Source: a virus. Taken from it: a stretch of 64,000 bases of DNA. The notes under the pieces were generated by a model. It did not search any database. It saw nothing but the letters and a program-made list of their open reading frames with translations, and was not told the origin of the DNA. Each line of letters starts with the position of its first letter. The first letter of the stretch is position 1. The position numbers were made by a program, and so were the translations under genes. Below, one piece after another: positions 1 to 64,000 of the stretch. The DNA is taken from positions 1 to 64,000 of IMG/VR virus record IMGVR_UViG_3300023174_000058, one strand, 5' to 3'.

Positions 1-49
1 TAGACAACTGCCCAGATAAGAAGTAAGATGCTGTTTCACAGGAGCTAAT

Positions 50-1441
50 ATGGTTGACGAGAGGCAAGACTTTTCAAAATTTGGAAAGCAATTTCAGGAA
101 CATCTTTGTAATCTTATTCTTGATGATTCGCAATTCGCAGCGCAAATCGGTGAAGTTCTAGATGTAAACTTTTTAGAACTACGCTATCTGCGTGTTTTTA
201 CAGATAAAGTTTATGCTTATCGTAAAAAATACGGTATCCATCCATCGCGCGATACGATGGCGATGATCTTGCGCGCAGAGATTAGTGACGAAAATGACGT
301 GACTCAGAAACAAGTACGCGAGTATTTTGCTCGTGTACAGATGAGCGATGTACTTGTCGATGGTGCTGAACACATTAAAGATGTTTCTCTTGATTTTTGT
401 AAAAAGCAAAAGCTCAAAGAAGCAATGATGAAAAGCGTAGAACTTATTAAATCTTCATCATTTGATGAGGTTTCAAAGGTAATCAATGATGCTCTTAAGC
501 TTGGTACTGATAACAATCACGGCTATGACTATGCTGTGGATTTTGAACGACGTTTTGAAATCAAATCACGAAACCCTGTATCAACTGGTTGGGATCTTAT
601 TGACAACATTACAAGGGGTGGCCTTGGGCGCGGAGAGCTTGGCGTTGTTATTGCCCCAACCGGAGCAGGAAAAAGTATGGCGCTTGTGCATCTTGGCGCT
701 ACTGCTCTTAAACTGGGTTATAATGTTGTTCACTATACACTTGAATTACAAGACAAAGTAATTGCTGGTCGTTACGATAGTTGTCTTACTGGTCTGAATC
801 TTTCAGAAATACGTGAACATAAAGAAGTAATTCTTGATATGGTACAGACACTAAAAGGAAAATTGCTCATCAAAGAGTATCCAACAAAGAGTGCAAGTAC
901 AGCAACTATCAAAGCGCACCTTGATAAGTTAAAAGCTCATGGGCACCGTGTAGATTTTGTTATTGTAGATTATGGCGATCTACTACGCCCAGTTTCTAAA
1001 GAAAGAGAAAAGCGTCAAGAACTTGAGAGCATTTATGAAGAAATGCGTGGCATTGCTCAAATACATGAATGCTGTGTATGGACAGCTTCACAAACAAACC
1101 GTAGTGGTCTAAACGCAGAAGTAATCACCATGGAAAGTATTTCGGAAGCATTCAATAAATGTTTCGTTGCGGACTTTATTTGTACAATCAGCCGTACTAT
1201 CAAAGATAAGGCAAGTAATGAAGGACGCATGTATATTGCTAAGAACCGTAATGGACCTGATGGCATGGTATATCCATTATTCATGGACACGAAGAACGTT
1301 AAGATCAAAGTCCTGCAGCAAAGTGAAGAAAGCGCAAGTGATATAATTGCTAAAAGCGCCAAAGAACAAGAGCAGAGTTTAAAAGAGCGTTATCGTAAGT
1401 TTAAAAAGGAAACAGCAAATGAAAAAAATAGTAATGTTTAG
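50..1441 (+). CDS. dnaB: Replicative SF4 helicase (DnaB/T4 gp41-like)
   Basis: Walker A APTGAGKS, HYTLEL, Walker B VIVDYGDL, WTASQTNR, AKNRNG motifs. Confidence 0.92.
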   Translation: MVDERQDFSKFGKQFQEHLCNLILDDSQFAAQIGEVLDVNFLELRYLRVFTDKVYAYRKKYGIHPSRDTMAMILRAEISDENDVTQKQVREYFARVQMSDVLVDGAEHIKDVSLDFCKKQKLKEAMMKSVELIKSSSFDEVSKVINDALKLGTDNNHGYDYAVDFERRFEIKSRNPVSTGWDLIDNITRGGLGRGELGVVIAPTGAGKSMALVHLGATALKLGYNVVHYTLELQDKVIAGRYDSCLTGLNLSEIREHKEVILDMVQTLKGKLLIKEYPTKSASTATIKAHLDKLKAHGHRVDFVIVDYGDLLRPVSKEREKRQELESIYEEMRGIAQIHECCVWTASQTNRSGLNAEVITMESISEAFNKCFVADFICTISRTIKDKASNEGRMYIAKNRNGPDGMVYPLFMDTKNVKIKVLQQSEESASDIIAKSAKEQEQSLKERYRKFKKETANEKNSNV

Positions 1442-1688
1442 CGCTTCATGGTGTGCCCCATGTAAGCAAGCAAAACCTATATTTGAACAAACAGCAAAAT
1501 TGATTTCTGAGTCACAAAATGAAAATAGTGATGTTTATTTTCAAATTGTTGATATAGACGAAAATCGAGCAATGGCACAAGACTTTAATATAACAGGCGT
1601 ACCAACTTTTATGTTGATCGAAAATGATGAAGAAGTTAAACGTTTCGTTGGAGCGCAAAGCGTTGTTCGAGTAAAGGAGCTATTATGA
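1419..1688 (+). CDS. trxA: Thioredoxin
   Basis: FSASWCAPCK active site, GVPT cis-Pro motif; adjacent to RNR. Confidence 0.92.
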   Translation: MKKIVMFSASWCAPCKQAKPIFEQTAKLISESQNENSDVYFQIVDIDENRAMAQDFNITGVPTFMLIENDEEVKRFVGAQSVVRVKELL

Positions 1689-2641
1689 GTATTACAACTC
1701 CAAGACCAACTTATGGTCCATTTGAATATCCAAAAGCTTATGATTTTTTTCAAAAACAGCAATTAGCACATTGGGTTCCTTGGGAAGTACAAATGGGATC
1801 AGATGTTAATGATTGGAAAATGAATCTAAGCGAGACAGATCGACATGTTATCGGTAGTATTCTTAAAGGTTTTACACAAACAGAAATCTTTATTGAAGAT
1901 TATTGGTCAAATAAAGTGGCAAACTGGTTTAAAAAACCAGAAATTCAAATGATGGCTAATACTTTTGCTGGCTTTGAAAGCATCCATGCTGCCGGATATT
2001 CATATCTTGAAGAATCGCTTGGTATTCAAAACTATGAATCATTCCTTCACGAGCCCGCAGCTAAGGCTAAAATTGATCGTCTTATGTCTACTAAAGGTAA
2101 GACTAAAAAAGAAATTGCTGTATCGTTAGCGGTTTTCTCAGGATTTAACGAAGGTGTAAATCTTTTTTCATCATTCGCGGTTCTTATGTCGTTTCCGCAA
2201 AGAAACCTTCTAAAAGGCTTAGGACAGATTGTCTCATGGTCAATTAAAGATGAATCATTACACAGTGAAGCTGGCTGCTGGTTGTTCCGTGAATTTATTA
2301 AAGAATATCCAGAAGTATGGACGGATGAAGTAAAGAAAGAAATTTATGATGCAGCACGTTTAACTGTAGAACTAGAAGATAAATTTATTGAAACTGCTTT
2401 TACAAAAGGTAACCTCCCAAATCTCTCTATGCATGATCTTAAAAACTACATCCGTTATCGTGCAAACACTAAACTTCAAGATCTTGGCTTAAAACAAAAT
2501 TGGAAAAATATTGATAAAGAATCCCTTGAACGTTTGGAGTGGTTTGATGTATTATCAAGTGGTGTAGAATTACAAGATTTTTTTGCACAAAAAGTTACTG
2601 CTTATTCTAAAGGAATGGCAGATTTTGAAGGGGTATGGTAA
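1685..2641 (+). CDS. nrdB: Class I ribonucleotide reductase beta subunit
   Basis: ESIH..GY, EG..LFSSF, DESLH di-metal ligands; QDFF..KVTAY tail. Confidence 0.95.
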   Translation: MSITTPRPTYGPFEYPKAYDFFQKQQLAHWVPWEVQMGSDVNDWKMNLSETDRHVIGSILKGFTQTEIFIEDYWSNKVANWFKKPEIQMMANTFAGFESIHAAGYSYLEESLGIQNYESFLHEPAAKAKIDRLMSTKGKTKKEIAVSLAVFSGFNEGVNLFSSFAVLMSFPQRNLLKGLGQIVSWSIKDESLHSEAGCWLFREFIKEYPEVWTDEVKKEIYDAARLTVELEDKFIETAFTKGNLPNLSMHDLKNYIRYRANTKLQDLGLKQNWKNIDKESLERLEWFDVLSSGVELQDFFAQKVTAYSKGMADFEGVW

Positions 2642-4371
2642 TGTCATTAGAACAGCTAAAAGAACATGGACTCGCACCAGAATTTTTAACATCTGAAGGA
2701 TATGAAACCCTTTCTAAAGGTTATCTTTTAGATGGGGAAGCCCCTATTGATATGTATAAAAGAGTAGCATCCGCTGCTGCTTCTTATTACGATGAGCCAC
2801 TAAGGAGTGAACTGCAAGCCCGTTTCTTTAAATATATTTGGAATAATTGGTTAGCGCTTGCCACTCCGGTAGCATCAAACATGGGCACTGATCGTGGGCT
2901 ACCAATTAGTTGCTACGGACAGTACATGGGGGACAGCGTTTCGGATATTTTTAAAACATATCATGAAGCCGCTATGTTAACAAAAAATGGTGGTGGTGTT
3001 GGCACGTATGTTGGAAAGATCCGCTCCAGAGGGTCACCAATTAAGGGCAATGGTAAGAGCGAAGGTATTATCCCTTGGTTGAAAGTTCACGAACAAACAT
3101 TCCAAAGTGTTGGTCAAGGTGGCGTGCGTCGTGGCGCGGTTGCTGCTTATCTAGACGCAGATCATGGGGATGTTGATGAATTTATTGATATTCGTCGTCC
3201 AAATGGTGATATTTCTCGTCGTTGCCTCTCTAACAACTTTCATCATGCGATCATCTATTCAGATGATTTTATGAATCGCGCATTAGATGGCGATCTAAAA
3301 GCTCGTGAGATTTGGGAAAAAGGTTTAAAAACTCGTCTTGAAACTGGTGAACATTATATGATGTTCGGTGATAATGCAAACAATCATCGACCAGATGCTT
3401 ATATTAAAAATAATTTAAGGATTCATACAAGTCAGTTGTGTTCAGAAATTTTTCTTTATAATGACGAACAACATACTTTTGTTTGTTGTTTATCAAGTGT
3501 CAACGTTGCTCGTTATGATGAATGGAAAAACGATCCAAACTTCCTAAAAGACTGTATTTATTTTTTAGATGCAGTAATGGAAGAATTTATTGTTAAAGCA
3601 CGCAAGATTGAGGGATTTGAAAAAGCTGTTCGTTTCTCTGAAAAAAGCCGAGCTCTAGGGCTTGGTGCGTTAGGGTGGCACACACTTCTACAATCAAAAT
3701 TAATTCCTTTTGATAGTTTTGAAGCAATGCGTCTTAATGCGGAAATTTTCCGTACAATGGATAAATTAACCCTTCAGGCTTCTAAGGAGCTTGCTAAATT
3801 AAAAGGAACACCAGAATGGTGTATCGATACACGTAATACGCATCGTCTTGCTATTGCTCCAACAGTTTCAAATTCATTAATTTCTGGTGGCGTAAGCCAA
3901 GGAGTTGAGCCAATTATCGCAAATTATTACGCACAAAAGACTGCAAAGGGGTCATTTGTCCGTAAGAATCCAGCACTACAAAAACTCTTACAAGAAAAAG
4001 GACTTGATAATTTTGATACTTGGCAACAAATTAATTCTGATGGGGGTAGTGTTCTTGGTGTTAATGGTTTAAATGATTTAGAAAAAGAAGTATTTTTAAC
4101 TGCTCGTGAAATAAATCAACACACAATTATAAAGCAAGCAGCACAACGCCAAAAATGGATCGATCAAGGACAAAGTATTAATCTTTTTTTTACAGCACCA
4201 GCAAGTTTAAATTCAGAAGATAAGAAAAAACTTGGCAAGTATATACATGAAGTCCACTTAGAAGCTTGGAAACAAGGCTTAAAAAGTCTTTATTATCTTC
4301 GCGGAGAAAGCGTTCTAAAAGCAGATAATGTATATAGAAGCAGTGGTGAATGTAAGGCTTGCGAAGGTTAA
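2635..4371 (+). CDS. nrdA: Class I ribonucleotide reductase alpha subunit (no ATP cone)
   Basis: PISC, GGVRRGA, SQLCSEI, AIAPT, KSLYY, C-terminal CKAC. Confidence 0.95.
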   Translation: MVMSLEQLKEHGLAPEFLTSEGYETLSKGYLLDGEAPIDMYKRVASAAASYYDEPLRSELQARFFKYIWNNWLALATPVASNMGTDRGLPISCYGQYMGDSVSDIFKTYHEAAMLTKNGGGVGTYVGKIRSRGSPIKGNGKSEGIIPWLKVHEQTFQSVGQGGVRRGAVAAYLDADHGDVDEFIDIRRPNGDISRRCLSNNFHHAIIYSDDFMNRALDGDLKAREIWEKGLKTRLETGEHYMMFGDNANNHRPDAYIKNNLRIHTSQLCSEIFLYNDEQHTFVCCLSSVNVARYDEWKNDPNFLKDCIYFLDAVMEEFIVKARKIEGFEKAVRFSEKSRALGLGALGWHTLLQSKLIPFDSFEAMRLNAEIFRTMDKLTLQASKELAKLKGTPEWCIDTRNTHRLAIAPTVSNSLISGGVSQGVEPIIANYYAQKTAKGSFVRKNPALQKLLQEKGLDNFDTWQQINSDGGSVLGVNGLNDLEKEVFLTAREINQHTIIKQAAQRQKWIDQGQSINLFFTAPASLNSEDKKKLGKYIHEVHLEAWKQGLKSLYYLRGESVLKADNVYRSSGECKACEG

Positions 4372-4444
4372 TATTGAATAAATTGCTATAAAAACAACTC
4401 TACCATGCTATACTGGTGTGGTAGAGTTTTTATTTGGAGAACAC

Positions 4445-4684
4445 ATGCTAAATCATTATGAAAAGAAATTTTTAAAAGAATTACATGAAAACACAAAAAA
4501 AGATGTTGACCTAACAAAAGATTCGTTCTATAGTGGCGAACTTCGTATGCATTATAAACATCTTGTTGTTGACGGGAAGGTGACTACTCACAGAGTTGAT
4601 CTTTTCAACTTGCAAGATACCGGTGCCCGTGGTAAGATGTTTGAAGAAGTACGAGCACTAACCAGAGCGCTACTGCTCAACTAG
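4445..4684 (+). CDS. Hypothetical protein
   Basis: ORF with GGAG RBS before ATG. Confidence 0.55.
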   Translation: MLNHYEKKFLKELHENTKKDVDLTKDSFYSGELRMHYKHLVVDGKVTTHRVDLFNLQDTGARGKMFEEVRALTRALLLN

Positions 4685-4693
4685 GAGAACACT

Positions 4694-5020
4694 ATGGCCG
4701 AACTACGCGAAGTTATGACAGGGCTAGGCACCAAGACACCAGCCGAGAAGGTAAAGAGCGTCGAGGAGCACATTGCTGATTATGTTAAGGGCAGTGTAAA
4801 GACTGAAGAAGAAATTAAGCTCCTACGTGAACATCTACGTGATTTTAAGAAGAGTTTTATTGAGAACCAGTATCTAACCAAGCAACAGGTTAAGCTGCTA
4901 GAAAAAGCCAAGAAGCTTATTAAAGATAACAGCGACATCGACAAGCTTGTAGACATGGTTGGCAAGATTCGTGGTACCAAGGTTGATGTTGGAGGCGAAT
5001 CAGAAGGCGAGGCGAACTAA
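4694..5020 (+). CDS. Small helical protein, possibly T4 DsbA/GapR-like DNA-binding
   Basis: Coiled-coil EEEIKLLREHLRDFKK pattern; good RBS; function guessed. Confidence 0.4.
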   Translation: MAELREVMTGLGTKTPAEKVKSVEEHIADYVKGSVKTEEEIKLLREHLRDFKKSFIENQYLTKQQVKLLEKAKKLIKDNSDIDKLVDMVGKIRGTKVDVGGESEGEAN

Positions 5021-5310
5021 TGTTATTTATTCCACTTAATAAACTTGTACTAATTGAGAGGGTTCACTCGCCCAAGAAAACTAAAAATGTTGGTGGATTC
5101 GTTGTCCCAGAGGAATCTATGCAATCGCGCTATTGCGTTGTAAAAGTCCTACGTTGCAGCGATCTAGCTAAGAGCGATCTTATGCTACAGGAAGGGGATC
5201 TTATCGTTGTGCAAACTGCACTTATTGATGAAATCCAATTTGATGATCACAAGTTTCATGTAATTAGCGAGAATGGCGTTGTAGCACGTTTACAAGAAAG
5301 CGATTTTTAA
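5020..5310 (+). CDS. groES: Co-chaperonin GroES-like
   Basis: PLNKLVLIE, GGFVVPE mobile loop, EGDLIVV, ISENGVVA; GroEL present at 20763. Confidence 0.8.
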   Translation: MLFIPLNKLVLIERVHSPKKTKNVGGFVVPEESMQSRYCVVKVLRCSDLAKSDLMLQEGDLIVVQTALIDEIQFDDHKFHVISENGVVARLQESDF

Positions 5311-6006
5311 ATGAACAGTATAGAACTCTATGGAGATAAGATTGGAAAAGTTGAGCTTGTCGATGCAGTTGGTTCAGACCTTACTATTGTTAATTCTGCT
5401 CGCGTATCATTTGGAGTTCATAAATCTGAATTAGACGACAAAGATCGGAAGCTAATCCGTTATCTCATTAAGCACAAGCATACTTCAACTCTAGAGCATT
5501 GTTTTGTCACTTTCCGAGTAAAGGTACCACTATTTATTCGTTCGCAACACCATAGACATCGCACTTGGAGTTATAATGAGATCTCTCGCCGTTATACGGC
5601 AGAGAATCTAGAATTCTACGAGCCTATGAGTTTTAGAACTCAGCATGAAAAGAATCGCCAAGCTAGCAACGAAAACGAGACGATTGATCCGATTGTTTAT
5701 GAAGTCGGAGAAATAACTGCATCAAGAGCTATTAGAGATCATCATTTAGCGGCGGTATTTCTTTATGAAGAGATGATGCGAAAAGGTGTATGCCGTGAAC
5801 AAGCCCGTGGAATTCTTCCACAAAATATGTACACTGAATATTACGCAAGTGCAAATCTTTCAAATATTCTAAAGTTTATTGAGTTACGTTCGCATGAAGG
5901 CGCTCAACTTGAAATTCAAAAAGTAGCCGAAGCAATGCTCAAAATTCTTGAGGGGCTCTATCCAGAAACGATTAAAGCGTATTACGAAGTAAAGAATGTT
6001 GCCTAA
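5311..6006 (+). CDS. thyX: Flavin-dependent thymidylate synthase
   Basis: NSARVS, HTSTLEH, RHRTWSYNEISRRY signature. Confidence 0.95.
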   Translation: MNSIELYGDKIGKVELVDAVGSDLTIVNSARVSFGVHKSELDDKDRKLIRYLIKHKHTSTLEHCFVTFRVKVPLFIRSQHHRHRTWSYNEISRRYTAENLEFYEPMSFRTQHEKNRQASNENETIDPIVYEVGEITASRAIRDHHLAAVFLYEEMMRKGVCREQARGILPQNMYTEYYASANLSNILKFIELRSHEGAQLEIQKVAEAMLKILEGLYPETIKAYYEVKNVA

Positions 6007-6826
6007 ATCTAAGAAGCAGCCTCTAAAACTATCCTATGATAATATTGTCGTAGGCTCTAGTTTAGAGGCTGTTTTATTTGCTCATCAAATAAATGCTCCG
6101 CTTATTTGTACAAAAATACAAAAACCATACTTTTTTGAAGAAATGGAAGACTTTGGTATTGGTACAAATAAATTAGATGCTTGGAATAAGTATATATTTA
6201 TATTAGGCATTGGTGGTCTTTTCCCATTCGCGGACAAAGTTAAGCTTTTAAGATATATTGATGCAAATACAATAAAAGCTATAACTTGGGAAGAAACTGT
6301 AGTAGATATAAAATTTAATAAACTTTTTTTGTTTAGCGATGAATCATTTTATGACTTGCCAATACAACCAACTAAGTCTAACAATGATATTATTATGGTG
6401 GATTGGTTAAAGGTTAAAAGTGGTCGATATCACGATTATCAATTTATCGACAGAGAAAGTAAATTTATCAATAAATTAATATTTTATGCTGGTAGTAATA
6501 AATATGGTGATAAACAGTCTAAAGATTGTCTTGTTATATCTTATTTAAAAGAAAACGAACAACATTACAGTAAATACGCCGAGTATGTTGTAAAGATTAA
6601 AACTGAAAAAATTCTAGAAGAAAGTGGCATTAAGCAAAACAGTATTTTAAAAATTGAAGTTGAACATTTACAGCGCGATATTATTCCTATAAACGGTAAC
6701 AGCTATGAAATGTTTGATAATGTTATACCTATGATTGGGGTAGAACCTAAAACTGCTTGGCAATTTAAAAAGCTACGATTTAAAATAACATATCTACAGT
6801 ACATACAAAAGAAGTTAGGTCTTTGA
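5996..6826 (+). CDS. Hypothetical; degenerate Rossmann/FAD-binding N-terminus
   Basis: YDNIVVGSSLEAVLFA resembles a dinucleotide-binding start. Confidence 0.4.
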   Translation: MLPKSKKQPLKLSYDNIVVGSSLEAVLFAHQINAPLICTKIQKPYFFEEMEDFGIGTNKLDAWNKYIFILGIGGLFPFADKVKLLRYIDANTIKAITWEETVVDIKFNKLFLFSDESFYDLPIQPTKSNNDIIMVDWLKVKSGRYHDYQFIDRESKFINKLIFYAGSNKYGDKQSKDCLVISYLKENEQHYSKYAEYVVKIKTEKILEESGIKQNSILKIEVEHLQRDIIPINGNSYEMFDNVIPMIGVEPKTAWQFKKLRFKITYLQYIQKKLGL

Positions 6827-7638
6827 TGGAAACAAATAATCTAGTACACCATGTTGCGGGCATAATACCTGTAGCCGGTGAACCATTAAATTTCAATATG
6901 CCTTGGCATGACTCAATGATGCCAGTACACAAAGATTATCATGCGGTCGAAAGGGCTGTACATTCAGCCGCAGTTGCTGGTTGTCAAACTATTTGGATTA
7001 TTCTACACAGGGAAACTCAGCCATTAATTAAAAAAAAGATAACTTCTTGGATTTACGATCCATCAAATGTGTGGCGTGGTAGTAACGTATATTTTAATAA
7101 AAAAGAAATACCTGTTTATTATGTTGCAATAAATCCAAAAGATCGTAAGCGCAGAGACTCACAAGCATGGAGTGCTCTTTATGGTGCCAGAGTAGCTTCA
7201 TATGTTAGCCTAAAAATAAGCCGCTGGGTCGTACCAAAAAGATTTCTGGTAGTCTCTCCGTATGGAGTAAGCTGCGAAGAAACTTTAAAAGAAAACAGAT
7301 ATTTGATAAGAGCATCGCAAAATGTATTGTTCAAATACAATGGTAAAACATTTTTAGACGATGAGCATATTCCATTTACATTTGATGCAAATGGATATAA
7401 AACGTGTAAAGACTACTTTAGGGAAAATTATAGCGGCAATGACTCAGATAAAAAGTTTTCCGATGTATTTAAAAAGATAGATGTTAGCACCTACAGGACG
7501 TTAGAATTACCTTGGCATTATAATATTAGCGACTGGGACAAGTATAGGTTGTTTTTATCTTCTGAACACAGTAAATTGTGTACTAGACCAAAATATATGG
7601 TAAAACATAAATGGCATGGTCTAATTCCCGATAAATAA
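6826..7638 (+). CDS. Nucleotidyltransferase (GT-A/NTP_transferase)-like protein
   Basis: AGIIPVAG...P...MMPV, AVAGCQTIWII, late NISDW. Confidence 0.5.
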   Translation: METNNLVHHVAGIIPVAGEPLNFNMPWHDSMMPVHKDYHAVERAVHSAAVAGCQTIWIILHRETQPLIKKKITSWIYDPSNVWRGSNVYFNKKEIPVYYVAINPKDRKRRDSQAWSALYGARVASYVSLKISRWVVPKRFLVVSPYGVSCEETLKENRYLIRASQNVLFKYNGKTFLDDEHIPFTFDANGYKTCKDYFRENYSGNDSDKKFSDVFKKIDVSTYRTLELPWHYNISDWDKYRLFLSSEHSKLCTRPKYMVKHKWHGLIPDK

Positions 7639-7703
7639 TTTTTCTTTACAACTTATTGACGAGATGGTACACTTCTACCATCTCGTTTTCTTTTGGAGCA
7701 TAT

Positions 7704-7910
7704 ATGGATTGGGAGAAGAAGTATCACGCTTTAAAAAAGAATTTTGATCTTCTTGACAGACATAATGATGTATTGTATCGTGTCTTTCATGCAGCTCGCT
7801 CATTGCGAAACAGTGGCTACGATGGCGAATTTATTGGTGATGTAACTTCTGATTTATTCCGCGCTATTCGTGATGTAGAACAATACGAGAAGGAATTAAA
7901 GAATGACTGA
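7704..7910 (+). CDS. Hypothetical protein
   Basis: GGAG RBS and promoter upstream. Confidence 0.5.
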   Translation: MDWEKKYHALKKNFDLLDRHNDVLYRVFHAARSLRNSGYDGEFIGDVTSDLFRAIRDVEQYEKELKND

Positions 7911-8115
7911 CTCTGAAAAAATAGAGTGGTTGACCGCTACAAATAATGCCCTTATGGAATCGCAAGAGCTTTTGGCTGGCGAAGTAAAAGAACTCCGAGA
8001 ATGTTTAAGATGGTACCTTGATAATGACCCAACAAATGATGTTACTTATGAAATAGACAAGAACTATCTTAAAGGCAAGTATCGTGCCATGAAAGCGCTA
8101 GGAGAACATAAATGA
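7903..8115 (+). CDS. Hypothetical protein
   Basis: Coupled ORF. Confidence 0.5.
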   Translation: MTDSEKIEWLTATNNALMESQELLAGEVKELRECLRWYLDNDPTNDVTYEIDKNYLKGKYRAMKALGEHK

Positions 8116-11100
8116 CTGATCGTAAAAAGCCAAGTATCCCGTTCTACAATATGCACGGCCATACAACTTTTTCTATCTTTGACGGCATGGGATATCCAGA
8201 CGAACACGCCGACTTTGCTTTTGGCAATGGCTTACAAGGCATGGCTTTTACTGAGCATGGGAACATGAACAGCTTTGCTTATGCCTTCCAGAAATCTAAA
8301 AAGATGAAAGAAGAAGGTAAGGATTTTAAAATCGTCTATGGAATTGAAGCTTATATTCATCCCAATATCGAAGATTGGAAACTTGAGAAACAAAAGCACA
8401 AGGAAGACGCCAAACTTGCCAAACAGGTTGACGAGGATGTTGGGCTTGTTGTAGAAGACGAAAGCGAAACTAAAAAGGGTTCCTATGGTACACTCAATCA
8501 GCGAAGCCATCTTGTCATTAATGCAATCAACCAAGAGGGGCTTAACAATCTTTTCAAATTGGTATCAAACTCATACAGAGGAGATAATTTCTATCGCTAT
8601 CCTCGTATGGATTATGATTTGTTGCGTAAGCATAATTCCGGTCTTATTGTTTCCACGGCTTGTATCGGTGGTGTACTTGGGAACGATTATTGGCGTAACC
8701 GTGATAACGGTGACGGGGCTGTTTACAGCGCTATGGAGCGAACTGTTCAGGAAATGATGGATATCTTTGGGGATCGCTTTTACGGTGAACTTCAATGGGC
8801 TAATTTCAAAGAACAACATATTATTAATCAATTTATTATTCAGTTAAGCAAACAATATGGATTCCAACTAGTTAGCACTTGCGATGCACATTTTCCTTCG
8901 CCGGATATGTGGAAAGATCGCGAAATTTATAAACTTCTTGGTTGGATGGGTAAGCGGAAAGATGAGATTAAAATTGATCAACTTCCACAATCACTTGCAG
9001 AAATGGAGTATCAACTTTATCCTAAAAACGGGGATGAATTGTTCACAGCGTATCGTGAGTTTTCATCACGCCTTGGATTTTCTTACGACGATAAGCTGGT
9101 AGAGGAAAGTATTGCTCGTACTGCCGATATTCTCAAGAACCGTATTGAGAACTATACGCCCGATACTAGCATTAAACTTCCTAACTTCGTTGTCCCAGAG
9201 GGTGAAACTGCTGATACCGCTCTTGCTAAATTCTCCGTAGACGCCCTTAAGAAGAGTGGCCTATGGCAGGATCAAATTTATATTGATCGTTTAAAGGAAG
9301 AATTGCACACCATTAAGGATCGTGGATTTTCTAAATACTTTTTAACTATGAAAACGATTTCCGATAAGGTTTCGGAAAATCAGCTAGTGGGCAGCGGTCG
9401 TGGATCGGGCGCTGGCTCCCTAGTATCTTATCTGCTTGGGATTACACAAGTTGATCCAATCAAGTATAAACTCCAGTTCTCACGGTTTATTCGTAAGAAT
9501 GCCAAGGATTATCCAGATATTGATTATGACTGCGCCGATCCTATGGAAGTAAAAGAACTGTTTATTAAGGAATTTGGAGAGAACAGCGTAGTTCCAATTA
9601 GCAACTATAACACGCTACAAATCCGTTCGCTTATTAAGGACATCAGTAAACTTTATGAAATTCCATTCCAAGAGGTAAACGATGTCACCAGCAAAATGTT
9701 GTTTGAGGCTACACCGCTAGCTAAGAAAGATCATGGAATTACTGCTGGTGTTTACAATCCAACTTGGGAAGAATTAAAGAAGTATTCAACATCTCTTGAC
9801 GCGTATCTTCGTAAATATCCACACGTTGCAACTCATGTGGAAAACTTACAAGGACAAATCCGTAGTATTTCTCGTCATGCGGGCGGCGTATTGTTTGCAG
9901 ACAATCTCAATGAAAAGATGCCATTAATTAAAAGTGGTGATGTCGTCCAGACTCCTTGGGTAGAAGGACAAACCGTTCGTCATCTTGAGCCACTTGGTTT
10001 TATTAAGTTTGATATTCTTGGTATTGCTTCGTTACGAATGATTGATGATTGCATTAAACATATTCTTAAGCGCAAGCATGGAATCGCCAATCCATCATTC
10101 CAAGATATTAAAAAATTCTATGACGATAATCTTCATCCCGGTAAGATTGACCTTGAAGATCAAAAGGTTTACGATGCCGTCTTCCGTGGTGGCAACTTTA
10201 TGGGAGTATTCCAATTCGCAAATAACAAAAGCGCGCAAAACTTTTGTATAGAATCTAAACCAAAGAACATTGTAGACATTGCCGCGATTACATCTATTTA
10301 TCGTCCCGGTCCATTGTCAGCAAATGTAGACAAAAAATATGTTGAGGCAATGCGTAATCCGCAAAACATTAAATATGTTCATCCACTAGTTGAGGAAGTT
10401 ACACGGGAAACATTTGGTTTTATTATCTTCCAAGAGCAATTAAGTTTGCTGGCTCATAAACTTGGAAAAGACATTTCACTCGATGAAGGTAATGAACTTC
10501 GTAAAGTATTAACTAAAAAAGGTACAGGCAAAGAAGCCGCTGTAAAGGAGAAGTTATATGGTAAATTCGTTGACGGGTGCCTTGAAAAAGGTATTGCCAA
10601 AAAAGATGCAGATGATCTCTGGAAAACTATGGAATTCTTTTCGGGATACGGTTTTAACCTTTCACACGCGGTTTGTTATTCCATCCTCTCTTATCAATGT
10701 GCGTATCTATTACACTATTATCCCGCCGAATGGGCCTGTGCCTTCCTTGCAAAAGAACCAGAAGACCGAAAAGAAACCGCTATTGCACTAGTGAAGCGTG
10801 CAGGGTTCAAGATTCGTAAGCTAGACATTAATCTTTCAGGAACTGAATGGGAAGTTGATCCAAATGACGACACTACTCTTGTGCAGCCCCTATCTTCTAT
10901 TAAAGGTTTGGGCGATACAGCTATCGCGGAAATAATGAAAGCTCGTCCATTTAAAACAGTAGAAGAATTATTGTTTAATGAAAACATCTCGTACAACAAA
11001 TTTAATAAGCGTGCGCTTGACGCTCTTGCGCGCAGTGATGCACTACGCCCTGTTATGGATGACCGATTCACAGGCGCTAAGCACTTCTGGAGCGCTGTAG

Positions 11101-11561
11101 TGGTTGATCGTCCTAAGACCTTAAAGAAGCTAAAAGAAAACATTGAACTTTACAAGCCAGAAGGCGATTTTACAGACGAAGAAAAGATTGAACACATTAC
11201 TCAGTTAACAGGGGCTTATCCAATTAACCTTGTTATGACCGATGATATAATGGATAAGCTTGCCAAGAAAGAAATTGAACCGCTTGGCAAACAACCGGAA
11301 GAAGGTGAGGAGCGTCAATTCGGTAATCGTCTTGTTTGGTTTATCCCACGTGGTAAAGAGATTAAAACAACTAAGAACGGTAAACCGTATTGGATTATTA
11401 CTGCTACCGATAGCACAAATATGTTGACAGAAGTTAAATGTTGGGGTATAAGAGAAACAGATGTAATACACATGAATCGTCCATACTTAGCACAGATTGT
11501 AGTAGATAGCTTTGGTAATTCAATTAAAAGTTTTAAAGACGGAATTAAACTACTTGCTTAA
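8112..11561 (+). CDS. dnaE: DNA polymerase III alpha subunit (family C)
   Basis: PHP domain (HGH, TEHG, CDAH), GRGSGAGS, PDIDYD, HAGG, KFDILG, YGFNLSHA; no intein seen. Confidence 0.96.
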   Translation: MTDRKKPSIPFYNMHGHTTFSIFDGMGYPDEHADFAFGNGLQGMAFTEHGNMNSFAYAFQKSKKMKEEGKDFKIVYGIEAYIHPNIEDWKLEKQKHKEDAKLAKQVDEDVGLVVEDESETKKGSYGTLNQRSHLVINAINQEGLNNLFKLVSNSYRGDNFYRYPRMDYDLLRKHNSGLIVSTACIGGVLGNDYWRNRDNGDGAVYSAMERTVQEMMDIFGDRFYGELQWANFKEQHIINQFIIQLSKQYGFQLVSTCDAHFPSPDMWKDREIYKLLGWMGKRKDEIKIDQLPQSLAEMEYQLYPKNGDELFTAYREFSSRLGFSYDDKLVEESIARTADILKNRIENYTPDTSIKLPNFVVPEGETADTALAKFSVDALKKSGLWQDQIYIDRLKEELHTIKDRGFSKYFLTMKTISDKVSENQLVGSGRGSGAGSLVSYLLGITQVDPIKYKLQFSRFIRKNAKDYPDIDYDCADPMEVKELFIKEFGENSVVPISNYNTLQIRSLIKDISKLYEIPFQEVNDVTSKMLFEATPLAKKDHGITAGVYNPTWEELKKYSTSLDAYLRKYPHVATHVENLQGQIRSISRHAGGVLFADNLNEKMPLIKSGDVVQTPWVEGQTVRHLEPLGFIKFDILGIASLRMIDDCIKHILKRKHGIANPSFQDIKKFYDDNLHPGKIDLEDQKVYDAVFRGGNFMGVFQFANNKSAQNFCIESKPKNIVDIAAITSIYRPGPLSANVDKKYVEAMRNPQNIKYVHPLVEEVTRETFGFIIFQEQLSLLAHKLGKDISLDEGNELRKVLTKKGTGKEAAVKEKLYGKFVDGCLEKGIAKKDADDLWKTMEFFSGYGFNLSHAVCYSILSYQCAYLLHYYPAEWACAFLAKEPEDRKETAIALVKRAGFKIRKLDINLSGTEWEVDPNDDTTLVQPLSSIKGLGDTAIAEIMKARPFKTVEELLFNENISYNKFNKRALDALARSDALRPVMDDRFTGAKHFWSAVVVDRPKTLKKLKENIELYKPEGDFTDEEKIEHITQLTGAYPINLVMTDDIMDKLAKKEIEPLGKQPEEGEERQFGNRLVWFIPRGKEIKTTKNGKPYWIITATDSTNMLTEVKCWGIRETDVIHMNRPYLAQIVVDSFGNSIKSFKDGIKLLA

Positions 11562-11576
11562 CAATAGGAGGCTTCA

Positions 11577-11801
11577 ATGTTTTGGAAATTATTGCATGAA
11601 GATGTAGCGGTAACCAACGATAGCAGTGTGACTTCAAAATCTTGTGTTATATTAGAACATGATGGAGTTAAGGTGAAGTTAACAGATACGGTTGTGCCCG
11701 AGAATCATACCCTTGGTAGTAAAAAGGTTCTTATGGATGCGGCTTATAAATTAGAAGATCTTGCTCGTCAAATGAAAAAGAAAGCAGAGGCATTATACTA
11801 A
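11577..11801 (+). CDS. Hypothetical protein
   Basis: GGAGG RBS. Confidence 0.5.
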   Translation: MFWKLLHEDVAVTNDSSVTSKSCVILEHDGVKVKLTDTVVPENHTLGSKKVLMDAAYKLEDLARQMKKKAEALY

Positions 11802-12037
11802 TGGAAAAAGATATCCCACCTGTTATAGCATTACGCGCAGCAACACATAAAAAAGGTACACCATACCCAGAAATGAATTTTGATAGCGAAGCAGAAAAGT
11901 ATGGTAGAATGTATTCTTCATTTGTTTGCTATTCAAATGAAGATATAAAAAATAAGCTAGAAGAGCATTATACAAAATATCCAAAAGCAATTGATTGCAC
12001 TTATTTTTGGTACGAAATATACAAGGAGACAAAATGA
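11801..12037 (+). CDS. Hypothetical protein
   Basis: Coupled ORF. Confidence 0.5.
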   Translation: MEKDIPPVIALRAATHKKGTPYPEMNFDSEAEKYGRMYSSFVCYSNEDIKNKLEEHYTKYPKAIDCTYFWYEIYKETK

Positions 12038-12534
12038 CAACTTTAAAAATTGATCCGTTCGATTCAGCCGAAGGGCAAACATTTTCAGATTTTTTTAAAG
12101 TAAAACTACAATGGAAGCCGCTAACTTCTACTGCTAAAGGACCACAAAAAGCACACGCTGAAGACGCAGCGTGGGATCTTTACGCTGATACCCCAGAATA
12201 CGATATTCATTTAACCCCCGGTCAAACAAGAGTAATCCCAACTGGTCTTGCTATTATGCCACCAAAAGGATGGTGTTGTAGTATTAGAGGCCGCTCAGGA
12301 ATGAGCAGCAAAGGAAAGCTAGCAATTCTTGGTCTTGTTGACAGTTATTATACTGGCCCTTGGGGTGTTATAATGCATAATGCGGGGAATGAAAGCATTA
12401 AAATCTGCCATCATGACAAAATCGCCCAATTTGTTGTTGAGCGTGTATGGGAAAGTGAACTGGTTCAAGTTGAGCAATTTGAAGATAAAGGCACTCGTGG
12501 CGTTACAGGATTTGGTGCTTCTGGCGCGAAATAA
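12034..12534 (+). CDS. dut: Trimeric dUTPase
   Basis: AAWDL, RSG, GLVDSYYTG, AQF, RGVTGFGASG motifs. Confidence 0.93.
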   Translation: MTTLKIDPFDSAEGQTFSDFFKVKLQWKPLTSTAKGPQKAHAEDAAWDLYADTPEYDIHLTPGQTRVIPTGLAIMPPKGWCCSIRGRSGMSSKGKLAILGLVDSYYTGPWGVIMHNAGNESIKICHHDKIAQFVVERVWESELVQVEQFEDKGTRGVTGFGASGAK

Positions 12535-12597
12535 TTTATAAATTAAATATATATCTTGCCCTATGATACTATTTATTGGTATCATAGGGCTTATATT

Positions 12598-13875
12598 ATG
12601 TTTAGACTAAAAATCAAAGAAAACAAGACTATCAATGAGATAAAAGCAACAAAAGAATTAGTATACAGCCCCGAGTTTTTTAAAAAATATAAAAAACCCG
12701 GTTATTATATTAGATTTACCAACGAGATCGGCACCAGTGGTCAAATAATGTTGACCCCAAATTATAGTTCGTATAAATGGAAGCATACTCCAATTGGTAT
12801 ATATGGATACCCATTAGACAACGAAGAAGTTATAGACATGTTAATGGGGCAAAGACTAACTTTCCAAAATCTAGATTTAGCAATAATTTATTATGTAGAT
12901 CCGGCTATTACCGAGGATCTAAAAGATCTAGCAAAAAATCATCCAAATTTTATTGATAAGTTAAAAGAAAAATTTGGAGAAGAAAAAGTGTTAGAAGCAG
13001 TTAAAGCTGCGTATGAAAAAGATAAGAGTTTGGACTCAAACATATTTTCTGGTACTGGTTATTATATAGCTGATGGTTTAAATTTTTCTGGTGTTAAATA
13101 CTCATCGGATTTATCTAAGATCTATTGGTATATTTTAAGATTTTTAGCCACTAGCGCTCAACAAACTGCGCTATTGCACAGTTTAAATATTAAGGCCGTA
13201 AAAGACGATAGATCAATTATTGACACTGGCGCTAGTGGAAAAAGATCAGCGGCTCCGGTGCAAGGTTTAGTTCTTAGCTCTACCTATATAAAAAATTATG
13301 AAGTATTTACGAATCCTTCAAGAACCATACAAAGAAAAAGTAGATTACTAGCGCCAGAAAAAGCAGTACAAATAAATAAAAATAAATTAAAAGAACACTA
13401 TCAACAGTTTATGAAAGTTAATAAAAATATTTCTAGTAAATTGTCCAGCCTTAAAATTGAAAGCGAACTCCGAGATACAAAAAACGGTATACAATTATCG
13501 TTTACAACCCCAATGAACCATTTGGAAGTGTTCAAAAAACATTTTCCAAATTATGATATAAAAAAGTTTAGTAAGTATGACTTTATCATAGCAATAATTT
13601 CTGCTGTAAATCTAACGAAAGGTAGTTTCGTAAGGGATCAACAACAGATTGAATTCGAGACAAAACAATCGGCGGAATTAGCAGATTCACCCGAAGCACA
13701 AGATAGATATATTTTTGAGATCTCGTTAGAAAACGAAAAAGATGTTATTCCATATTCTTCTTCGGCAAAACTATATAATCAAATTTATAAAAGATTAAAT
13801 GAAAAAGTTTTCTCAAAACCAGTTTATGAAAAAGAATTAGTTACACAAATTAAATACATTTTAAAATCTAAATAA
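12598..13875 (+). CDS. Hypothetical, probable head-internal protein
   Basis: N-terminus MFRLKIKE..INE; TPIGIYGYP motif; ACTATTTAT upstream. Confidence 0.5.
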   Translation: MFRLKIKENKTINEIKATKELVYSPEFFKKYKKPGYYIRFTNEIGTSGQIMLTPNYSSYKWKHTPIGIYGYPLDNEEVIDMLMGQRLTFQNLDLAIIYYVDPAITEDLKDLAKNHPNFIDKLKEKFGEEKVLEAVKAAYEKDKSLDSNIFSGTGYYIADGLNFSGVKYSSDLSKIYWYILRFLATSAQQTALLHSLNIKAVKDDRSIIDTGASGKRSAAPVQGLVLSSTYIKNYEVFTNPSRTIQRKSRLLAPEKAVQINKNKLKEHYQQFMKVNKNISSKLSSLKIESELRDTKNGIQLSFTTPMNHLEVFKKHFPNYDIKKFSKYDFIIAIISAVNLTKGSFVRDQQQIEFETKQSAELADSPEAQDRYIFEISLENEKDVIPYSSSAKLYNQIYKRLNEKVFSKPVYEKELVTQIKYILKSK

Positions 13876-13939
13876 TTTTACGCATTTCATCCCACGGTAT
13901 GCTATAATGGCTACCGTGGGATTTTTATTTGGAGAAAAT

Positions 13940-14170
13940 ATGTCAAAACTTAACCGCCAGCAACGCAGAGCACTACAAAAAATAGCAGGTAAATCAGCAA
14001 CGTCTACGATAGACTTAATGTTAAGCATTGGAGATAAGTGCTTGCAATGCGAAGCCCCGTTTGATAGAATGTCTAAAGAAATGGCGAGGACATGGTTTAT
14101 AGAAGTTTATAAAGAAGCAAAAGAAACACGTATTTTTTGTCCACAATGCCAAGAAAAGAGGAGCAAATGA
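13940..14170 (+). CDS. Zn-ribbon protein
   Basis: LNRQQRR, CxxC...CxxC. Confidence 0.6.
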   Translation: MSKLNRQQRRALQKIAGKSATSTIDLMLSIGDKCLQCEAPFDRMSKEMARTWFIEVYKEAKETRIFCPQCQEKRSK

Positions 14171-15168
14171 AAGAAGCTTTAACCTACGATGACGTTCTAC
14201 TTGTACCGGCTTTTTCTGATATTGAAAGCCGTTCACAAGTAAGCCTTAAGAGTGAATTAAGCAAAGAGCTACCGTTCGACACTCCAATTATCGCTAGCCC
14301 AATGGATACAGTTAGCGGCTATCAGATGGCTAAGAAGTTATCCCAGCTAGGCGGTGTCGCTATTATCCATCGATATTGCTCAATTGGTGAACAGGCTGAT
14401 ATTGTGCGCTCTTTAAAGCGCGATGGTGAACGTGTAGGCGCAGCAATTGGAGCAACTGGTGATTACATGGAAAGAGCAGCAGCTTTATATGCTGCTGGAG
14501 TTGATTTTGTTTGTATCGATGTAGCGCACGGACATCACAAAAATGTTTATGAAGCCATTAAAGCTTTGCGTTTTGCATACGGCTCAGGTCCACACATCAT
14601 GGCAGGAAACGTAGCAACCGCCGAAGCTTTTGAAGCATTGCAAAGCTGGGGTGCTGATTCGATTCGCGTCGGCATTGGTGGCGGTAGCATCTGTTCTACC
14701 CGCATCCAAACGGGCCACGGTGTCCCAAATATTACTGCTATTATGGAGTGCGCGCAAGTTGCCACTACGGCTACTCTTATCGCGGATGGTGGCATCAAGA
14801 ATGCTGGGGATATTGTAAAAGCACTTGCGGCTGGCGCTGATTTTGTAATGCTTGGTTCGCTATTAGCTGGTACAGATGAAGCACCCGGTGAAGTTGTTGC
14901 TGGTATGAAGGCTTACCGTGGTATGGCAAGCCGTGAAGCTCAAGAAGAGTGGCGCGGTAAATCCTCAGCCCCAGAAGGCATTGCTACAACCGTAAGCTAT
15001 AAAGGCTCAGTAGAGCCGATCTTTAATGATCTTGTTGGCAACATTAAAAGTGGTTTATCGTATAGTGGAGCGACAACTATCGCTAGTCTGCAGGCTAGAG
15101 CGCAATTTATCAGACAAACAAGCGCCGGTCAGCACGAAAGCTCAACTCATATTCTTGGGAAGCGCTAA
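14167..15168 (+). CDS. guaB: IMP dehydrogenase (no CBS domains)
   Basis: TYDDVLLVP, SPMDTV, GIGGGSICSTR, IADGGI, YRGMAS, PEGI. Confidence 0.9.
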   Translation: MKEALTYDDVLLVPAFSDIESRSQVSLKSELSKELPFDTPIIASPMDTVSGYQMAKKLSQLGGVAIIHRYCSIGEQADIVRSLKRDGERVGAAIGATGDYMERAAALYAAGVDFVCIDVAHGHHKNVYEAIKALRFAYGSGPHIMAGNVATAEAFEALQSWGADSIRVGIGGGSICSTRIQTGHGVPNITAIMECAQVATTATLIADGGIKNAGDIVKALAAGADFVMLGSLLAGTDEAPGEVVAGMKAYRGMASREAQEEWRGKSSAPEGIATTVSYKGSVEPIFNDLVGNIKSGLSYSGATTIASLQARAQFIRQTSAGQHESSTHILGKR

Positions 15169-15488
15169 TGTCAGAGTACGGTAAAAATCGTAAAAAGATT
15201 GTTTTTTATGATGATGACCATACTCATGCCCAACTCCGTATTAAATTTATAGCTGATGGCATAAAGCAAGCTACCTTCTTTAAAGATCTAATACGTGCCT
15301 ATATTGACGACGATCCAAATATAAGGGCATGGATTAATAATAACCCTCACTGCAAAGTCAGTGTTCGTAGCATGAAAATGCGTAAACGTGAAGATAAGAA
15401 GATTGAAGAACAAAAGACTAATTTCAATTTAGACCACAATGATGTCCAAGAAATCTTTGATATCTTGGCGGAAGAGGACAAAACATGA
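15168..15488 (+). CDS. Hypothetical (ribbon-helix-helix-like N-terminus)
   Basis: KKIVFY...AQLRIKF...FFKDLIRAYI. Confidence 0.45.
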   Translation: MSEYGKNRKKIVFYDDDHTHAQLRIKFIADGIKQATFFKDLIRAYIDDDPNIRAWINNNPHCKVSVRSMKMRKREDKKIEEQKTNFNLDHNDVQEIFDILAEEDKT

Positions 15489-15736
15489 AATGCCTAAATG
15501 AATGCCGTAAAACACAAAGCCCATGTTCCAAAAACGATTGTCGTCATTGGATTGAATACGATTCAGATCTTAATTGTAGCGTTCATTCTGCTGATATTCA
15601 CGGCCCAATGACGCTAGACGAGGTGTCAAAAAGACTTGGGATGTCACTTGTAAGAGTTAAGCAAATCGAAGAAGCTGCACTAATTAAACTACGTAAGAAA
15701 AACGGCAACTTAATTAAAGACTTGTTGCATGAATAA
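15485..15736 (+). CDS. Cys-rich protein with sigma70 region-4 HTH
   Basis: MTLDEVSKRLGMSLVRVKQIEEAALIKLR. Confidence 0.8.
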   Translation: MKCLNECRKTQSPCSKNDCRHWIEYDSDLNCSVHSADIHGPMTLDEVSKRLGMSLVRVKQIEEAALIKLRKKNGNLIKDLLHE

Positions 15737-15814
15737 TTTTTTATTCTTTTGAGTTCGATAGCACTATTTATTATGTAAATCGGACATTTACATCTTATAT
15801 CCTAGGAGATACAT

Positions 15815-16504
15815 ATGAGCGATAAGAAACAACTACTTGAAGAAGGCACAATTCGCCGCTTCATGGAACTCGCTAACATCAAACCATTAAACACAATGGA
15901 AAGCGGTGTTATCGAAGAAGCTGCTAAAAAACCAGCTGCTAAAAAACCAGCTGCTGAAGAACCAGTCAAAGAAGGTTATGCTGCCGAAGAAGAATCACTA
16001 GAAGAAGCTGATTCAATGGAAGAAATGGGCACTAAGGCTCATTCAGAAAAACCAGCCACGATGGAAGAAGCCGAAGGCGAAATGGAAGGGGGTGATCATG
16101 GTGAACAAGTACGCGCAGCTCTAGAAGAAATTAAGAGCGGCGTTGACAAACTTGTCAGCATGATCGAAGGTGCCGGTGGCGTAGGTTTTGAAGTTGAAGA
16201 AGAACCAGAAGGTGGCGGCGAAGAAGCGCCCGAAATGCCAGAAATGGGCGGCGAAGAAGAAGGCGAAGAGAAAGAAGAAGCTTCCTTAGAAGAAAAGAAA
16301 GAAATGGAAGAAGAGTCTATGGAAGAAGCTCTCGCTGAAGAACTTACCCGTCGTGTAGCAGCTCGCCTTATGCGCGAAGCTAAGAAAGGCGCAGTTGCCA
16401 AAAAAGGCGGCAATTGGCTAGCTAAACCATCACACGCTAAACCACCAAAAGCTAAGGGAAGCCCCGTAAAAGGCGGAACCCCATTCAAGGGTGGCAAGAA
16501 ATAA
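15815..16504 (+). CDS. Acidic probable scaffold/head-internal protein
   Basis: LLEEGTIRRFMELANI leader, E-rich with many L/I/M-x-E sites; late motif upstream, terminator downstream. Confidence 0.55.
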   Translation: MSDKKQLLEEGTIRRFMELANIKPLNTMESGVIEEAAKKPAAKKPAAEEPVKEGYAAEEESLEEADSMEEMGTKAHSEKPATMEEAEGEMEGGDHGEQVRAALEEIKSGVDKLVSMIEGAGGVGFEVEEEPEGGGEEAPEMPEMGGEEEGEEKEEASLEEKKEMEEESMEEALAEELTRRVAARLMREAKKGAVAKKGGNWLAKPSHAKPPKAKGSPVKGGTPFKGGKK

Positions 16505-16526
16505 AAGATTAAGTTAATTAATAGAT

Positions 16527-16560
16527 TGGGCGGCAGGGAAACTTGCCGCCCTTTTCTTTT
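16527..16560 (+). terminator. Intrinsic terminator
   Basis: gggcggcag-ggaaa-cttgccgccc followed by T-tract. Confidence 0.8.
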
Positions 16561-16580
16561 GTCTTTACAAACATTTTAAA

Positions 16581-16961
16581 ATGAGCTACTATGCGTTTAT
16601 GGACACACCAATCGCTTTTGCTAGTGGAATGCTTGTTATGTTAATTATTGATAGACTGCTACAATCTTTTGGGGCTTACCATATTTACAAGCGTGCAGAA
16701 CTATATTCAATTATGCTGCTGCTTGAAAATGAAGTTTGGAGAAGGCAAGCTCTTAAGGTATTAGAAGTTGTTTATGATTATGGAGATAAACAGGAAGAGT
16801 ACCAAAAGATTGTTGAAACAATAAATAAACGCTTCAGTGAAGCTCAACAAAATACTATCGCACTAATTAAGAAAAGAGTACCATACGATATTAAATACAA
16901 TACACTAGCAGAATCAGAACAATATGTAATAGAAGATCTGAGGAAGCTGGACGGAGAATAA
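16581..16961 (+). CDS. Hypothetical membrane-anchored protein
   Basis: Hydrophobic N-terminal segment. Confidence 0.5.
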   Translation: MSYYAFMDTPIAFASGMLVMLIIDRLLQSFGAYHIYKRAELYSIMLLLENEVWRRQALKVLEVVYDYGDKQEEYQKIVETINKRFSEAQQNTIALIKKRVPYDIKYNTLAESEQYVIEDLRKLDGE

Positions 16962-16962
16962 G

Positions 16963-17154
16963 ATGGCTAAAAATGGAGAGGCGATGATTGGTATTATAAA
17001 ACAACTTATCGAAGAAGTTAAGGCAGAAAATAAAGGCAAAGTGTTAACCGAAAGTCTTATCAAAGAGGCTGATGCTGTTACTGTAGAACGCAAAGCAATT
17101 AAGAATTATATTACAAAAAACTTAATTGAAACTTTAAAAGCGTCTGAAAAATAA
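16963..17154 (+). CDS. Hypothetical protein
   Basis: RBS; IIKQLIEE motif. Confidence 0.5.
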   Translation: MAKNGEAMIGIIKQLIEEVKAENKGKVLTESLIKEADAVTVERKAIKNYITKNLIETLKASEK

Positions 17155-17432
17155 TGATCTTAAAGGATCCAAAACAAATAATTACAAGTATATTTAAAAA
17201 GTATGCCAAAGTAGAAGATAATACAATCTATGCTGAGAAGCTCTTTATTATAAATACTGTAGTTAATTCTTTGTTTAGAGAGGCCGATAATAAAAACTTC
17301 AGTAAGAAGCTGGTTGAGTATGGGGAAATCATAAACCGTTATCTAAAAAATGAGATTGACATCTATTGGCGTGGTGATACAATCATGGTCAAGGAGTTGA
17401 ACCGAATTGACAGAGAAACTAACGGAGGCTAA
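17154..17432 (+). CDS. Hypothetical protein
   Basis: Coupled ORF. Confidence 0.5.
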   Translation: MILKDPKQIITSIFKKYAKVEDNTIYAEKLFIINTVVNSLFREADNKNFSKKLVEYGEIINRYLKNEIDIYWRGDTIMVKELNRIDRETNGG

Positions 17433-17730
17433 CTTGGTTTCAAACGCATGGAAATTTTATGAAGACGAAGATGGTATTGATTATCGTTTGCAGTTTACAG
17501 AAGTGCCTTGGAAATTACGGAGAACCCTACTTGATGCCATGAAAGATTGGAACAATGTAGGAACTGGCTGGACAAAGGAAAGCGGTAATCAGATTCTTAT
17601 TTTTAAGAAAATCTTCAGAAGTGAAGAAGAGTGGAAGAATTGGGCAGACACGTTCCCTGTTCAAATTAAGGAAATGAAGTATTGGGGCGATAAAGTAAAA
17701 GTGGTTATCCACGGAAAGAAGAGCAAATAA
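17407..17730 (+). CDS. Hypothetical protein
   Basis: Coupled ORF, TTG start. Confidence 0.5.
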   Translation: MTEKLTEANLVSNAWKFYEDEDGIDYRLQFTEVPWKLRRTLLDAMKDWNNVGTGWTKESGNQILIFKKIFRSEEEWKNWADTFPVQIKEMKYWGDKVKVVIHGKKSK

Positions 17731-18386
17731 TGTCAAAGCGTAAATTTAATAACGAAGAAGAAATTCAAGAGCACGTAGAAGCCCCACCATTTGTTATGGT
17801 ACATCCAGCAAGTGATACAAAACCAGAAATCAGTTTACGTAAAATTGGTCTAGTGGGTGATGTCACAGAAGAAAAAAGCTCTGATATTATTTATGGGCTC
17901 TATGCTCTTAAAGAAATGGGGAAATATGAAGAACCCCCAACTACAAAGCGCGGTAAGGCTAAGATTGCTTACGAACCAATTGACTTTATTCTTTCAACTA
18001 ATGGCGGCAGCGCCAGCGATATGTTTGCTATTTACGATGTAATGAGAGAGATCCGTAAGGATTGTGTAATCTCAACTCATGGGCTTGGTAAAGTGATGAG
18101 TGCTGGCGTACTGTTGCTAGCTGCTGGCTCAAAGGGTCATCGTAAGATTGGTAAGCATTGCCGCGTTATGATCCACTCAGTTATTGCTGGTAACAGTGGT
18201 CCAATGTTTAATCTTGAAAATGAAATGAACGAAGTACGTGAAACCCAAAAGCGCTATATCGATGCGCTTCGAGCAGAAACAAAAATGACAGCCGCTCAGA
18301 TAAATAAGTTTCTAGAACGTCACGTTGATATCTATTTATCTGCTGAAGAAGCAGTTAAACTAGGTATTGCAGATATTGTTGTTTAG
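17730..18386 (+). CDS. clpP: ClpP-like serine protease
   Basis: STNGGS, GKVMSAG (Ser), VMIHS (His), DIYLSAEEAVKLGIAD (Asp). Confidence 0.9.
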   Translation: MSKRKFNNEEEIQEHVEAPPFVMVHPASDTKPEISLRKIGLVGDVTEEKSSDIIYGLYALKEMGKYEEPPTTKRGKAKIAYEPIDFILSTNGGSASDMFAIYDVMREIRKDCVISTHGLGKVMSAGVLLLAAGSKGHRKIGKHCRVMIHSVIAGNSGPMFNLENEMNEVRETQKRYIDALRAETKMTAAQINKFLERHVDIYLSAEEAVKLGIADIVV

Positions 18387-18397
18387 AGGATAATTTA

Positions 18398-20752
18398 ATG
18401 AATAAGAAAGATCTTGACGTTTTAGAACTTATGCGCGAAAGCCTATTAAAAGCTAATAAACAATTAGGCTTTACAAAAGAACAGATATTAAAAGAATCTG
18501 CTTTTGAAGAAGAATTTGACCCAGAAAAACACATGCCTAAATTTGAGGTAACAAAAAATTGGGGAACTTCTGGGACTCTTGAGTCTAATCAGTTAGATGC
18601 GATAATTAAAAATATTGTTGATATTAACGAGACTAATGGTTTGGTTAGATATAAACAAGCTATTGAAAGAATGAATCAGATATTTGGCGCAACAGAAAAA
18701 AAAGAACAAGAGTTACAAACAGCAGCAGAAGAACCAAACGCTAAAATAAACGAGATTGTATCGTCACTACAAATAAAAAATATCATTCACGCAATTATTA
18801 ATAATAAAGATCCGCAAACTGCTGGCAAATTATATGAATTTTTAATGGCACGTATTGCGGGTGGCTTTACCCCCGGCGAAGCAAATATAAATATTGCCGA
18901 CTTTATTGACGCAGAAGGACATTTTATCAGCTTAAAAACTTTAAAGTCTGGTTCAAACGCTATTATAAAAGGCTCAAAGTTTAATTTAGCGACTGCTATC
19001 GCTAAAAAAGGCGAAGTTACTTTCCTTGTTTGTCTAAAAGATCAAGAGCCAGATACATTTAAACTATCTTCATACAGCTTTTCTGTGAATAAGGATAATT
19101 ATTTTAATTTTATATTAGGCGCTAGCCAAAACGTAAATATGGATGCTGTTCTTGCAGAAATGAGCGATCTGGAAAAAAGACTCGCTGATGTATCCAAAGA
19201 TGTTGAAACTGGTCGCAAAGAAAGACTCGGAGCAAAAATTCTAAGAAAACTAGATCTTGATGGCTTAAGAGCAAAATTAGACCAATATGTTGCAAAAAGA
19301 GGAAACATAAAGAATCAAAAAGTATCTCCAGCTCAAAAAAAGTTCGATGAAGCTCCAGAAGGTTCACCTGAAAAGTTACAAGCAAAAGCTATTTTAGACG
19401 CAGCATCAGAAGAGTTTGAAAATAACGAAGCTAACATTACCGATATCAGTGATGAAATAAAAACTCGCGAAGCTAAAGCAAAATCTTTAAAAGGTCAAGA
19501 ACAGACCGCACAAGAAGAAAAGCCCGAGGATTCATTAAATGAATCTTTATCACAAACACAAGTTATTACTGATATTGCAAACAACGTTGAATTAGCTAAA
19601 AATATCTTTACAATGTTAGAACCAAGCGGTGAACCTAAGTCTGATAAAGATGTAAGAAAACACTTTACAGATAAGCTAAAGGTATTAGAAAATTACTTAA
19701 AAAGTAACCCAAAGGCTTTAAAATTATTTAAAAATTCTCTTGCTCTTTATACAAAAGGAAGAGAAGAATGGGACGCTGATACAATCAATAAGGCAATCGT
19801 TAGAGCTAGTGGATCTAAATTATTTTCTCTAGAAAACTTAAAGATTCTTGACGGAGTAATGGATTCCATACAATCTCTTGCTGGTCTAAAACTAGGCATA
19901 GAAGCAGAGACTGATCCAAAAATTTTATCCGATTACGAAAAACTATCTGATAAAATAGAACAAATAACTCCACAAGAAGAAAACAGAATTAATGCTCTTT
20001 TTAAAAACAATGAATCTGTTTATAATGACATAAAGCAAAAATTGCAAATAGCTTATAGACCATTTGTCGAAGCATACACGCAATTTGCGAATGTTAAAAT
20101 AGACAAAAAGAATGTTTCTAAAGCGGAACCACAAGAAAAAGCTGGTGAAATTTCTATTTTTGATCGTCTAAGTAACGCGCTAGATAAACCTTTAGCTACA
20201 AAAACAGTAGGCGATTTAAAAACACCAGTTTACGGACAAGAGGTCTTACAAAAAGTTAATGATTTCTGGTCTAAGTTAGAAAATTTTGAAGGCCTTTCTG
20301 TAGAGAAACTACAAGAAGCAAATGGGCCAGTTCAAGATAAAAAAGATTCACAATTTTTTATTAGTATACCAAAGTCAAAGCAAATAGCACAAATGACAAA
20401 AGGTGGCAAACTAGATGAAAAATATCCAACAGTTTTTATTACTGGTAAAAACTTAAAAGATTCCTCTGTTGCTACTGCTAAATTGTTTAAGGATTGGGCA
20501 GAGCCTATCTATAGAGGAATGCATTATTTAACGAATGGCGTTAATAGATATTTTATCGAAGATGATGTCGCTGGCTTAACCTTAGCTGATAAAAGCGCTT
20601 CAGAAGTAATCACAGGCGTTTCAGCTGTAAAACAAAAAGGGGCTAAGGCATCAGAACTAAAAGAAAATAAACAACCACAAAAGACTCAATCAATTAAAGA
20701 ATATATTAAAAATTCCCCGCTAGATGATATACTTGAAGACCTATTAAAATAA
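18398..20752 (+). CDS. Large hypothetical protein, possible PD-(D/E)xK-like core, probable virion protein
   Basis: GKLYEFLMA...IADF...ISLKTL; several L-x-E sites. Confidence 0.45.
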   Translation: MNKKDLDVLELMRESLLKANKQLGFTKEQILKESAFEEEFDPEKHMPKFEVTKNWGTSGTLESNQLDAIIKNIVDINETNGLVRYKQAIERMNQIFGATEKKEQELQTAAEEPNAKINEIVSSLQIKNIIHAIINNKDPQTAGKLYEFLMARIAGGFTPGEANINIADFIDAEGHFISLKTLKSGSNAIIKGSKFNLATAIAKKGEVTFLVCLKDQEPDTFKLSSYSFSVNKDNYFNFILGASQNVNMDAVLAEMSDLEKRLADVSKDVETGRKERLGAKILRKLDLDGLRAKLDQYVAKRGNIKNQKVSPAQKKFDEAPEGSPEKLQAKAILDAASEEFENNEANITDISDEIKTREAKAKSLKGQEQTAQEEKPEDSLNESLSQTQVITDIANNVELAKNIFTMLEPSGEPKSDKDVRKHFTDKLKVLENYLKSNPKALKLFKNSLALYTKGREEWDADTINKAIVRASGSKLFSLENLKILDGVMDSIQSLAGLKLGIEAETDPKILSDYEKLSDKIEQITPQEENRINALFKNNESVYNDIKQKLQIAYRPFVEAYTQFANVKIDKKNVSKAEPQEKAGEISIFDRLSNALDKPLATKTVGDLKTPVYGQEVLQKVNDFWSKLENFEGLSVEKLQEANGPVQDKKDSQFFISIPKSKQIAQMTKGGKLDEKYPTVFITGKNLKDSSVATAKLFKDWAEPIYRGMHYLTNGVNRYFIEDDVAGLTLADKSASEVITGVSAVKQKGAKASELKENKQPQKTQSIKEYIKNSPLDDILEDLLK

Positions 20753-20762
20753 TGGAGGGCTA

Positions 20763-22343
20763 ATGCCACGGGTATTTAACAAAGACACAGAATTAAATCA
20801 AAAAATAGTTACAGGTGTTAAAAAATTAAGCGAAGCAGTTGGAACAACACTTGGGCCAAAAGGCCGGAATGTTGTTATCCATGCAAAAGGGAAAACTCCA
20901 TTTATAACTAAAGATGGTGTCACGGTAGCGGCTCATATGCATCTGGAAGACCCATTTGAAAACATTGGAGCCCAAGTCTTAAAACAAGTCTCCCAGAGAA
21001 CAGTAGAAGACTGTGGCGATGGCACCACAACAAGTACAGTGCTTGCAAGTGCAATCCTTATAAAATCACAAAAATATATTACAGCTGGTAGCAATCCAAC
21101 AGACATAAAGCGTGGCATGGAAAGAGCAGCCGAAGCAATAGTTGAAGAACTAAAGAAAGCAGCTAGACCAATTTCAACATTAAACGATGTTGAAAGTATT
21201 GCCAAAATAAGTGCAAACGGCGATAGTAAGATCGCAAAACTGATTGCTACCGCTGTAGATAAAGCTGGTATTGATGGGGCTGTTTCTATCGAAGAAGGAC
21301 GTTCTCAGGAAACAACGCTAGATATTGTTGAAGGTTTTCAATTCGATTCAGGCTACCTTTCAACTCAGTTCATTACTGATGAACGTAAAGGCTCCATGCG
21401 TTATGAAAACGCCCTTGTGCTTGTTTGTGACGGTGTAATTTCAAATATTGAAGAACTACTACCCGTTCTTGAGATTGTAGCCAGAGAAAATAAACCATTT
21501 GTTGTTGTCAGCGAAGGGGTGGAGGGTCAAGCACTAGCTGCCCTTATAACAAACGCTGTCCGTGGCACTATGCGGGTAGCTGCTATTAAAGCTCCAAGAT
21601 ATGGGCAAGAGCGTAAAAACTTACTGAACGATCTTGCCGTCTCAGTTGGTGCTACATTTATAAGCCGCGAAAACGGCATGCTTCTGCAAGAAACAAAGCG
21701 TACTGATTTAGGGTCTGTAAAAAGTGTAGAATCTTTAAAGAATTGGTCAACATTTGTTGGTGGTAAAGGCAATGCTGACGAAATCGAAAAGCGTATTGAA
21801 ACTTTAAAAGCTGAAATCTCTCAGACTGACGATCTTGAAGAGTGTAAACGTATTCAAGATCGCATCACACGTCTTGCTGCTGGCGTTGCTATTATCCGTG
21901 TTGGTGGTGTTACCGAAGTAGAAATGATAGAACGTAAACATCGTATAGAGGATGCACTTGCTGCTGTTAAAAGCGCGCAAGAAGAAGGTATTCTTCCCGG
22001 TGGCGGTATAGCATTACTTCGTGCTGCAAATGCTGTGCAATTACAAAGTGATCTTGACGATGAACAGTTTGGTATAAACGTTATCCTAGAAGCCTGTAGT
22101 GAACCTATCCGTAAAATTGCTGAAAACTGTGGAGAGAAACCAGATGTTATCATCTCTAATTTATTAGACAAAGATAAATGTCGCGGCGATTGGACAGGCT
22201 ACAATTTCCATTATGGAGAATATGTAGACATGGATGCGTCTGGAATTATTGATCCAGCTAAAGTAACCCGTTGCGCATTACAAAATGCAGTCTCCGCAGC
22301 CTCCACTTTAATGACTACAAATTATGCTATCGTAGAAGTTTAA
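20763..22343 (+). CDS. groEL: Chaperonin GroEL
   Basis: TLGPKGRN, TKDGVTVA, GDGTTT, GGGIAL, IIDPAKV. Confidence 0.96.
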   Translation: MPRVFNKDTELNQKIVTGVKKLSEAVGTTLGPKGRNVVIHAKGKTPFITKDGVTVAAHMHLEDPFENIGAQVLKQVSQRTVEDCGDGTTTSTVLASAILIKSQKYITAGSNPTDIKRGMERAAEAIVEELKKAARPISTLNDVESIAKISANGDSKIAKLIATAVDKAGIDGAVSIEEGRSQETTLDIVEGFQFDSGYLSTQFITDERKGSMRYENALVLVCDGVISNIEELLPVLEIVARENKPFVVVSEGVEGQALAALITNAVRGTMRVAAIKAPRYGQERKNLLNDLAVSVGATFISRENGMLLQETKRTDLGSVKSVESLKNWSTFVGGKGNADEIEKRIETLKAEISQTDDLEECKRIQDRITRLAAGVAIIRVGGVTEVEMIERKHRIEDALAAVKSAQEEGILPGGGIALLRAANAVQLQSDLDDEQFGINVILEACSEPIRKIAENCGEKPDVIISNLLDKDKCRGDWTGYNFHYGEYVDMDASGIIDPAKVTRCALQNAVSAASTLMTTNYAIVEV

Positions 22344-22378
22344 ATATACTAATTATAGTATGGGAAGGAGGGCCTACA

Positions 22379-22681
22379 ATGGGTCAGGATAATGAAGTAG
22401 TTAGAGAGCTGTTGACGGAATTAAAAATAAGCATTGAAAAGATGTCTGCCCGTGTAGACCAAACTTACGATAGAGTTGAAAAACTGGAATCTTCTATACA
22501 AAAAGTAGAGGGCGCAGTTTCATCTCAGGAAAGAAGATTAATTGTTTTAGAACAAAGTATCCCACAAAACCTTATTTCTGATTTAGCTTTAATGAAAGAT
22601 TCCATTGAAACTTATAAAAAAGTTGTGTGGATGGTTATAGCAGCAGTTATAGGTTCTTGGTTGAAATTGTTTATTCAATAG
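22379..22681 (+). CDS. Coiled-coil protein with C-terminal TM (XhlA/holin-like)
   Basis: Heptad N-terminus, hydrophobic C-terminus. Confidence 0.45.
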   Translation: MGQDNEVVRELLTELKISIEKMSARVDQTYDRVEKLESSIQKVEGAVSSQERRLIVLEQSIPQNLISDLALMKDSIETYKKVVWMVIAAVIGSWLKLFIQ

Positions 22682-22746
22682 TCTAATCTATGCTATACTA
22701 TCGGGGCGACGGGTTGATCCCGTCGCCTTCTTCTTTAGAGGTATCC

Positions 22747-23058
22747 ATGAACGTTAAAATATCATATACTGTACCAATGGAACGCGTGCCAAGCAAAATA
22801 GACGAACTGCTGGCTGAATCCGGTCAGCAACTTTCTGTTTTAGGTGAAAGTTTAAAGCAAATTAATTTTGACGAAAGTAGCTCTGCTGTTATAGCAAAAC
22901 TAGAAAAAATTGATAAAGCACGTAAACAGTTGATGTCTATTGACTTGTTGTTCGAAGACTGCTATACTATTCTTGCTAGTTACAATAAAGCACTAGCTGA
23001 TATGAAAATGCCGTCAAGCACAAAACAGGAGACACAACATGATGGAATGGCCGAGTAA
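22747..23058 (+). CDS. Hypothetical protein
   Basis: GAGGT RBS. Confidence 0.5.
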   Translation: MNVKISYTVPMERVPSKIDELLAESGQQLSVLGESLKQINFDESSSAVIAKLEKIDKARKQLMSIDLLFEDCYTILASYNKALADMKMPSSTKQETQHDGMAE

Positions 23059-23281
23059 GGGAGATCCGGTATTCATCCCACAGAAGGTTCAGGTAGTTAG
23101 GTTTAACGAAGCAAATCATCCAGTAGAAGGTAAAATGTTCGATAAACCAACTTTTGCTACTGTATACGAAAACAATGGCTCTTATTGTGAAGTGCTAATT
23201 GGAAATCAAATTTGGTCTGTTCGTACTGAACAGCTTAACAAAGGGGAAGCATATGCTAGTAAGATTGACAGAAGTATTTGA
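23039..23281 (+). CDS. Hypothetical small beta protein
   Basis: PSKGDPVFIP start. Confidence 0.45.
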   Translation: MMEWPSKGDPVFIPQKVQVVRFNEANHPVEGKMFDKPTFATVYENNGSYCEVLIGNQIWSVRTEQLNKGEAYASKIDRSI

Positions 23282-23528
23282 AATAACCTCACAAAGCAAA
23301 TATAGTGTTAGAGAAGTTTCTGTAAATCCAGAGCACGTTGTTGCGCTAAGGCATGACCCAGTAGCCAAGTCTGCCCTTTTTGAAGGTCGCATGCCTGATG
23401 GATTATCTGGGGAAGCAGACTTTACAAGAATCTATTTAAATACAGGGAACTTAAATATCGTTGTAGTTGGAACGCCAGCTATGATTGAAGAGAAGCTAAA
23501 AACTAACAGGAGAGTTCTCAAGGGCTAG
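23253..23528 (+). CDS. FlbD-like small protein
   Basis: MLVRLT...VNPEHV...TRIYL..G..IVV.GTP..IEEKL pattern. Confidence 0.45.
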   Translation: MLVRLTEVFEITSQSKYSVREVSVNPEHVVALRHDPVAKSALFEGRMPDGLSGEADFTRIYLNTGNLNIVVVGTPAMIEEKLKTNRRVLKG

Positions 23529-23529
23529 G

Positions 23530-23922
23530 ATGAGTGACGATAACAACGATGAATTAGCTCAATATTATACAATAAACTTTGAGAAATTCATAGAAATGAT
23601 AAAGCGTGTTGAAGCTTTACATTATATTTTAACAGATCTTTTACAGGATCATGTTGTTTACACACCACCAGACAACTGGGACAGCTCTCCCATCTCTGAT
23701 TTATGTGGATTTTTTGCTGCCACCAATGAGCTTAAAGTTTATTTAGATGATATTATAAATAATCCAACGGAAGAAGAAATAGAAATAAGCACGAAATATA
23801 ACATTACAGATGTATTGATATCATTAAGCGATCTTAACGCCGTAAATATTTTATTTGGAGCGCTTGAAGAATACGGGGAAAGATTACAGTACAACCATAA
23901 AATAATAACAACGTTGCAATAG
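23530..23922 (+). CDS. Hypothetical acidic protein
   Basis: ORF. Confidence 0.5.
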   Translation: MSDDNNDELAQYYTINFEKFIEMIKRVEALHYILTDLLQDHVVYTPPDNWDSSPISDLCGFFAATNELKVYLDDIINNPTEEEIEISTKYNITDVLISLSDLNAVNILFGALEEYGERLQYNHKIITTLQ

Positions 23923-23995
23923 CCTCTTGACATTCTAATAGTAATAACTATACTAGTATCCATAAAGCGGTGAACCCGCAAAAGGAGAAAATAAA

Positions 23996-24361
23996 ATGTC
24001 AAACACAACCCCATACCATCTAGATCGAGTAATTGATAGCCTGTTCTTTCCGTATACAACTATTAGTACGGCAAAGACTCGTTACACCCAAACTGTAACA
24101 GATACTGCTTATATTGTTGAGGCTCCAATGATAGGTGTAACTAAAAATGATCTTGTTGTAAATGTAGTAGATAACAATCTTGTTGTTACCGCTACTCCAA
24201 GCAGTAAGAGCCGTTGGAGTTCTGAGTTTAAACAAACTTGGATTCTAAATGATGACGCTGACGTAAATGCTATCAACGCTCGTCTTGAGAATGGCCTACT
24301 AACTCTAACCATCCCAAGAGTTAAACCGTCAAAACGTACAGTAAATGTTACAATCCAATAA
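23996..24361 (+). CDS. Small heat-shock protein (Hsp20)
   Basis: INARLENGLLTLTIP alpha-crystallin motif; TTGACA-17-TATACT promoter at ~23927. Confidence 0.9.
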   Translation: MSNTTPYHLDRVIDSLFFPYTTISTAKTRYTQTVTDTAYIVEAPMIGVTKNDLVVNVVDNNLVVTATPSSKSRWSSEFKQTWILNDDADVNAINARLENGLLTLTIPRVKPSKRTVNVTIQ

Positions 24362-24386
24362 ATAAATAACTTATTTATTAATAGAG

Positions 24387-24411
24387 AGGGCGGCTAAAAA
24401 CCGCCCTTTTC
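24387..24411 (+). terminator. Intrinsic terminator
   Basis: agggcgg-ctaaaaa-ccgccct-ttt. Confidence 0.75.
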
Positions 24412-24435
24412 TATTATTTATAACTATTTATTTTT

Positions 24436-25143
24436 ATGAAATTAGTTATAAAACAAAAACAACCAAAACCACAAATTCAATCAGTTGGTGCTCCTCCACA
24501 ATCGGCAATCGGTGGTCCAATCTCAGGCGCAGGTTATATGACAAGAAACACTGCTGGACTTGAGGATGAACAACAAGCAGAAGAGATGTTACAAGAATGT
24601 GGATGTCCTTGCGAGATGTGTTCATCCGGCGAGCACCATCAAGATTATGATCTAGAATTCCACGACCATGATGATGATCTAGAAACTTTTTCAGACGATG
24701 AACCAATAGAAATTATGTCTTCAGGTGACTCTAGGATCACATTAATAATAACCGAAAAAAAGAAAAAAAAGAAGAAAAAGAAAGGCGGTAGATGTGTAAG
24801 AATAGCCAAGCGAAAATATCACAAATGGCCTTCTGCATATGCTTCTGGAGCTGTTGTCAAATGTCGCCAAGGTAAGATCTGGAAAGGTTTAAAAGAAGCA
24901 ATTGAAGATATATTAGACGAAGAAGTATTAGAAGAAGATTTACGTAAATGGTTTAAAACAGGTGGCTGGGTTAATTGCCGAACAGGCGGTCCATGCGGTA
25001 GAGAAAAGGCCGGTAGAGGCGCTAGACAAAAATACCCAGCCTGTAGACCAACGATGGCTCAATGTAAACCGGGAGCAGTTAAACGTAAAAAGAGCGAAAA
25101 ACGCATTTCTTGGAAAGATCAACGTAAGAAGAAGGAAGAATAA
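24436..25143 (+). CDS. Phage protein, basic C-terminal domain, probable head-internal
   Basis: WPSAYASG, EEDLRKWF..GGWVNC, KYPACRP motifs that I recall from large myophage proteins. Confidence 0.6.
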   Translation: MKLVIKQKQPKPQIQSVGAPPQSAIGGPISGAGYMTRNTAGLEDEQQAEEMLQECGCPCEMCSSGEHHQDYDLEFHDHDDDLETFSDDEPIEIMSSGDSRITLIITEKKKKKKKKKGGRCVRIAKRKYHKWPSAYASGAVVKCRQGKIWKGLKEAIEDILDEEVLEEDLRKWFKTGGWVNCRTGGPCGREKAGRGARQKYPACRPTMAQCKPGAVKRKKSEKRISWKDQRKKKEE

Positions 25144-25144
25144 A

Positions 25145-25537
25145 ATGCATAAATTAGTCATTAAAGAAATGAAAGATCTAGCCATCGAAGAATTAATGGA
25201 AGAATTAGATACCGCCTCTTTAGAGAACAACTACCCAGCTTGCGAAGCATGCTTGCTTGAGCATCTAGAATCACTACAGGAAGGTGTCATTGAGGAAGCC
25301 GAATATCGTGGTCGTAAAGTTACACTTGGCAAACCAATGCGCGGCGATGTAAAGAAGTTTAAAGTGTTTATTAAGGATCCAAAAACAGGTAATGTTAAAA
25401 AAGTAAACTTTGGCGATAAAAAGATGCGTATTAAGAAAAGCAATCCAAAGCGCCGTAAGAGTTTCCGCGCACGTCATAATTGCGCAAATCCCGGTCCTCG
25501 CACAAAAGCACGCTACTGGTCGTGTAGAAAATGGTAA
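25145..25537 (+). CDS. Phage protein, probable head-internal
   Basis: AEYRGRKVTL, KKVNFGD, KSFRARHNC, ARYWSC motifs. Confidence 0.6.
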   Translation: MHKLVIKEMKDLAIEELMEELDTASLENNYPACEACLLEHLESLQEGVIEEAEYRGRKVTLGKPMRGDVKKFKVFIKDPKTGNVKKVNFGDKKMRIKKSNPKRRKSFRARHNCANPGPRTKARYWSCRKW

Positions 25538-25800
25538 TGTATAAATTATTGGTAATAGAAAATAAAACACTTACACAAAACGATAAAGAAACATTAAAGC
25601 GTATTGCTGATAAACATGTTGGCTACATGGAAATAAGCGAAGAGTCTAAAGGTTTTGCTTGTGGCTCATGCCGTAGTCTTAACGAAGAAGGATTTTGTGA
25701 GAATCCAGAAGTAAAAGCTTACGTGTCTGCAAAACATGGTTGCTGTAATTATTTTTATCCAAAAGCGGCAAAGGTTGTATTTCCAACAAAGGAAAAATAA
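25537..25800 (+). CDS. Cys-rich small protein (HiPIP-like spacing)
   Basis: CxxC...C...GCC. Confidence 0.45.
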   Translation: MYKLLVIENKTLTQNDKETLKRIADKHVGYMEISEESKGFACGSCRSLNEEGFCENPEVKAYVSAKHGCCNYFYPKAAKVVFPTKEK

Positions 25801-26145
25801 ATGCACAGACTTTATATATACGATAAAAAAGAACTCGAAATGGGTATAAAGAAAGAAATGGAAGAGCATGGTATGTCTGAACAAGAAGCAACAAAGACAG
25901 CCAAAGACCATTTAAAAGAAAACCCAAAGTATTATAGTATAGCTTCTAACGTGGGTTTAGAAGACGAAAGCGCTCTTGAGGAATCATTAGCTGCACTAAA
26001 TGGTATTCCAACCGGCAAGAATTGGCCTTTTACAAAACCATCCGGTAGACTAAAAGGAATAGAAAGAAAGATTAAAAAAGCTCGCAAACAAGGATCAGCT
26101 GGTTATGCTGTTGGCCCCGGTGGATTACCTTTCGGTCCCAGATAA
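25801..26145 (+). CDS. Phage protein with MGI..EMEEH...AKDHL.ENP.YY motif
   Basis: Motif I recall from viral DUF5661-like proteins. Confidence 0.55.
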   Translation: MHRLYIYDKKELEMGIKKEMEEHGMSEQEATKTAKDHLKENPKYYSIASNVGLEDESALEESLAALNGIPTGKNWPFTKPSGRLKGIERKIKKARKQGSAGYAVGPGGLPFGPR

Positions 26146-26196
26146 ATTATAGGTACAACAATCTAACAGTTACTATTTATGTTACGAGGAATTAAT

Positions 26197-26661
26197 ATGA
26201 AAATTAGCAAAGATCGTTTAAAACAAATCATTAAAGAAGAATTAGCCGTTGGCGTAGCCGGTGAACCGCCAAAGCATGAATTACCACGCGGCGGCGAACA
26301 TGATGAAATGAGCGGTGGCGCTTATCCACGCGACCAACATGGCTATGAAGGCGAAATGGCAAAAACTAATCTTTGGAAGATCGCTGAATATGCCCAAGAA
26401 ATGCACGATCTTATCCATGACGATGAAGATTTAGAGCCTTGGGTTGAAGAAAAAATTGCCGTTGCTGCTTACATGATGGACCAAATCGGTCATCACCTAC
26501 AATACAAGAAACATCGTGGGCACGAAGAAGCCGAAGGCGAACCCGGACACGTTGATTTTCCCGGTGAAGAACATGGCGAAGAAGATGAAGAATATGAATT
26601 AGTCCTTGGCGATGAAATGGAAGACGGCATGGACGAAGAAAGCATGTGCGAAGACTGCTAA
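26197..26661 (+). CDS. Probable head-internal protein
   Basis: MKISKDRLKQIIKEE leader; EGEMAK..L...LEPWVEEKI. Confidence 0.6.
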   Translation: MKISKDRLKQIIKEELAVGVAGEPPKHELPRGGEHDEMSGGAYPRDQHGYEGEMAKTNLWKIAEYAQEMHDLIHDDEDLEPWVEEKIAVAAYMMDQIGHHLQYKKHRGHEEAEGEPGHVDFPGEEHGEEDEEYELVLGDEMEDGMDEESMCEDC

Positions 26662-26677
26662 TACAGGAATTTAAATA

Positions 26678-28462
26678 ATGTCTAATTCGATTAAGCAAAG
26701 TAAATTATTATTAGAAGGTTGGCGTAAATTCCTAGTTAAGGAAGCTGAACAACCCATCGCAGAAAGTGGTGGTAATGTCGTCCGCGTTTTTGATTTTGAT
26801 GGCACGTTAGTCACTCCAAAAACACAAACTAAATATAGCCATTTGCTTGGAAATCTTTTTTATGTTCCATTTTTAAATTCTGCAAAATATGATGAAGTTA
26901 TGAATGATTTAAAAGAGGTTGCTAAAAACTCCGCTAATCATAATACTGAAATTGAAAATTTGATGAACCCATCTAGAGATTATATCGTCACTGCTATGAG
27001 TTCAATTGGTGTAGATAAGCCAATCACAAAATATTTATTATTTCAATTAGCCAAAAACGATCCATTGTTTTTAGATTTTGCTAGAAGAGTGGCGGGTATT
27101 AATGTAGAAACTTCTTATGCGACACCAGCATCCAACGCTGAAGATGGGCCAGATATTGAACCTGATATTTTGTCAGAAGACGCAATAACTCAAGAAGAAA
27201 TTCAAAGTTTAAGACAAGTTATATCGTCAGACCCAGAAATAACAAGTGCGAAAGATGCTTATAGAATTAATACAACTCCACAAGTTGTTAGAAAAATTAT
27301 TACCAAATTAGGTAAAGGATTTGATGTTGGTAAAAAAGTTTCTATGAAAGACTTAGAAGATGTTAAAAGAGAAATTGTTTCTGCTGCTTATCCAAAAATG
27401 AGCAACGATCACATAAAAGTCTCTCTTAATATTGCCATGCTACCGGAAGATCCAGAACAAAGCGGTATTGTTAAAGGCTCATCTGGTAAATTTAAAGCAG
27501 CAAAAGAAATTGCAGATGCACACCCTTCGGCAAAGTTTGAAGTCTATGACAACAACGTAACTTCATTATCTCAAGTTCGCATGGGTTTACAAGGTAAAAC
27601 AAAAGATCAAGCCGAAATGGAAGCTACAAAAGAATCGGATGAAAAATTCGATGAAAAGACTCCATTAAGTGTATTAGAAAATAAAATTATTATTATAAAA
27701 AATAGTTTAGCTTTTTCTAAAAAAACAGATTTTAAATTAGTACAAGGCAGCAAAATTTTTGATTATAACAACGGCCCATTCAGCCTTGGAAAAAAACAAC
27801 CAAGCAGTGATCCAAAAATGGTTGGCTATGGTGGTGGCTACAGAAGCTTACGTAAGCTTGCATCAATTTATATAAGAAAAAGATTCCTACCAACTACGGA
27901 AAGCGGTAAAGGTCGCACCTCTGCTGACATTATCCAGCAATTTAAAAAGTTTAGAGCATATTGCGATGAAAACGGTTACAAGGATCTAATGGATTGTATT
28001 ACATTCCAAGGCGATGGTTATGCTATGATATATAAATTCTTTGAACCAGCGACACAGGGGATCCAACCAACTTTTGAATTAAATAAAATTGTCGCAGAAC
28101 AGCTTGTAAAACTTTATGAAAACGCTGAACCAATTGCATCGCAATTTAAAGTTCAAGCTGGAAAAGAGACACAGCCAGTAGCCGCTCAATCACAACAAAC
28201 CAGACCAGCTACATCTCCAGAAACAGAAGAATCTGAAGAGGATATTAGAGCTGCTGACACAGAAGCTATGATTAGAGATTGGGCGATGGAAGACATGGAT
28301 TTGGATTGGAATAGCATGAACGAAAAACAAAAAGAAAAATATCGTGCAGAGTATAAGAAGTCTAAAGAAAAAGAATTACGCGAAACAATCCTACAAGAAC
28401 TAAAACCTTTACTCAATCAATTAAATGGTGTACTATCTAACAAAAAGCTAACAAAGAGATAA
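26678..28462 (+). CDS. Large protein with HAD-like motifs, probable virion protein
   Basis: LLEGWRKFL leader, VFDFDGTL motif I, YDNN motif IV-like. Confidence 0.5.
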   Translation: MSNSIKQSKLLLEGWRKFLVKEAEQPIAESGGNVVRVFDFDGTLVTPKTQTKYSHLLGNLFYVPFLNSAKYDEVMNDLKEVAKNSANHNTEIENLMNPSRDYIVTAMSSIGVDKPITKYLLFQLAKNDPLFLDFARRVAGINVETSYATPASNAEDGPDIEPDILSEDAITQEEIQSLRQVISSDPEITSAKDAYRINTTPQVVRKIITKLGKGFDVGKKVSMKDLEDVKREIVSAAYPKMSNDHIKVSLNIAMLPEDPEQSGIVKGSSGKFKAAKEIADAHPSAKFEVYDNNVTSLSQVRMGLQGKTKDQAEMEATKESDEKFDEKTPLSVLENKIIIIKNSLAFSKKTDFKLVQGSKIFDYNNGPFSLGKKQPSSDPKMVGYGGGYRSLRKLASIYIRKRFLPTTESGKGRTSADIIQQFKKFRAYCDENGYKDLMDCITFQGDGYAMIYKFFEPATQGIQPTFELNKIVAEQLVKLYENAEPIASQFKVQAGKETQPVAAQSQQTRPATSPETEESEEDIRAADTEAMIRDWAMEDMDLDWNSMNEKQKEKYRAEYKKSKEKELRETILQELKPLLNQLNGVLSNKKLTKR

Positions 28463-28469
28463 AATAGAC

Positions 28470-28739
28470 ATGTGCAGTATTTGTAGAAAATTTAAAAAAG
28501 GATCCCTAACAGTTGATGAAGCTCGTGAAGAGCTACAAGAGCAAGCTGAATATCTCTCAGAGGAACATATTGAAGAGATAGAGGAAATGCTCTTTGAGGC
28601 AGAGGATACTTATGATTATATTCGTGAGCATAAAGCCTCGTTGATCGGGGAAGACACTAATTACGATGACACTGGATTATTAGGCGAAACCGAATATCCT
28701 GATTTTGATGATACATATAACAACGAAGAGGATGAATAA
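28470..28739 (+). CDS. Acidic hypothetical protein
   Basis: ORF. Confidence 0.5.
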   Translation: MCSICRKFKKGSLTVDEAREELQEQAEYLSEEHIEEIEEMLFEAEDTYDYIREHKASLIGEDTNYDDTGLLGETEYPDFDDTYNNEEDE

Positions 28740-29087
28740 ATGAAGATTTCAAAAACACAATTAAAGCAGATTATCAAGGAAGAGCACAGCAGATTAGTAA
28801 ATGAAATAAGCGCAGGATCAGACAATATTCCTAAAAAAATAACACATAGCGATCCTGCATCTGTAGGTGGCTCTGGGCAGTCTGGGCATATGATGGTGGA
28901 CGCAACACCAGAAATGAAAGTTAAAAGTATAAGAAAAAAAGCAGACGAAGTATTTAAAAAATTTACTTCTGGGCAAGGATTAGACGAAAGCGATAAAGAA
29001 GTATTGGGTAGATCTGCTGGCCTTACCGATAAGCAATTAATGTCTGATGATGAAGTTCTTGAAAAACTTTATTCATTAAGCAAATAA
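28740..29087 (+). CDS. Probable head-internal protein
   Basis: MKISKTQLKQIIKEE leader. Confidence 0.55.
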   Translation: MKISKTQLKQIIKEEHSRLVNEISAGSDNIPKKITHSDPASVGGSGQSGHMMVDATPEMKVKSIRKKADEVFKKFTSGQGLDESDKEVLGRSAGLTDKQLMSDDEVLEKLYSLSK

Positions 29088-29158
29088 TCTTTCTTCTTTA
29101 CTTCTACAATCAGCCACGGTACAATGCGTACCGTGGTTTTTTGTTTCTAGGAGGGAAC

Positions 29159-30169
29159 ATGGCTATTGCGTTTGCTGATGTGACGGTGGATTTACAATTT
29201 GGAGACTCAGGAAAAGGAAAAATTGCTAGTGCTTTATGCGCCTCTGGCGAATACACACACGTAGTTAGGTATGGCGGGGGCAACAACGCCGGTCATACTA
29301 TTTATCATAACGGGAAGAAATACGTCACTCACTCGATCCCATGTGGCGTCATCCACGGTGTTAAAAGTATTATTGGTCCCGGCTGCGTTGTAAACGTAGA
29401 ACATTTTTTTAATGAAGTAAAGGAACTAGAAGATGGTGGTATCAAGTGTAAGGGCATGGTTTTTATTGCACGAAATGCTCATGTCATCACCGACGAACAT
29501 CTTGTGGAGGATCGACAAGATAAGTCTATCGGGACAACAAAGCGCGGCAACGGCCCAGCCTATCGCGACAAGTACAGCCGCAAGGGCGTACGAGCGGAAC
29601 AAGTAGCGGAACTACAACCTTATCTTATTGATTTACACGAAGAATTCTTTGGAACTGAAAACAATAAACTATGTAGAATTCTTTTTGAGGGAGCTCAAGG
29701 ATTCGGTCTTGACATTGATTGGGGCGATTATCCATATGTAACAAGCAGTCATTGCACTGTTGGTGGCGCTGTGCTAAACGGAGTCGCACCTAGATACATT
29801 CGTAATGTTTGGGGCGTTGCTAAAATTTACGAAACCTATGTAGGCGCAAAACAATTTGAACCCAACGATCCTATCTTTCCTAAAATTAGGGAACTGGGCG
29901 TGGAGTATGGTGCAACAACCGGTCGCCCAAGACAATGCAATTGGCTGAACATGAAAGAACTTGTTAAGGCTATTGAAATCAATGGAGTAAACAAGATTAT
30001 TTTTAATAAAGTTGATATTCTAAAGGAAGCTGGACAGTGGAAGTTATACGGGCTAGATGGGAATATCATGGAATTTGATGACGAAAATTCAATGAAAAGA
30101 TATATTTATAACACACTTCCACATTATGTTGGAGAAATAAAGTTTAGCGACAATCCGCATGGATTTTAA
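29159..30169 (+). CDS. purA: Adenylosuccinate synthetase (short form)
   Basis: QFGDSGKG with catalytic Asp, NAGHT, EGAQG, YPYVTSS, TTGRPR, NKVD. Confidence 0.9.
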   Translation: MAIAFADVTVDLQFGDSGKGKIASALCASGEYTHVVRYGGGNNAGHTIYHNGKKYVTHSIPCGVIHGVKSIIGPGCVVNVEHFFNEVKELEDGGIKCKGMVFIARNAHVITDEHLVEDRQDKSIGTTKRGNGPAYRDKYSRKGVRAEQVAELQPYLIDLHEEFFGTENNKLCRILFEGAQGFGLDIDWGDYPYVTSSHCTVGGAVLNGVAPRYIRNVWGVAKIYETYVGAKQFEPNDPIFPKIRELGVEYGATTGRPRQCNWLNMKELVKAIEINGVNKIIFNKVDILKEAGQWKLYGLDGNIMEFDDENSMKRYIYNTLPHYVGEIKFSDNPHGF

Positions 30170-30171
30170 AA

Positions 30172-30867
30172 TTGAAATTAATATTTGATCATACAAAGGG
30201 CTTCGGCAAGATGCGCGATCAGGTCGTATTTTACGCACCTTACGGGGCCTTGTTTGAACCACAAGAATATGACGAAGCACTACAGAACGGTTGGTTCCCA
30301 ACTAGTAATGCTCTATGGTTCCAAAGTAGATCAACAAGGTTAGACCTTTCACAATATGAACCAAGCGCAACAGTATTAAAATTAGCAAAGAATGTTAAAT
30401 ACTATCCAGATGTCAACATGACTGCGGATAAAAGAGCAAGACTCGCTGACATATATAAAAAATATCTTGATTACAAAGGTTACAAAGATCAAGGTTATTC
30501 AATAGATGAAATTATAAAATCATCACATGGGCATATATATTATGTTTATGATTCAAAGATCGTTGCTTTCTTGTTTTTTAAAATTGTAAATAAAAATCTA
30601 TTGGCGGTAGAGTTTGCTTGGGACTATGAAAACCCCAAGCTGTCTCTTGGTAATGTTAGTATGTATTACACATCGCTGCTTGCTAAATTTAAAAAATGTA
30701 ATTACATTTACATGAGCGCAGGATATGAGAGTTGTTCCGCTTACAAGGCAAATTTTAAAGGGTTTGAATGGTGGACTGGTTACAGTTGGAGCAAAGATGT
30801 TGACACCTACAAACAGCTTTGTTATGATGACGACATGGTGATTTTGTTAAACTATAAATACGCATAG
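30172..30867 (+). CDS. Aminoacyl-tRNA-protein transferase (ATE/Bpt-like)
   Basis: GWF...SRSTRL and WDYENPKLSLG...YIYM.AGY...YK..F.GFE match the ATE_N/ATE_C pattern. Confidence 0.7.
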   Translation: MKLIFDHTKGFGKMRDQVVFYAPYGALFEPQEYDEALQNGWFPTSNALWFQSRSTRLDLSQYEPSATVLKLAKNVKYYPDVNMTADKRARLADIYKKYLDYKGYKDQGYSIDEIIKSSHGHIYYVYDSKIVAFLFFKIVNKNLLAVEFAWDYENPKLSLGNVSMYYTSLLAKFKKCNYIYMSAGYESCSAYKANFKGFEWWTGYSWSKDVDTYKQLCYDDDMVILLNYKYA

Positions 30868-30874
30868 GAGAAAC

Positions 30875-31207
30875 ATGGCCGCTAAAAAACGTAAGTATAA
30901 TAGGACTGCTACGCCAAAACCAAAGCCTAAGCCAAAACTCACTCACGGACAAAAGATTAGCGAAACCAAACAGTTAATCAAAAAGCTATCAGAAAAGTTC
31001 CCTATCGGAGAAATGGTTACAGAAAAGTACCACCCAGAAAATGTAGGTTTAATTTCTGGCAAGATAGTTGCAAAAAGATACTCTGAAGAATACATTCATG
31101 CAACTGTTGATGTTCTTTGGATTACAAACAAATGGTATGGCGACGGACAGGTTTACCAGTATCACACTAACTGTCTCAAGGTTCGCAAGGAAAAGAAAGT
31201 TGTTTAA
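30875..31207 (+). CDS. Basic protein with SH3-like C-terminus
   Basis: FPIGEMV...GLI...DVLW. Confidence 0.5.
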   Translation: MAAKKRKYNRTATPKPKPKPKLTHGQKISETKQLIKKLSEKFPIGEMVTEKYHPENVGLISGKIVAKRYSEEYIHATVDVLWITNKWYGDGQVYQYHTNCLKVRKEKKVV

Positions 31208-31274
31208 GTCGGAAGTAAGTTGTGTTATAGTTCTTTCATCAACCCGCCCCGTAGTGGGCAGAAAAGGAAAACAA

Positions 31275-31568
31275 ATGGCTCGCTCAACTTCACGTTCAAC
31301 CCGCTCAACCCGTCGCACTGCTTCACGCACCACCCGTCGCGTAGGCACCGATAGCCGTACCCGTACCTCAACCCCAAAGGTATCAAGCGTACGCCGTAAT
31401 CTAAAGTACTTTACTTTTACCTACAACCGCGATGACGTTAGCCACGCTGCTAATGCCAATGGTGTAGTGATCGTAGACCGCCTAAACAATGGCACCGCTG
31501 TATCGCTTTCGCTACAGGAAGCCAAGTCACTATATGACTTCCTTGCTACACAAATTCGTACACGCTAA
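31275..31568 (+). CDS. Protein with Arg/Ser/Thr-rich N-terminus
   Basis: Strong RBS, biased codons, terminator downstream. Confidence 0.6.
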   Translation: MARSTSRSTRSTRRTASRTTRRVGTDSRTRTSTPKVSSVRRNLKYFTFTYNRDDVSHAANANGVVIVDRLNNGTAVSLSLQEAKSLYDFLATQIRTR

Positions 31569-31602
31569 TCCTCCTGCCTCCTCCTTCTAAAGCGTGTTCG
31601 AT

Positions 31603-31641
31603 GCCCCCACTACTTAGAAATAGGTAGTGGGGGCTTTTTTA
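31603..31641 (+). terminator. Intrinsic terminator
   Basis: gcccccactac...gtagtgggggc-tttttt. Confidence 0.8.
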
Positions 31642-31653
31642 TTGGAGATACAC

Positions 31654-32073
31654 ATGAGCAAGCATGAAGATTTTGGGAAGTATTTATTTGAAACTTATCC
31701 TAAGATTTTTCCTAAGCCTCTATGGGTAGAATGCGGTATTGGCTGGTTTAATATTGTTGATGACCTGTCAAAAGAAATTACCGGTTATGTATCTAAACTA
31801 CCAGATACAACGGAAGATCCATATGTTACAGTTGTGCAAATAAAAGAAAAGTTTGGTGGTCTTCGTTATTATATTCATTATCATGGTTTAACAGACGATC
31901 AAATTTATGAAGTCGAAAGTCTTATTCGAGTCGCTGAAAGTAAATCCTCTGCCACTTGTGAAGATTGCGGAGGAGATGGCACAAGAGTAGCACCTAGAAA
32001 ATATTGGATGCGTACACTTTGCAAAAACTGTATAGAAAATTATGATATGGGAGATACTCCAAATGGACAATAA
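31654..32073 (+). CDS. Phage protein with QIKEKFGGLRYY motif
   Basis: GW...QIKEKFGGLR..TCEDCG..TLC. Confidence 0.65.
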   Translation: MSKHEDFGKYLFETYPKIFPKPLWVECGIGWFNIVDDLSKEITGYVSKLPDTTEDPYVTVVQIKEKFGGLRYYIHYHGLTDDQIYEVESLIRVAESKSSATCEDCGGDGTRVAPRKYWMRTLCKNCIENYDMGDTPNGQ

Positions 32074-32311
32074 AAATTATACTCTTGTTATACGAACCGG
32101 AACTGGTGTTTGGGATTCTAAGACAAGAGTTTGTTGCGATATTCATATGGCTAGACTTATACTTGATGCGATGCTACGAGCCCATCCAAAAAGCAATCGC
32201 GGAGAAATAATTGACGGCGATCGTGATTATATTATGGACAGTCGAGTAAAACCAATGGTAAAAGTAATCAGGAGAGAAGATGGGATCATTATTGAGGACA
32301 ATAACAATTAA
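32063..32311 (+). CDS. Hypothetical protein
   Basis: ORF. Confidence 0.45.
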   Translation: MDNKNYTLVIRTGTGVWDSKTRVCCDIHMARLILDAMLRAHPKSNRGEIIDGDRDYIMDSRVKPMVKVIRREDGIIIEDNNN

Positions 32312-32534
32312 ACAAGATCCACTAGAAGATTTTATGATTGATGATTGTCAGCTAATACAATCTATACTAATCGATAAAGGTTTTTATGCCACACTTGAGC
32401 AATGCCAGATTTTGTGGAAAATGCATAGCGAGTGTTATGCAGCAGGATGGTTAAATCTTTATGAAAGCAAGGAATCAATTTATGATGCGATTAGAGTCTA
32501 TTTTCACGAAGATAAAACCTTATTTGAATCGTGA
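32280..32534 (+). CDS. Hypothetical protein
   Basis: W..HSE.YAAGWL motif. Confidence 0.5.
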   Translation: MGSLLRTITIKQDPLEDFMIDDCQLIQSILIDKGFYATLEQCQILWKMHSECYAAGWLNLYESKESIYDAIRVYFHEDKTLFES

Positions 32535-33051
32535 TACTTTTACAGCAGAATTAGAATACCTTTGGATAAGATTTATTGATGTTGTATTTCGGCAACCTTG
32601 GCATTGGTTTCGCTGTCATTTTATTCCCAAACATAAGTTTCACATTCTTGACCTACGCAGAGCCGGGAATGGTTATGCTTGGGGCTGGTACGATACAGAT
32701 AGTCGCATGCTACACGCTTGTTTTCTTCTGCTAAAAGATTATGTTGAACTAGAGAAGCCATTTGAAAATGTTGATTGGGAAGAAAATGAAATTCATAGCA
32801 ACGTAGCAAAAGAAATTCGTGAACTTTATCACTGGTGGACAGTAGAACGCCCAGCTTCTCGTAAGCAACTGCATGACGATTGGGAAAGTTGTCCAGAACA
32901 TTCTCGTTTTGAAAAAGACGAAAACGGTGACTATAGAATCATCATTCCAGAATCACACAAAATTCTTACGAAACGGCAGTGGGATTACGAGCAAGAAGAC
33001 CAGCACAATCTTGAACGGCTTATAAAGATTAGAGGGTTCTTGTGGACGTAA
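32461..33051 (+). CDS. Hypothetical phage protein
   Basis: LY.WWT..RP and LI.IR..LWT motifs. Confidence 0.55.
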   Translation: MKARNQFMMRLESIFTKIKPYLNRDTFTAELEYLWIRFIDVVFRQPWHWFRCHFIPKHKFHILDLRRAGNGYAWGWYDTDSRMLHACFLLLKDYVELEKPFENVDWEENEIHSNVAKEIRELYHWWTVERPASRKQLHDDWESCPEHSRFEKDENGDYRIIIPESHKILTKRQWDYEQEDQHNLERLIKIRGFLWT

Positions 33052-33254
33052 AATATAAATTTGAAATTGGTGATATGGTAGAGTTTACACTAACCGCTTA
33101 TGGTAGTCCCAAAGCATATCATGGAGTTATATCGGAACGGTATGGCGGCGTAGATCACTACTCAGGTAAGATGAGTGTTTATAAAATTTGTTGTCTAGAA
33201 AAACGAATGATAGAATTTACAATAAGCGAGATACTAATTATAGGAAAAGTTTAG
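33042..33254 (+). CDS. Small GD-motif SH3-like paralogue
   Basis: KFEIGDMV start. Confidence 0.55.
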   Translation: MDVKYKFEIGDMVEFTLTAYGSPKAYHGVISERYGGVDHYSGKMSVYKICCLEKRMIEFTISEILIIGKV

Positions 33255-33266
33255 AGGAAAAAATGA

Positions 33267-33506
33267 TTGGAGCCAAGATTTGATGTTGGAGATATGATTG
33301 AACTAGTGCCAGAAAATTTTCCAGATGATTGGTATGAAGGCATAGGAATAATACTTCAAATAGAAAATGGAAAATATTCTGTGCATGTATTTAGTTTAGT
33401 CAAAACATCAAGAAAAAGACTAACAACATACGTATTAGGTGAAAAGAGAATTCAATTTTCTGTTGTAGAGGCCGATGAAAATGGCTATTTTAAATTACTA
33501 GCCTAA
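33267..33506 (+). CDS. Small GD-motif SH3-like paralogue
   Basis: FDVGDMI...KLLA. Confidence 0.55.
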   Translation: MEPRFDVGDMIELVPENFPDDWYEGIGIILQIENGKYSVHVFSLVKTSRKRLTTYVLGEKRIQFSVVEADENGYFKLLA

Positions 33507-33525
33507 TTATGTTGGAGGTAGTTAA

Positions 33526-34107
33526 ATGGCGCTAATAACAGAGAAACAACTCAAAAGCATTTATCCTAATTGCTATCCAGATAAATTAAAACTATACTGT
33601 GAGGCATTTAATAATATATGGCCGCTGTTTGAAATAACAACTCCAAAACGCATCGCAGCGTTCCTAGGTCAAATTGGTGTTGAAAGCGGTGAATTGAAAT
33701 ACGATAAGGAATTACCAAGCAAATGGAATATGAAAAACCCAAAAGATCCAAGCGAAAAGGTTGGCACATTATACGAAGGGCGTAAGACTCTTGGCAACAT
33801 AATGCCCGGGGATGGTCCTAAGTTTATTGGGCGAGGTATACTTCAATTAACGGGCCGCGCTAACTACGTTGAATACAGCCGTAAATTAAAAATTGATTTA
33901 ACAACCAACCCAGACCTTGCTGCTACACCAGAAGTTAGTGTTAAAATTGCCTGTCAATTCTTTAAGGATCGTAAACTTATAGAAGCAGCAGATAAATGGG
34001 ATCTTGATACGGTAACTGAAAGAGTAAATGGAAAAGTTAAGCTGCATCACGATAAGCGAGTTGCTTACTCTGAGAGAGCTTTAAAAGTTTTAGAAGCGAA
34101 CGTTTAA
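33526..34107 (+). CDS. Glycoside hydrolase family 19 endolysin
   Basis: AAFLGQIGVESG, GDGPKFIGRGILQLTGRANY, VNG. Confidence 0.9.
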   Translation: MALITEKQLKSIYPNCYPDKLKLYCEAFNNIWPLFEITTPKRIAAFLGQIGVESGELKYDKELPSKWNMKNPKDPSEKVGTLYEGRKTLGNIMPGDGPKFIGRGILQLTGRANYVEYSRKLKIDLTTNPDLAATPEVSVKIACQFFKDRKLIEAADKWDLDTVTERVNGKVKLHHDKRVAYSERALKVLEANV

Positions 34108-34203
34108 TGGCCTGTGCTTCTAAAAACACTACAGGTGTCATGACAAGAGCTTGCACCTGTAGTGTCCTTATTAATCCCGCCTTGCGATAGTATCCTTGGC
34201 CCG

Positions 34204-34238
34204 ACGCCCCGCTGGAAACAGATGGGGCGTTTCTTTTT
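34204..34238 (+). terminator. Intrinsic terminator
   Basis: acgcccc...ggggcgt-ttctttt. Confidence 0.7.
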
Positions 34239-34239
34239 G

Positions 34240-34268
34240 TTGACATCCTATGTTACATGTGGCATACT
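34240..34268 (+). promoter_or_regulatory. sigma70-type promoter driving the GDI array (leaderless start)
   Basis: TTGACA-17-CATACT-6nt-ATG(34275). Confidence 0.65.
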
Positions 34269-34274
34269 TACCTC

Positions 34275-34529
34275 ATGGATAGCATATCAGATCTTAATCG
34301 CTTTAAGAAGATGAAGCGCGGCGATATTTGGCTTGATAAAGATGGCGATTATATCCTTATCAAAGATATCTACAAAGGTTGGCAAAAAGATAAAAAAACT
34401 ATAAAATGGGTTTGTATTGATGCTATTATTTTAAGCGCTAATTCCCAAGCCTTTATTGAAGCCAGTTATCATTCTGGATACTTTATTCAAGATTATGTGC
34501 CAGATTGTATTGTAGAAAAGGTAGCATGA
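34275..34529 (+). CDS. GDI-family small paralogue
   Basis: RGDIW...EKVA. Confidence 0.7.
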   Translation: MDSISDLNRFKKMKRGDIWLDKDGDYILIKDIYKGWQKDKKTIKWVCIDAIILSANSQAFIEASYHSGYFIQDYVPDCIVEKVA

Positions 34530-34735
34530 TGAATTCTAAATTCGACGTTGGCGATATAATTATTAAAGATTTTCCAACAGCTGATCCTAATGATTATCGT
34601 ATTATAGTTAAAAAGTATAAAGGTTCTTTCTTTAATAAACAAAGATGGTTATACGATTATTATCATCTAGGAAATAATTATTTGGATTTTGATACTGTTG
34701 ATTATGTAGACCAAACGTTTAAGAAAGTCGCATAA
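34526..34735 (+). CDS. GDI-family small paralogue
   Basis: FDVGDII...KKVA. Confidence 0.7.
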   Translation: MMNSKFDVGDIIIKDFPTADPNDYRIIVKKYKGSFFNKQRWLYDYYHLGNNYLDFDTVDYVDQTFKKVA

Positions 34736-34944
34736 TGGATAAATATTATTATGTAACGTTGCAGGATATATGTTCTGGTGATATTTTATGCAATAGATTT
34801 AATAAGGAAGACAAATATCTTGTACTTGACGATACAATAAACTTAACATTACTTGAGATAAACACAGGTCGTTATATTAATCCGACACCATTAGATTTAA
34901 TTCATAATTTTTTAAAGGTTCTTGACGATGTTTCAAGTGGGTGA
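34735..34944 (+). CDS. GDI-family small paralogue
   Basis: SGDIL. Confidence 0.6.
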   Translation: MDKYYYVTLQDICSGDILCNRFNKEDKYLVLDDTINLTLLEINTGRYINPTPLDLIHNFLKVLDDVSSG

Positions 34945-35095
34945 TATAGTAACATATATTGATGACCTTGACGGATTTCATTATCTTGTGACAAAGATAG
35001 ATCGTCATAAAGGAATTGAATTGCTTTGCTTAGAAGACGGTAGAACAACTTGGGATACTTACAAAGCAATGGATTGCTATGAGATTTATGCATGA
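34928..35095 (+). CDS. GDI-family small paralogue (55 aa, not in ORF track)
   Basis: MFQVGDIVTY...YEIYA translated by hand. Confidence 0.65.
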   Translation: MFQVGDIVTYIDDLDGFHYLVTKIDRHKGIELLCLEDGRTTWDTYKAMDCYEIYA

Positions 35096-35301
35096 ACCCA
35101 AGACCACAGACCGGCGACATCTGGGAAATCTACGGCCCAGCAGGGTACGGTCGTCCCGTACTCGTTGTTGACATTATATTTGATAAGCAGTATAATAGCC
35201 ATGTTGCTATTATGAAACACTTGACCGGGAATCAAATAGTTTTTGAAGCTCCTATTGTTTCTATTCGTCAAGGAGTCGGCATATGGCAAAAAATAGCATA
35301 G
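35092..35301 (+). CDS. GDI-family small paralogue
   Basis: PQTGDIW...QKIA. Confidence 0.7.
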   Translation: MNPRPQTGDIWEIYGPAGYGRPVLVVDIIFDKQYNSHVAIMKHLTGNQIVFEAPIVSIRQGVGIWQKIA

Positions 35302-35483
35302 ATAGTCTATATGATATTGGCGATATAGTACTTTATTTTGGAAAACATTATTGCCTAGTTGTTGATATCCTAAACCCACCAGCGAGTAACCTAAGCGTTT
35401 ATAAAATGTTAAATCTTAAAACAGGAGTAAAACAATCTTGGTTTACACCTGACGTTGACAGGAACAGCGAGTTTATCGCATGA
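35283..35483 (+). CDS. GDI-family small paralogue
   Basis: YDIGDIV...EFIA. Confidence 0.7.
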   Translation: MAKNSIDSLYDIGDIVLYFGKHYCLVVDILNPPASNLSVYKMLNLKTGVKQSWFTPDVDRNSEFIA

Positions 35484-35677
35484 CAAACCGATTTCAAATA
35501 GGTGACATAGTATCCTTTGACCAGCCCGTAGATATTTCTTCAGGTCAATTGAGTTATTTTATAATAAGCGACATAGATTTTACTATACAAAAATATACAG
35601 CTTTACTTATAGGAACAGACGCAACGTATACATATACAATCTATACAATGGATTCAATTTTCTATAAGGTGGCGTAA
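35480..35677 (+). CDS. GDI-family small paralogue
   Basis: FQIGDIV...YKVA. Confidence 0.7.
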   Translation: MTNRFQIGDIVSFDQPVDISSGQLSYFIISDIDFTIQKYTALLIGTDATYTYTIYTMDSIFYKVA

Positions 35678-35871
35678 TGTTTGCTATTGGTGACATTTGG
35701 ATGTGGACCAAAAATAGTGCCGATCATCCAACCGATCCAGAATATAATTATTTTCTTATTCTTGATGATGAGTGGGGACATAAAGTTCTTTATTTAAAAG
35801 ATGGTAGATTTGCGCATTATGCAACTGGCAATTTACAATACAATAAAGTTCATCTCAAGTTTATCGCATGA
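35677..35871 (+). CDS. GDI-family small paralogue
   Basis: FAIGDIW...KFIA. Confidence 0.7.
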   Translation: MFAIGDIWMWTKNSADHPTDPEYNYFLILDDEWGHKVLYLKDGRFAHYATGNLQYNKVHLKFIA

Positions 35872-36143
35872 GCAAGAAAAACAAAACGCCTAAATCAATA
35901 GGCCATAAATATAAATTTAGCTATCCTCCCAAGTTTGGTAAGGGAGACATCTTGCGCTATCATGTGCATGACACAGAGGATGCAACCTTTGGTGAAGATC
36001 ACCGGATTATGATCTTAGACATCAGAGAGTATTCGCTAAGTACTGAAAAGATGTTCCAGTACCTTTGTTATTGGCTTGACGAAGGACACTATGTAGAGTA
36101 CAATACTTGGTATGTAGATTTCCACTTTACGAAGGTAGCATGA
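35868..36143 (+). CDS. GDI-family small paralogue
   Basis: FGKGDIL...TKVA. Confidence 0.7.
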   Translation: MSKKNKTPKSIGHKYKFSYPPKFGKGDILRYHVHDTEDATFGEDHRIMILDIREYSLSTEKMFQYLCYWLDEGHYVEYNTWYVDFHFTKVA

Positions 36144-36343
36144 TGGACGCACCAGCCAAAGGCGATATTTGGATGGATGATGAAGGCCAGTGTTTTCTTT
36201 ATCTAACAGATCCTGTTTATAGCACGGATGGTGTTTTAAGAGCAACAACGCTATGGCTAAACACGGGGCTTAAAGAAAGAAGTGAATTTAGTTTTAATCC
36301 CGAAACACTTACACTTTATTATTGGTGGACAAAGGTAGCATAA
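36140..36343 (+). CDS. GDI-family small paralogue
   Basis: PAKGDIW...TKVA. Confidence 0.7.
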   Translation: MMDAPAKGDIWMDDEGQCFLYLTDPVYSTDGVLRATTLWLNTGLKERSEFSFNPETLTLYYWWTKVA

Positions 36344-36345
36344 CC

Positions 36346-36537
36346 ATGAAATATGATATTGGTGATATTGTTTATGCATCGTCTATTAATAGGCATGCGT
36401 TAATAACTAACTATCTAAAAGATGAGCACTTCCCAAAAGCTGGTTTTCTAAAGTATCAATTGTTTTGTTTAGAAGCCGGGACATTTCATGATGAAGACAT
36501 CGACAAGGCAGATGATCTTACCGTAAAGGTAGCATGA
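36346..36537 (+). CDS. GDI-family small paralogue
   Basis: YDIGDIV...VKVA. Confidence 0.7.
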   Translation: MKYDIGDIVYASSINRHALITNYLKDEHFPKAGFLKYQLFCLEAGTFHDEDIDKADDLTVKVA

Positions 36538-36725
36538 TGTACAAAAAAGGCGACATAATCAAGATGGAAGATCCTTATGGCCCTGCTGGATCGACATTTT
36601 ATAAACATTACTTGATCCTTGACACACGCCAGCATTACGTGTATAATGTTCTTTGTGTTGAAACGGGGAATGCAGATATTATGAATAAAAATTATGTTCG
36701 TAAACATGCGGAGTTTGTAGCATGA
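36534..36725 (+). CDS. GDI-family small paralogue
   Basis: YKKGDII...EFVA. Confidence 0.7.
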   Translation: MMYKKGDIIKMEDPYGPAGSTFYKHYLILDTRQHYVYNVLCVETGNADIMNKNYVRKHAEFVA

Positions 36726-36907
36726 GCAAACCACAGGTTGGGGACATTTGGGAATCTACTATTATTAATAAAAAGTATCTATTAGTAGAGCTTACATTTG
36801 AAGACGAAACTCATAAAACTTTCAGTGTCTTTCCTATTGGACATAACGATTCACTACTATTTGCGAATTTTTATAACGATCTAGCCGGATGGGAGTTTGT
36901 AGCATGA
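36722..36907 (+). CDS. GDI-family small paralogue
   Basis: PQVGDIW...EFVA. Confidence 0.7.
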   Translation: MSKPQVGDIWESTIINKKYLLVELTFEDETHKTFSVFPIGHNDSLLFANFYNDLAGWEFVA

Positions 36908-37095
36908 AACTCAAATACGAGAAGGGCGACATCGTAGGACTTTATGATAACTCTACAAAACAAATCTTTGAATACCTTCTTATCACAAACTTAGATTATA
37001 AATATTATCATTGCTATAGCTTGACTAACGGATGCGATAGCAAAGAAACTTTTTATGTTCTTGAGAAAGGTTTTTGGTCGGAGAAGGTAGCATGA
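36904..37095 (+). CDS. GDI-family small paralogue
   Basis: YEKGDIV...EKVA. Confidence 0.7.
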   Translation: MKLKYEKGDIVGLYDNSTKQIFEYLLITNLDYKYYHCYSLTNGCDSKETFYVLEKGFWSEKVA

Positions 37096-37286
37096 GCCGC
37101 AAATATAATAAGGGTGACATAATAAAAGCTGATTATCAAACTGACGGCAATATTTGGTATTTGCTTATTACCGATATACCAAAAGGTGGTTATCACTACC
37201 ACTACATTTGTTTAAATAACGGGCAGCAAGATCTAGCGGTATCAAGAATAATTGATACCTCGCCCCATTATAAATTATATGCCTAG
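37092..37286 (+). CDS. GDI-family small paralogue
   Basis: YNKGDII...KLYA. Confidence 0.7.
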   Translation: MSRKYNKGDIIKADYQTDGNIWYLLITDIPKGGYHYHYICLNNGQQDLAVSRIIDTSPHYKLYA

Positions 37287-37302
37287 CAGTGAGGGTAGCA
37301 TA

Positions 37303-37491
37303 ATGCGCGTAAAGGTTGGCGACATCATAGGCATCAGGCATTACAGCGGCGCTGGTGTCACAGAGGGCAACTATTATCTTATTACCAAAACCCGTAATCA
37401 TTTCCGCTATGTAGCTATCTTTCTTGGGGATGGCACAACAACCGAACTAGATAAAAGTTATGTTGACAACTATGGGGTAAAGGTGGCATAA
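37303..37491 (+). CDS. GDI-family small paralogue
   Basis: VKVGDII...VKVA. Confidence 0.7.
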   Translation: MRVKVGDIIGIRHYSGAGVTEGNYYLITKTRNHFRYVAIFLGDGTTTELDKSYVDNYGVKVA

Positions 37492-37724
37492 TGCCAGCAC
37501 AGAAGCACAAGAAGATCAAAAGGGAACCAAAGTATGCGGTGGGCGACATACTCCGCATGGATTTTGGTATACTTGGTCATAAAAAAGAGCGACTTGTTTA
37601 TTATGCAATCATAACCCGGGTGGGTAAGAGCAGCTATGACTACAATTACCTAGACAATTGGGAAGATGAAACTGAAAGCCATGACTTTGTGGACGAGCAC
37701 AAAGGGATAACACTCCATGCCTAA
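37491..37724 (+). CDS. GDI-family small paralogue
   Basis: YAVGDIL...TLHA. Confidence 0.7.
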   Translation: MPAQKHKKIKREPKYAVGDILRMDFGILGHKKERLVYYAIITRVGKSSYDYNYLDNWEDETESHDFVDEHKGITLHA

Positions 37725-37914
37725 ATATAAACCCAAGTACAAGGCGGGCGATATATTAAAAGCAGATTACGGGGTTGATGAGAAAGTTTGGTATATGCTG
37801 ATTACAAAAGTAGGAGTAAACCTATACGACTATCTTTATTTGAACAACGGGAAGCAAAGTCAAACAGCAATCATGGCGGTTGACCGCTCCCATTATATAA
37901 GGTACTATGCCTAG
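37717..37914 (+). CDS. GDI-family small paralogue
   Basis: YKAGDIL...RYYA. Confidence 0.7.
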   Translation: MPKYKPKYKAGDILKADYGVDEKVWYMLITKVGVNLYDYLYLNNGKQSQTAIMAVDRSHYIRYYA

Positions 37915-37928
37915 CAGTGGAGGCACTC

Positions 37929-38117
37929 ATGCCTAAGTATAATGTAGGCGACATCATAAATATAAATTATTATCCTGATGGCAGTAGTGGCTTCTATGCA
38001 CTAATAACCAGTATGGATGAGCGTACCTATTATTTCAACTATCTTGATACTTGGGAAGCTGATTGTTGGGACATTAGGATAGCAGATAGTGGATCATCCA
38101 TAACGTTCTATGCATAA
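37929..38117 (+). CDS. GDI-family small paralogue
   Basis: YNVGDII...TFYA. Confidence 0.7.
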   Translation: MPKYNVGDIININYYPDGSSGFYALITSMDERTYYFNYLDTWEADCWDIRIADSGSSITFYA

Positions 38118-38133
38118 TAGTCGGAGCATCACT

Positions 38134-38322
38134 ATGCCTAAATATGATGTTGGGGACATTATAAAGATTACACCAATCGACGACTCTTCTAGAGCTTGGT
38201 ACGCGCTAATAACCAAAATGGATAGTAGTAGGTATTACTATTTCTATTTTGATAACGGTGATCCTGATTGGGCAGCTTTTGAAGGTCTTGATTATAGTGA
38301 CAGGATAAGCCTATATGCCTAA
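38134..38322 (+). CDS. GDI-family small paralogue
   Basis: YDVGDII...SLYA. Confidence 0.7.
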   Translation: MPKYDVGDIIKITPIDDSSRAWYALITKMDSSRYYYFYFDNGDPDWAAFEGLDYSDRISLYA

Positions 38323-38357
38323 ACATAATGTATAATTAGTGGCTAATTATTATAGTT

Positions 38358-38606
38358 ATGCCATCAGACAAACCATACGACCATCCAGATATCGGACCAC
38401 CACAATTTGATGTAGGCGACATAATAACATATCACATCATTACTACGGGCGGCGTAACAATAGAACATTACCATTGTCTTGTAATGGATTTATACTTTCA
38501 TCACATACAAGAACATTGGTATTATACCCTATTAAATCTAAATGGCGGCAGAACAGCAGATCATCCAACCCACCATATAGATGGGCATTTTCAACTTTTA
38601 CTTTAA
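38358..38606 (+). CDS. GDI-family small paralogue
   Basis: FDVGDII. Confidence 0.65.
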   Translation: MPSDKPYDHPDIGPPQFDVGDIITYHIITTGGVTIEHYHCLVMDLYFHHIQEHWYYTLLNLNGGRTADHPTHHIDGHFQLLL

Positions 38607-38660
38607 AACTTATCAATTCTTGTATGTTTATGCTACAATGCTAAAGTTGGGGAACATTAG

Positions 38661-39572
38661 ATGGGCATGAAACAGTGTAGCATTTGTAGACAGCTAAGAG
38701 ACATCGATAAGTTTGGATATGATAGTGGCAACCCAGATGGCCGCCATCGTGAGTGCAGGGATTGCAGAAAAATAAAAGATAAACAAATAAGAAACAAGCA
38801 TAATCCAAACAATATAGATCCACGCGATTGGATAGGCAAAGAGGAACCATTCCCAAACACATCGCTTATAATTAAATCTGCCGTTCGTGGTACCCCAATG
38901 GTAAGTGGGCGTAACGGGAAAAGTTATTATAATCAAAACGTACTTGTTGATTGCCTATGCGGCATCAAAGATATATCCCTGCGAACAACCAATATTAAAA
39001 AGGGGCACACTGTATGTTGCTCCTCAACTTGCCAATATTCCGTAAGAAACCAACAGGCCAAGTTAGCCGGTGAACAGTTTATACAAAAAGCAAAACTAGT
39101 TCATGGCGAGAAGTATGACTACTCAAAGGTTGCTTATAAGAATAAGGAAACAAAAATTACAATAGGTTGCCCAAAGCACGGGGAATACCAACAAAACCCA
39201 AGCAGCCATCTTGCAGGTAGAGGTTGCACAAGATGCACAAATAGTATCTCAAGGGGCGAAACTGATTGGCTTGATAGCCTCGGCATCCCAAAAGAACAAA
39301 GAAACATATGGATCTACATAGAGGGATATGGTAAGATAAAGCCAGATGGATACGATCCCCTAACAAATACAATATATGAATACCACGGTGATTACTTCCA
39401 CGGCAATCTAAAGATATACGAACCGGACGAAATAAACCGCAACAATAAAAAAACAATGGCCCAACTGTTCCAAGACACAGTTAAGCGTAGCGCAGCAATA
39501 AGGGATGCCGGTTATAATCTTGTATCAATATGGGAAAGCGATTGGAAGAAGCAGGGGAAGGGGAACCACTAG
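38661..39572 (+). CDS. Putative homing endonuclease (Zn modules + DUF723-like + Vsr/PD-(D/E)xK-like domain)
   Basis: HGEKYDYS..CPKHG..HL.GRGC; PDGYD...YEYHGDYFHG...IWESDW. Confidence 0.75.
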   Translation: MGMKQCSICRQLRDIDKFGYDSGNPDGRHRECRDCRKIKDKQIRNKHNPNNIDPRDWIGKEEPFPNTSLIIKSAVRGTPMVSGRNGKSYYNQNVLVDCLCGIKDISLRTTNIKKGHTVCCSSTCQYSVRNQQAKLAGEQFIQKAKLVHGEKYDYSKVAYKNKETKITIGCPKHGEYQQNPSSHLAGRGCTRCTNSISRGETDWLDSLGIPKEQRNIWIYIEGYGKIKPDGYDPLTNTIYEYHGDYFHGNLKIYEPDEINRNNKKTMAQLFQDTVKRSAAIRDAGYNLVSIWESDWKKQGKGNH

Positions 39573-39591
39573 AAGGGGAAGGGGCATAGTA

Positions 39592-39813
39592 ATGCTAGAA
39601 ACAAAGTTCAAAAAGGGCGACATAATAATCCGTACAAGCGAGTGGGGCGACACAATAGCATTGGTAACAGGAGTAGAAGCCGCACAAGATACATTCCCAG
39701 ATGATTTGCCGTATTACCAATTATTGTACCTAACTAGCCCTTACTCAGAAATACCAAATAGCCAGCAACTAGCAACATGGATAGTAGATAAAATATATAA
39801 ACTAAAAAGCTAG
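39592..39813 (+). CDS. GDI-family small paralogue
   Basis: KFKKGDII. Confidence 0.6.
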   Translation: MLETKFKKGDIIIRTSEWGDTIALVTGVEAAQDTFPDDLPYYQLLYLTSPYSEIPNSQQLATWIVDKIYKLKS

Positions 39814-40678
39814 TAACCACTACCACCAGTACCAGTAGAAGGACGGCCACCACTAGGGCTACCCCTACTACCTATAGTTCTACCCCTACCCGTACCCTAT
39901 AACTATATCCATAGGTAGAGGTACCCCTAGTAGTACAGGGGAGGGGCGGCATAACAATAAAAAATATAGATAGGGATAACCATACATATAGATAAAAAAA
40001 AGTAAAACCCCTATAGCCCATATGGGAATGGGAAGGGGATAAAAAACATTAGTATAAATTATCTATAGGATCTAAAATATGGGTAGGGTAAAACTCTATA
40101 GACGGGGGATACCTACAGTAATAGAATATGGGATGCCAAATTTCACATACAATACATTGTAATTTATAAACTATATAAAAATATAGCACTTGTGGGGTAC
40201 GGAAATGCCAAGTATGAGGGGGCGGATAAAGCCTTTTCTGCCCCAAATTGGTGCAACTGCCCGAAATCAGGGCACTTTTTAGAAACAGCTATGCACATTT
40301 CCTCCCTATAAAAGGTGGCCCACACATGCTATAATAGACAAAAGGGTGCCATCCCCCCATAAAAAGGAGGGGCGATAATCCTAAATCTATATATTCTAAT
40401 CCTATTACTACAAGGCTAAAACCTCTATCCATCTTATTACAGGGATAGTATACTCCAGCATAATAGTTATGTCAATAGATGTTCCCCCTATAGAATAAAA
40501 AAAATGGGGTGGGGAGGGGGCTAGGCAGACGCGCAGGGCCTTTTTTTCAGCCCCCCAATAAAAGGCCGGAAACCCCGGCCTAGCCCCCCGTCGCAGCCCT
40601 TTTATTTTCGGCAATAGGAAACCCCCCGCTCCAGATAGGCAACGGGGGGCAGCCCTAAGATAGTGTTAGCCTTGCGAC

Positions 40679-41764
40679 TTACTTCTTGGCCTTCTTGCTA
40701 CCGCCAAGGAGATCGACAACGTGCTGCTTAACGCTCTTGCCGTCCACAGTCAACTTGTGCATTTCAAGGATCAGGCCCATGATAGCGGGCGACTTGCTTG
40801 CATCGGTGTAAAACTTCATGCCCGCCTCGCTGGGCAGACGGAGGAAGAAACGGAGGACGTTATCACGCTCCTCGACCGGCATATCCTTGGAAACACGCCC
40901 GCTGGCAAGAACCTTGTCAACAAGGGCGGTGTATTCACCCAGTTTGTAACCCTTCATGCCGTCGAAACGACCGGAGAGAATATCGTCAACGGAGACAACC
41001 CGCTCCAGATTCTTGATATAGTCACGCGAGGCAAGCGCAGCCTCCATGCCGATATAACCGCTGGCGATGTTGTAATACACATCCAGCCGCGTCTTGAAAT
41101 CGTCGCCTTCAAGGATGCCCGCCTTCGTAACGGTATCCGAAAAACGCTTCCACGAACGGCGGGAGGGATAAATCTTGTTAGGCTCAAACTCCCCCTTGTG
41201 CTCCAGATGCGCGCTCTGATCGTTAATAAAGTCCACAATCAGGGGATGAATGTTACCGGCGCGGCCATAATCCAGCCAATCGCCCACAGACGGTTCAATG
41301 TCGAAAGCGGTCCAGCGGTCCAGTTCGGCCGGGTCCATGTCGTTAACCGCGTACTGGGCACCGTGCGTGCCGCCGTTCACAGCGGCGAAAATAAGCGTCT
41401 CAGGGTGCAGACGATGACCGTTGATCGTACGGGAATCCGTCAACTGGAAAATGCCCTGACGGACCTCAGTGGTGCCGCGATCCACCTCATCCAGAAAGAG
41501 GACAACGGGGCGTTCGCACGCTTCCTTGAACCAATCCGGGGGGTTCCAAGAGGTACGGTTGCCGTCGATGACGGGCAGACCCACAAGATCGCCCTCAGTC
41601 ATCTGCGAGACACGGCGCTCGACAACCGGCAGACCACGCTTCGCCGCAAACTGATAGACCAGTTCGCTCTTGCCGATACCGTGCCGCCCGCGCAGCATGA
41701 TAGGATGCTTGGCGTCCGCGATAAGGGAAACGAACGAGTTAAACGTCTTGAAGTCGATAGCCAT
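40679..41764 (-). CDS. MoxR-family AAA+ ATPase
   Basis: GRHGIGKS, LFLDEVDR, AAVN, MDPAELDRW. Confidence 0.88.
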   Translation of the reverse strand: MAIDFKTFNSFVSLIADAKHPIMLRGRHGIGKSELVYQFAAKRGLPVVERRVSQMTEGDLVGLPVIDGNRTSWNPPDWFKEACERPVVLFLDEVDRGTTEVRQGIFQLTDSRTINGHRLHPETLIFAAVNGGTHGAQYAVNDMDPAELDRWTAFDIEPSVGDWLDYGRAGNIHPLIVDFINDQSAHLEHKGEFEPNKIYPSRRSWKRFSDTVTKAGILEGDDFKTRLDVYYNIASGYIGMEAALASRDYIKNLERVVSVDDILSGRFDGMKGYKLGEYTALVDKVLASGRVSKDMPVEERDNVLRFFLRLPSEAGMKFYTDASKSPAIMGLILEMHKLTVDGKSVKQHVVDLLGGSKKAKK

Positions 41765-42043
41765 TACCTTACCCCTTTTTGGTGACGCTCCATACGTCAA
41801 CCGTTTGGAGAGAATAACCTAAGTCGCTGCCCTATGCAACAACTTTTTTTGTTCTATCGGTAGAGTGGGCCTCTCCTGCATCCCGCTCAACCGTGAAAGG
41901 CAATATACAGGAGGCGGGCGATCCCGTCAAGCGCTAAAAAAAGGCTAGGCGGCAGGGGCTAGCCCCCCAACCCTGCCCTTTTTTGCGGGGCAGGAAAAAG
42001 CCCGCCCCCCATTTCGGGAGAGGCGGGCAGGGTTCCTGTGCTA

Positions 42044-43255
42044 TTAGTTCAGTTTCTTCTTAATGGGGATGATACGCTCGCCGTTTCGGAAGTATGGATT
42101 TTCCGCACCATTAAGGTCGGTCATCCACATACGGCGGCACTTGGAGGGTTTAGGCGCGGGAGCCATCATATCAGTCAGGACGATATGCCCGTCAAAGGTG
42201 CCAGCCTTGTTGACATACTCAGTCGGGGCGTCGAAATCGGTGCCGCCCATCATAACGCGGGTTGCCTTAGCCCGCTGGCCCTTCTTCCATTCATACACAA
42301 GGGTAGGCTCCACACGGGTATCGAACGGAATGACGGTAAAGGTTGCCAGTTTGGAAAGACTGTTAAGTTCGCCAAAGAACGCTTCAAGCAGTTCATCCGA
42401 AACGCTGCCGCTCTGGTCAATCGAAATGGCGATATGCGCGGAGCGGTTCGACTTCTTGCCGGGATGGATGTAAGGGAAACGCTTGTTGATACGTTTCACC
42501 GTGCTGGACTTGTGCGAACGCTGTGCATTACCAACGAACATACGGAGGACGGCTTTCCAGTCAATCGTACCATTAATGAAACGCAAAATCTCCTTCCGCA
42601 TATCATGCGGCACGCTGCCCCAACCGTTGCCCCCCTTGTTGTTGGCTTCCTCTGCGGCACCCTTCATAATCTCGCGCAGACGCTCCTTTGCCATAGCCTT
42701 GACTTCTTCCGGCACGTTGCCCTCGCCCCAGCCGTCGTGCGAGTCCATGTTACCGCACGAGCCATCGCAGGTGGGACCGTCGCCGCCATCCTCGCCGCTG
42801 GCATGGTTGCCGTCGCACTTACCGCCCTTTTCGTCCTGCTTGTCCTTCTCCAGCCGCTTATAGTAGTCCTCTGCGGTCAAACCATCGGGATAGTTAAACT
42901 TCTCAGGCATAAGGGCAAAATCGGGCAGTTCACCCTTAAGATGGCAGTTAATGGACAGATCGGTAGCAAAGTTCCAACGCTTACTGATCTTCTTGCCATC
43001 GGGCGAACGTCCGAGACAATGATCGAGCATAAGATGGTAAAGTTCGTGCTTTAGAACACCGCGACGATGGTTGTCGGGCAACTTCTCAAAAAACTCCTCG
43101 TTATAGACCATCTCGAAATGACCGTCATCCATAACGCGCACGCCAGCGGTAGGGACCGACTTGGTGGGACGCTTGGAAATATGACGCGACACGGCAGCGA
43201 AAAAAGACTCGTTCAAGAGCAGACGGAACATATCGTTTTCAAGATCGTAAGCCAT
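42044..43255 (-). CDS. Metallopeptidase-like + VWA protein (DUF2201-type)
   Basis: HELYH, WNFATDLSIN, MIDAS DQSGS, GGTDF, LTD. Confidence 0.85.
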   Translation of the reverse strand: MAYDLENDMFRLLLNESFFAAVSRHISKRPTKSVPTAGVRVMDDGHFEMVYNEEFFEKLPDNHRRGVLKHELYHLMLDHCLGRSPDGKKISKRWNFATDLSINCHLKGELPDFALMPEKFNYPDGLTAEDYYKRLEKDKQDEKGGKCDGNHASGEDGGDGPTCDGSCGNMDSHDGWGEGNVPEEVKAMAKERLREIMKGAAEEANNKGGNGWGSVPHDMRKEILRFINGTIDWKAVLRMFVGNAQRSHKSSTVKRINKRFPYIHPGKKSNRSAHIAISIDQSGSVSDELLEAFFGELNSLSKLATFTVIPFDTRVEPTLVYEWKKGQRAKATRVMMGGTDFDAPTEYVNKAGTFDGHIVLTDMMAPAPKPSKCRRMWMTDLNGAENPYFRNGERIIPIKKKLN

Positions 43256-43394
43256 CGCAGACCTCGCGCTGCTCCATGCAGCGTGGAGAGACTATACAGC
43301 AGACGGGGGGCGGTTGTCAATAGGGGAAAAAAGGCGGGGCCGTGGGGGCTAGCCCCTGCCAGATAACCTTTTTAGGCTACCGGCAGGGGTAGGA

Positions 43395-43997
43395 CTAGGG
43401 CATAATACCCGTTACATAATGATTATAGTTTCCACCCTTTTCGCTTCCAATCAGGAGACGTTGGGGCATGGTGACTTTCTTAACAAGAACTTCTGGGTCA
43501 TAATCAATATCGTGAGAAGGTGCTTCAATCGTAAAGTTAATCCGATTGTAATAATCATGTTCCTTTGACACGCTATTTGGATCCTTTAGGCGCATAAGCA
43601 TGCGGCTAATGGGCACGGAAACAGTAATCTCCTCAGCCCCACCATCAAAAGAAACAAGGCTAGCATGAACCGATCGGGCAATAAAACTTTCATTAACGTA
43701 TCTGGGTTCAAGTTTGACACGCTTTGAATACTTCAGATTGCGCGCTTCAATAAAGCCACAGTTAGCAACCCAATCAAAATCCTTTACCATGCAAAGTTTA
43801 AACTTCTCAGGACTCCAATAATCTTGGACTCGGAGAAGAGCGCCAACGCCCAGACCAACCTTGGCAAACCCTTCAATAAGGGCTTTGCGTTCCTTTGGAG
43901 TATGGGTTAACACAATGTTACGCTGGTCCTTGAAATCGGGGCAATCCGGCTTTCGGTGTCCAATATTCCTACAGTATCCGCAAAGACGCTCAGACAT
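43395..43997 (-). CDS. Protein with N-terminal CCHC zinc knuckle
   Basis: CGYCRNIGHRKPDC; promoter TTGACA(44059)-17-TATTGT. Confidence 0.7.
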   Translation of the reverse strand: MSERLCGYCRNIGHRKPDCPDFKDQRNIVLTHTPKERKALIEGFAKVGLGVGALLRVQDYWSPEKFKLCMVKDFDWVANCGFIEARNLKYSKRVKLEPRYVNESFIARSVHASLVSFDGGAEEITVSVPISRMLMRLKDPNSVSKEHDYYNRINFTIEAPSHDIDYDPEVLVKKVTMPQRLLIGSEKGGNYNHYVTGIMP

Positions 43998-44134
43998 AAT
44001 AGCCTCGCCGCTCTCCATGAGCGTAGGCAGACAATAGCATGGGAACCTCACCGTGTCAAGAGGGACAAAAAAGGACCGCTGAAAGGGGCTAGCCCCCTGC
44101 CCAACCGGTTTTATCCAGCGGGAGGGGACCATCA

Positions 44135-44227
44135 TTAACGCTTCTTGTTTTGGTTACGGGTGCGGCGCTTCTTACTCCCGATCTTTCGCCTACCCTTGCG
44201 CGGACGGTTCTTTGCTGGCCAACCCAT
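44135..44227 (-). CDS. 30-aa very basic peptide
   Basis: MGWPAKNRPRKGRRKIGSKKRRTRNQNKKR with AAGGAG RBS. Confidence 0.6.
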   Translation of the reverse strand: MGWPAKNRPRKGRRKIGSKKRRTRNQNKKR

Positions 44228-44277
44228 GACTAACTCCTTTTGTTAGGTCTATTCTTATCGAGCAAACTACTTATAGT

Positions 44278-44886
44278 ATGGAGAACACAATGGAAACTAC
44301 CAAAGTTTGTAATGGATGTAAAGAAGAAAAGTTACTTGTCGAATACAATAAAGACAAAAGCAAGAAAGACGGATACCAAACACGGTGTAGAGCCTGTAAG
44401 CAAGTTTCCGATAATGCTTGGAGGCAGGAGAACAAAGACAGCGTAAATGCTAAGTCGAAAGCATGGCGTAAGGTCAATAGGCAGCGAGCGCAAGAAAACA
44501 TTAAACGCTGGCAGGAGGAGAATCCAGAACGATACCGCGAAATCCAGCGCAAGCATTGGCGTAAGTCTTACGAAAAGAACAAGTTCAAGAAGCTTGTTTC
44601 CGGTGCTATTAAACGTTCACTCAAAGGAATATGGAAGTCAAAAGCCATCTTTGAAAGACTTGGCTATACCGTCGATCAACTCAAAGAGCATCTAGAAAGC
44701 AAGTTCACAGAAGGCATGACTTGGGAGAACCACGGCGAATGGCACATAGATCACATAACGCCACAGTCTTGGCTACCATTCTCCAGTATCGAAGACGAAA
44801 ACTTTATAAAGTGCTGGTCGCTAAGTAACCTTCAGCCTTTATGGGCTAAGGATAATATCAGCAAGGGTAACCGCTATGAAGGATAG
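44278..44886 (+). CDS. HNH homing endonuclease-like
   Basis: Zn-ribbon N-terminus, HLESKF..GMTWEN.GEWHIDH..P, NLQPLW..DN..K. Confidence 0.85.
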   Translation: MENTMETTKVCNGCKEEKLLVEYNKDKSKKDGYQTRCRACKQVSDNAWRQENKDSVNAKSKAWRKVNRQRAQENIKRWQEENPERYREIQRKHWRKSYEKNKFKKLVSGAIKRSLKGIWKSKAIFERLGYTVDQLKEHLESKFTEGMTWENHGEWHIDHITPQSWLPFSSIEDENFIKCWSLSNLQPLWAKDNISKGNRYEG

Positions 44887-44907
44887 GAGGCATACCGGAC
44901 CTCCCTT

Positions 44908-45126
44908 CTATGCGATAAACTTCCAACGCCTATTATCTGCTGCAATCTTACTTACCCCCTCTTTTGAGAGAGGGGCATCACCGTGGGTAAGACCAATCAT
45001 CTTAACCGTATCGGCGTCATAGAACTTTGGATCACACTCTATGTATTCTGCGATAAGATAATAAAAGTTCTTACCCAATCCATAGAAGCACCAGATATCG
45101 CCTACCTGTGGAGTACGGCTGCTCAT
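44908..45126 (-). CDS. GDI-family small paralogue
   Basis: PQVGDIW...KFIA. Confidence 0.7.
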   Translation of the reverse strand: MSSRTPQVGDIWCFYGLGKNFYYLIAEYIECDPKFYDADTVKMIGLTHGDAPLSKEGVSKIAADNRRWKFIA

Positions 45127-45308
45127 GCTACCCACCTGTAGTACTGAAAACAGGAGATATCGGTTTCATCCTCGCCCCAAGCATTATCCAGCCACAGAAT
45201 AAAATAACGATGCCCCCACTTGCTGTACCTACGCACGATGCTAGTCACCATAAAGTGTGCCTGTGAGCCGGGGGAATAGTAGATGTCGCCTACCCGTGGA
45301 TCATACAT
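45123..45308 (-). CDS. GDI-family small paralogue
   Basis: PRVGDIY...RWVA. Confidence 0.7.
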   Translation of the reverse strand: MYDPRVGDIYYSPGSQAHFMVTSIVRRYSKWGHRYFILWLDNAWGEDETDISCFQYYRWVA

Positions 45309-45529
45309 TAGGCGAGCCTCTCACAATCTTTTAAAACACTAAAATCAAGTGACCACTCCCCATAGCCAGTATCCCAGTAGTTCGACTCCATTACAAGCAC
45401 TTCGTAATGCGGGTAGTGCTTTTCAGGCAGCCGCTTACCTACCAGAAGCACCGCATAGTTTGCAACCCCTTGCATTGGTTGCCGCATCTGGTACCGCAAA
45501 ATGTCGCCCGTGCAGACCGTTGAAATCAT
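45308..45529 (-). CDS. GDI-family small paralogue
   Basis: TGDIL...ERLA; leaderless promoter upstream. Confidence 0.65.
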   Translation of the reverse strand: MISTVCTGDILRYQMRQPMQGVANYAVLLVGKRLPEKHYPHYEVLVMESNYWDTGYGEWSLDFSVLKDCERLA

Positions 45530-45566
45530 GGAAGCACTCTACCAGAGAAGGGAGTGACTGTCAAGG

Positions 45567-45642
45567 TGGCGGTCCCGGCTGGATTTGAACCAGCGTAACT
45601 CTGTTTAGAAGACAGATGCCTAATCCGCTAGACTACGGGACC
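45567..45642 (-). tRNA. tRNA-Arg(UCU)
   Basis: Cloverleaf, anticodon loop CT-TCT-AA, GGTTCAAATCC, encoded CCA. Confidence 0.9.
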
Positions 45643-45734
45643 GTAAACAAGAACAAAAAGGTGCCCCAAGCCAGTTATTCCTTCTTAGGAGCAGGCTGCA
45701 TAGGCGTTGCGCAAACGAGGAACCTATGCATTAT

Positions 45735-45809
45735 TGGTGGGGAAGGTGGGGCTCGAACCCACAACTAACGGCTTAAAAGGCCGCTACTCTACCATTGAGT
45801 TACTTCCCC
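45735..45809 (-). tRNA. tRNA-Lys(UUU)
   Basis: Cloverleaf, CT-TTT-AA, GGTTCGAGCCC, CCA. Confidence 0.92.
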
Positions 45810-45816
45810 GAAAAGT

Positions 45817-45902
45817 TGGTGCCCAAGGCCGGACTCGAACCGGCAAGCCTGTTACGGCGGAAGATTTTAAGTCTTCTGTGTATACCATTTCACCACTTGG
45901 GC
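45817..45902 (-). tRNA. tRNA-Leu(UAA)
   Basis: Class II cloverleaf, CT-TAA-AA, CCA. Confidence 0.92.
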
Positions 45903-45905
45903 AAG

Positions 45906-45996
45906 TGGTCGGCCCGCTAGGAGTCGAACCTAGTCTAGGCGGTCATCTACCGCAAAACGATTATAAGTCGTTCTCGCATTGCCGATGCACGGGCCG
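45906..45996 (-). tRNA. Atypical tRNA, anticodon UAU, long variable arm
   Basis: 7-bp acceptor, 4-bp D stem with 5-nt loop, AACGA-CTTATAA-TCGTT, GCGGT/ACCGC V-arm, T arm, ACCA. Confidence 0.7.
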
Positions 45997-46002
45997 ATTA
46001 TT

Positions 46003-46332
46003 CTATTTTTCTAGTTCATCGTGAAGTTCACTATGGCAATTATGACAGACCATAATGCACTTGTCAAGTTCTTCTTTTATCTTCTCCCACTTGCGAGCAT
46101 GGGAACCAGAGATCCCAAAGTCTTTTTGGGAAGGGTCGAGATGGTGAAAGGCTAGGGCACGCTTACTCTTGCAGTACCCGCACCTCTCACATTTCCCGCC
46201 TTTATATTCGACACACCGATCTTTCAAGTCGTGTCGCTTACGGTTTGACATACAGGAGTTACAGACAGTCCTAGTATGCCCTTTCTTTCTATCATAGTCA
46301 AACGATCTTTTACACTCTTTACACTCAGTCAT
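46003..46332 (-). CDS. HNH endonuclease
   Basis: YKGGKCERCGY...FHHLDP..K...C..VCHNCHSELH. Confidence 0.85.
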   Translation of the reverse strand: MTECKECKRSFDYDRKKGHTRTVCNSCMSNRKRHDLKDRCVEYKGGKCERCGYCKSKRALAFHHLDPSQKDFGISGSHARKWEKIKEELDKCIMVCHNCHSELHDELEK

Positions 46333-46385
46333 GTGGGAGCCTCCTATGCTCTAACTAGTGCGAGAGCGGAGATTGTTCCCACATT

Positions 46386-46408
46386 TCTAACCGCTAGGCT
46401 ACAGGACC
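46386..46408 (-). pseudogene. 5' fragment of a tRNA gene
   Basis: GGTCCTGTAGCCTAGCGGTTAGA acceptor/D-arm start with no continuation. Confidence 0.45.
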
Positions 46409-46446
46409 ATCGAACAAAAACATCTTACCACATCACCGGCAGGACT

Positions 46447-46602
46447 TCAAGAAGTTTCTTTTGAGGCAATAAAGTCACGCAGTACCTTACGCAGATCCAT
46501 CAGCCGATCCTCGTCGCTCTCGTCAAAGCGCCCAGTAAACAGCACCTCGTTGATTGCTTCGAGCAGTACGATGGCAAGATCCCTGTCTACTTCGATGTTC
46601 AT
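46447..46602 (-). CDS. Small hypothetical protein (leaderless)
   Basis: TTGACA-17-TAGGAT-7nt-ATG. Confidence 0.5.
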   Translation of the reverse strand: MNIEVDRDLAIVLLEAINEVLFTGRFDESDEDRLMDLRKVLRDFIASKETS

Positions 46603-46634
46603 GGAGAGCATCCTATCACTTGTGCGAGGGGTTG

Positions 46635-46748
46635 TCAAGCGGGCCGTGGAGTCGAACCACGCAGCCCCAACCCTCTAACAGTTAGAGGTTATGTTAGCGG
46701 ATGGAACTCAGTCCGCCAGTTACCAAGTACCCCGTACCGCCCGCTTGA
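46635..46748 (-). ncRNA. tRNA-like structured RNA
   Basis: 10-bp terminal stem, canonical T arm CGTGG-TTCGACT-CCACG, own promoter. Confidence 0.55.
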
Positions 46749-46859
46749 TGAACGTATAGTACCCCGGATCGTGTCACTTGTCAACGAACATAAAAGGAGG
46801 TAGGAGAAGGGCTAGCCCCCCTGCCCCCCGCTTTTATTGCGGGGGTGGGGTTGGTCGTG

Positions 46860-47609
46860 CTACTGCTGCGGCTTCTCGCGGTACTTCTTAATAACGCGCT
46901 CAGGCACCGCAACCTGTTCGCCAGTAGTAATCCACAGGACATTAATCATGCGGGAGCCCTTACCGCCCCGTGACTTGCGGCTGATCTCCTCCTTGTGTTC
47001 CACAACCATACCAATACGCTCCTCGCTATGTGCCAATCCCTTGCCATAGGTAGGATCATGGCGGTATGAACCCTTGAACGGGTGACGGAGCATCACCTGA
47101 TCGCCAACATCGTACACAATATCGCGCTTAAGTTCGCGGTACTTGCTACCCTCGTGCCCCATAGCAACACGGGCAAACATCTTCCAATGGAGGGGACGGT
47201 CAAGCCAACCAAGGGCTTTTGCCTGTTCCTGACTGTGGTGTATCCCATCACGATCATAATACCACCACATATTCTGTGAGCAGTTGGTATACATCTCCTG
47301 CATATCGGGGCGGGCGTCATACCATTCAAAAAACTTCTTATCAAAAGCGTCCCATTCAGGGGAATGATCCGCTGCAAGGTTTTCCAGCGTCCACTTTTGG
47401 CTAGGGGTAATCAGCCCGTTCGTCTCAAAGTAGGTCTTGACGGATGGCACAAAGTCTCTGTTATAGTGGCTCTTGCTCTGGGCTGCAAACTCCAGCAGTT
47501 GCGGGATCGTATACTTTTCGTTGCCCTGCTCGTCAAACAGGAAGTCACGCTCGCGGATAGGGAACACAAGGTCGATCTCGTAGGGCTTCACTTTCTTGGT
47601 ACGCGGCAT
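46860..47609 (-). CDS. Hypothetical protein with C-terminal SH3-like domain
   Basis: RDFVPSV..YF...G.ITPSQ; YDVGDQV; promoter and RBS. Confidence 0.65.
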   Translation of the reverse strand: MPRTKKVKPYEIDLVFPIRERDFLFDEQGNEKYTIPQLLEFAAQSKSHYNRDFVPSVKTYFETNGLITPSQKWTLENLAADHSPEWDAFDKKFFEWYDARPDMQEMYTNCSQNMWWYYDRDGIHHSQEQAKALGWLDRPLHWKMFARVAMGHEGSKYRELKRDIVYDVGDQVMLRHPFKGSYRHDPTYGKGLAHSEERIGMVVEHKEEISRKSRGGKGSRMINVLWITTGEQVAVPERVIKKYREKPQQ

Positions 47610-47750
47610 CGTTGCCTCCTTCGCTCTCCATGAGCGTATGCGGACTATATATGGTCCCCTGCATTGTGTCAAGCGACAAAAAAAGGTGTTCGGCGGGGGC
47701 TAGCCCTCCCCCAAGGGCCTTTAATCAATGCTTGTAAAGACACCAGCGGT

Positions 47751-48089
47751 TCATGCCTTCCCTTTGTGGTTAACATTCCCCGTAAAGGTTGCCTTTGTCT
47801 GGAAGGACACAGCGGGTTCCTTTGCGCGGAAATGCATTTGACATTGCTTGCCCGTGTTCAATCCACTAGTGGCACGCCAGTAGTCCTTGTAGGCATCACG
47901 GTCCTGTTGGGAGTTGAACTTAAGCACTTGGACCGCTGCTTGCTTACCCTCGCCAGCACTAATGCCAAGGTAACGCACCGTGTCATCGGTAGAACAATCG
48001 GGGCAGTGGTGGGAGAGTCCCCCGGCTCGACGCTTCTCGCGGGAGTGAGGGTCGAAAAGCGCGTCACACTCAATACAAACTTTACTCAT
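47751..48089 (-). CDS. Zn-ribbon protein
   Basis: CIEC...CPDC. Confidence 0.6.
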   Translation of the reverse strand: MSKVCIECDALFDPHSREKRRAGGLSHHCPDCSTDDTVRYLGISAGEGKQAAVQVLKFNSQQDRDAYKDYWRATSGLNTGKQCQMHFRAKEPAVSFQTKATFTGNVNHKGKA

Positions 48090-48280
48090 GCTACGAACCT
48101 CCAACGCCTTTCACCTTGAAATACTATATGTGCACTCTTGCCATCAGTCAAGCACAAACCTTGAAAAAACTTTGCGTGGGGGACTCTTGCGTTACCTTTC
48201 AGCGGTTCCAGAAGGAGCCAATAACTCTTGACCTCCGCAAGATCGGTCCATTCCCAAATGTCACCAACCTGTGGAGTCAT
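48086..48280 (-). CDS. GDI-family small paralogue
   Basis: MTPQVGDIW...RFVA. Confidence 0.7.
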   Translation of the reverse strand: MTPQVGDIWEWTDLAEVKSYWLLLEPLKGNARVPHAKFFQGLCLTDGKSAHIVFQGERRWRFVA

Positions 48281-48441
48281 GCTACGAACCTCCACCCGGG
48301 AGTACGAGAGAGCAACATTATCTGCGTTCTCCTGCCAGATGTCAAGCTCAAAGCTTCAAAAGAATCGTGATGGAACTCTTTAGTTAGAAGCCAGTATTTG
48401 CGATCCTCAAAGCACCAGATGTCACCAACCTGCGGAGTCAT
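48277..48441 (-). CDS. GDI-family small paralogue
   Basis: MTPQVGDIW...RFVA. Confidence 0.7.
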   Translation of the reverse strand: MTPQVGDIWCFEDRKYWLLTKEFHHDSFEALSLTSGRRTQIMLLSRTPGWRFVA

Positions 48442-48647
48442 GCTACCATCCGTCCGTCGCGGGAAATCGAATCCGCGTAAACCTCGTACTTGCCCCCTGT
48501 TTCTAGCACAAGGCAGCGGGCAGCGCAAGTTTCGCTTCGGTACTGGATCGTCTCAAAAAACTCAGTTATGAGCAGATGATAGTAGCCCCAATCGCTACCA
48601 CGGGGCTTGCAGTTGAGCACCCAGATGTCCCCAATCTGTGGAGTCAC
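48438..48647 (-). CDS. GDI-family small paralogue
   Basis: TPQIGDIW...RMVA. Confidence 0.7.
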   Translation of the reverse strand: MTPQIGDIWVLNCKPRGSDWGYYHLLITEFFETIQYRSETCAARCLVLETGGKYEVYADSISRDGRMVA

Positions 48648-48850
48648 TTGTCCTCCTCCCAACCACCATAGGCACGGCCACGCTTCTTAAAATAAACAGC
48701 CGTGCGAGTACCAGCCTCAATCTCTAGCGCCTCAAACTCCCACTCAACATCGGCATAATAAGCCCGTCTCTCATCCAACAGCAGGAAGTGATGACTCTTG
48801 GGACTATTCTCAAACACCCAGACGCTACCAAGTATCGGCTTCGGGTTCAT
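48644..48850 (-). CDS. Divergent GDI-family paralogue
   Basis: PILGSVW...HFLLL...GW. Confidence 0.6.
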   Translation of the reverse strand: MNPKPILGSVWVFENSPKSHHFLLLDERRAYYADVEWEFEALEIEAGTRTAVYFKKRGRAYGGWEEDK

Positions 48851-48934
48851 GTTGGGGATCATATCGGGGGAAGGGCTGGGTGTCAAGGGGTATTTGCGGA
48901 GAGGGAGGGGCTAGCCCCACAGGCGGGCAAAAAC

Positions 48935-49210
48935 CTAAGCTACCCTGTGCCACTCATCAAGCTCAAAGTTCATGTGGATAAGACGCGTTTCGCCCGTTTC
49001 CAGTTTAAGCATTTGGAACGTCAGCCCATCATTAGGGAACCAACCCACAGTAGCGTCATCGCCATTTGGAGCTTCCACCAACACAAAGTGCCAAGTTTTA
49101 TATTCATCGCCATAGGGCACAGTCATGCTCCAGATGTCACCAACTTGGGGCATATCCTCATCGGGGATCTTCCAGAGTTCGCTATTAGGCTTCCGTCGCT
49201 TGCCCATCAT
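48935..49210 (-). CDS. GDI-family small paralogue
   Basis: PQVGDIW...HRVA. Confidence 0.7.
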   Translation of the reverse strand: MMGKRRKPNSELWKIPDEDMPQVGDIWSMTVPYGDEYKTWHFVLVEAPNGDDATVGWFPNDGLTFQMLKLETGETRLIHMNFELDEWHRVA

Positions 49211-49416
49211 GCCTCCTTGGTCCAGAAACCATTACTTCTATACCAGAAATATCCTAGAGTCTTTTCTCTGTTGTCTCCAAGCCCTTCTTTATTAAGAGCA
49301 AGAATAACAGTATCCCAGCCATCATGGTCTAAATCTGGTTCGATTTCAACGATAAGATAATAAAGTTTAACGCCGCTTAGATTATAACTCCAAATATCAC
49401 CACGCTGCGGTTCCAT
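49207..49416 (-). CDS. GDI-family small paralogue
   Basis: PQRGDIW...TKEA. Confidence 0.7.
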   Translation of the reverse strand: MEPQRGDIWSYNLSGVKLYYLIVEIEPDLDHDGWDTVILALNKEGLGDNREKTLGYFWYRSNGFWTKEA

Positions 49417-49640
49417 TAGGCTACCTTCTTCCAGTATGGGTTGCCCGTCATATCGATGGTGTATAGCACAACGCACTCACAACGTCCAGTTTCCAAGTAC
49501 AAGAAATCAACAGACCAACGAGGATCCTCTGTCGGATGACGATAAATGTTAGTAATCAGCCAATGCTGGACGCGGTTGGCCTCAAAAATAGTGCTTGTGT
49601 CCTTGCGCCAAATGTCACCGACTTCCATCACCGTAGACAT
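49416..49640 (-). CDS. GDI-family small paralogue
   Basis: MEVGDIW...KKVA; leaderless. Confidence 0.7.
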   Translation of the reverse strand: MSTVMEVGDIWRKDTSTIFEANRVQHWLITNIYRHPTEDPRWSVDFLYLETGRCECVVLYTIDMTGNPYWKKVA

Positions 49641-49781
49641 GGAGGGATAATATCGGTGGTAGGCAGCGAAGTCAAGAGCAAATAAAATGGCTATGGAGGA
49701 GGGCTAGCCCCTCCCAGCCCACCTTTTATCATGCTTGACGGGTAGGAGAGGAAGGGGTACTATGCAAGGAGGAGGGTTGCT

Positions 49782-49931
49782 ATGTGTGACCATATGGATA
49801 TGGAAACGGAAGTTACGGGGACGGTGGACTACTGGGAGGGGGACGAGTACCTTTGCAAGGATATTATTTCTTGCTCCTGTCCTGATTGCGGCTCCACTTT
49901 CTTGCTTGACGATCCTGCCGATCTGGAGTAA
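49782..49931 (+). CDS. 49-aa acidic Cys-rich peptide (not in ORF track)
   Basis: GGAGG RBS; MCDH...CPDCG. Confidence 0.5.
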   Translation: MCDHMDMETEVTGTVDYWEGDEYLCKDIISCSCPDCGSTFLLDDPADLE

Positions 49932-50003
49932 GATGCTTTTCATGGTTGGGACGGATGATCCTCCCACCAAAACCGCCCCAACGGGGCAGATGGAGAAGGC
50001 ACG

Positions 50004-50327
50004 ATGGCTACCTCTAACGAGATTCTGGCTGAGATCGCGTCGTACAGCGCTGCAAATGGGCGTCCTTGCCCTGCAAAGTACCTGACCGACAAGTTTGGTG
50101 CCGATGCTGCCGATCTTATCGTCTCTCTCAAGAAGGAGGGTAAGATCTACGGTCGCCGTGGTCGCACGGGCGGTCTTGTGAGCAACGAGGCATCCCCGCT
50201 GCCGCAGGTTGACTTTAACACCCCGCAGGTTGATGCGGGCAACGACCTTGCGGCTGAGTTCGCTGCCCTTGCTGCCAAGTTGGCGGCTGAGTCGGATGCG
50301 GGCGAAGTGGCTGCGACCGGCACCTAA
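50004..50327 (+). CDS. Winged-helix DNA-binding-like protein
   Basis: LIVSLKKEGKIYGRRGRTGG wing resembles Rrf2-type wHTH. Confidence 0.55.
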   Translation: MATSNEILAEIASYSAANGRPCPAKYLTDKFGADAADLIVSLKKEGKIYGRRGRTGGLVSNEASPLPQVDFNTPQVDAGNDLAAEFAALAAKLAAESDAGEVAATGT

Positions 50328-50346
50328 AGTCTAACCTTGGAGCCTT

Positions 50347-50374
50347 GCGGCCCCCCGAAAGGGGGGCCGTTGTT
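50347..50374 (+). terminator. GC hairpin terminator
   Basis: gcggcccccc-gaaa-ggggggccgt. Confidence 0.7.
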
Positions 50375-50509
50375 CTATATGTGGAGTCTATCACATCCTG
50401 AACACATCGTCAAGCCCCGGAAAAAAGGCTAGACGACGGGGGCTAGCCCCTGCTGGAACACATTTTATTTCTCTTGCCACTAGCCCGAACAACGTGTATT
50501 GTCTCCCGC

Positions 50510-50716
50510 ATGGAAAACACGATCAAGGTCGGCACCGTCGTCTACCACAAGAATCCTCAATCCAACCTTTTCAAGGGACCGGGCACAGTTACAAAGATTC
50601 AACATGATCCGATCTTTGGTGTTGACGCCTACACCGTTCTGTGGCAGAGTGCAGGGGATAGTTGGGTTCACTACCGATCCAGCATTGTGACGCTGGTCGA
50701 AAAGGAAAGCAAATAA
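50510..50716 (+). CDS. Small SH3-like protein (leaderless)
   Basis: IKVGTVV.H...GTVTKI..YTVLW. Confidence 0.6.
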   Translation: MENTIKVGTVVYHKNPQSNLFKGPGTVTKIQHDPIFGVDAYTVLWQSAGDSWVHYRSSIVTLVEKESK

Positions 50717-50717
50717 C

Positions 50718-50882
50718 ATGTCAAAGAGGATCATCGTTCTTTCGGACGGTACATGGGAAACGGTTGGCCCCGCACAAATCTTTACCATCACAGATGCAGC
50801 CCATGATATGCTGCTTGACGGTGGTGAGGTTCGCGACTTGAAACAGAATACCGATATTATTAGCACAGAGGAGATTGGCTAA
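50718..50882 (+). CDS. 54-aa hypothetical (not in ORF track)
   Basis: MSKRIIVLSDGTWE..., coupled to neighbours. Confidence 0.5.
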   Translation: MSKRIIVLSDGTWETVGPAQIFTITDAAHDMLLDGGEVRDLKQNTDIISTEEIG

Positions 50883-51127
50883 TGCGAGTAAACTTTTATT
50901 TCACAGATAAGATTGATACCTATAAGATTGAAGCCGAAGTTTCAAAGAGTAACCGTGTCACCGTTCTAACCGTAGAGGATAGTTGGGGCTCGGACGTTGA
51001 CTTTGACGACTTTAGCGAGGACGAAAAGAAGGGCATTTATGCCAAGGCATATAGTGCTCGTGACTCGCTCGAACAGGCAGAGGAACCCGATTACGACGGC
51101 GACGAAGGGGAGGCCGCTTATGAGTAA
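50882..51127 (+). CDS. Acidic small protein
   Basis: Coupled ORF. Confidence 0.6.
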   Translation: MRVNFYFTDKIDTYKIEAEVSKSNRVTVLTVEDSWGSDVDFDDFSEDEKKGIYAKAYSARDSLEQAEEPDYDGDEGEAAYE

Positions 51128-51395
51128 GAAATACAAGAACATGACCGCGGAGGAAAAGATTGCCTACCGTGAGCAACGCCGCAAGGCACAAGAGGCAGAA
51201 ATGCCTACCGCCGAACTCGTTGCCAAGATGGAACGTAATGCCGCCATCCTGCTACGGCATTATCCACCGGCAGAGGCACGGCGGCAAATGGAAAACATTC
51301 TTACGCACGCTGTCTTTATGGATGAGTGTCATAGCGGTTTCTCCGAAGCGATCCTCGCTATGGGTGTAAAACTAGACGAACTTATCGACGGGTGA
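51120..51395 (+). CDS. Hypothetical protein
   Basis: GGAGG RBS, MSKKYKNMT. Confidence 0.55.
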   Translation: MSKKYKNMTAEEKIAYREQRRKAQEAEMPTAELVAKMERNAAILLRHYPPAEARRQMENILTHAVFMDECHSGFSEAILAMGVKLDELIDG

Positions 51396-51544
51396 ACGTT
51401 CCCCCCTCCCGGCAGAAAAGGCTGGGATGCGGGGGCTAGCCCCTCCCATATCATATTTTTTCTTCTGTACTGCGATGCGGTGATGCGATACATTCCCTTT
51501 TGTCCACAGGGGACACCGGCTCCAAGCGAGCCACCGGAGAGAAG

Positions 51545-51835
51545 ATGTCTGTTTGCCTTACTGCCAATCAGAAGAAGTACCTTTCCTATTACCAGAACTA
51601 CTTCGGTAAGCACGGTGAGTTTCCTAACACCGCTGATGCTGCTCGTTATTTTGGTAAGCCGTCCACGACGGTCCTTAATGTTATTGGTGCGATCTTTCTG
51701 AAGGGTGGTTTCACGGGTGGTAAGCCCCTGACCCGCAACCTGCTTGTGGCGCACGGCGAGAGCAAGCCTCTCAATATCAGGGCAACAAAGGCTAAGAAAA
51801 ACACGCAGCAGTCTAACGCTACGCTGCACGAGTAA
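51545..51835 (+). CDS. LexA N-terminal-like DNA-binding protein, no peptidase domain
   Basis: LTANQKKYLSYYQNYFGKHGEFPNTADAARYFG.PS..V...LKG aligns by eye to the LexA DBD. Confidence 0.65.
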   Translation: MSVCLTANQKKYLSYYQNYFGKHGEFPNTADAARYFGKPSTTVLNVIGAIFLKGGFTGGKPLTRNLLVAHGESKPLNIRATKAKKNTQQSNATLHE

Positions 51836-51962
51836 ACGGCTCCCCACCCACCAGAAAAGCGGTGGGCACGGGGGCTAGCCCCTCCACGCAAACATTTTAT
51901 TCTGCTTGACCCACCCAGCGATCCCGCATATACTGCCTTCACGGTCGAAGGACCGATGGAGG

Positions 51963-52232
51963 ATGGGGATGCTGCTCAAGGGCATGGATACCCGCAAGTT
52001 GTTCGCAGAGGTCGATGCAGCGGTCGGACTTGCACTCGCCAGCCGTCCTAGCAAGTTGGACGAGATTGATTGGGAGTGCTGGACGAAAGAGATGCTGGCA
52101 GAAGATGCTAGCAACGTCAACATGACGATTGAGATGGTCTGCGTCGAGTACGGTTGGACTGCCGATGCCTATAACCGCATCGTGCGCCGTATGCGCCGCA
52201 ATCGTCACACTCCCCCAGAAATGATGTATTGA
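51963..52232 (+). CDS. Hypothetical protein
   Basis: TTGACC-17-TATACT promoter, RBS. Confidence 0.55.
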   Translation: MGMLLKGMDTRKLFAEVDAAVGLALASRPSKLDEIDWECWTKEMLAEDASNVNMTIEMVCVEYGWTADAYNRIVRRMRRNRHTPPEMMY

Positions 52233-52298
52233 CAAGCGACACCATTACTGATAAAGTCCGGTTCTACTAACCGCCCAGTAGGGCAGAGGAGCAAGAGG

Positions 52299-52490
52299 AT
52301 GAAGGTCAAGACTAGCAAGCGCAACCATGTGTACGTTATCCAGAAGAAGGAGGGGGGGCGGTGGGCCACCATCATTGATACAAACGGCCCCATCATCATC
52401 CGTACCCGTAGCCTTGCCCGCACCGTAAGCCGCGAGTATAAGAACCTTTCCAAGACCCCCCGTTCATTCCGCGTTAAGCGTCTCGCTTAA
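52299..52490 (+). CDS. Small basic protein
   Basis: RBS, promoter at ~52229. Confidence 0.55.
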   Translation: MKVKTSKRNHVYVIQKKEGGRWATIIDTNGPIIIRTRSLARTVSREYKNLSKTPRSFRVKRLA

Positions 52491-52523
52491 TCCACAACCC
52501 CACACGGTATAGGACGCCCGCCT

Positions 52524-52910
52524 ATGGCACGCCGCATCAAAACCCGCGACTATTCGATGCTCCAGATTATCACCGGAGCAACAAAGGCGGGCGTCCACCG
52601 TGATAATGCCAAACACGCAAGCCTGACCGCTTGCAGAGGAGAAAAAAAGATGTTCGCTGCCCGCAAGAACCTTCGCCATGACCTCCAGATTGAGTGGACC
52701 CGTGACGCAGAACACGGTGGAGTCGAAGTGTTCGATGTGTATGGTGCCCGACTCCCGCAAGGCGGCTGGCATATCGTCCGCATGGACATCATCGACGAGG
52801 ATGGTATGCCCATCACCTTTAACACGATGAGTCTTTCGGAGGAGGAGCGTATTGCTATCGAGAACGCCCTCGAAGACGAGAGCGCAGGACTGTCGGCTAC
52901 CCGACACTAG
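52524..52910 (+). CDS. Hypothetical protein, acidic C-terminus
   Basis: ORF; internal RBS suggests a second start at MFAARK. Confidence 0.5.
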   Translation: MARRIKTRDYSMLQIITGATKAGVHRDNAKHASLTACRGEKKMFAARKNLRHDLQIEWTRDAEHGGVEVFDVYGARLPQGGWHIVRMDIIDEDGMPITFNTMSLSEEERIAIENALEDESAGLSATRH

Positions 52911-53049
52911 AGGGTGCCCCTCCGGTTGCCAAAAAAGGCGGCTGCGAGGGGGCTAGCCCCTGCCCCATGCCATTTTATTTTGCTTGCGCTTTCGGCGGTT
53001 CCCCCGTATAGTCTACCCACGCTCGACGGTCGGGCGATGGGGTGCAACG

Positions 53050-53721
53050 GTGGCGAACGTCAAGCCTTACAACGGTAAATGGAATAAGAATAAGAAACTC
53101 CAAAAGACGCAGGGCACCGGCGCCTATAACATCATCGGTTTTGGCATCCCTGCCGATCACGATTTTACTGACGAAAACCTTGTCAAGCGTAACACCTGCC
53201 CCGGTGCGCTGGCTTGTCGCGCCGTGTGCTATGCTAAGCAGGGCGGTTATCTTTGGCCCGCTAGCATTGCGGCCCGTGCCCACAACCTCGCGCTTTCGCA
53301 AAACCCTAACTTCGTCGCGCTTATGATCGAGGATCTCGCCCGCTTCCGCAAGGTTGACACCGTGCGCGTGCATGATAGCGGGGACTTCTACTCGCAGGGC
53401 TACTTTGACGCATGGTGTTGGATTGCACGCGCCTTCCCTAACATTACCTTCTACGCCTACACCAAAAGCCTTGATCTCGACCTGTCGGGCGCACCAGATA
53501 ACTTCCGCGTGACGCAATCCCTCGGCGGCAAGTTTGACGGGCTTGTGAACCTTGGAAAGCCGCACTCCCGCATTTTCACCAGCCATGAGGACCGCACCCG
53601 CGCCGATTATGTTGACGGTAACTTGACGGATGCCTATGCAATCGAAGGGGAAACGCGCATCGGGCTTGTGTACCACGGGAACAAGGGCCTGACAGACGCT
53701 CAGAAAAAGTTCTTTCGCTAG
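53050..53721 (+). CDS. Gp88-like (radical-SAM-related) protein
   Basis: TCPGALACRAVCYA, RVHDSGDFY, FYAYTK. Confidence 0.75.
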   Translation: MANVKPYNGKWNKNKKLQKTQGTGAYNIIGFGIPADHDFTDENLVKRNTCPGALACRAVCYAKQGGYLWPASIAARAHNLALSQNPNFVALMIEDLARFRKVDTVRVHDSGDFYSQGYFDAWCWIARAFPNITFYAYTKSLDLDLSGAPDNFRVTQSLGGKFDGLVNLGKPHSRIFTSHEDRTRADYVDGNLTDAYAIEGETRIGLVYHGNKGLTDAQKKFFR

Positions 53722-53808
53722 AGTAATCCCCCGGACGCTGGAAAAAAGACCAGCCGAAGGGGGCTAGCCCCGCCCGCCACGGCTTTTATCGCCGGGGGGC
53801 AGAGGCTG

Positions 53809-53988
53809 TTAAATCTCGGACATCGTGTAAGCAGCCGTCCAAACACCGGGGCGTTCACGCTCACCCTTGTCGCTGTCGTAGTTAAGGAACCGGGATTCAT
53901 TCATTGAATAAACGGTTTCAATGTCCCCGTCCGCATTAAACAATGCGCTGTATTCCATACCACCAAAGATAAAGTTTACTCGACGCAT
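53809..53988 (-). CDS. Hypothetical protein
   Basis: GGAGG RBS before MRRVNF. Confidence 0.5.
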   Translation of the reverse strand: MRRVNFIFGGMEYSALFNADGDIETVYSMNESRFLNYDSDKGERERPGVWTAAYTMSEI

Positions 53989-54091
53989 TACCCTTCCTCC
54001 GAAGAAAGCCAGAAGCCAAGGAAAATAACCGAAACAAAAATGATAACGCCGCCGATTGCCGCAATGTCGCCGCCATACATGGTAAATCCTC

Positions 54092-54325
54092 CTAGGCCTG
54101 AGCCAACGTTCCAGCCGCGATGAGCGTCTTGTATTCCATCGCCGCAAACACGATATCCTCCGCGATAAGATCCTTCAGTTTCTCAATGTCGCCGGGAGTC
54201 AGGTTGACGCGCTCGCCCATGCTGTCAATGACGCGGATATCGTCAAAATCCTTCGAGTCAGGGTTGACCGTGAAGTAGCAGTTAACGTCCCGACCATTTC
54301 GCTTGTAGATGATGAGGTTTTCCAT
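54092..54325 (-). CDS. Small hypothetical protein
   Basis: GAGG RBS. Confidence 0.55.
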   Translation of the reverse strand: MENLIIYKRNGRDVNCYFTVNPDSKDFDDIRVIDSMGERVNLTPGDIEKLKDLIAEDIVFAAMEYKTLIAAGTLAQA

Positions 54326-54401
54326 GTTGCCTCTTAGCGCCCGCCAATGGGCAGAAGGGTGAGAGAAAGTGCGAGACTGATACTAATGCAAGCCAGTGCG
54401 A

Positions 54402-54587
54402 TCATCGGGCCCCCTTTTCACAGAGAAGATACGCCTCCTCCGGGGAAATGTCAAGCCCCTTCCGCTTACCGGCCATGCAGGACATAACCTTAAAAGCGTG
54501 CTCGTCGTTGTTGTTCATAAGATCATAAACAACCGCGCCCCACGAAATAACGATCCACGCTGCAAACAAACCCGTCAGAATCTTCAT
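54402..54587 (-). CDS. Small membrane protein
   Basis: N-terminal TM; promoter TTGCTA-17-TACTTT. Confidence 0.55.
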   Translation of the reverse strand: MKILTGLFAAWIVISWGAVVYDLMNNNDEHAFKVMSCMAGKRKGLDISPEEAYLLCEKGAR

Positions 54588-54702
54588 CGCCCTTCCTCCT
54601 AAAAAAGAAAGTATCACCGCCTCCCCCGGATAGCAAAAAAATAAAATGGTCCGTTGGGAGGGCTAGCCCCCCTTGCCTCGGCTTTTATTGCCGGGGCTGG
54701 GG

Positions 54703-54782
54703 TTTTGTCCGAAAGTAACCATTCTGTTCTCCGCCCCCCATAATAGGGAGCAGGCAGGAATCGAACCTGCTACCGGACAAAC
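54703..54782 (-). ncRNA. Circularly permuted tRNA-like RNA (YrlA-like topology)
   Basis: Terminal stem, T arm, closed acceptor-like hairpin, D-like arm. Confidence 0.55.
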
Positions 54783-54784
54783 TT

Positions 54785-54931
54785 TTAGTAGGGTTCCAAC
54801 CGGAGGTTTTCGGCGCAGCAAATCATTTCGATGCCGCTCTTGAACCGGACAAGGGCGCACTTGTAGCCCGTTGAAATGATCTTTCCCAGACCGTACAAGT
54901 GGTGACGCACAATGTCATGGTCGCGCAGCAT
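54785..54931 (-). CDS. 48-aa Tudor/SH3-like peptide (not in ORF track)
   Basis: DIVRHHLYGLGKII...VRFKSG resembles the PcrA C-terminal Tudor pattern. Confidence 0.5.
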   Translation of the reverse strand: MLRDHDIVRHHLYGLGKIISTGYKCALVRFKSGIEMICCAENLRLEPY

Positions 54932-55323
54932 TAGAGATCCTCCCCCTTCGTGTCCGCCTTGATATCACGGGCAAGGTCATCGGCGTTATAACGGTCAAAA
55001 ATATCGTCCGGGTAAAGGGTAAGCATCATGCAACGGATGGCAGGATCGGCGTTGGCTTCCTCGATCATGTCCCCGATAATCTTACGGTCGTGCTCACGGC
55101 TGTCCTCATCCTCCGGCGTCCAACCGGGGATGTGGAAATCGGCAGTAGCGTCGAGGAAGGTACGGTGCGCCGCTTCGGCATCCTTGTCCCGCGTGTCGGG
55201 GCGGTCATACAGTGCAGCCGCATGGAAAGAGCAAGCGGCATCCTCATCGCAGCCGCAAATCTCAGTGCCGGGGTGGGGGATCGTGTTCGCGCTCATCGCA
55301 TCGGCCTCCGTGGTGGGGAACAT
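54931..55323 (-). CDS. Acidic hypothetical protein
   Basis: Promoter TTGCCA-17-TATACT. Confidence 0.6.
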   Translation of the reverse strand: MFPTTEADAMSANTIPHPGTEICGCDEDAACSFHAAALYDRPDTRDKDAEAAHRTFLDATADFHIPGWTPEDEDSREHDRKIIGDMIEEANADPAIRCMMLTLYPDDIFDRYNADDLARDIKADTKGEDL

Positions 55324-55477
55324 GGAGAGAGTATAGGGGGCAACCCTGCCGGTGGCAAGAGAAATAAAATACGTTCCAGCGGGGGCTAGCCCCTCCCAGT
55401 TGGCCTTTTATTCGGGGCACTAGAAAAGCCCGCCCCTTGCGGGTACGGGCCGAAGGTGCTACGCTTGACGCTTTGCG

Positions 55478-55714
55478 TTAGAGAGTGGCGAACGTTTCCG
55501 CGTAATCACGGGCGGTGTTGCGGTTCAGGGTGCGCCAACCCTCGCCAACGCTCCACACCGTCTCGAACCCCGGCTTGAGCGCAGGACGCACGCCGCCCTT
55601 CGTGTTGGCAGCGATGAACTCTGCGGGCAGGTCGCCCACCTGCACGAACGTCATCGTGCGATCTTCGCCCTTGACGGTGGTGAACGCGCAGTTGTAAGCC
55701 TTGACGATCGCCAT
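55478..55714 (-). CDS. Hypothetical (WYL/SH3-like: F.T.KGE.R.M...WRT)
   Basis: Promoter, RBS and terminator; motif by eye. Confidence 0.55.
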   Translation of the reverse strand: MAIVKAYNCAFTTVKGEDRTMTFVQVGDLPAEFIAANTKGGVRPALKPGFETVWSVGEGWRTLNRNTARDYAETFATL

Positions 55715-55946
55715 TTTGCTTCCCCTTGTTTGACTGGGCACCATGCCCGCCGTCGATGATGTGAATATACGCGGGAACCTTGCCGCCGTCAAGGGGAATA
55801 AAATATCATCCAGTGGGGGCTAGCCCCTCCTGCCACGGCTTTTATTTGCCGGAGCGAGGGAGCGCGCACCTCCTAATCAGTGTCACCGAAGAAATAGTCC
55901 TCGTCCGTTTATTTTCTTTTTGGAATAGACGAAGACTATTTATTGT

Positions 55947-56552
55947 ATGCTAACAGAAAAGAAATGCTATGGTTGTCAAACTACCAAAACTATTACAGAA
56001 TTTGGTAATGATAAAAGAGGCGTTGGTGGATTTAAAAATTATTGTAGACTGTGCTGCACCAAACGTCGTAAACTTCATTACGAGAAGAACAAAGAGAAAG
56101 AGTTAGTAAAAGGCAAAGAATACAAAGCTGCAAATAAAGAAAAGCTAGCAGAGCTATCAAGGGCGTATCGTAAGGCAAATCCTGAGAAGGTTAAAGAATG
56201 GAAACGAAACGAATATAAACGCCGCCGTTCGATTAAGAAGAATATTGTTGAAGACAGCATCAGCCGCGCAATCAATAAAAGAGTAAAGTTCAATAGGCAG
56301 TTTGGACATTGGGAAGAAATATTAGGTTATTCCGTAGAGCAATTAATGCTTCACTTGGAAAGCAAATTCAAGCCCGAAATGAACTGGGACAACTATGGTT
56401 CATATTGGCACATAGACCACGTAAAACCTAAGAGCTGGTTTGAATATGATGCTTTGGATAGTGAGGCTTTCAAACAATGTTGGGCATTAGATAATCTACA
56501 ACCGCTTGAAGCCTCACTCAACTGCTCTAAACAAAATAGATACGAAGGTTAG
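55947..56552 (+). CDS. HNH homing endonuclease-like (paralogue of 44278)
   Basis: HLESKF...WDNYG..WHIDH..P, NLQPL, RYEG end. Confidence 0.85.
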   Translation: MLTEKKCYGCQTTKTITEFGNDKRGVGGFKNYCRLCCTKRRKLHYEKNKEKELVKGKEYKAANKEKLAELSRAYRKANPEKVKEWKRNEYKRRRSIKKNIVEDSISRAINKRVKFNRQFGHWEEILGYSVEQLMLHLESKFKPEMNWDNYGSYWHIDHVKPKSWFEYDALDSEAFKQCWALDNLQPLEASLNCSKQNRYEG

Positions 56553-56917
56553 AAGTCATCGTCGCTACCATAACATCCATAATCTTCTGATGTTCCCCAT
56601 CCTGCGCTGGCAAGAGCATAGGCGTCGTCGCTGTAGTCAAGGTCCGCACCATAAGCAGAATCAAGTTCCTCATCGGCCTCGTCATACAGCCGCTCTTCCA
56701 TCCTGTCGGCAACGTCCTGCTTGCACAGCGCGTCCTCACACACAGGGGCACCACAGCCAATGCAGGGCTCCCCTTCGTTCAGTTCGGGGTAGTGCTTCAA
56801 CAGATCCTCGCCCATGCGCTGGCAGTCGCCGCAAACGCGGGTGCCATCGTCAAGCGCAATGGCGGCGTGCTTCTCGCACAGGTCGCACTTAGGGGCGAAA
56901 GGGATGCCAAGGGTCAT
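56549..56917 (-). CDS. Zn-binding, highly acidic protein
   Basis: Multiple CxxC, DDAYALASAGWGTSEDYG tail. Confidence 0.6.
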   Translation of the reverse strand: MTLGIPFAPKCDLCEKHAAIALDDGTRVCGDCQRMGEDLLKHYPELNEGEPCIGCGAPVCEDALCKQDVADRMEERLYDEADEELDSAYGADLDYSDDAYALASAGWGTSEDYGCYGSDDDF

Positions 56918-57327
56918 GTCGCAGTCTCCTATCCCGTCAATCGGGCGTGAAGGGATATTGGCATGGCTTGGGCTGGGATGCAATCAAAATAAAATGCTTT
57001 CGCCGGGGGGCTGGGCCCTCTTTTTTAAACCTTTTATTTTATGGGGTGGGGGAGTAGGGGGTGGTGGAGAGCGGCTGCGGCTAAAGGTGCGAAACTATCT
57101 ACCATAGGGGGGAAATGTGGCATAAAGGGTGCATAACCCTCAAACAATCTCCCGGTAATTTTTTGAACTTTTTGTTCCTATATAAACAATCACCAATTCC
57201 GGTAATTTTTATACTTGTTTAAACTTGTACTTAATAAAAATGCGGGCTAGCAGCTTTTCCTGCCGTGAGCCCCCATTTTTTATATTGATGTTATGAAAAA
57301 ATTTTTTTGGGAATTTTTTTAGGATTT

Positions 57328-57909
57328 TTACTTCCTACATTCTGGTGCTCTACCCTGTACCATTTTGCTTATCTCTTTTATTTTATTTCTTGGCCCTTCT
57401 AATTTAAGCGTAGACCAATACATTCCTTTTTCTAGTGTTATGTTTTTCTTTCTTTTTATTTGGTTTGCCATTATTCCTATTCCGCATTCCAAATTATTTT
57501 TTGGGTTCAATATTGTTAAATTATATGTTTGTTCTTTCCTATCCTGTTCCCAATTAAATTCGCACCAAGTTGCCCATCTTGTATCTGTATAGGATAACTG
57601 TAATAATCCTTCTGATTGTAGTGGCAATCCTGTTACTTGATCTATTCCAAGCTGGTGTTCCGTATATTGAGATTTTGGATTCCAACCGCTTTCATAAAAT
57701 GAAATTGCTGAGATTATTTCTCCCCAAACAGTTTGTCTTTTTTCTAAATCTAGTGTTTTGTATTTTGGGCAGAACATATCTATATCTTGAGCTGTGTCTA
57801 ATACTTCCCAATGTTTTTTTATTGCCGCCATTGTTACGCCGGTCCAATATATATTTTGTGGACTTTTTGTTTCCCAAGCTAAGGTAACAGCTAATAATAA
57901 AGACAACAT
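57328..57909 (-). CDS. Secreted lytic transglycosylase-like protein
   Basis: Signal peptide, YESGWNP, SEGLLQLSY, NPKNNLECG. Confidence 0.7.
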   Translation of the reverse strand: MLSLLLAVTLAWETKSPQNIYWTGVTMAAIKKHWEVLDTAQDIDMFCPKYKTLDLEKRQTVWGEIISAISFYESGWNPKSQYTEHQLGIDQVTGLPLQSEGLLQLSYTDTRWATWCEFNWEQDRKEQTYNLTILNPKNNLECGIGIMANQIKRKKNITLEKGMYWSTLKLEGPRNKIKEISKMVQGRAPECRK

Positions 57910-58026
57910 GGTAGTGATCTCCTCTATGACTACAACTATAGTACAGCAGTTCTTATGGCTGTTTTAAGCTCTTCTTTCTTCTTGACATCTGCTCTGTACT
58001 GTACTATTCTTTAGCTAGGAGAACCT

Positions 58027-58251
58027 ATGACAATAGATAAGTTTACTGCTTTTAAAGAAATTGTTTTTACTGCTGATAGGAATATTATGTTTAGCCGAGT
58101 AAGCAGAAAAAAGTTTGCCAATGAATTATCAAAAACTTGTGGACTTTGGGAACCAAATGTGGTATCTTTTGTTGAAGAAATGTCTGGTTTAAACTTTCAT
58201 ATCCTAGAAGATAGGAATATATTTATCCAATTTGCGGAGGTTGGCTTATGA
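58027..58251 (+). CDS. Hypothetical protein
   Basis: Promoter TTGACA-TACTAT, RBS. Confidence 0.5.
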   Translation: MTIDKFTAFKEIVFTADRNIMFSRVSRKKFANELSKTCGLWEPNVVSFVEEMSGLNFHILEDRNIFIQFAEVGL

Positions 58252-58372
58252 TTAATAATACTGTTGCTGCTCGTATTCTTATTGCTGGTCTTATTTGTGG
58301 ATTTTTTTGGCTTGGTGTTGCGGCTTCAAATAGCTTTATGGAACAGCAATCATATTTTGTAAAAAACAATAA

Positions 58373-58699
58373 ATGAACAATAATATTAAAGTTCCATTAA
58401 TTGCTGTATTAATTTCTGCTGTTGGAATTTTTGCTGCGCATAATTCAAAATGGATAAGGGATGGGGCATCTCCTTGGTGGACTGTTTACCTTGTTTCTAT
58501 TTGCACAAGCTCTATTTATGGTTACTTAGCTAGATATCCACTGTTCCCTCTAACATATACTAGTGCTTTTCAAACTTTCTTTTTTCATAGTTCTTGGTAT
58601 TTAACAACTATTTTTATTTTGGGCGAAAACGTTACTCGCTCTCAAGGTGTTGGTATTTTTATGATTTTTGCAGGAATGATAATGATGAGCCTTAAATAA
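58373..58699 (+). CDS. Small 4-TM membrane protein (SMR/EamA-like)
   Basis: Hydrophobic helices, ILGE.VT..Q.VGI.MI..G. Confidence 0.6.
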   Translation: MNNNIKVPLIAVLISAVGIFAAHNSKWIRDGASPWWTVYLVSICTSSIYGYLARYPLFPLTYTSAFQTFFFHSSWYLTTIFILGENVTRSQGVGIFMIFAGMIMMSLK

Positions 58700-58761
58700 T
58701 ACTGATGGAATAGTGTATAGTGTTGTAATTATATTATGGCCCTATCGGGCATGGAGTTCAA

Positions 58762-58995
58762 ATGTCTCAAGTAGCACCCCCACAAGCTCGTCAAAACGTT
58801 GATTTGTCTATGGCTGTAGATATTGTTTGTGAAAGCTGTGGTTCAAAACAATTTCGTGAAGTTGCATTTATTAAAAAAGTAAGCGCTCTTGTTTCTCCAA
58901 GCGGTAAGGAAATGATTGTTCCTGTTGGAACCTTTGCATGCGCAGCCTGTAATCACGTAAACACTGAATTTGATCCATTTGCCAATCGGCAATAG
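58762..58995 (+). CDS. Zn-ribbon protein
   Basis: CESCG..F...KVSAL.SP.G...F.C..C.HVN. Confidence 0.65.
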   Translation: MSQVAPPQARQNVDLSMAVDIVCESCGSKQFREVAFIKKVSALVSPSGKEMIVPVGTFACAACNHVNTEFDPFANRQ

Positions 58996-59028
58996 CCGTG
59001 CTATAGTGTGCGGCAGTGAGGTAAAAAC

Positions 59029-59544
59029 ATGAAAGTTCTTGCATTGTCGCACACCTATGAGCCTCTTGGTGTTGTTAATTGGGAAAAAGCAATCACACTA
59101 TTGTGTGCTGGTAAAGTGAAAAGTCTTAGCGATTACGACCAAGAAGTACGTTCGCCAAGTACTTCTTTTCGTGTTCCATCCGTAATTGTTTTTAATCATA
59201 ATAAACGCAACAGAGTCAAGAGTGTAAGATTTTCTCGTAAGAATGTTTGGGTTCGTGATGAAGGAAAGTGTCAATATTGCATGAAGCAAGTAAACTCGCA
59301 AGAGTTTACGCTTGATCATGTTACTCCAAGAACTCGTGGTGGCACTACTGTATGGACAAATGTTGTAACTTGTTGTTACCCCTGTAATCAAAAAAAGGGT
59401 GATAAAACTCCACAACAAGCTGGTATGAAACTAATTAAACCAGTTGTAAAACCCGATTCTCTTCCGTACATTCAAGATATAGAATTTTATAATTTTGGGT
59501 CACAAATTCCAGAAAGCTGGAAATTTTGGCTAGGTGAAATATGA
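59029..59544 (+). CDS. HNH endonuclease (McrA-like)
   Basis: RDEGKCQYC, TLDHVTPR.RGG, W.NVVTCC..CN..KG. Confidence 0.9.
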   Translation: MKVLALSHTYEPLGVVNWEKAITLLCAGKVKSLSDYDQEVRSPSTSFRVPSVIVFNHNKRNRVKSVRFSRKNVWVRDEGKCQYCMKQVNSQEFTLDHVTPRTRGGTTVWTNVVTCCYPCNQKKGDKTPQQAGMKLIKPVVKPDSLPYIQDIEFYNFGSQIPESWKFWLGEI

Positions 59545-60143
59545 TAGTAACGTTTATTGACACAGAAACAACCGGTCTGGATCTTTTTAGACATGAAGTT
59601 ATTGATATTGCAGCACTACAGATTAGTGTTTCTGGCGATTCGCATATTGAAATTTCACGTTTTGAGAGCAAAATAAAACCTAAAAAAATTAATGAAGCAT
59701 CTGAAATTGCTCTTAAAATTAATGGTTATACAAATAAAAAATGGAAAGAAGCCCCACCAGCCATTTCCGTCCTGCCTTTAATTCGTTCATACGTTGAAAC
59801 AAGCGAAATCGTTGTTGGTCAAAATCTTGTTTTTGATTATCGCTTTATTAATAAAATGTTTGATGGCGAAGAAATTGCTCGCCCCAAGTGGCCTAAATAT
59901 GTTGATACTAAATGGATGGCCGAGCAATTAGTTCATGAAGGAAAATTAAAAAGATCTTCTTTAGATTTTCTTTGCGAACATTACCAGATCCCAGTTGTAG
60001 GTAGAGCGCATACTGCTCTTACAGATGTTTTGAGAACATATGAACTTTACAAAGAATTGTCTAAACAAACAGAAATCGTTTATTTAAATTTTGATAAACC
60101 ATATGACCCATACGAGAATCGAAATGACAAAGACAAACGATAA
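59541..60143 (+). CDS. DEDDh 3'-5' exonuclease (DnaQ-like)
   Basis: DTETTG, QN..FD, HTAL.D. Confidence 0.88.
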   Translation: MIVTFIDTETTGLDLFRHEVIDIAALQISVSGDSHIEISRFESKIKPKKINEASEIALKINGYTNKKWKEAPPAISVLPLIRSYVETSEIVVGQNLVFDYRFINKMFDGEEIARPKWPKYVDTKWMAEQLVHEGKLKRSSLDFLCEHYQIPVVGRAHTALTDVLRTYELYKELSKQTEIVYLNFDKPYDPYENRNDKDKR

Positions 60144-60303
60144 AAATAATGAATATGTAAAATATTTAATTGATTACAATTATAAACTTGAAAAACAAAA
60201 AATTGTCATTCGAGCTATTATGGAAGATCAAACAAAATTTTTAAAAACTTGTAAACAAAAATGGGGAGATGAATTTTATTCTGAAATAGTTGCTGATTGT
60301 TAA
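60124..60303 (+). CDS. Hypothetical protein
   Basis: ORF. Confidence 0.4.
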   Translation: MTKTNDKNNEYVKYLIDYNYKLEKQKIVIRAIMEDQTKFLKTCKQKWGDEFYSEIVADC

Positions 60304-60527
60304 CTAGTTATTTTAGGAGGGCAATAACATGAAACCCCCTGAAAAAAAGGAGCAACCCTTACAGATTCAACTAGAATTACCTGACTATTCACAAGCATAT
60401 TACGATTATATACAAAAGAAAGAAAAAGAGAAAGAGCAAGAAGAAACAATCGTAATAATTGACATTTACTAACTAAAAGACTACTTATGTTAAGTGTTAA
60501 AATACTTATATAGGTAGTTTTTTTATT

Positions 60528-61289
60528 ATGCATATCAACTGTAATGATAAAAATTTTAGTCAAGAAGCGCTAAAATTAGCTTATAACCTCTATGATTTTA
60601 TGAAAAACAAGTACAAGTTTACTTGTGAACCAAAAATTTATTTTATATCTGATAATAATAATTCGCATAATATTCTTTGTAAAACGGGTTACTATGACCC
60701 ACAAGAAGAATCTGTTCATGTTTATGTGTCAAATCGCCACCCAAAAGATGTATTACGTTCATTAGCTCACGAACTTTTACATCATATTCAAGGTTGTGAA
60801 GGGATGGTTAAAGCTGACAGAGGTGATATGAATGGTGCAAGCGATCCAAATTATTTTATTCATGATAAATTTTTAAGAGAAATAGAATTAGATGCTTTTA
60901 AACGTGGCAATGATGCATTCCGCGAATGGGAAGCGCTCATTAAACAAGGGGATATTCAAATGAGTGAAACAAAACACAAGGGCAAAGAATTAAAAAAATT
61001 TAAAGAAAAACGTAGCGAAATAGCACATGCTATTCATAAAGATGATCCAAAAATGCCTATGGCAAAAAAAATGCGTATAGCTAGCGCTGCTGCTGAAAAA
61101 ACTTTAGAAGAAACTGAAGAAGGCTGGCAAGAAGAAAATTTACAAGAACAAAAAGAAGTAGAAGTTAATGAGGCTCTTAAAAACTCTCTTTATTATGTTC
61201 AAGAAGATCGACCATTGAGCCAAGCATATAATATGCGCGATGAAAAAATTTATAATGAACTTTTAAAAAAGTTTAAAATTAAAAAATAA
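60528..61289 (+). CDS. Zincin-like metallopeptidase domain protein
   Basis: TGYYDP, RHPKDVLRSLAHELLHH.Q, downstream E. Confidence 0.7.
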   Translation: MHINCNDKNFSQEALKLAYNLYDFMKNKYKFTCEPKIYFISDNNNSHNILCKTGYYDPQEESVHVYVSNRHPKDVLRSLAHELLHHIQGCEGMVKADRGDMNGASDPNYFIHDKFLREIELDAFKRGNDAFREWEALIKQGDIQMSETKHKGKELKKFKEKRSEIAHAIHKDDPKMPMAKKMRIASAAAEKTLEETEEGWQEENLQEQKEVEVNEALKNSLYYVQEDRPLSQAYNMRDEKIYNELLKKFKIKK

Positions 61290-61305
61290 GTTAGGAAAAT
61301 ATATA

Positions 61306-62370
61306 ATGGCAAAAAAAATTGACGAAATGACTGCCGCTAGTGGTGGTTCTGTTGCGGGAGGCGCTTTTGGACCAGCCGGTTATGGTGTTGTACATAAAGG
61401 AAAAAGAACTGGTAATCCAAAAAGACCTTGGAAAAGATTATCTATTAAAAAAACAGATAAAAAAAGAGGAGAAATGGTTCCAATGGAAACCCAAGCAGAG
61501 TCTATTTTAAGAGAAACTATTCGTCAATTAGTATTTTTAAATAAAGTAAAGTTTTATGAAGAACAAGCGAAATTAGGTATTCAAGAAAGCAAACTAAGAT
61601 ATATTATTCGTAGTCTTTTAGCCGAAGCTAAAACAGATGATGTAATTTATGATACAACCGGACAAAATGTCGGCAAGGATGCGATGGGTTATTTTAACGT
61701 TGCGTTACAACGTATAAAAGAACTTCAATCAAGCGAAGAACAACAAAGAAGTTACGCAAAATTTTATATTGATGCATTGCGAGCAGCGTTTGATTTAGCT
61801 GACAAACAAGAAGCATTGCTGTCACAATCACAACCAGCCAGCGGTGGAGTTCCACAAACAACAGCGCCAGCTGCTAAACGTCAAGACATGGATGAGCAAG
61901 AAGGCGAAGAATTAGAAACACCAGAAGCAGAAACTACAGGGGAAGAAACTGAATCAGAAGCAACAGCTCCTGCAATGGATGAAAAAGAAAAACAAAAACT
62001 TATCCAACAAGCAATGGAAAAAACCGCTGAAGCATCAATCGCTGGGGTCGAAGCAAACTTGGGCGACATGAAAGATAAAACTGGTATTGATTTTGCCCGT
62101 AAGGATGTCGAAACAGCTATTCCACAAGTCCTAGCTCTATATCCTCCATTAAGTGGCGAAAATATTTCTGTTACAGATAAAAAAGGTCAAACAAGACAAA
62201 CAACGGATAAAAAAGATTTCAAAGATTTCGTTCTTGGCAATCTTGAATTACAATTTGATAATGCAATTAAAACCTCAAGATTGCCAAAAGCAGCTGCCGC
62301 TTCACAAGCCGCCCCGTCGCCAGAAGCGCAACAAGTAGCAGCTGCGGCAATGCCAGAGCCAACAGTATAG
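61306..62370 (+). CDS. Hypothetical, probable head-internal protein
   Basis: IDEM, LRETIRQL, LRYIIRSLLAE motifs. Confidence 0.5.
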   Translation: MAKKIDEMTAASGGSVAGGAFGPAGYGVVHKGKRTGNPKRPWKRLSIKKTDKKRGEMVPMETQAESILRETIRQLVFLNKVKFYEEQAKLGIQESKLRYIIRSLLAEAKTDDVIYDTTGQNVGKDAMGYFNVALQRIKELQSSEEQQRSYAKFYIDALRAAFDLADKQEALLSQSQPASGGVPQTTAPAAKRQDMDEQEGEELETPEAETTGEETESEATAPAMDEKEKQKLIQQAMEKTAEASIAGVEANLGDMKDKTGIDFARKDVETAIPQVLALYPPLSGENISVTDKKGQTRQTTDKKDFKDFVLGNLELQFDNAIKTSRLPKAAAASQAAPSPEAQQVAAAAMPEPTV

Positions 62371-62379
62371 GAGTTTATT

Positions 62380-62619
62380 ATGAACGCACACATGAGAAGA
62401 AAATTAGCAAAGCTAGAACTTATTAGAAAATCACAACAACCTAAAATAGAAGAGCTAAAAATTGAAGAAAAAGTTACAGCATTAGAGCCAGCTGTAGAAC
62501 CTGTTAAGGTTGAAGAAGTTAAGGCTATTGAGGAAGTGGCAGCCACACCAGTTGTAGTTGAAGAGGCACCAGTGGCAGCACCTGTTGTATCATCAGGCAA
62601 GAAAAAGAAAAGTATTTAA
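62380..62619 (+). CDS. Low-complexity small protein
   Basis: RBS, E/V/P-rich. Confidence 0.5.
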   Translation: MNAHMRRKLAKLELIRKSQQPKIEELKIEEKVTALEPAVEPVKVEEVKAIEEVAATPVVVEEAPVAAPVVSSGKKKKSI

Positions 62620-62649
62620 AAATAGTTAGGCTTGTAATATACTCTTTTT

Positions 62650-63006
62650 ATGAGAACAATATATCAAGAGCAAGCCGATGAAATTGGTAATATCGTTTCA
62701 CAAAAAAATGCTGCGTACGGATCTGCTTTTTCAGAAGCGCATCATATATTAAAAGTTCTTTATCCTAACGGAATAAGACCTGAACAATATACTGATGCGC
62801 TTGCTATTATTAGAGTAGTTGATAAACTATTCCGTATTGCTACAAAAAAGGATGCATTTGGCGAAAATCCTTGGAAAGATATTGCCGGTTACGCTATACT
62901 AGGAGTCGTGAATGGAATCACGAAAGCAAGTAAACCCGAATCGTTATCTACAGATAACAACGAAAAGGTGGTCGAGCCTCCTAAAAAAGCTAAGAAAAGA
63001 AAATAA
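62650..63006 (+). CDS. DUF1599-like nucleotide-modification-associated protein
   Basis: KNAAYGSAF...DKLFR...E.PW.DIAGY.IL. Confidence 0.65.
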   Translation: MRTIYQEQADEIGNIVSQKNAAYGSAFSEAHHILKVLYPNGIRPEQYTDALAIIRVVDKLFRIATKKDAFGENPWKDIAGYAILGVVNGITKASKPESLSTDNNEKVVEPPKKAKKRK

Positions 63007-63328
63007 AATAAATGAAGAGTTTGAAATCCTATTAGGAAATTTAACTCTTGAAGAAATTATAGCAATTAAATTAGAATTAAGTAGTAAAACACAAGGAAGT
63101 CCGCTTTACGGTTTACCACTTTGGCATTCGCTAAACAATATAGTACAGGATGCTGTACTAAAGTTCGCTATCTCTACTACTTATACAAGCAGTGAAGCGG
63201 CAAGATACTTAGGGTTAGATCAAGCAAATTTATATCCGCTTATTAAAAAATTTCATATTTTAGATTATTTTGGTAAGAAATATAAAAAGAAATGGTTAGA
63301 TAAAAATTTAAGTAAAGAAAAAAATTAA
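62912..63328 (+). CDS. Protein with C-terminal Fis-type HTH
   Basis: SEAARYLGLDQANLYPLIKKF. Confidence 0.6.
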   Translation: MESRKQVNPNRYLQITTKRWSSLLKKLRKENKINEEFEILLGNLTLEEIIAIKLELSSKTQGSPLYGLPLWHSLNNIVQDAVLKFAISTTYTSSEAARYLGLDQANLYPLIKKFHILDYFGKKYKKKWLDKNLSKEKN

Positions 63329-63329
63329 T

Positions 63330-63405
63330 GCATTCGTAGCACAATCGGTAGTGCAGCTGTTTTGTAATCAGCAGGTTGTAGGTTCAATTCCTATCGAATG
63401 CTCCA
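63330..63405 (+). tRNA. tRNA-Thr(UGU)
   Basis: Cloverleaf, TT-TGT-AA, GGTTCAATTCC, CCA. Confidence 0.88.
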
Positions 63406-63407
63406 AA

Positions 63408-63962
63408 TTAAGCAGCGGCTTCTTCGGAGGTCGCTGTTTTTATTTTCCATTTACCGTCTTTGTTTAAAAAGTGTTCTTCCATGTGACAGTTTGGACAAAG
63501 AATTAATAAATTTTCTATTGTATTATTTTCTCTATTTCTATCTTGGTGATGGACTTCTAATATTTCTGGATGTTTATTGTAGGAACAGCGTTCGCATTTA
63601 CGTTCTTTTGAGCGAAAAGCAATTTCACGATAATGAGAATCCCCAGAGCCATAATGCGCTGGTTGTAAATCTTTTAATCCAAATTCAATTCTTTGAGCAA
63701 GATCTTTATGTTCTCTACAACAAAAATGTAAATTTTTTTTAGAATTTTGTTTTTGAGAACTGTTTTTATAAAACATTTTTTTACAATAAGAGCATTCTGT
63801 GTTGGGAATATTTAAAATAGCGCTTCTTTCCAGTAATTTATTTTTTACACCTTCTGCACTACATTTTTTTGAACAATATTTTCCATTGCCTCTATTTACT
63901 TCACGTAATTGTGCTTGAAAAAAGTTCTTACAATTCTGACAAGTTTGTGTTATAGTTTTCAT
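63408..63962 (-). CDS. HNH endonuclease with Zn-finger repeats
   Basis: YCSKKC, CERC...LEVHHQDRNRENN..ENL.ILCPNCH. Confidence 0.85.
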   Translation of the reverse strand: MKTITQTCQNCKNFFQAQLREVNRGNGKYCSKKCSAEGVKNKLLERSAILNIPNTECSYCKKMFYKNSSQKQNSKKNLHFCCREHKDLAQRIEFGLKDLQPAHYGSGDSHYREIAFRSKERKCERCSYNKHPEILEVHHQDRNRENNTIENLLILCPNCHMEEHFLNKDGKWKIKTATSEEAAA

Positions 63963-64000
63963 GTTTTCTCCTTTAATGGGGCTTGGGATTGCATAGTGTG

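Follow-up and report, generated by a model that had tools for sequence, protein, structure and literature searches.

Thirty-five diverged copies of a small protein family with a predicted SH3/Tudor-like barrel fold in a large freshwater phage

What use could a phage have for 35 diverged copies of one tiny protein? This question is raised by a large uncultivated freshwater phage with a virus record of 162 kb. We analysed positions 1 to 64,000 of this record (64,000 nucleotides; the window). In a first-pass annotation, 24 micro-proteins had been described as a tandem array at 33042-39813 and interpreted as a library of binders, which might counter host defence, act as decoys or adapt the host range.

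Two arrays outside the structural module

As shown in Table 1, the 24 open reading frames of the array are all present, and their HMM scores place them all in one family. However, the family is not confined to this array: 10 further members form a minus-strand set (44908-49640) within a block of 51% GC, and another copy lies at 67.4 kb, beyond the window. Thus, this is a genuine multigene family; the phage genome has 35 copies, of which 34 fall within the window. A more sensitive pass over the whole window gave no members past the 34. Every member is a stand-alone protein of about 55-91 amino acids. The genes follow one another closely in head-to-tail order, and most junctions are start/stop overlaps of the form ATGA or TAATG. 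In the plus-strand array, an endolysin gene splits m01 and m02 from the other 22 members (34311-39813), whose run is broken by nothing but the gene of an HNH endonuclease. This endonuclease gene is missing from a close relative, L052.

The arrays have replication/nucleotide-metabolism genes on one side and a block of early-type promoters on the other. Because phage structural proteins include small beta-barrels, we considered whether the members might be virion or assembly components, for example decoration proteins or fibre chaperones. This is hardly probable, since the arrays lie outside the structural module and carry sigma70-type promoters instead of a late motif.

Table 1. Positions of the family members and of other features. 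Bits are scores with the external-only HMM.
Feature	Position	Strand	Length (aa)	C-terminus	Bits	Remark
m01	33042-33254	+	70	GKV	16.6	GTG start; weak in leave-one-out
m02	33267-33506	+	79	LLA	12.3	TTG start; weakest member
m03	34311-34529	+	72	EKVA	16.1	90 aa from alternative start 34257
m04	34526-34735	+	69	KKVA	41.0	ATGA overlap with m03
m05	34735-34944	+	69	VSSG	17.4	divergent; leave-one-out 2.4 bits; last 17 nt overlap m06
m06	34928-35095	+	55	EIYA	44.9	
m07	35092-35301	+	69	QKIA	25.1	
m08	35283-35483	+	66	EFIA	38.6	
m09	35480-35677	+	65	YKVA	35.0	
m10	35677-35871	+	64	KFIA	29.5	
m11	35868-36143	+	91	TKVA	43.1	basic N-terminal extension
m12	36140-36343	+	67	TKVA	27.4	
m13	36346-36537	+	63	VKVA	37.0	
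m14	36534-36725	+	63	EFVA	46.5	
m15	36722-36907	+	61	EFVA	35.9	
m16	36904-37095	+	63	EKVA	35.9	
m17	37092-37286	+	64	KLYA	55.0	modelled member
m18	37303-37491	+	62	VKVA	37.9	
m19	37491-37724	+	77	TLHA	26.5	
m20	37717-37914	+	65	RYYA	43.1	
m21	37929-38117	+	62	TFYA	33.8	
m22	38134-38322	+	62	SLYA	37.7	
m23	38358-38606	+	82	QLLL	47.0	
m24	39592-39813	+	73	KLKS	20.2	last plus-strand member
n01	49416-49640	-	74	KKVA	54.7	first of minus-strand set
n02	49207-49416	-	69	TKEA	37.1	
n03	48935-49210	-	91	HRVA	37.4	
n04	48644-48862	-	72	EEDK	29.0	GSVW replaces GDIW
n05	48438-48647	-	69	RMVA	40.5	GTG start overlaps n04 stop
n06	48277-48441	-	54	RFVA	42.2	
n07	48086-48280	-	64	RFVA	41.8	
n08	45308-45529	-	73	ERLA	22.2	
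n09	45123-45308	-	61	RWVA	30.7	
n10	44908-45126	-	72	KFIA	35.0	last minus-strand member
35th copy	67425-67616					beyond window
Endolysin	33526-34107					separates m02 from m03
HNH endonuclease	38661-39572	+				phrog_559/681; not a family member; interrupts array
sigma70-like promoter	49675-49647	-				of n01
Promoter	48886-48858	-				of n04
Promoter	45564-45536	-				of n08
Perfect sigma70-type match	35168-35196	+				TTGACA-17-TATAAT, 12/12; consensus match only; inside array
Perfect sigma70-type match	36619-36647	+				12/12; inside array
GGGGCTAGCCCC-type palindrome	49700-49711					just upstream of n01 promoter
GGGGCTAGCCCC palindrome	48907-48918					between n03 and n04 promoter
ClpP-family gene	17730-18386					
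ClpP-family gene	64721-65218					

A shared signature that is new to curated libraries

An HMM was made from 119 outside homologs, each less than 50% identical to any window member, although these homologs had themselves been retrieved with a profile of the window members. With this external-only HMM, all 34 window members scored 12.3-55 bits; the best unrelated open reading frame in the window reached 3.5 bits and the best of 680 shuffles 8.3 bits. In a leave-one-out test of the 24 plus-strand members, 17 exceeded 17 bits, whereas shuffled sequences reached about 13 at most. The likeness of the members thus goes well beyond chance. The GDI start, YYLIT-like strand and mostly Ala end noticed in the first-pass annotation were also borne out: G8 is present in 34, D9 in 33 and I10 in 31 of the 34 members, a [YH]xL[IVL] strand, Y36, L39, L41, G44 and D55 are conserved, and 29 members end in Ala. 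About 12 anchor positions are kept, namely G-D-I leading into strand 1, [YH]xL[IV] in strand 2, YxxLxL-xx-G spanning strand 3 and its turn, one Asp and the C-terminal Ala. All other positions vary, and the lengths of the strand 1-2 and strand 2-3 loops range over 7-17 and 6-20 residues, respectively. The interiors are highly diverged as had been stated, but the divergence extends beyond them and the loops to residues of the strands. Because variation falls on strands as well as loops, a defined hypervariable binding face would be conjectural.

The first-pass annotation had recognised no described family, and searches of Pfam, PHROGs, NCBIfam and PDB sequences likewise gave no match to this one. 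No curated family (Pfam, PHROGs, NCBIfam) was matched by more than two of the 34 members, with all matches below the cut-offs, and no Pfam Tudor, SH3, KOW or chromo family was hit at E ≤ 1 by any of the 34. The profile search of the PDB gave a single chance match (E 1.6). The family is present in none of the curated libraries and is new to them.

Predicted fold

One member, m17, was modelled with AF2 (pLDDT 93, pTM 0.78). The model has five strands (residues 10-14, 21-28, 35-40, 46-50 and 60-62). It resembles solved Tudor, PWWP and SH3 domains (TM 0.56-0.73), predicted viral models (TM 0.6-0.8), the TraI 2B-like SH3 subdomain (Z 8.3) and Tudor, UvrD-CTD, CarD-RID and KOW domains (Z 5.5-6.7), but these are matches to a very common small barrel, and the Z and E values are unremarkable by the tools' own scale. 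Its neighbours in BFVD and the ESM Atlas include many small uncharacterised phage proteins. The members are thus predicted to be five-strand SH3/Tudor-like beta-barrels of about 60 residues, in line with the 5-stranded SH3/KOW/Tudor-like barrel suggested earlier. This predicted barrel is what they share with Tudor/SH3/KOW/chromo-like domains (PHF1, SMN Tudor, TraI, UvrD-CTD, CarD-RID). In contrast to those domains, the phage proteins do not belong by sequence to any Pfam Tudor, SH3 or KOW family, stand alone rather than forming parts of larger proteins, and carry N-terminal GDI and C-terminal hydrophobic-Ala signatures of their own. The family does not look Sm/Hfq-like: in that type an N-terminal helix precedes a bent five-strand sheet, and this helix is absent from the m17 model, as is the Sm motif.

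The barrel class includes KOW (NusG/Spt5), Sm/Hfq and Sul7d/Cren7 proteins and the Tudor-like RNA polymerase-binding domains of CarD, UvrD/PcrA and Mfd. The members might therefore be regulators directed at nucleic acids or RNA polymerase, which tune host transcription or translation. UvrD-CTD bound to the RNA polymerase lobe (7egs, Z 6.6), CarD (4l5g, Z 6.5), KOW domains and EF-P domain I are among the structural neighbours, and a takeover of transcription would suit early expression. Nevertheless, we consider this idea quite unlikely: the Z values fall inside the background range stated for the tool, the model has neither the helix nor the motif mentioned above, and 35 different regulators for one polymerase are hard to explain. 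Moreover, most members are acidic (22 of the 34 have a pI below 6), and this speaks against a direct interaction with DNA or RNA. Because of these pI values, because only three members are basic and because the FWY content is 14.9% (8.6% in the large proteins of the window), the members, if binders, would more likely bind proteins than nucleic acids.

Promoters and palindromes

Promoters were taken as matches to the sigma70 consensus. In total, 73 sigma70-like sites were counted, as compared to 37.8 ± 5.3 expected, and matches of 10-12 out of 12 immediately precede n01, n04 and n08 and also fall within the plus-strand array. These near-consensus promoters suggest early expression of the family, whose locus occurred in no RNA run. 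In addition, the GGGGCTAGCCCC palindrome is found in 15 copies at 41.9-55.8 kb (0.03 expected by chance), every one with a promoter nearby. Promoter and stem-loop are paired in the minus-strand set only (49700/49675 and 48907/48886); the plus-strand array has promoters and no intergenic stem-loops.

This layout resembles the hyperplastic regions of T4-like phages with their PeSL (promoter-early stem-loop) cassettes (PMC2839356, Arbiol et al. 2010; PMC4122927, Comeau et al. 2014). In both cases there are blocks of small, non-essential, lineage-variable open reading frames, strong sigma70-like promoters paired with stem-loops (here in the minus-strand set), and whole-cassette indels and swaps between close relatives. 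However, the genes of PeSL regions are for the most part unrelated ORFans; in this phage, a single protein family occupies the slots 35 times. Translational coupling also sets the plus-strand array apart, and the replication genes of this phage (a DnaB-type helicase and an 1149-aa polymerase) are not T4-like. Recombination through such motifs is putative here.

Selection and turnover of the copies

For four ortholog pairs, dN/dS was 0.17 (m17 vs L052), 0.18 (m18), 0.18 (m19) and 0.42 (m22). These values indicate amino-acid-level constraint on individual copies, and by this measure the genes are real and under purifying selection. Most members have orthologs in related phages, with identities of 47-98%, while paralogs within the genome are at most 45% identical and the best outside match of each member exceeds its best in-genome paralog. 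Therefore, the family is an old inherited paralog set and not a recent burst. The earlier proposal that neighbours form subfamilies by local duplication holds for one subfamily (KYxxGDI...YA/HA; m17 and m19-m22, 38-45% identical); a recent burst is not compatible with the low identities. Identity between adjacent members is slightly higher than in shuffled order (26.4 vs 24.0%, p=0.012).

At one end, L052 matches the phage with 94% nucleotide identity, but it has cassettes inserted and missing, and these indels fall at gene junctions. Close relatives thus gain and lose whole cassettes. When copies were counted across phages, as first suggested from the sequence, the syntenic relative G006 carried at least 24, the syntenic relative G007 at least 16 and the sister phages G001-G004 none, so that the locus is conserved but its content varies. 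Metagenome contigs join ~48435 to ~45120, between two family junctions, with low depth and extra letters at the joints.

Such variation between close relatives, the sister phages without any copy, these contig joints and the PeSL-like palindrome and promoter layout of the minus-strand block (PMC2839356, PMC4122927) are consistent with largely dispensable cargo of a hyperplastic region, in which recombination at promoter/stem-loops and conserved junctions would shuffle the cassettes and so let them persist, with individual copies mattering little. This is decidedly unlikely, because the dN/dS values point to constraint on single copies, the orthologs are kept across phages at higher identity than paralogs, and none of the 34 window members looks like a pseudogene.

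The C-terminal Ala and the binding repertoire

The C-terminal motif and the gene junction are intertwined: GCA-TGA embeds ATG, and AAG-GTA yields the SD-like AAGG. Because the Ala is retained at 11 of 15 junctions without a start/stop overlap (codons GCC, GCA or GCT) and in 110 of 141 outside homologs, it is selected at the protein level, with only its GCA codon serving the ATGA overlap. The ends [KR][VIL]A and [KR][KR][VIL]A occur in 12 and 2 of the 34 window members and in 54 and 18 of the 141 outside homologs, respectively. E. coli substrates of ClpX with C-motif-2 end in RAKKVA (YbaQ), HARKVA (PaaA) and RRKKAI (MuA) (Table 2, PMC9775585), and a sizeable minority of the members likewise end in basic/hydrophobic-Val-Ala-COOH (KKVA, RKVA, TKVA). 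We treat this resemblance as a lead only.

If the [WFY]-x-[KRF]-[VI]-Ala-COOH tail were a ClpX-type degron, the members could be self-limiting early proteins with rapid turnover, or decoys that saturate the ClpXP of the host. Selection of the Ala at the protein level would suit this idea, and phage ClpP-family proteins, for which there are two genes (Table 1), might take part. However, ClpP-like genes of phages frequently encode prohead proteases, the phage yielded no Clp unfoldase, and the 784-aa protein encoded next to clpP lacks any Pfam domain. Furthermore, degrons are normally exposed and flexible, whereas this tail lies in or next to a confident last strand (E60-62, pLDDT 96), and many members end in FVA, FIA or YA without a basic residue. 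A protease-coupled role is thus unlikely, although it would be compatible with binding.

The idea of a library of binders fits the sequence data, and our preferred reading, with a probability of about 0.5, is a host-takeover or counter-defence repertoire of early-expressed barrels. Host RNA polymerase would transcribe the genes early from the sigma70-type promoters, and each barrel would act as an independent small binding module with its own macromolecular target in the infected cell; these targets would most likely be host proteins. The hydrophobic-Ala C-terminus would be common to the whole family, either capping the last strand or serving as a shared handle for recognition. In a very improbable extension, the repertoire would serve targeted degradation: barrels would bind different host proteins and the [KR]-V-Ala-COOH tail would hand each target to ClpXP, composed of host ClpX and the phage's own ClpP-family subunit. 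If so, the phage would clear many host factors early in infection with one protease.

The sister phage G001 carries another tandem family, "GDL...LGMI...IEW", with about 15 copies of 71-99 amino acids (alignment A2), in the same syntenic slot and also as a low-GC tandem array plus a high-GC block. Its predicted fold is KOW/Tudor-like (pLDDT 89, Z 5-6), with the first three strands in register with the 35-copy family. Strand 5 and the Ala are replaced by a long helix at the C-terminus and by a basic tail; if targeted degradation were true, this family, whose tail differs, would be coupled to another machine. The hhalign probability between the two families is only 11%, and they are mutually exclusive between genomes.

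Members of the family and their sequence signature

The first-pass annotation had listed 24 small ORFs on the plus strand (m01-m24, positions 33042-39813) as one family in which it recognised no described one. All 24 ORFs are there, and most of them were recovered by a leave-one-out HMM, far above shuffled controls. Some window ORFs that had served as controls scored 30-40 bits; they proved to be ten additional family members on the opposite (minus) strand (n01-n10), which bring the window family to 34. No further copies were found in the window with a more sensitive profile. When the whole record was searched with a profile, 35 places were found, the 35th at 67425-67616, outside the window. 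Furthermore, we prepared an independent HMM from 119 outside homologs, each <50 % identical to any window member. This HMM, whose source sequences had themselves been retrieved via a profile of window members, scored 34/34 window members at 12.3-55 bits, whereas the best unrelated ORF of the window reached 3.5 bits and the best of 680 shuffles 8.3 bits. Thus, the cross-matches support one family comprising all 34 members. The absence of a described family was also borne out: no member matched Pfam, PHROGs, NCBIfam or PDB sequences, and no description of such a family was found in the literature. We attribute the weak single matches (m06 to DUF1108 and phrog_401, one member to GroES, and several to CBMs) to chance.

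The signature was derived from the alignment of the 34 members and per-column counts. It starts with Met and 3-25 residues, frequently [PYF]-x-[VKI], and continues with an invariant Gly, Asp (33/34) and Ile (31/34). Strand 2 has the motif [YH]-x-L-[IVL]; strand 3 and a fixed two-residue turn read Y-x-x-L-x-L-x-x-G. The anchor spacing is 7-17 residues in the first loop (I10-Y23) and 6-20 residues in the second (I26-Y36). Strand 4 is variable, the short helix after it bears a conserved Asp, and the final strand ends with [WFY]-x-[KFL]-[VIY]-Ala. Beyond about 12 anchors, entropy is high throughout (strands, 2.5-3.7 bits; loops, 3.3-3.4 bits). FWY residues make up 14.9 % of the family versus 8.6 % of the large proteins of the window. 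Most members are acidic (pI < 6 in 22/34) and only 3/34 are basic, which argues against nucleic-acid binding as their role.

Predicted fold

An AlphaFold2 model of m17, computed with the family alignment, has a pLDDT of 93 and a pTM of 0.78 and contains five strands and a short helix. Foldseek against the PDB gave Tudor, PWWP and SH3-like domains (TM 0.56-0.73, E > 0.04). With a Foldseek-independent aligner, the best neighbor was the SH3-like 2B subdomain of TraI (Z 8.3), and Tudor, UvrD-CTD, CarD, KOW, EF-P domain I, FeoA and DUF1653 followed at Z 5.5-6.7. These neighbors and the model agree with the SH3/KOW/Tudor-like barrel proposed from the sequence. In BFVD and the ESM Atlas, the neighbors include many small uncharacterised phage proteins, several from the same phage; the ESM Atlas look-alikes fall only in unnamed clusters. 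The predicted SH3/Tudor-like barrel is a very common fold and is silent on function.

The C-terminal alanine

The conserved C-terminal Ala is the most tractable oddity of the family. At a typical gene junction the DNA reads AAG-GTA-GCA-TGA-TG: the Ala codon GCA and the TGA stop yield the ATG of the next gene, and AAG-GT supplies an SD-like AAGG. Therefore, the KVA end could be a mere artefact of the ribosome-binding site and overlap. At ATGA/TAATG-overlap junctions, the protein ends with Ala in 18/19 cases, and the codon bias is real (GCA in 15/18). However, Ala is also kept at 11/15 non-overlap junctions, where the codons are GCC (5), GCA (5) and GCT (1), and among outside homologs it is terminal in 110/141, with a penultimate Val in 85. 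In comparison, a terminal Ala was found in 3/24 non-family plus-strand window genes checked. The artefact explanation is thus rejected. The persistence of the terminal Ala at non-overlap junctions and in outside homologs argues for selection at the protein level; the choice of codon would additionally aid translational coupling.

As a lead from analogy, the tail might be a ClpX-type C-terminal degron. It is similar to the C-motif-2 degrons of E. coli ClpX, RAKKVA (YbaQ) and HARKVA (PaaA) (Table 2 of PMC9775585). A [KR][VIL]A end is present in 12/34 window members and 54/141 outside homologs, and the phage possesses two ClpP-family genes. However, no recognisable Clp unfoldase was found when the phage was searched for one, and in the m17 model the tail adjoins a strand that is well ordered, an unusual setting for a degron.

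Selection, age and cassette turnover

A 2.7-kb ENA contig from a close relative (L052) carries ten tandem family genes and is 94 % identical to the window in nucleotide sequence at one end. For four ortholog pairs, the dN/dS values were 0.17, 0.18, 0.18 and 0.42, which indicates purifying selection on the family genes. This selection and the retention of orthologs argue against the idea that the genes are junk. The contig has cassettes absent from the window and does not possess m20, m21, m23 and the HNH gene. Because the two differ in gene content, whole cassettes turn over among close relatives.

Local duplication had been proposed from the resemblance of neighbors. This idea holds in part. 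Genes m17 and m19-m22, the KYxxGDI...YA subfamily, form a local cluster, and neighboring genes are slightly more similar than under random order (p = 0.012). However, a recent duplication burst is rejected: paralogs in the genome are at most 45 % identical (mean, 22 %), and the best outside match of every member beats its best paralog (five self-hits excluded), many of these matches being clear orthologs at 47-98 % identity. Taken together, the old paralogs, the outside orthologs and the similarity of adjacent genes point to a tandem duplication long ago, followed by inheritance with gains and losses.

Distribution and a parallel family in a sister phage

When 1.84 billion representative proteins were searched with a profile, 194 matched at E <= 1e-3, nearly all of them stand-alone proteins of 54-98 aa. 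Among the 150 matches listed, 145 were from outside the window; GDI was present in 134/145 and the Ala end in 111/145. Metagenomes add ~190 more clusters of the family at 50 % identity. In GenBank phages, no relative was found by megablast of the locus or tblastn of two members, and m17 and n01 as single queries for related loci also gave no relatives. Some 50 related IMG/VR contigs were obtained with the DNA polymerase as the query. Four near-complete relatives, whose polymerases are 52-72 % identical, possess zero family copies; for the closest of them, G001 (174 kb), this was seen in an unfiltered six-frame HMM scan. Two fragments were retrieved via a DNA pattern: G006, with at least 24 family copies within 19.5 kb, and G007, with at least 16. 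Both are syntenic with the window: a PurA-like gene, an endolysin gene and the plus-strand array are followed, as in the window, by a convergent AAA ATPase gene, a DUF2201 gene, tRNAs and minus-strand copies.

The syntenic slot of G001 is occupied by a tandem run of about ten ORFs (71-98 aa), and about five more lie in its high-GC block. Their signature is GDL-x-M-S...LGMI...Y-x-IEW with a basic tail. In the model of this G001 family (pLDDT 89), a long C-terminal helix accompanies four strands; the structural neighbors of the model are KOW and Tudor domains. This family was not found in the genome of the window phage, where its profile had no match anywhere. An hhalign comparison of the two families gave a non-significant probability of 11 %, with their first three strands in register, and remote homology is not established. 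Because a different family fills the syntenic slot, the locus seems to be a dedicated site for mini-barrel arrays, at which the family has been swapped among lineages.

The GEMV...LISGKIV...VLWI pattern of a 110-aa ORF in the window (30875-31207) is reminiscent of the G001-type family; this ORF scored only ~6-7 bits against the window-family profiles.

Expression signals and functional reading

The region from 31 to 50.5 kb has 73 matches to sigma70-type promoters versus 37.8 +/- 5.3 in shuffles. Besides the two perfect sites in the plus array, m19 is immediately preceded by an 11/12 site, and n01, n04 and n08 by sites of 10-11/12. The palindrome GGGGCTAGCCCC occurs 15 times in 41.9-55.8 kb versus 0.03 expected, each time near a near-consensus sigma70 promoter. 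This combination matches the promoter-early stem-loop (PeSL) cassettes in the hyperplastic regions of T4-like phages, where non-essential ORFs are flanked by strong early promoters and stem-loops, through which modules are shuffled (PMC2839356, PMC4122927). Judging from the sigma70 consensus matches, the family is probably expressed early. The genomic location argues against a role of the members in the virion.

Small-barrel orphans are common in phages. Phage early regions are rich in small orphan genes with mostly unknown roles; where a role has been worked out, it is often the inhibition of the host's defences or machinery. A repertoire of binders is the most economical functional reading; here we infer the binding step and, with it, the whole function of the family. 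Each barrel would be a small binding module aimed at a different target in the infected cell. We assign a probability of about one half to the overall reading: that this lineage-restricted family, in no curated library and ancient yet plastic, consists of stand-alone SH3/Tudor-like barrels that are probably expressed early and act as such modules against different targets. The fold and the genomic setting are already known; the novelty is that one family occupies this setting 35 times, together with its signature and the exchange of families at a conserved locus. One scaffold in 35 natural variants is thus present in a single genome, and this 60-residue scaffold is natural, confidently predicted and has a simple sequence signature. 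With the metagenome clusters, the orthologs and presence or absence in relatives, and the parallel G001 family, the variants form a comparative set on small-binder diversification in phages. This is an unusually good study system, given that the family is so expanded, that the expansion is conserved and that a parallel family exists. If the members target host proteins, they would rank among the largest known phage effector repertoires with a single fold.

Genome and neighborhood

The record is 162,187 bp long (completeness estimate, 89 %). The window encodes a DnaB-type helicase, ribonucleotide reductase, a 1149-aa DNA polymerase, GroEL, a PurA/PurZ-like enzyme, an endolysin and five tRNAs. 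The full stretch is present in only one public run, a lake-water metagenome; partial matches come from freshwater or aquatic runs, and none of the public runs listed for the locus is an RNA run. The GC content is 33-42 % except in a block at ~40-56 kb (48-56 %), where genes are mostly on the minus strand. An assembly chimera at the 38 %/51 % switch is ruled out: a zero-mismatch metagenome contig covers 37459-42295 and bridges the switch at ~40 kb, and the syntenic relatives G006, G007 and G001 have the same split. Therefore, the GC bimodality is a trait of the lineage, and nothing points to an assembly error or a recent transfer.

Coordinates of features (window positions unless another sequence is named)
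Feature	Position	Strand	Remark
Minus-strand family members	49640-48086 (seven), 45529-44908 (three)	minus	in high-GC block
Perfect 12/12 sigma70-type sites	35168, 36619		in plus array
HNH endonuclease	38661-39572		splits plus array
MoxR-like AAA_5 ATPase and DUF2201 protein	40679-43255	minus	DUF2201 protein: metallopeptidase-like N domain and VWA
tRNAs Arg-TCT, Lys-TTT, Leu-TAA, Ile-TAT	45567-45996	minus	high-GC block, between family members
ClpP-family gene (218 aa), 784-aa ORF directly downstream, then GroEL gene	17730-22343
Second ClpP-like gene	64721-65218 of the full record (G000)		just past window end
PurA/PurZ-like adenylosuccinate-synthetase homolog	29141-30169		phrog_1211, E 8e-70
IMPDH/GMP-reductase-like gene	14137-15168
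G001 tandem mini-protein family (~15)	L058:11774-14076, L057:12053-13834		sister phage

The 784-aa ORF has no Pfam or PHROG match; with its ClpP-family and GroEL neighbors it may form a phage protein-quality-control module. The AAA_5/DUF2201 pair lies where the two arrays converge and is conserved, at 52-68 % identity, in G001, G006 and G007. The four clustered tRNAs all decode A-ending codons, and all four are kept in G007 (L141 11760-12208).

Low-depth contigs in two runs join ~45120 to ~48435 (junctions n09|n10 and n05|n06). Such a joint, which would remove n06-n09 together with a 270-aa gene and the tRNAs, may have arisen by recombination at the conserved GGTAGCATGA junction. High-depth contigs, also from two runs, connect 38777 with 40184 via 32 other letters. 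This points to related, commoner genomes without the HNH-endonuclease segment.

Follow-up and report, generated by a model that had tools for sequence, protein, structure and literature searches.

A 17-kb block of this 162-kb phage genome is cut by copies of a palindromic site, termed the dyad here, into about 16 promoter-bearing gene cassettes. In our best reading of the sequences the dyad would be a clade-specific, dyad-symmetric boundary between such cassettes and, for a group of phages whose polymerase is of the DnaE type, the counterpart of the PeSL elements of T4-type phages. The evidence leans towards a PeSL-like boundary site at which a dimeric factor probably recognizes the DNA duplex. 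The window referred to below is the whole stretch of DNA analyzed, i.e., the first 64,000 nucleotides of the viral record IMGVR_UViG_3300023174_000058 (162,187 bp, 89% complete).

Architecture and distribution of the dyad

The dyad spans 48 bp and is tripartite: an AWAAAA tract, a 12-nt G-rich arm, the core GGGGCTAGCCCC, a 12-nt C-rich arm and a TTTTWT tract. Each half-site, read outward, is AGCCCC followed by the 12-nt C-rich arm and TTTTWT. A search of the window for the core with up to two mismatches returned 17 matches, against 0.85 expected from shuffles (100 shuffles, maximum 3 matches). Fifteen of the 17 copies have no or one mismatch, and those at 40576 and 57007 have two. Together with a half-degenerate copy at 40519 (GGGGCTAGGCAG, both tracts kept) this agrees with the 16 copies plus two degenerate ones counted in the first-pass annotation. 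The two degenerate dyads at the left of the block occupy 40501..40548, at the island edge (core at 40519), and 40558..40605 (core CGGCCTAGCCCC at 40576). The rest of the record holds a single further match, at 123213 with two mismatches, and the motif is therefore restricted to the block; apart from this weak match it is absent outside the block and inside genes, where it had been asked whether it is equally common.

Related loci were found via two conserved anchor genes on the minus strand (40679..43255), encoding an AAA_5 ATPase (40679-41800) and a DUF2201 metallopeptidase/VWA protein (42044-43255). Every dyad copy in the relatives L053 and L055 lies between gene calls. The only window ORF overlapping a dyad core is 43395-44135, and its true start should lie downstream of the dyad because the proteins of the relatives are ~195-200 aa; with the overlap attributed to the start call, the proposal that the copies are always intergenic holds.

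All dyad copies fall in an island (40000..57100) of 48-55% GC within a phage record of 27-40% GC, and the same GC step is present in the relatives L028, L053, L055, L057, and L073-L075. Gene orientation in the island is minus, then plus (49.7-53.7 kb), then minus, as previously described. A tRNA cluster (45567..45996, minus strand, module M04) comprises Arg-TCT, Lys-TTT, Leu-TAA, and Ile-TAT. An HNH endonuclease gene (38661-39572) adjoins the island, and another lies within the L055 island.

The information content per position, calculated from 86 half-sites of four phages, is 1.6-2 bits in the core, 0.1-0.6 in the 12-nt arms and 0.7-1.8 in TTTTWT. Across these 43 copies, from phages with 82-88% identity to the window in the DUF2201 protein, core and tracts are invariant and the arms variable, in line with the earlier description, and between orthologous dyads the core is retained although identity in the flanks falls to 50-78%. 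The full pattern was found at 11 single sites in 185,579 bacterial and archaeal genomes (596 Gb), against ~9 expected by chance according to our own estimate. By this count of reference genomes the pattern is at chance level and the dyad is not a host repeat. Ten of the 16 matching metagenome contigs bear 2-4 dyad copies in GC-rich DNA.

Numerous dispersed copies confined to intergenic regions, with HNH genes beside the island and inside that of L055, might also suggest a selfish palindromic repeat (REP/MITE-like) that owes its spread to a nuclease or transposase, does not act in expression and became associated with promoters only secondarily. We regard this as highly improbable. Conservation is blockwise with fully variable arms, whereas mobile copies would decay evenly; the dyads occupy orthologous positions in relatives and keep a fixed phase to -35 boxes in four clades; and a Y1 or other transposase was not detected in the record.

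Promoters and their spacing from the dyad

Of 37 promoter sides (W type, four related phages), 30 have their -35 box 29.5-30.5 bp from the dyad centre. In the window, 12 dyad sides lie at 29.5-31.5 bp and the one at 48907 at 26.5 bp, which reproduces the distances previously measured by hand; the sides at 52949 and 57007 were below the -35 threshold, and their 29.5 bp was read directly off the sequence. Promoters were found to the left of E1 (41937..41984, 30.5 bp; DUF2201/AAA_5 intergenic region, with orthologous dyads in L053, L055, and L057), E2 (43327..43374, 30.5 bp), and E3 (44067..44114, 31.5 bp), and at 29.5 bp to the left of E4 (46790..46837), E5 (47678..47725), E14 (55364..55411), E15 (55798..55845), and the degenerate E16 at the right island edge (56989..57036; GGGGCTGGGCCC; -35 box TTGCAT). 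E13 (54641..54688) has a weak left promoter at 28.5 bp. Right promoters at 29.5 bp belong to E10 (51853..51900) and E11 (52931..52978), the latter being the GP88 promoter (TTGCGC-17-TATAGT). The atypical E6 (48889..48936, -35 at 26.5 bp) has reversed tracts (TATTTGC ... GCAAAAA), resembles the outer boxes of the L074 type and has no counterpart at that position in any relative.

The first-pass annotation had recognized one copy with divergent promoters, which is E7 (49682..49729, core 49700; 30.5 bp left, 29.5 bp right); a second dyad, E8 (50421..50468, core 50439; 31.5 bp left, 29.5 bp right), also has promoters on both sides. At E9 (51414..51461, core 51432) there is at best a weak promoter and none that is convincing. 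E12 (53742..53789, core 53760) lies at a convergent junction and has no promoter, as had been noted.

Sigma70-like matches number 44 in the block (16.7 expected) and 63 in the AT-rich region at 20-38 kb (60.4 expected). Eight of the 19 strongest promoter-like sites of the block have no dyad and three dyads have no promoter, so the dyad is unnecessary for promoter activity.

The sister clades have the same architecture with changed boxes; the tracts are reversed in the L074 clade and the -35 box lies further out in the L075 clade. The distance is 29.5 bp in six of nine sides of L027, 29.5-31.5 bp in L074 and 38.5-40.5 bp, i.e., one helical turn further, in L075, although this 10-bp shift could simply reflect longer outer boxes.

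Arm pairing and the upstream hairpin

Dyad symmetry cannot by itself tell a DNA dimer site from a hairpin, and the outer boxes of the clade variants (AAAAGG/CCTTTT, ATGGGGG/CCCCCAT, and ATGATGC/GCATCAT) all retain the potential to pair. Arm-to-arm hairpins of the actual copies (-16.2 kcal/mol) were no better than those with arms swapped between copies (-17.8 kcal/mol), and mirrored arm positions pair at chance level. The arms are biased in composition (~50% C reading outward), and those on promoter sides are equally C-rich without a pairing partner. Since the G-rich/C-rich bias gives generic arm-to-arm hairpins of ~-16 kcal/mol, a role as RNA or cruciform is possible.

The dyad was rejected as an intrinsic terminator, its arms having no copy-specific complementarity and mirrored pairing being at chance. 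In the L074 clade, moreover, either strand read 5' to 3' has the T-tract before the dyad and the A-tract after it, a reversed polarity that rules this function out. Canonical terminators with perfect stems and U-tracts occur elsewhere in the phage, and in some modules an additional one is located immediately upstream of the dyad (e.g., 42000-42028).

On sides without a promoter, the arm on the side where the transcript enters finds its pairing partner beyond the tract and outside the dyad, in a fold whose loop is the A-tract. The earlier statement that the flanks do not form a long stem thus applies to arm-to-arm pairing and does not extend to these arms. A conserved, covarying hairpin made of one dyad arm and half the core ends each upstream transcription unit at its 3' end. 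Its stability is -19.2 kcal/mol on the 45 sides without a -35 box, compared with -9.7 kcal/mol on the 41 promoter sides (p=5e-8) and with -14.4 kcal/mol when the outer arms of the 45 sides were swapped between copies (p=5e-7). Examples are the right side of E4 (~46816-46846, minus strand), E10 (~51842-51874, plus strand, taking in the GGGG of the core), E11 (~52917-52952, plus strand), and both sides of E12. Stems at orthologous positions differ in sequence yet stay complementary, and the design recurs in two other clades, L027 and L074, where the loop is the outer box. The upstream and arm-to-arm hairpins are mutually exclusive, as the G-rich arm and GGGG are common to both.

These data bear on a plain PeSL, which we consider unlikely. 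In that case the dyad would be no more than a stem-loop that terminates transcription in both directions next to an early promoter; it would be kept uniform by repeated copying and gene conversion, and cassettes would be shuffled by ordinary homologous recombination between the repeats, with no dedicated factor. The succession of A-tract, GC-rich palindrome and T-tract has the classic shape, as in the A3-4 G3-loop-C3 T3-4 stem-loops of phage nt-1 (PMC4122927), but in the L074 clade the tract polarity is reversed. Generic pairing would supply the ~-16 kcal/mol, yet arm complementarity is not copy-specific and the competing stable hairpin folds first. Long, well-paired palindromes of this shape ahead of the promoters of the distant relative L037, and the negative recombinase search of the record, are in its favour; the extra canonical terminators just upstream of some dyads are not. 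Within-genome gene conversion is also insufficient, since the core is identical across phages with flanks at background divergence.

The covarying hairpin is better accommodated by an RNA-level element, to which we assign a minor but appreciable probability. Here the upstream hairpin and a GGGG-CUAG-CCCC hairpin would be recognized by an RNA-binding protein or RNase. They would serve in RNA processing or 3'-end stabilization, or else as an antiterminator/terminator switch with two alternative partners for the G-rich arm, the outside C-rich arm and the inner one that precedes the U-tract. Both stability contrasts, the different yet complementary stems, the design shared by the L027 and L074 clades and the mutual exclusivity of the two hairpins argue for it, and a pure DNA-site model leaves the upstream hairpin unexplained. 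However, the dyad is complete and symmetric at the divergent promoters 49700 and 50439, where no transcript enters, and the C-rich promoter-side arms have no partner. There is no RNA rationale for fixed 12-nt arms or a constant -35 distance, a hairpin tip has no need of invariance or palindromy, and the L074 structure has no following U-tract. The preference of the first-pass annotation for a protein site over an RNA hairpin was sound with regard to an intrinsic terminator (L074 tracts, L075 helical turn), but it missed the covarying hairpin. Both this 3' hairpin and the strong promoter-like sites without a dyad (8/19) had been overlooked.

Cassette mobility, candidate factor and known systems

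Whole cassettes are inserted, transposed or inverted among the relatives, and the ends of these cassettes lie within dyad sites. In the comparison of module order that had been proposed earlier, the order is variable and the breakpoints lie at dyads. The GP88 cassette (52955..53766, plus strand) comprises the promoter, a gene (52984-53721, PF17338 match) and a 3' hairpin, and occurs in three configurations, one of them inverted. In L053, L055, L027, and L073 it is placed between M08 and M09; in the window, L074, and L075 it follows M11, with inverted orientation in the last two. E8 is the junction where these four relative loci, from two distinct clades, hold the cassette. A dyad borders GP88 on each side in all of these but L055, for which none was found between GP88 and M09. 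Module M10 is present only in the window and L055.

A 334-bp one-gene cassette with a dyad at each end is found in L055 at a position occupied by a single dyad in L053, L057, and the window. In its left half, the first L055 dyad shares 78% identity with the single L057 dyad (background ~60%); in its right half, the second shares 68-70% identity with L053 and the window, compared with 60-62% for the other copy. These modest identity contrasts suggest that the insertion maps to the dyad core. The GP88 breakpoints were resolved to the dyad-promoter interval, and mapping to the core applies to the L055 case only.

No tyrosine integrase, serine recombinase or Y1 transposase was found in the 89%-complete record, which extends the earlier negative result for the window. 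A 107-aa protein (50004-50327, plus strand) with a conserved C-terminal helix is conserved in all clades. Its model (pLDDT 85-90 for residues 1-60) has three helices and a beta-hairpin, and the winged-helix domains of RsrR, IscR, and LexA rank highest among its fold matches (probability 0.93-1.0), with weak E-values of 0.03-0.3. Its putative recognition helix is acidic. Given this modelled N-terminal winged-helix fold, the protein is a candidate dyad-binding factor, linked to the dyad by location only.

PeSL (promoter-early stem-loop) cassettes were reportedly described in T4-type phages by Arbiol et al. in 2010. They are conserved promoter-stem-loop units associated with indels in hyperplastic regions (Comeau et al., 2014; PMC4122927) and were the right analogue to name. 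Like PeSLs, the dyads form many conserved composite units of a palindrome and a sigma70-like promoter, located between small function-unassigned genes of a plastic region, and the palindrome, bordered by runs of A and T, directly precedes the -35 box; in both, related phages differ by insertion, deletion or displacement of cassettes beside the units. Unlike PeSL phages, this phage has a DnaE-type polymerase and no shown T4 kinship. The dyads furthermore lie in a GC-rich island, have a tripartite palindrome with an invariant 12-bp core and variable unpaired arms, fail the intrinsic-terminator test with tracts reversed in one clade, and occur in phages among which a cassette is inverted. Terminator activity and mini-circles have been shown for PeSLs.

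Class I activator sites, e.g., those of CRP, are centred at -61.5, -71.5 or -82.5 and occur with UP elements. As in such sites, the dyad is centred ~64.5 bp upstream of the predicted start (74.5-75.5 in one clade, a whole-turn shift), has an A/T tract at the proximal UP position (-46 to -41) and could serve divergent promoters. Its binding protein is only a candidate, however, its sequence is unrelated to the CRP/FNR consensus, and dyads without promoters occur as do strong promoters without dyads. In phi29 the phage's own p4 protein acts as a dimer, bending DNA and switching promoters, and its sites are inverted A/T-tract repeats upstream of early and late promoters. The dyads share the inverted A-tract/T-tract boxes upstream of promoters, but the phi29 sites are few, lack a GC core and have no link to cassette shuffling.

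Integron attC arrays likewise consist of short cassettes of one or few genes separated by imperfect palindromes of excision and insertion. The dyad, in contrast, is a perfect palindrome reading identically on both strands, its cassettes have their own promoters and both orientations, and an integrase was not found in the phage record. RAT sites (BglG/SacY type) and lambda boxB also have a GC stem with an A-rich loop that immediately precedes and overlaps a second potential hairpin, the latter followed by a U-tract; the dyad arrangement differs in occurring at every gene boundary and lacking the U-tract in one clade, and a search of the phage for a cognate protein domain of the RAT/boxB type was negative.

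Overall, the observation made in the first-pass annotation is confirmed and its interpretation partly supported. In the mechanism that we favour, a dimeric, sequence-specific protein of probable phage origin would recognize the invariant palindromic core in double-stranded DNA; the winged-helix protein (50004-50327) is one candidate. Positioned ~65 bp upstream of the start on one helix face, with a tract in the UP-element position, this factor would place the presumed early promoters flanking the dyad under common control. At dyads without a promoter, its remaining role would be to mark or insulate transcription-unit ends. The stable hairpin closing the upstream unit may provide 3'-end protection or compete with the core hairpin. 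As all dyads are identical and symmetric, any two copies would be able to cross over, and by such crossovers a cassette may be excised, re-inserted or inverted.

Dyad copies and the GC-rich island

At up to two mismatches, the palindromic core GGGGCTAGCCCC of the dyad (a 48-bp tripartite site of outer tract, 12-nt arm, 12-bp core, arm and tract) was found 17 times against 0.85 occurrences expected, and all 17 copies lie within the GC-rich block at 40.0-57.1 kb (the island). A half-degenerate 18th copy at 40519 brings the island total to 18 in 17 kb, and the rest of the genome holds a single weak match (2 mismatches). The repeated dyad sites described in the first-pass annotation are hereby confirmed, and they are confined to this block. 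In the aligned copies, about 10 variable nt on either side separate the core from AWAAAA(GG) on the left and (CC)TTTTWT on the right. When 86 half-sites of the window and of three closely related phages were pooled, the information per position was 1.6-2 bits in the core, 0.7-1.8 bits in the tract and 0.1-0.6 bits in the 12-nt arm, where the C content is 50% compared to an island background of 27%.

The core string had no match in the literature, and the Rfam scan returned tRNAs only. The full dyad pattern occurred 11 times among 185,579 reference genomes, always singly and close to the chance estimate of about 9, and so does not represent a repeat of host genomes. For the core of the W type (the dyad form of the window and its closest relatives), scanning of IMG/VR yielded only scattered lone matches, and the pattern of a more distant relative, L027, was multi-copy in that phage's own contig only. 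When metagenomes were searched with the full pattern, 10 of 16 matching contigs carried two to four copies in GC-rich DNA.

The source record (162,187 bp, linear, 89% complete according to CheckV, the window being its first 64 kb) carries nearly all of its genes on the + strand. The window encodes a DnaB-like helicase, ribonucleotide reductase, a DnaE-like replicative polymerase (phrog_405), GroEL and an adenylosuccinate-synthetase-like enzyme; terminase, portal and major head protein are also encoded and were matched to general PHROGs. The adenylosuccinate-synthetase-like gene (29141-30169, +) matches a PHROG that bears the annotation of the PurZ-type enzyme found with 2-aminoadenine genomes, PurA being also possible. 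Searches of the phage database with island DNA gave tRNA matches only, and those with the DnaE, DUF2201 and GroEL proteins gave distant matches only (the best about 30% identical) and no close relatives. Kinship to a Thermus phiYS40-like phage was a guess that found no support in the literature search and was dropped.

The GC content is 48-55% in the island and 27-40% everywhere else. Since the same step (about 52% vs. about 34%) recurs in seven contigs of related phages (L028, L053, L055, L057 and L073-L075), the island is a trait conserved in this phage clade rather than a chimera of the assembly. In farther relatives, reached via the AAA_5 gene, the GC content rises just mildly around that gene. 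Five phage tRNAs (Arg-TCT, Lys-TTT, Leu-TAA, Ile-TAT and Thr-TGT), located at 45567-45996 (-) and 63330-63405 (+), all decode A/U-ending codons. This would suit an AT-rich phage whose host is richer in GC; the island genes would be the ones that are translated while the tRNAs are not yet available. The island module that carries tRNAs (M04) differs in size among the relatives.

Consensus-like sigma70 -35/-10 pairs, identified by sequence only, adjoin 13 of the 17 dyads, and the dyad-to-(-35) distances given in the first-pass annotation were reproduced on remeasurement. Promoter-like sites number 44 in the island against 16.7 expected, and are at chance level in the adjacent AT-rich 18 kb (63 vs. 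60.4 expected). Among the top 19 island sites (at least 10 of 12 consensus matches), 11 adjoin a dyad and eight stand without one; dyads 53760 and 40576 have no promoter and 51432 probably has none either, so that dyad and promoter are linked yet separable. Ahead of the island, an AT-rich run of mini-protein genes (34000-37600, +) has perfect 12/12 sigma70 promoters at 35168 and 36619 and several more at 10-11/12, all without a dyad.

Clade variants of the boxes and the terminator reading

The DUF2201 protein encoded in the island region has hundreds of metagenomic relatives. Contigs whose DUF2201 proteins are 82-88% identical carry 12 (L053), 10 (L055) and six (L057) dyad copies at the same distance to the -35 boxes as in the window. 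At 63-69% protein identity, the boxes of L027 and L073 read AAAATGGGGG, N6, GGGnCCGGCCCC, N5, CCCCCATTTT; those of L074 (63%) read TTTWTGATGC, N10, GGGGCTAGCCCC, N10, GCATCAWAAA, and L075 (61%) keeps GGGGCTAGCCCC as its core with a small palindrome, yTCTA-N4-TAGAr, on each side. In L074 an N run of the ENA contig (2586-2650) directly follows one dyad core, and the right side of that copy was left out. The core type is CTAG in three clades and CCGG in a fourth. Distant clades retain the dyad architecture, and their boxes change in concert. The -35 box still lies 29.5-31.5 bp from the dyad centre in L074; the distance is 38.5-40.5 bp in L075, one helical turn more, and 39.5-40.5 bp at two L027 sites. 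A farther relative, L037 (IMGVR_UViG_3300023176_005537, 157 kb), has its own GC-rich block with other repeats at 13000-19000, where eight promoters carry an operator-like TGTGTCA-N5-TGACACA upstream of the TATAAT box and TTGATCGATCC promoters come after each of four long hairpins of A-tract/palindrome/T-tract form.

A dyad flanked by A- and T-tracts might be read as a hairpin and hence as an intrinsic bidirectional terminator. Mirrored arm positions were complementary no more often than by chance (3-9 of 17 copies), the fold energies of the dyads did not differ from those with shuffled arms (z about 0), and real arm pairs (-16.2 kcal/mol) were no better than arms exchanged between copies (-17.8 kcal/mol); a long symmetric hairpin was rejected on these grounds. 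The first-pass claim that the flanks do not form a long stem was upheld as regards copy-specific arm pairing, and needs qualification in that the G-rich/C-rich bias of the arms gives rise to a generic, irregular arm-to-arm hairpin.

A different hairpin was found on the promoter-less sides, which are those where the upstream gene is predicted to be transcribed into the dyad. Here the G-rich arm, and often the core GGGG too, is paired with C-rich sequence lying beyond the dyad, and the A-tract is left as the loop. Its mean energy was -19.2 kcal/mol on 45 promoter-less sides vs. -9.7 kcal/mol on 41 promoter sides (p = 5e-8), and vs. -14.4 kcal/mol with swapped outer arms (p = 5e-7). The stems of orthologous dyads differ in sequence across phages and remain complementary, and the convergent junction at 53760 has the hairpin on both sides. 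Judged by these pairings, copy-specific selection acts on this tract-looped outside hairpin and not on the arm-to-arm hairpin, and the outside hairpin is more stable than that of the palindrome itself.

The dyad has neither a stable stem kept by complementary arms nor a U-tract directly after the stem, the tract of the W type being located 12 nt from the core hairpin. In L074, whichever strand is read, a T-tract precedes the dyad and an A-tract follows it, the opposite of an intrinsic terminator. The intrinsic-terminator reading is disfavoured by the lack of copy-specific arm pairing and by a tract that is misplaced in the W type and reversed in L074. Ordinary strong hairpins end modules at 42000-42028 (-), 50347-50370 (+) and 55429-55443 (-), one of them with a U-tract, and sit a few tens of bases before a dyad, which suggests that the dyad itself does not do the terminating job. 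The reversed tracts of L074 and the one-turn shift in L075 speak for recognition of the site as duplex DNA, phased with RNA polymerase, and an invariant dyad whose helical phase to the predicted promoters is fixed has the appearance of an operator or activator site.

Cassette mobility and comparison with PeSL elements

The island was cut at the dyads into modules M00-M17, and the inter-dyad segments of the relatives were assigned by tblastx. Modules M01-M08 are collinear across all relatives. The GP88 cassette (M12, 0.8 kb) lies between M08 and M09 in L053, L055, L027 and L073; in the window, L074 and L075 it follows M11, on the opposite strand in the latter two. It thus takes three configurations, one of which is inverted. 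A dyad bounds it at either end in all of these but L055, in which none was found between GP88 and M09. Dyad 50439 of the window combines the M08-side flank of one relative dyad with the M09 promoter of the other, as expected after precise excision. Module M10 is present in the window and L055 only, and the atypical dyad 48907 occurs in the window only and has reversed boxes resembling those of L074. In L055 an added one-gene cassette of 334 bp separates AAA_5 from DUF2201; compared with the single dyad of the relatives, its first dyad is 78% identical in the left half (background about 60%) and its second dyad 68-70% in the right half (60-62% for the other copy), which places the insertion junction at the core. 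The comparison of module order proposed in the first-pass annotation therefore gave an order that is not fixed, with the GP88 cassette moved or inverted, M10 gained or lost and the L055 cassette inserted, all at dyads.

The GP88 crossover could not be placed from the arm sequences, which are too diverged, homology resuming only at the -10 region; its breakpoint is resolved to the interval from stop codon to -10 box. The whole 89%-complete record has no match to Phage_integrase, Resolvase or Y1_Tnp (tyrosine integrase, serine recombinase and Y1 transposase), which extends the first-pass remark that no recombinase is visible in the window, and the cassettes have no cognate tyrosine or serine recombinase nearby of the kind that marks integrons and site-specific cassettes. 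Cassette exchange could be homologous or could proceed via an unrecognised enzyme. An HNH endonuclease gene (38661-39572, +) adjoins the island on its left and a second one lies within the island of L055 (7996-8550, -), both being possible added drivers of local gene exchange. With good support from the comparative data, the dyad very probably serves as cassette boundary and shuffling site. The symmetry of the site would account for the same cassette being found both moved and inverted.

In the hyperplastic regions of T4-type phages, conserved units of terminator and promoter, the PeSLs, mediate indels and displacements; their stem-loops are located directly upstream of the -35 box and may read A3-4 G3-loop-C3 T3-4 (PMC4122927). 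The dyad element shares with them its architecture, genomic setting and evolutionary behaviour: a strong sigma70-like promoter, here recognised from sequence, within the repeated unit; many conserved copies (18 in 17 kb) in a plastic region with small genes of unknown function; and indels and displacements between related phages located at the units (GP88, M10 and the 334 bp of L055). Mini-circles formed via exchange between adjoining units have been shown for the PeSLs. The PeSL stem-loop works as a terminator; a palindrome is present in the dyad element as well, with arms that lack copy-specific pairing and with a more stable competitor. The dyad element further differs in its GC-rich island, its tripartite dyad with invariant core, its lack of terminator features, the inversion observed and probably its phage lineage: the PeSL hosts are T4-like myoviruses, and the dyad phage has a DnaE-like polymerase, terminase, portal and major head proteins of general PHROGs and best phage-database matches of about 30% identity.

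A candidate factor and a possible two-part system

Recognition of the dyad as duplex DNA by a dimeric factor is the most likely mechanism, and somewhat more probable than not. The 20 small ORFs of the island matched no Pfam family above threshold. A 107-aa protein (50004-50327, +) is present in every clade and its predicted expression is served by the divergent dyad 49700. Its residues 1-60 gave a confident model (pLDDT 85-90) of three helices and a beta-hairpin. By fold, this model came closest to the winged-helix domains of RsrR, IscR and LexA, with weak E-values, in agreement with weak profile matches to Rrf2 regulators. This putative winged-helix protein is a candidate dyad factor linked by gene location alone, and a lead only.

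A self-contained phage cassette system, in which the dyad is both recognition and crossover site for a small dimer and a linked shuffling activity, is a speculative and rather improbable extension. A phage-encoded dimer, possibly the 50004-50327 protein, would bind the symmetric core and activate or insulate the flanking early promoters, and either this complex or a nuclease or recombinase that escaped recognition would excise, re-insert and invert the promoter-bearing cassettes. Such an enzyme would co-evolve with the core (CTAG or CCGG, according to clade). If true, this system would amount to integron-like shuffling of genes in which no integrase takes part and the site is a perfect palindrome.

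These data probably extend PeSL-type cassette shuffling past the T4-like phages and into a group of uncultured freshwater phages. The dyad separates two proposed roles of PeSLs, combining a likely recombination boundary with a promoter-phased DNA site, yet it failed the terminator test. The clade-specific versions of the boxes provide a natural experiment by which the factor reading them might be found. Finally, a GC-rich island predicted to be driven by host promoters, in an AT-rich genome with A/U-codon tRNAs, offers a clean case for studying how a phage's first genes are expressed before its own tRNAs are made.
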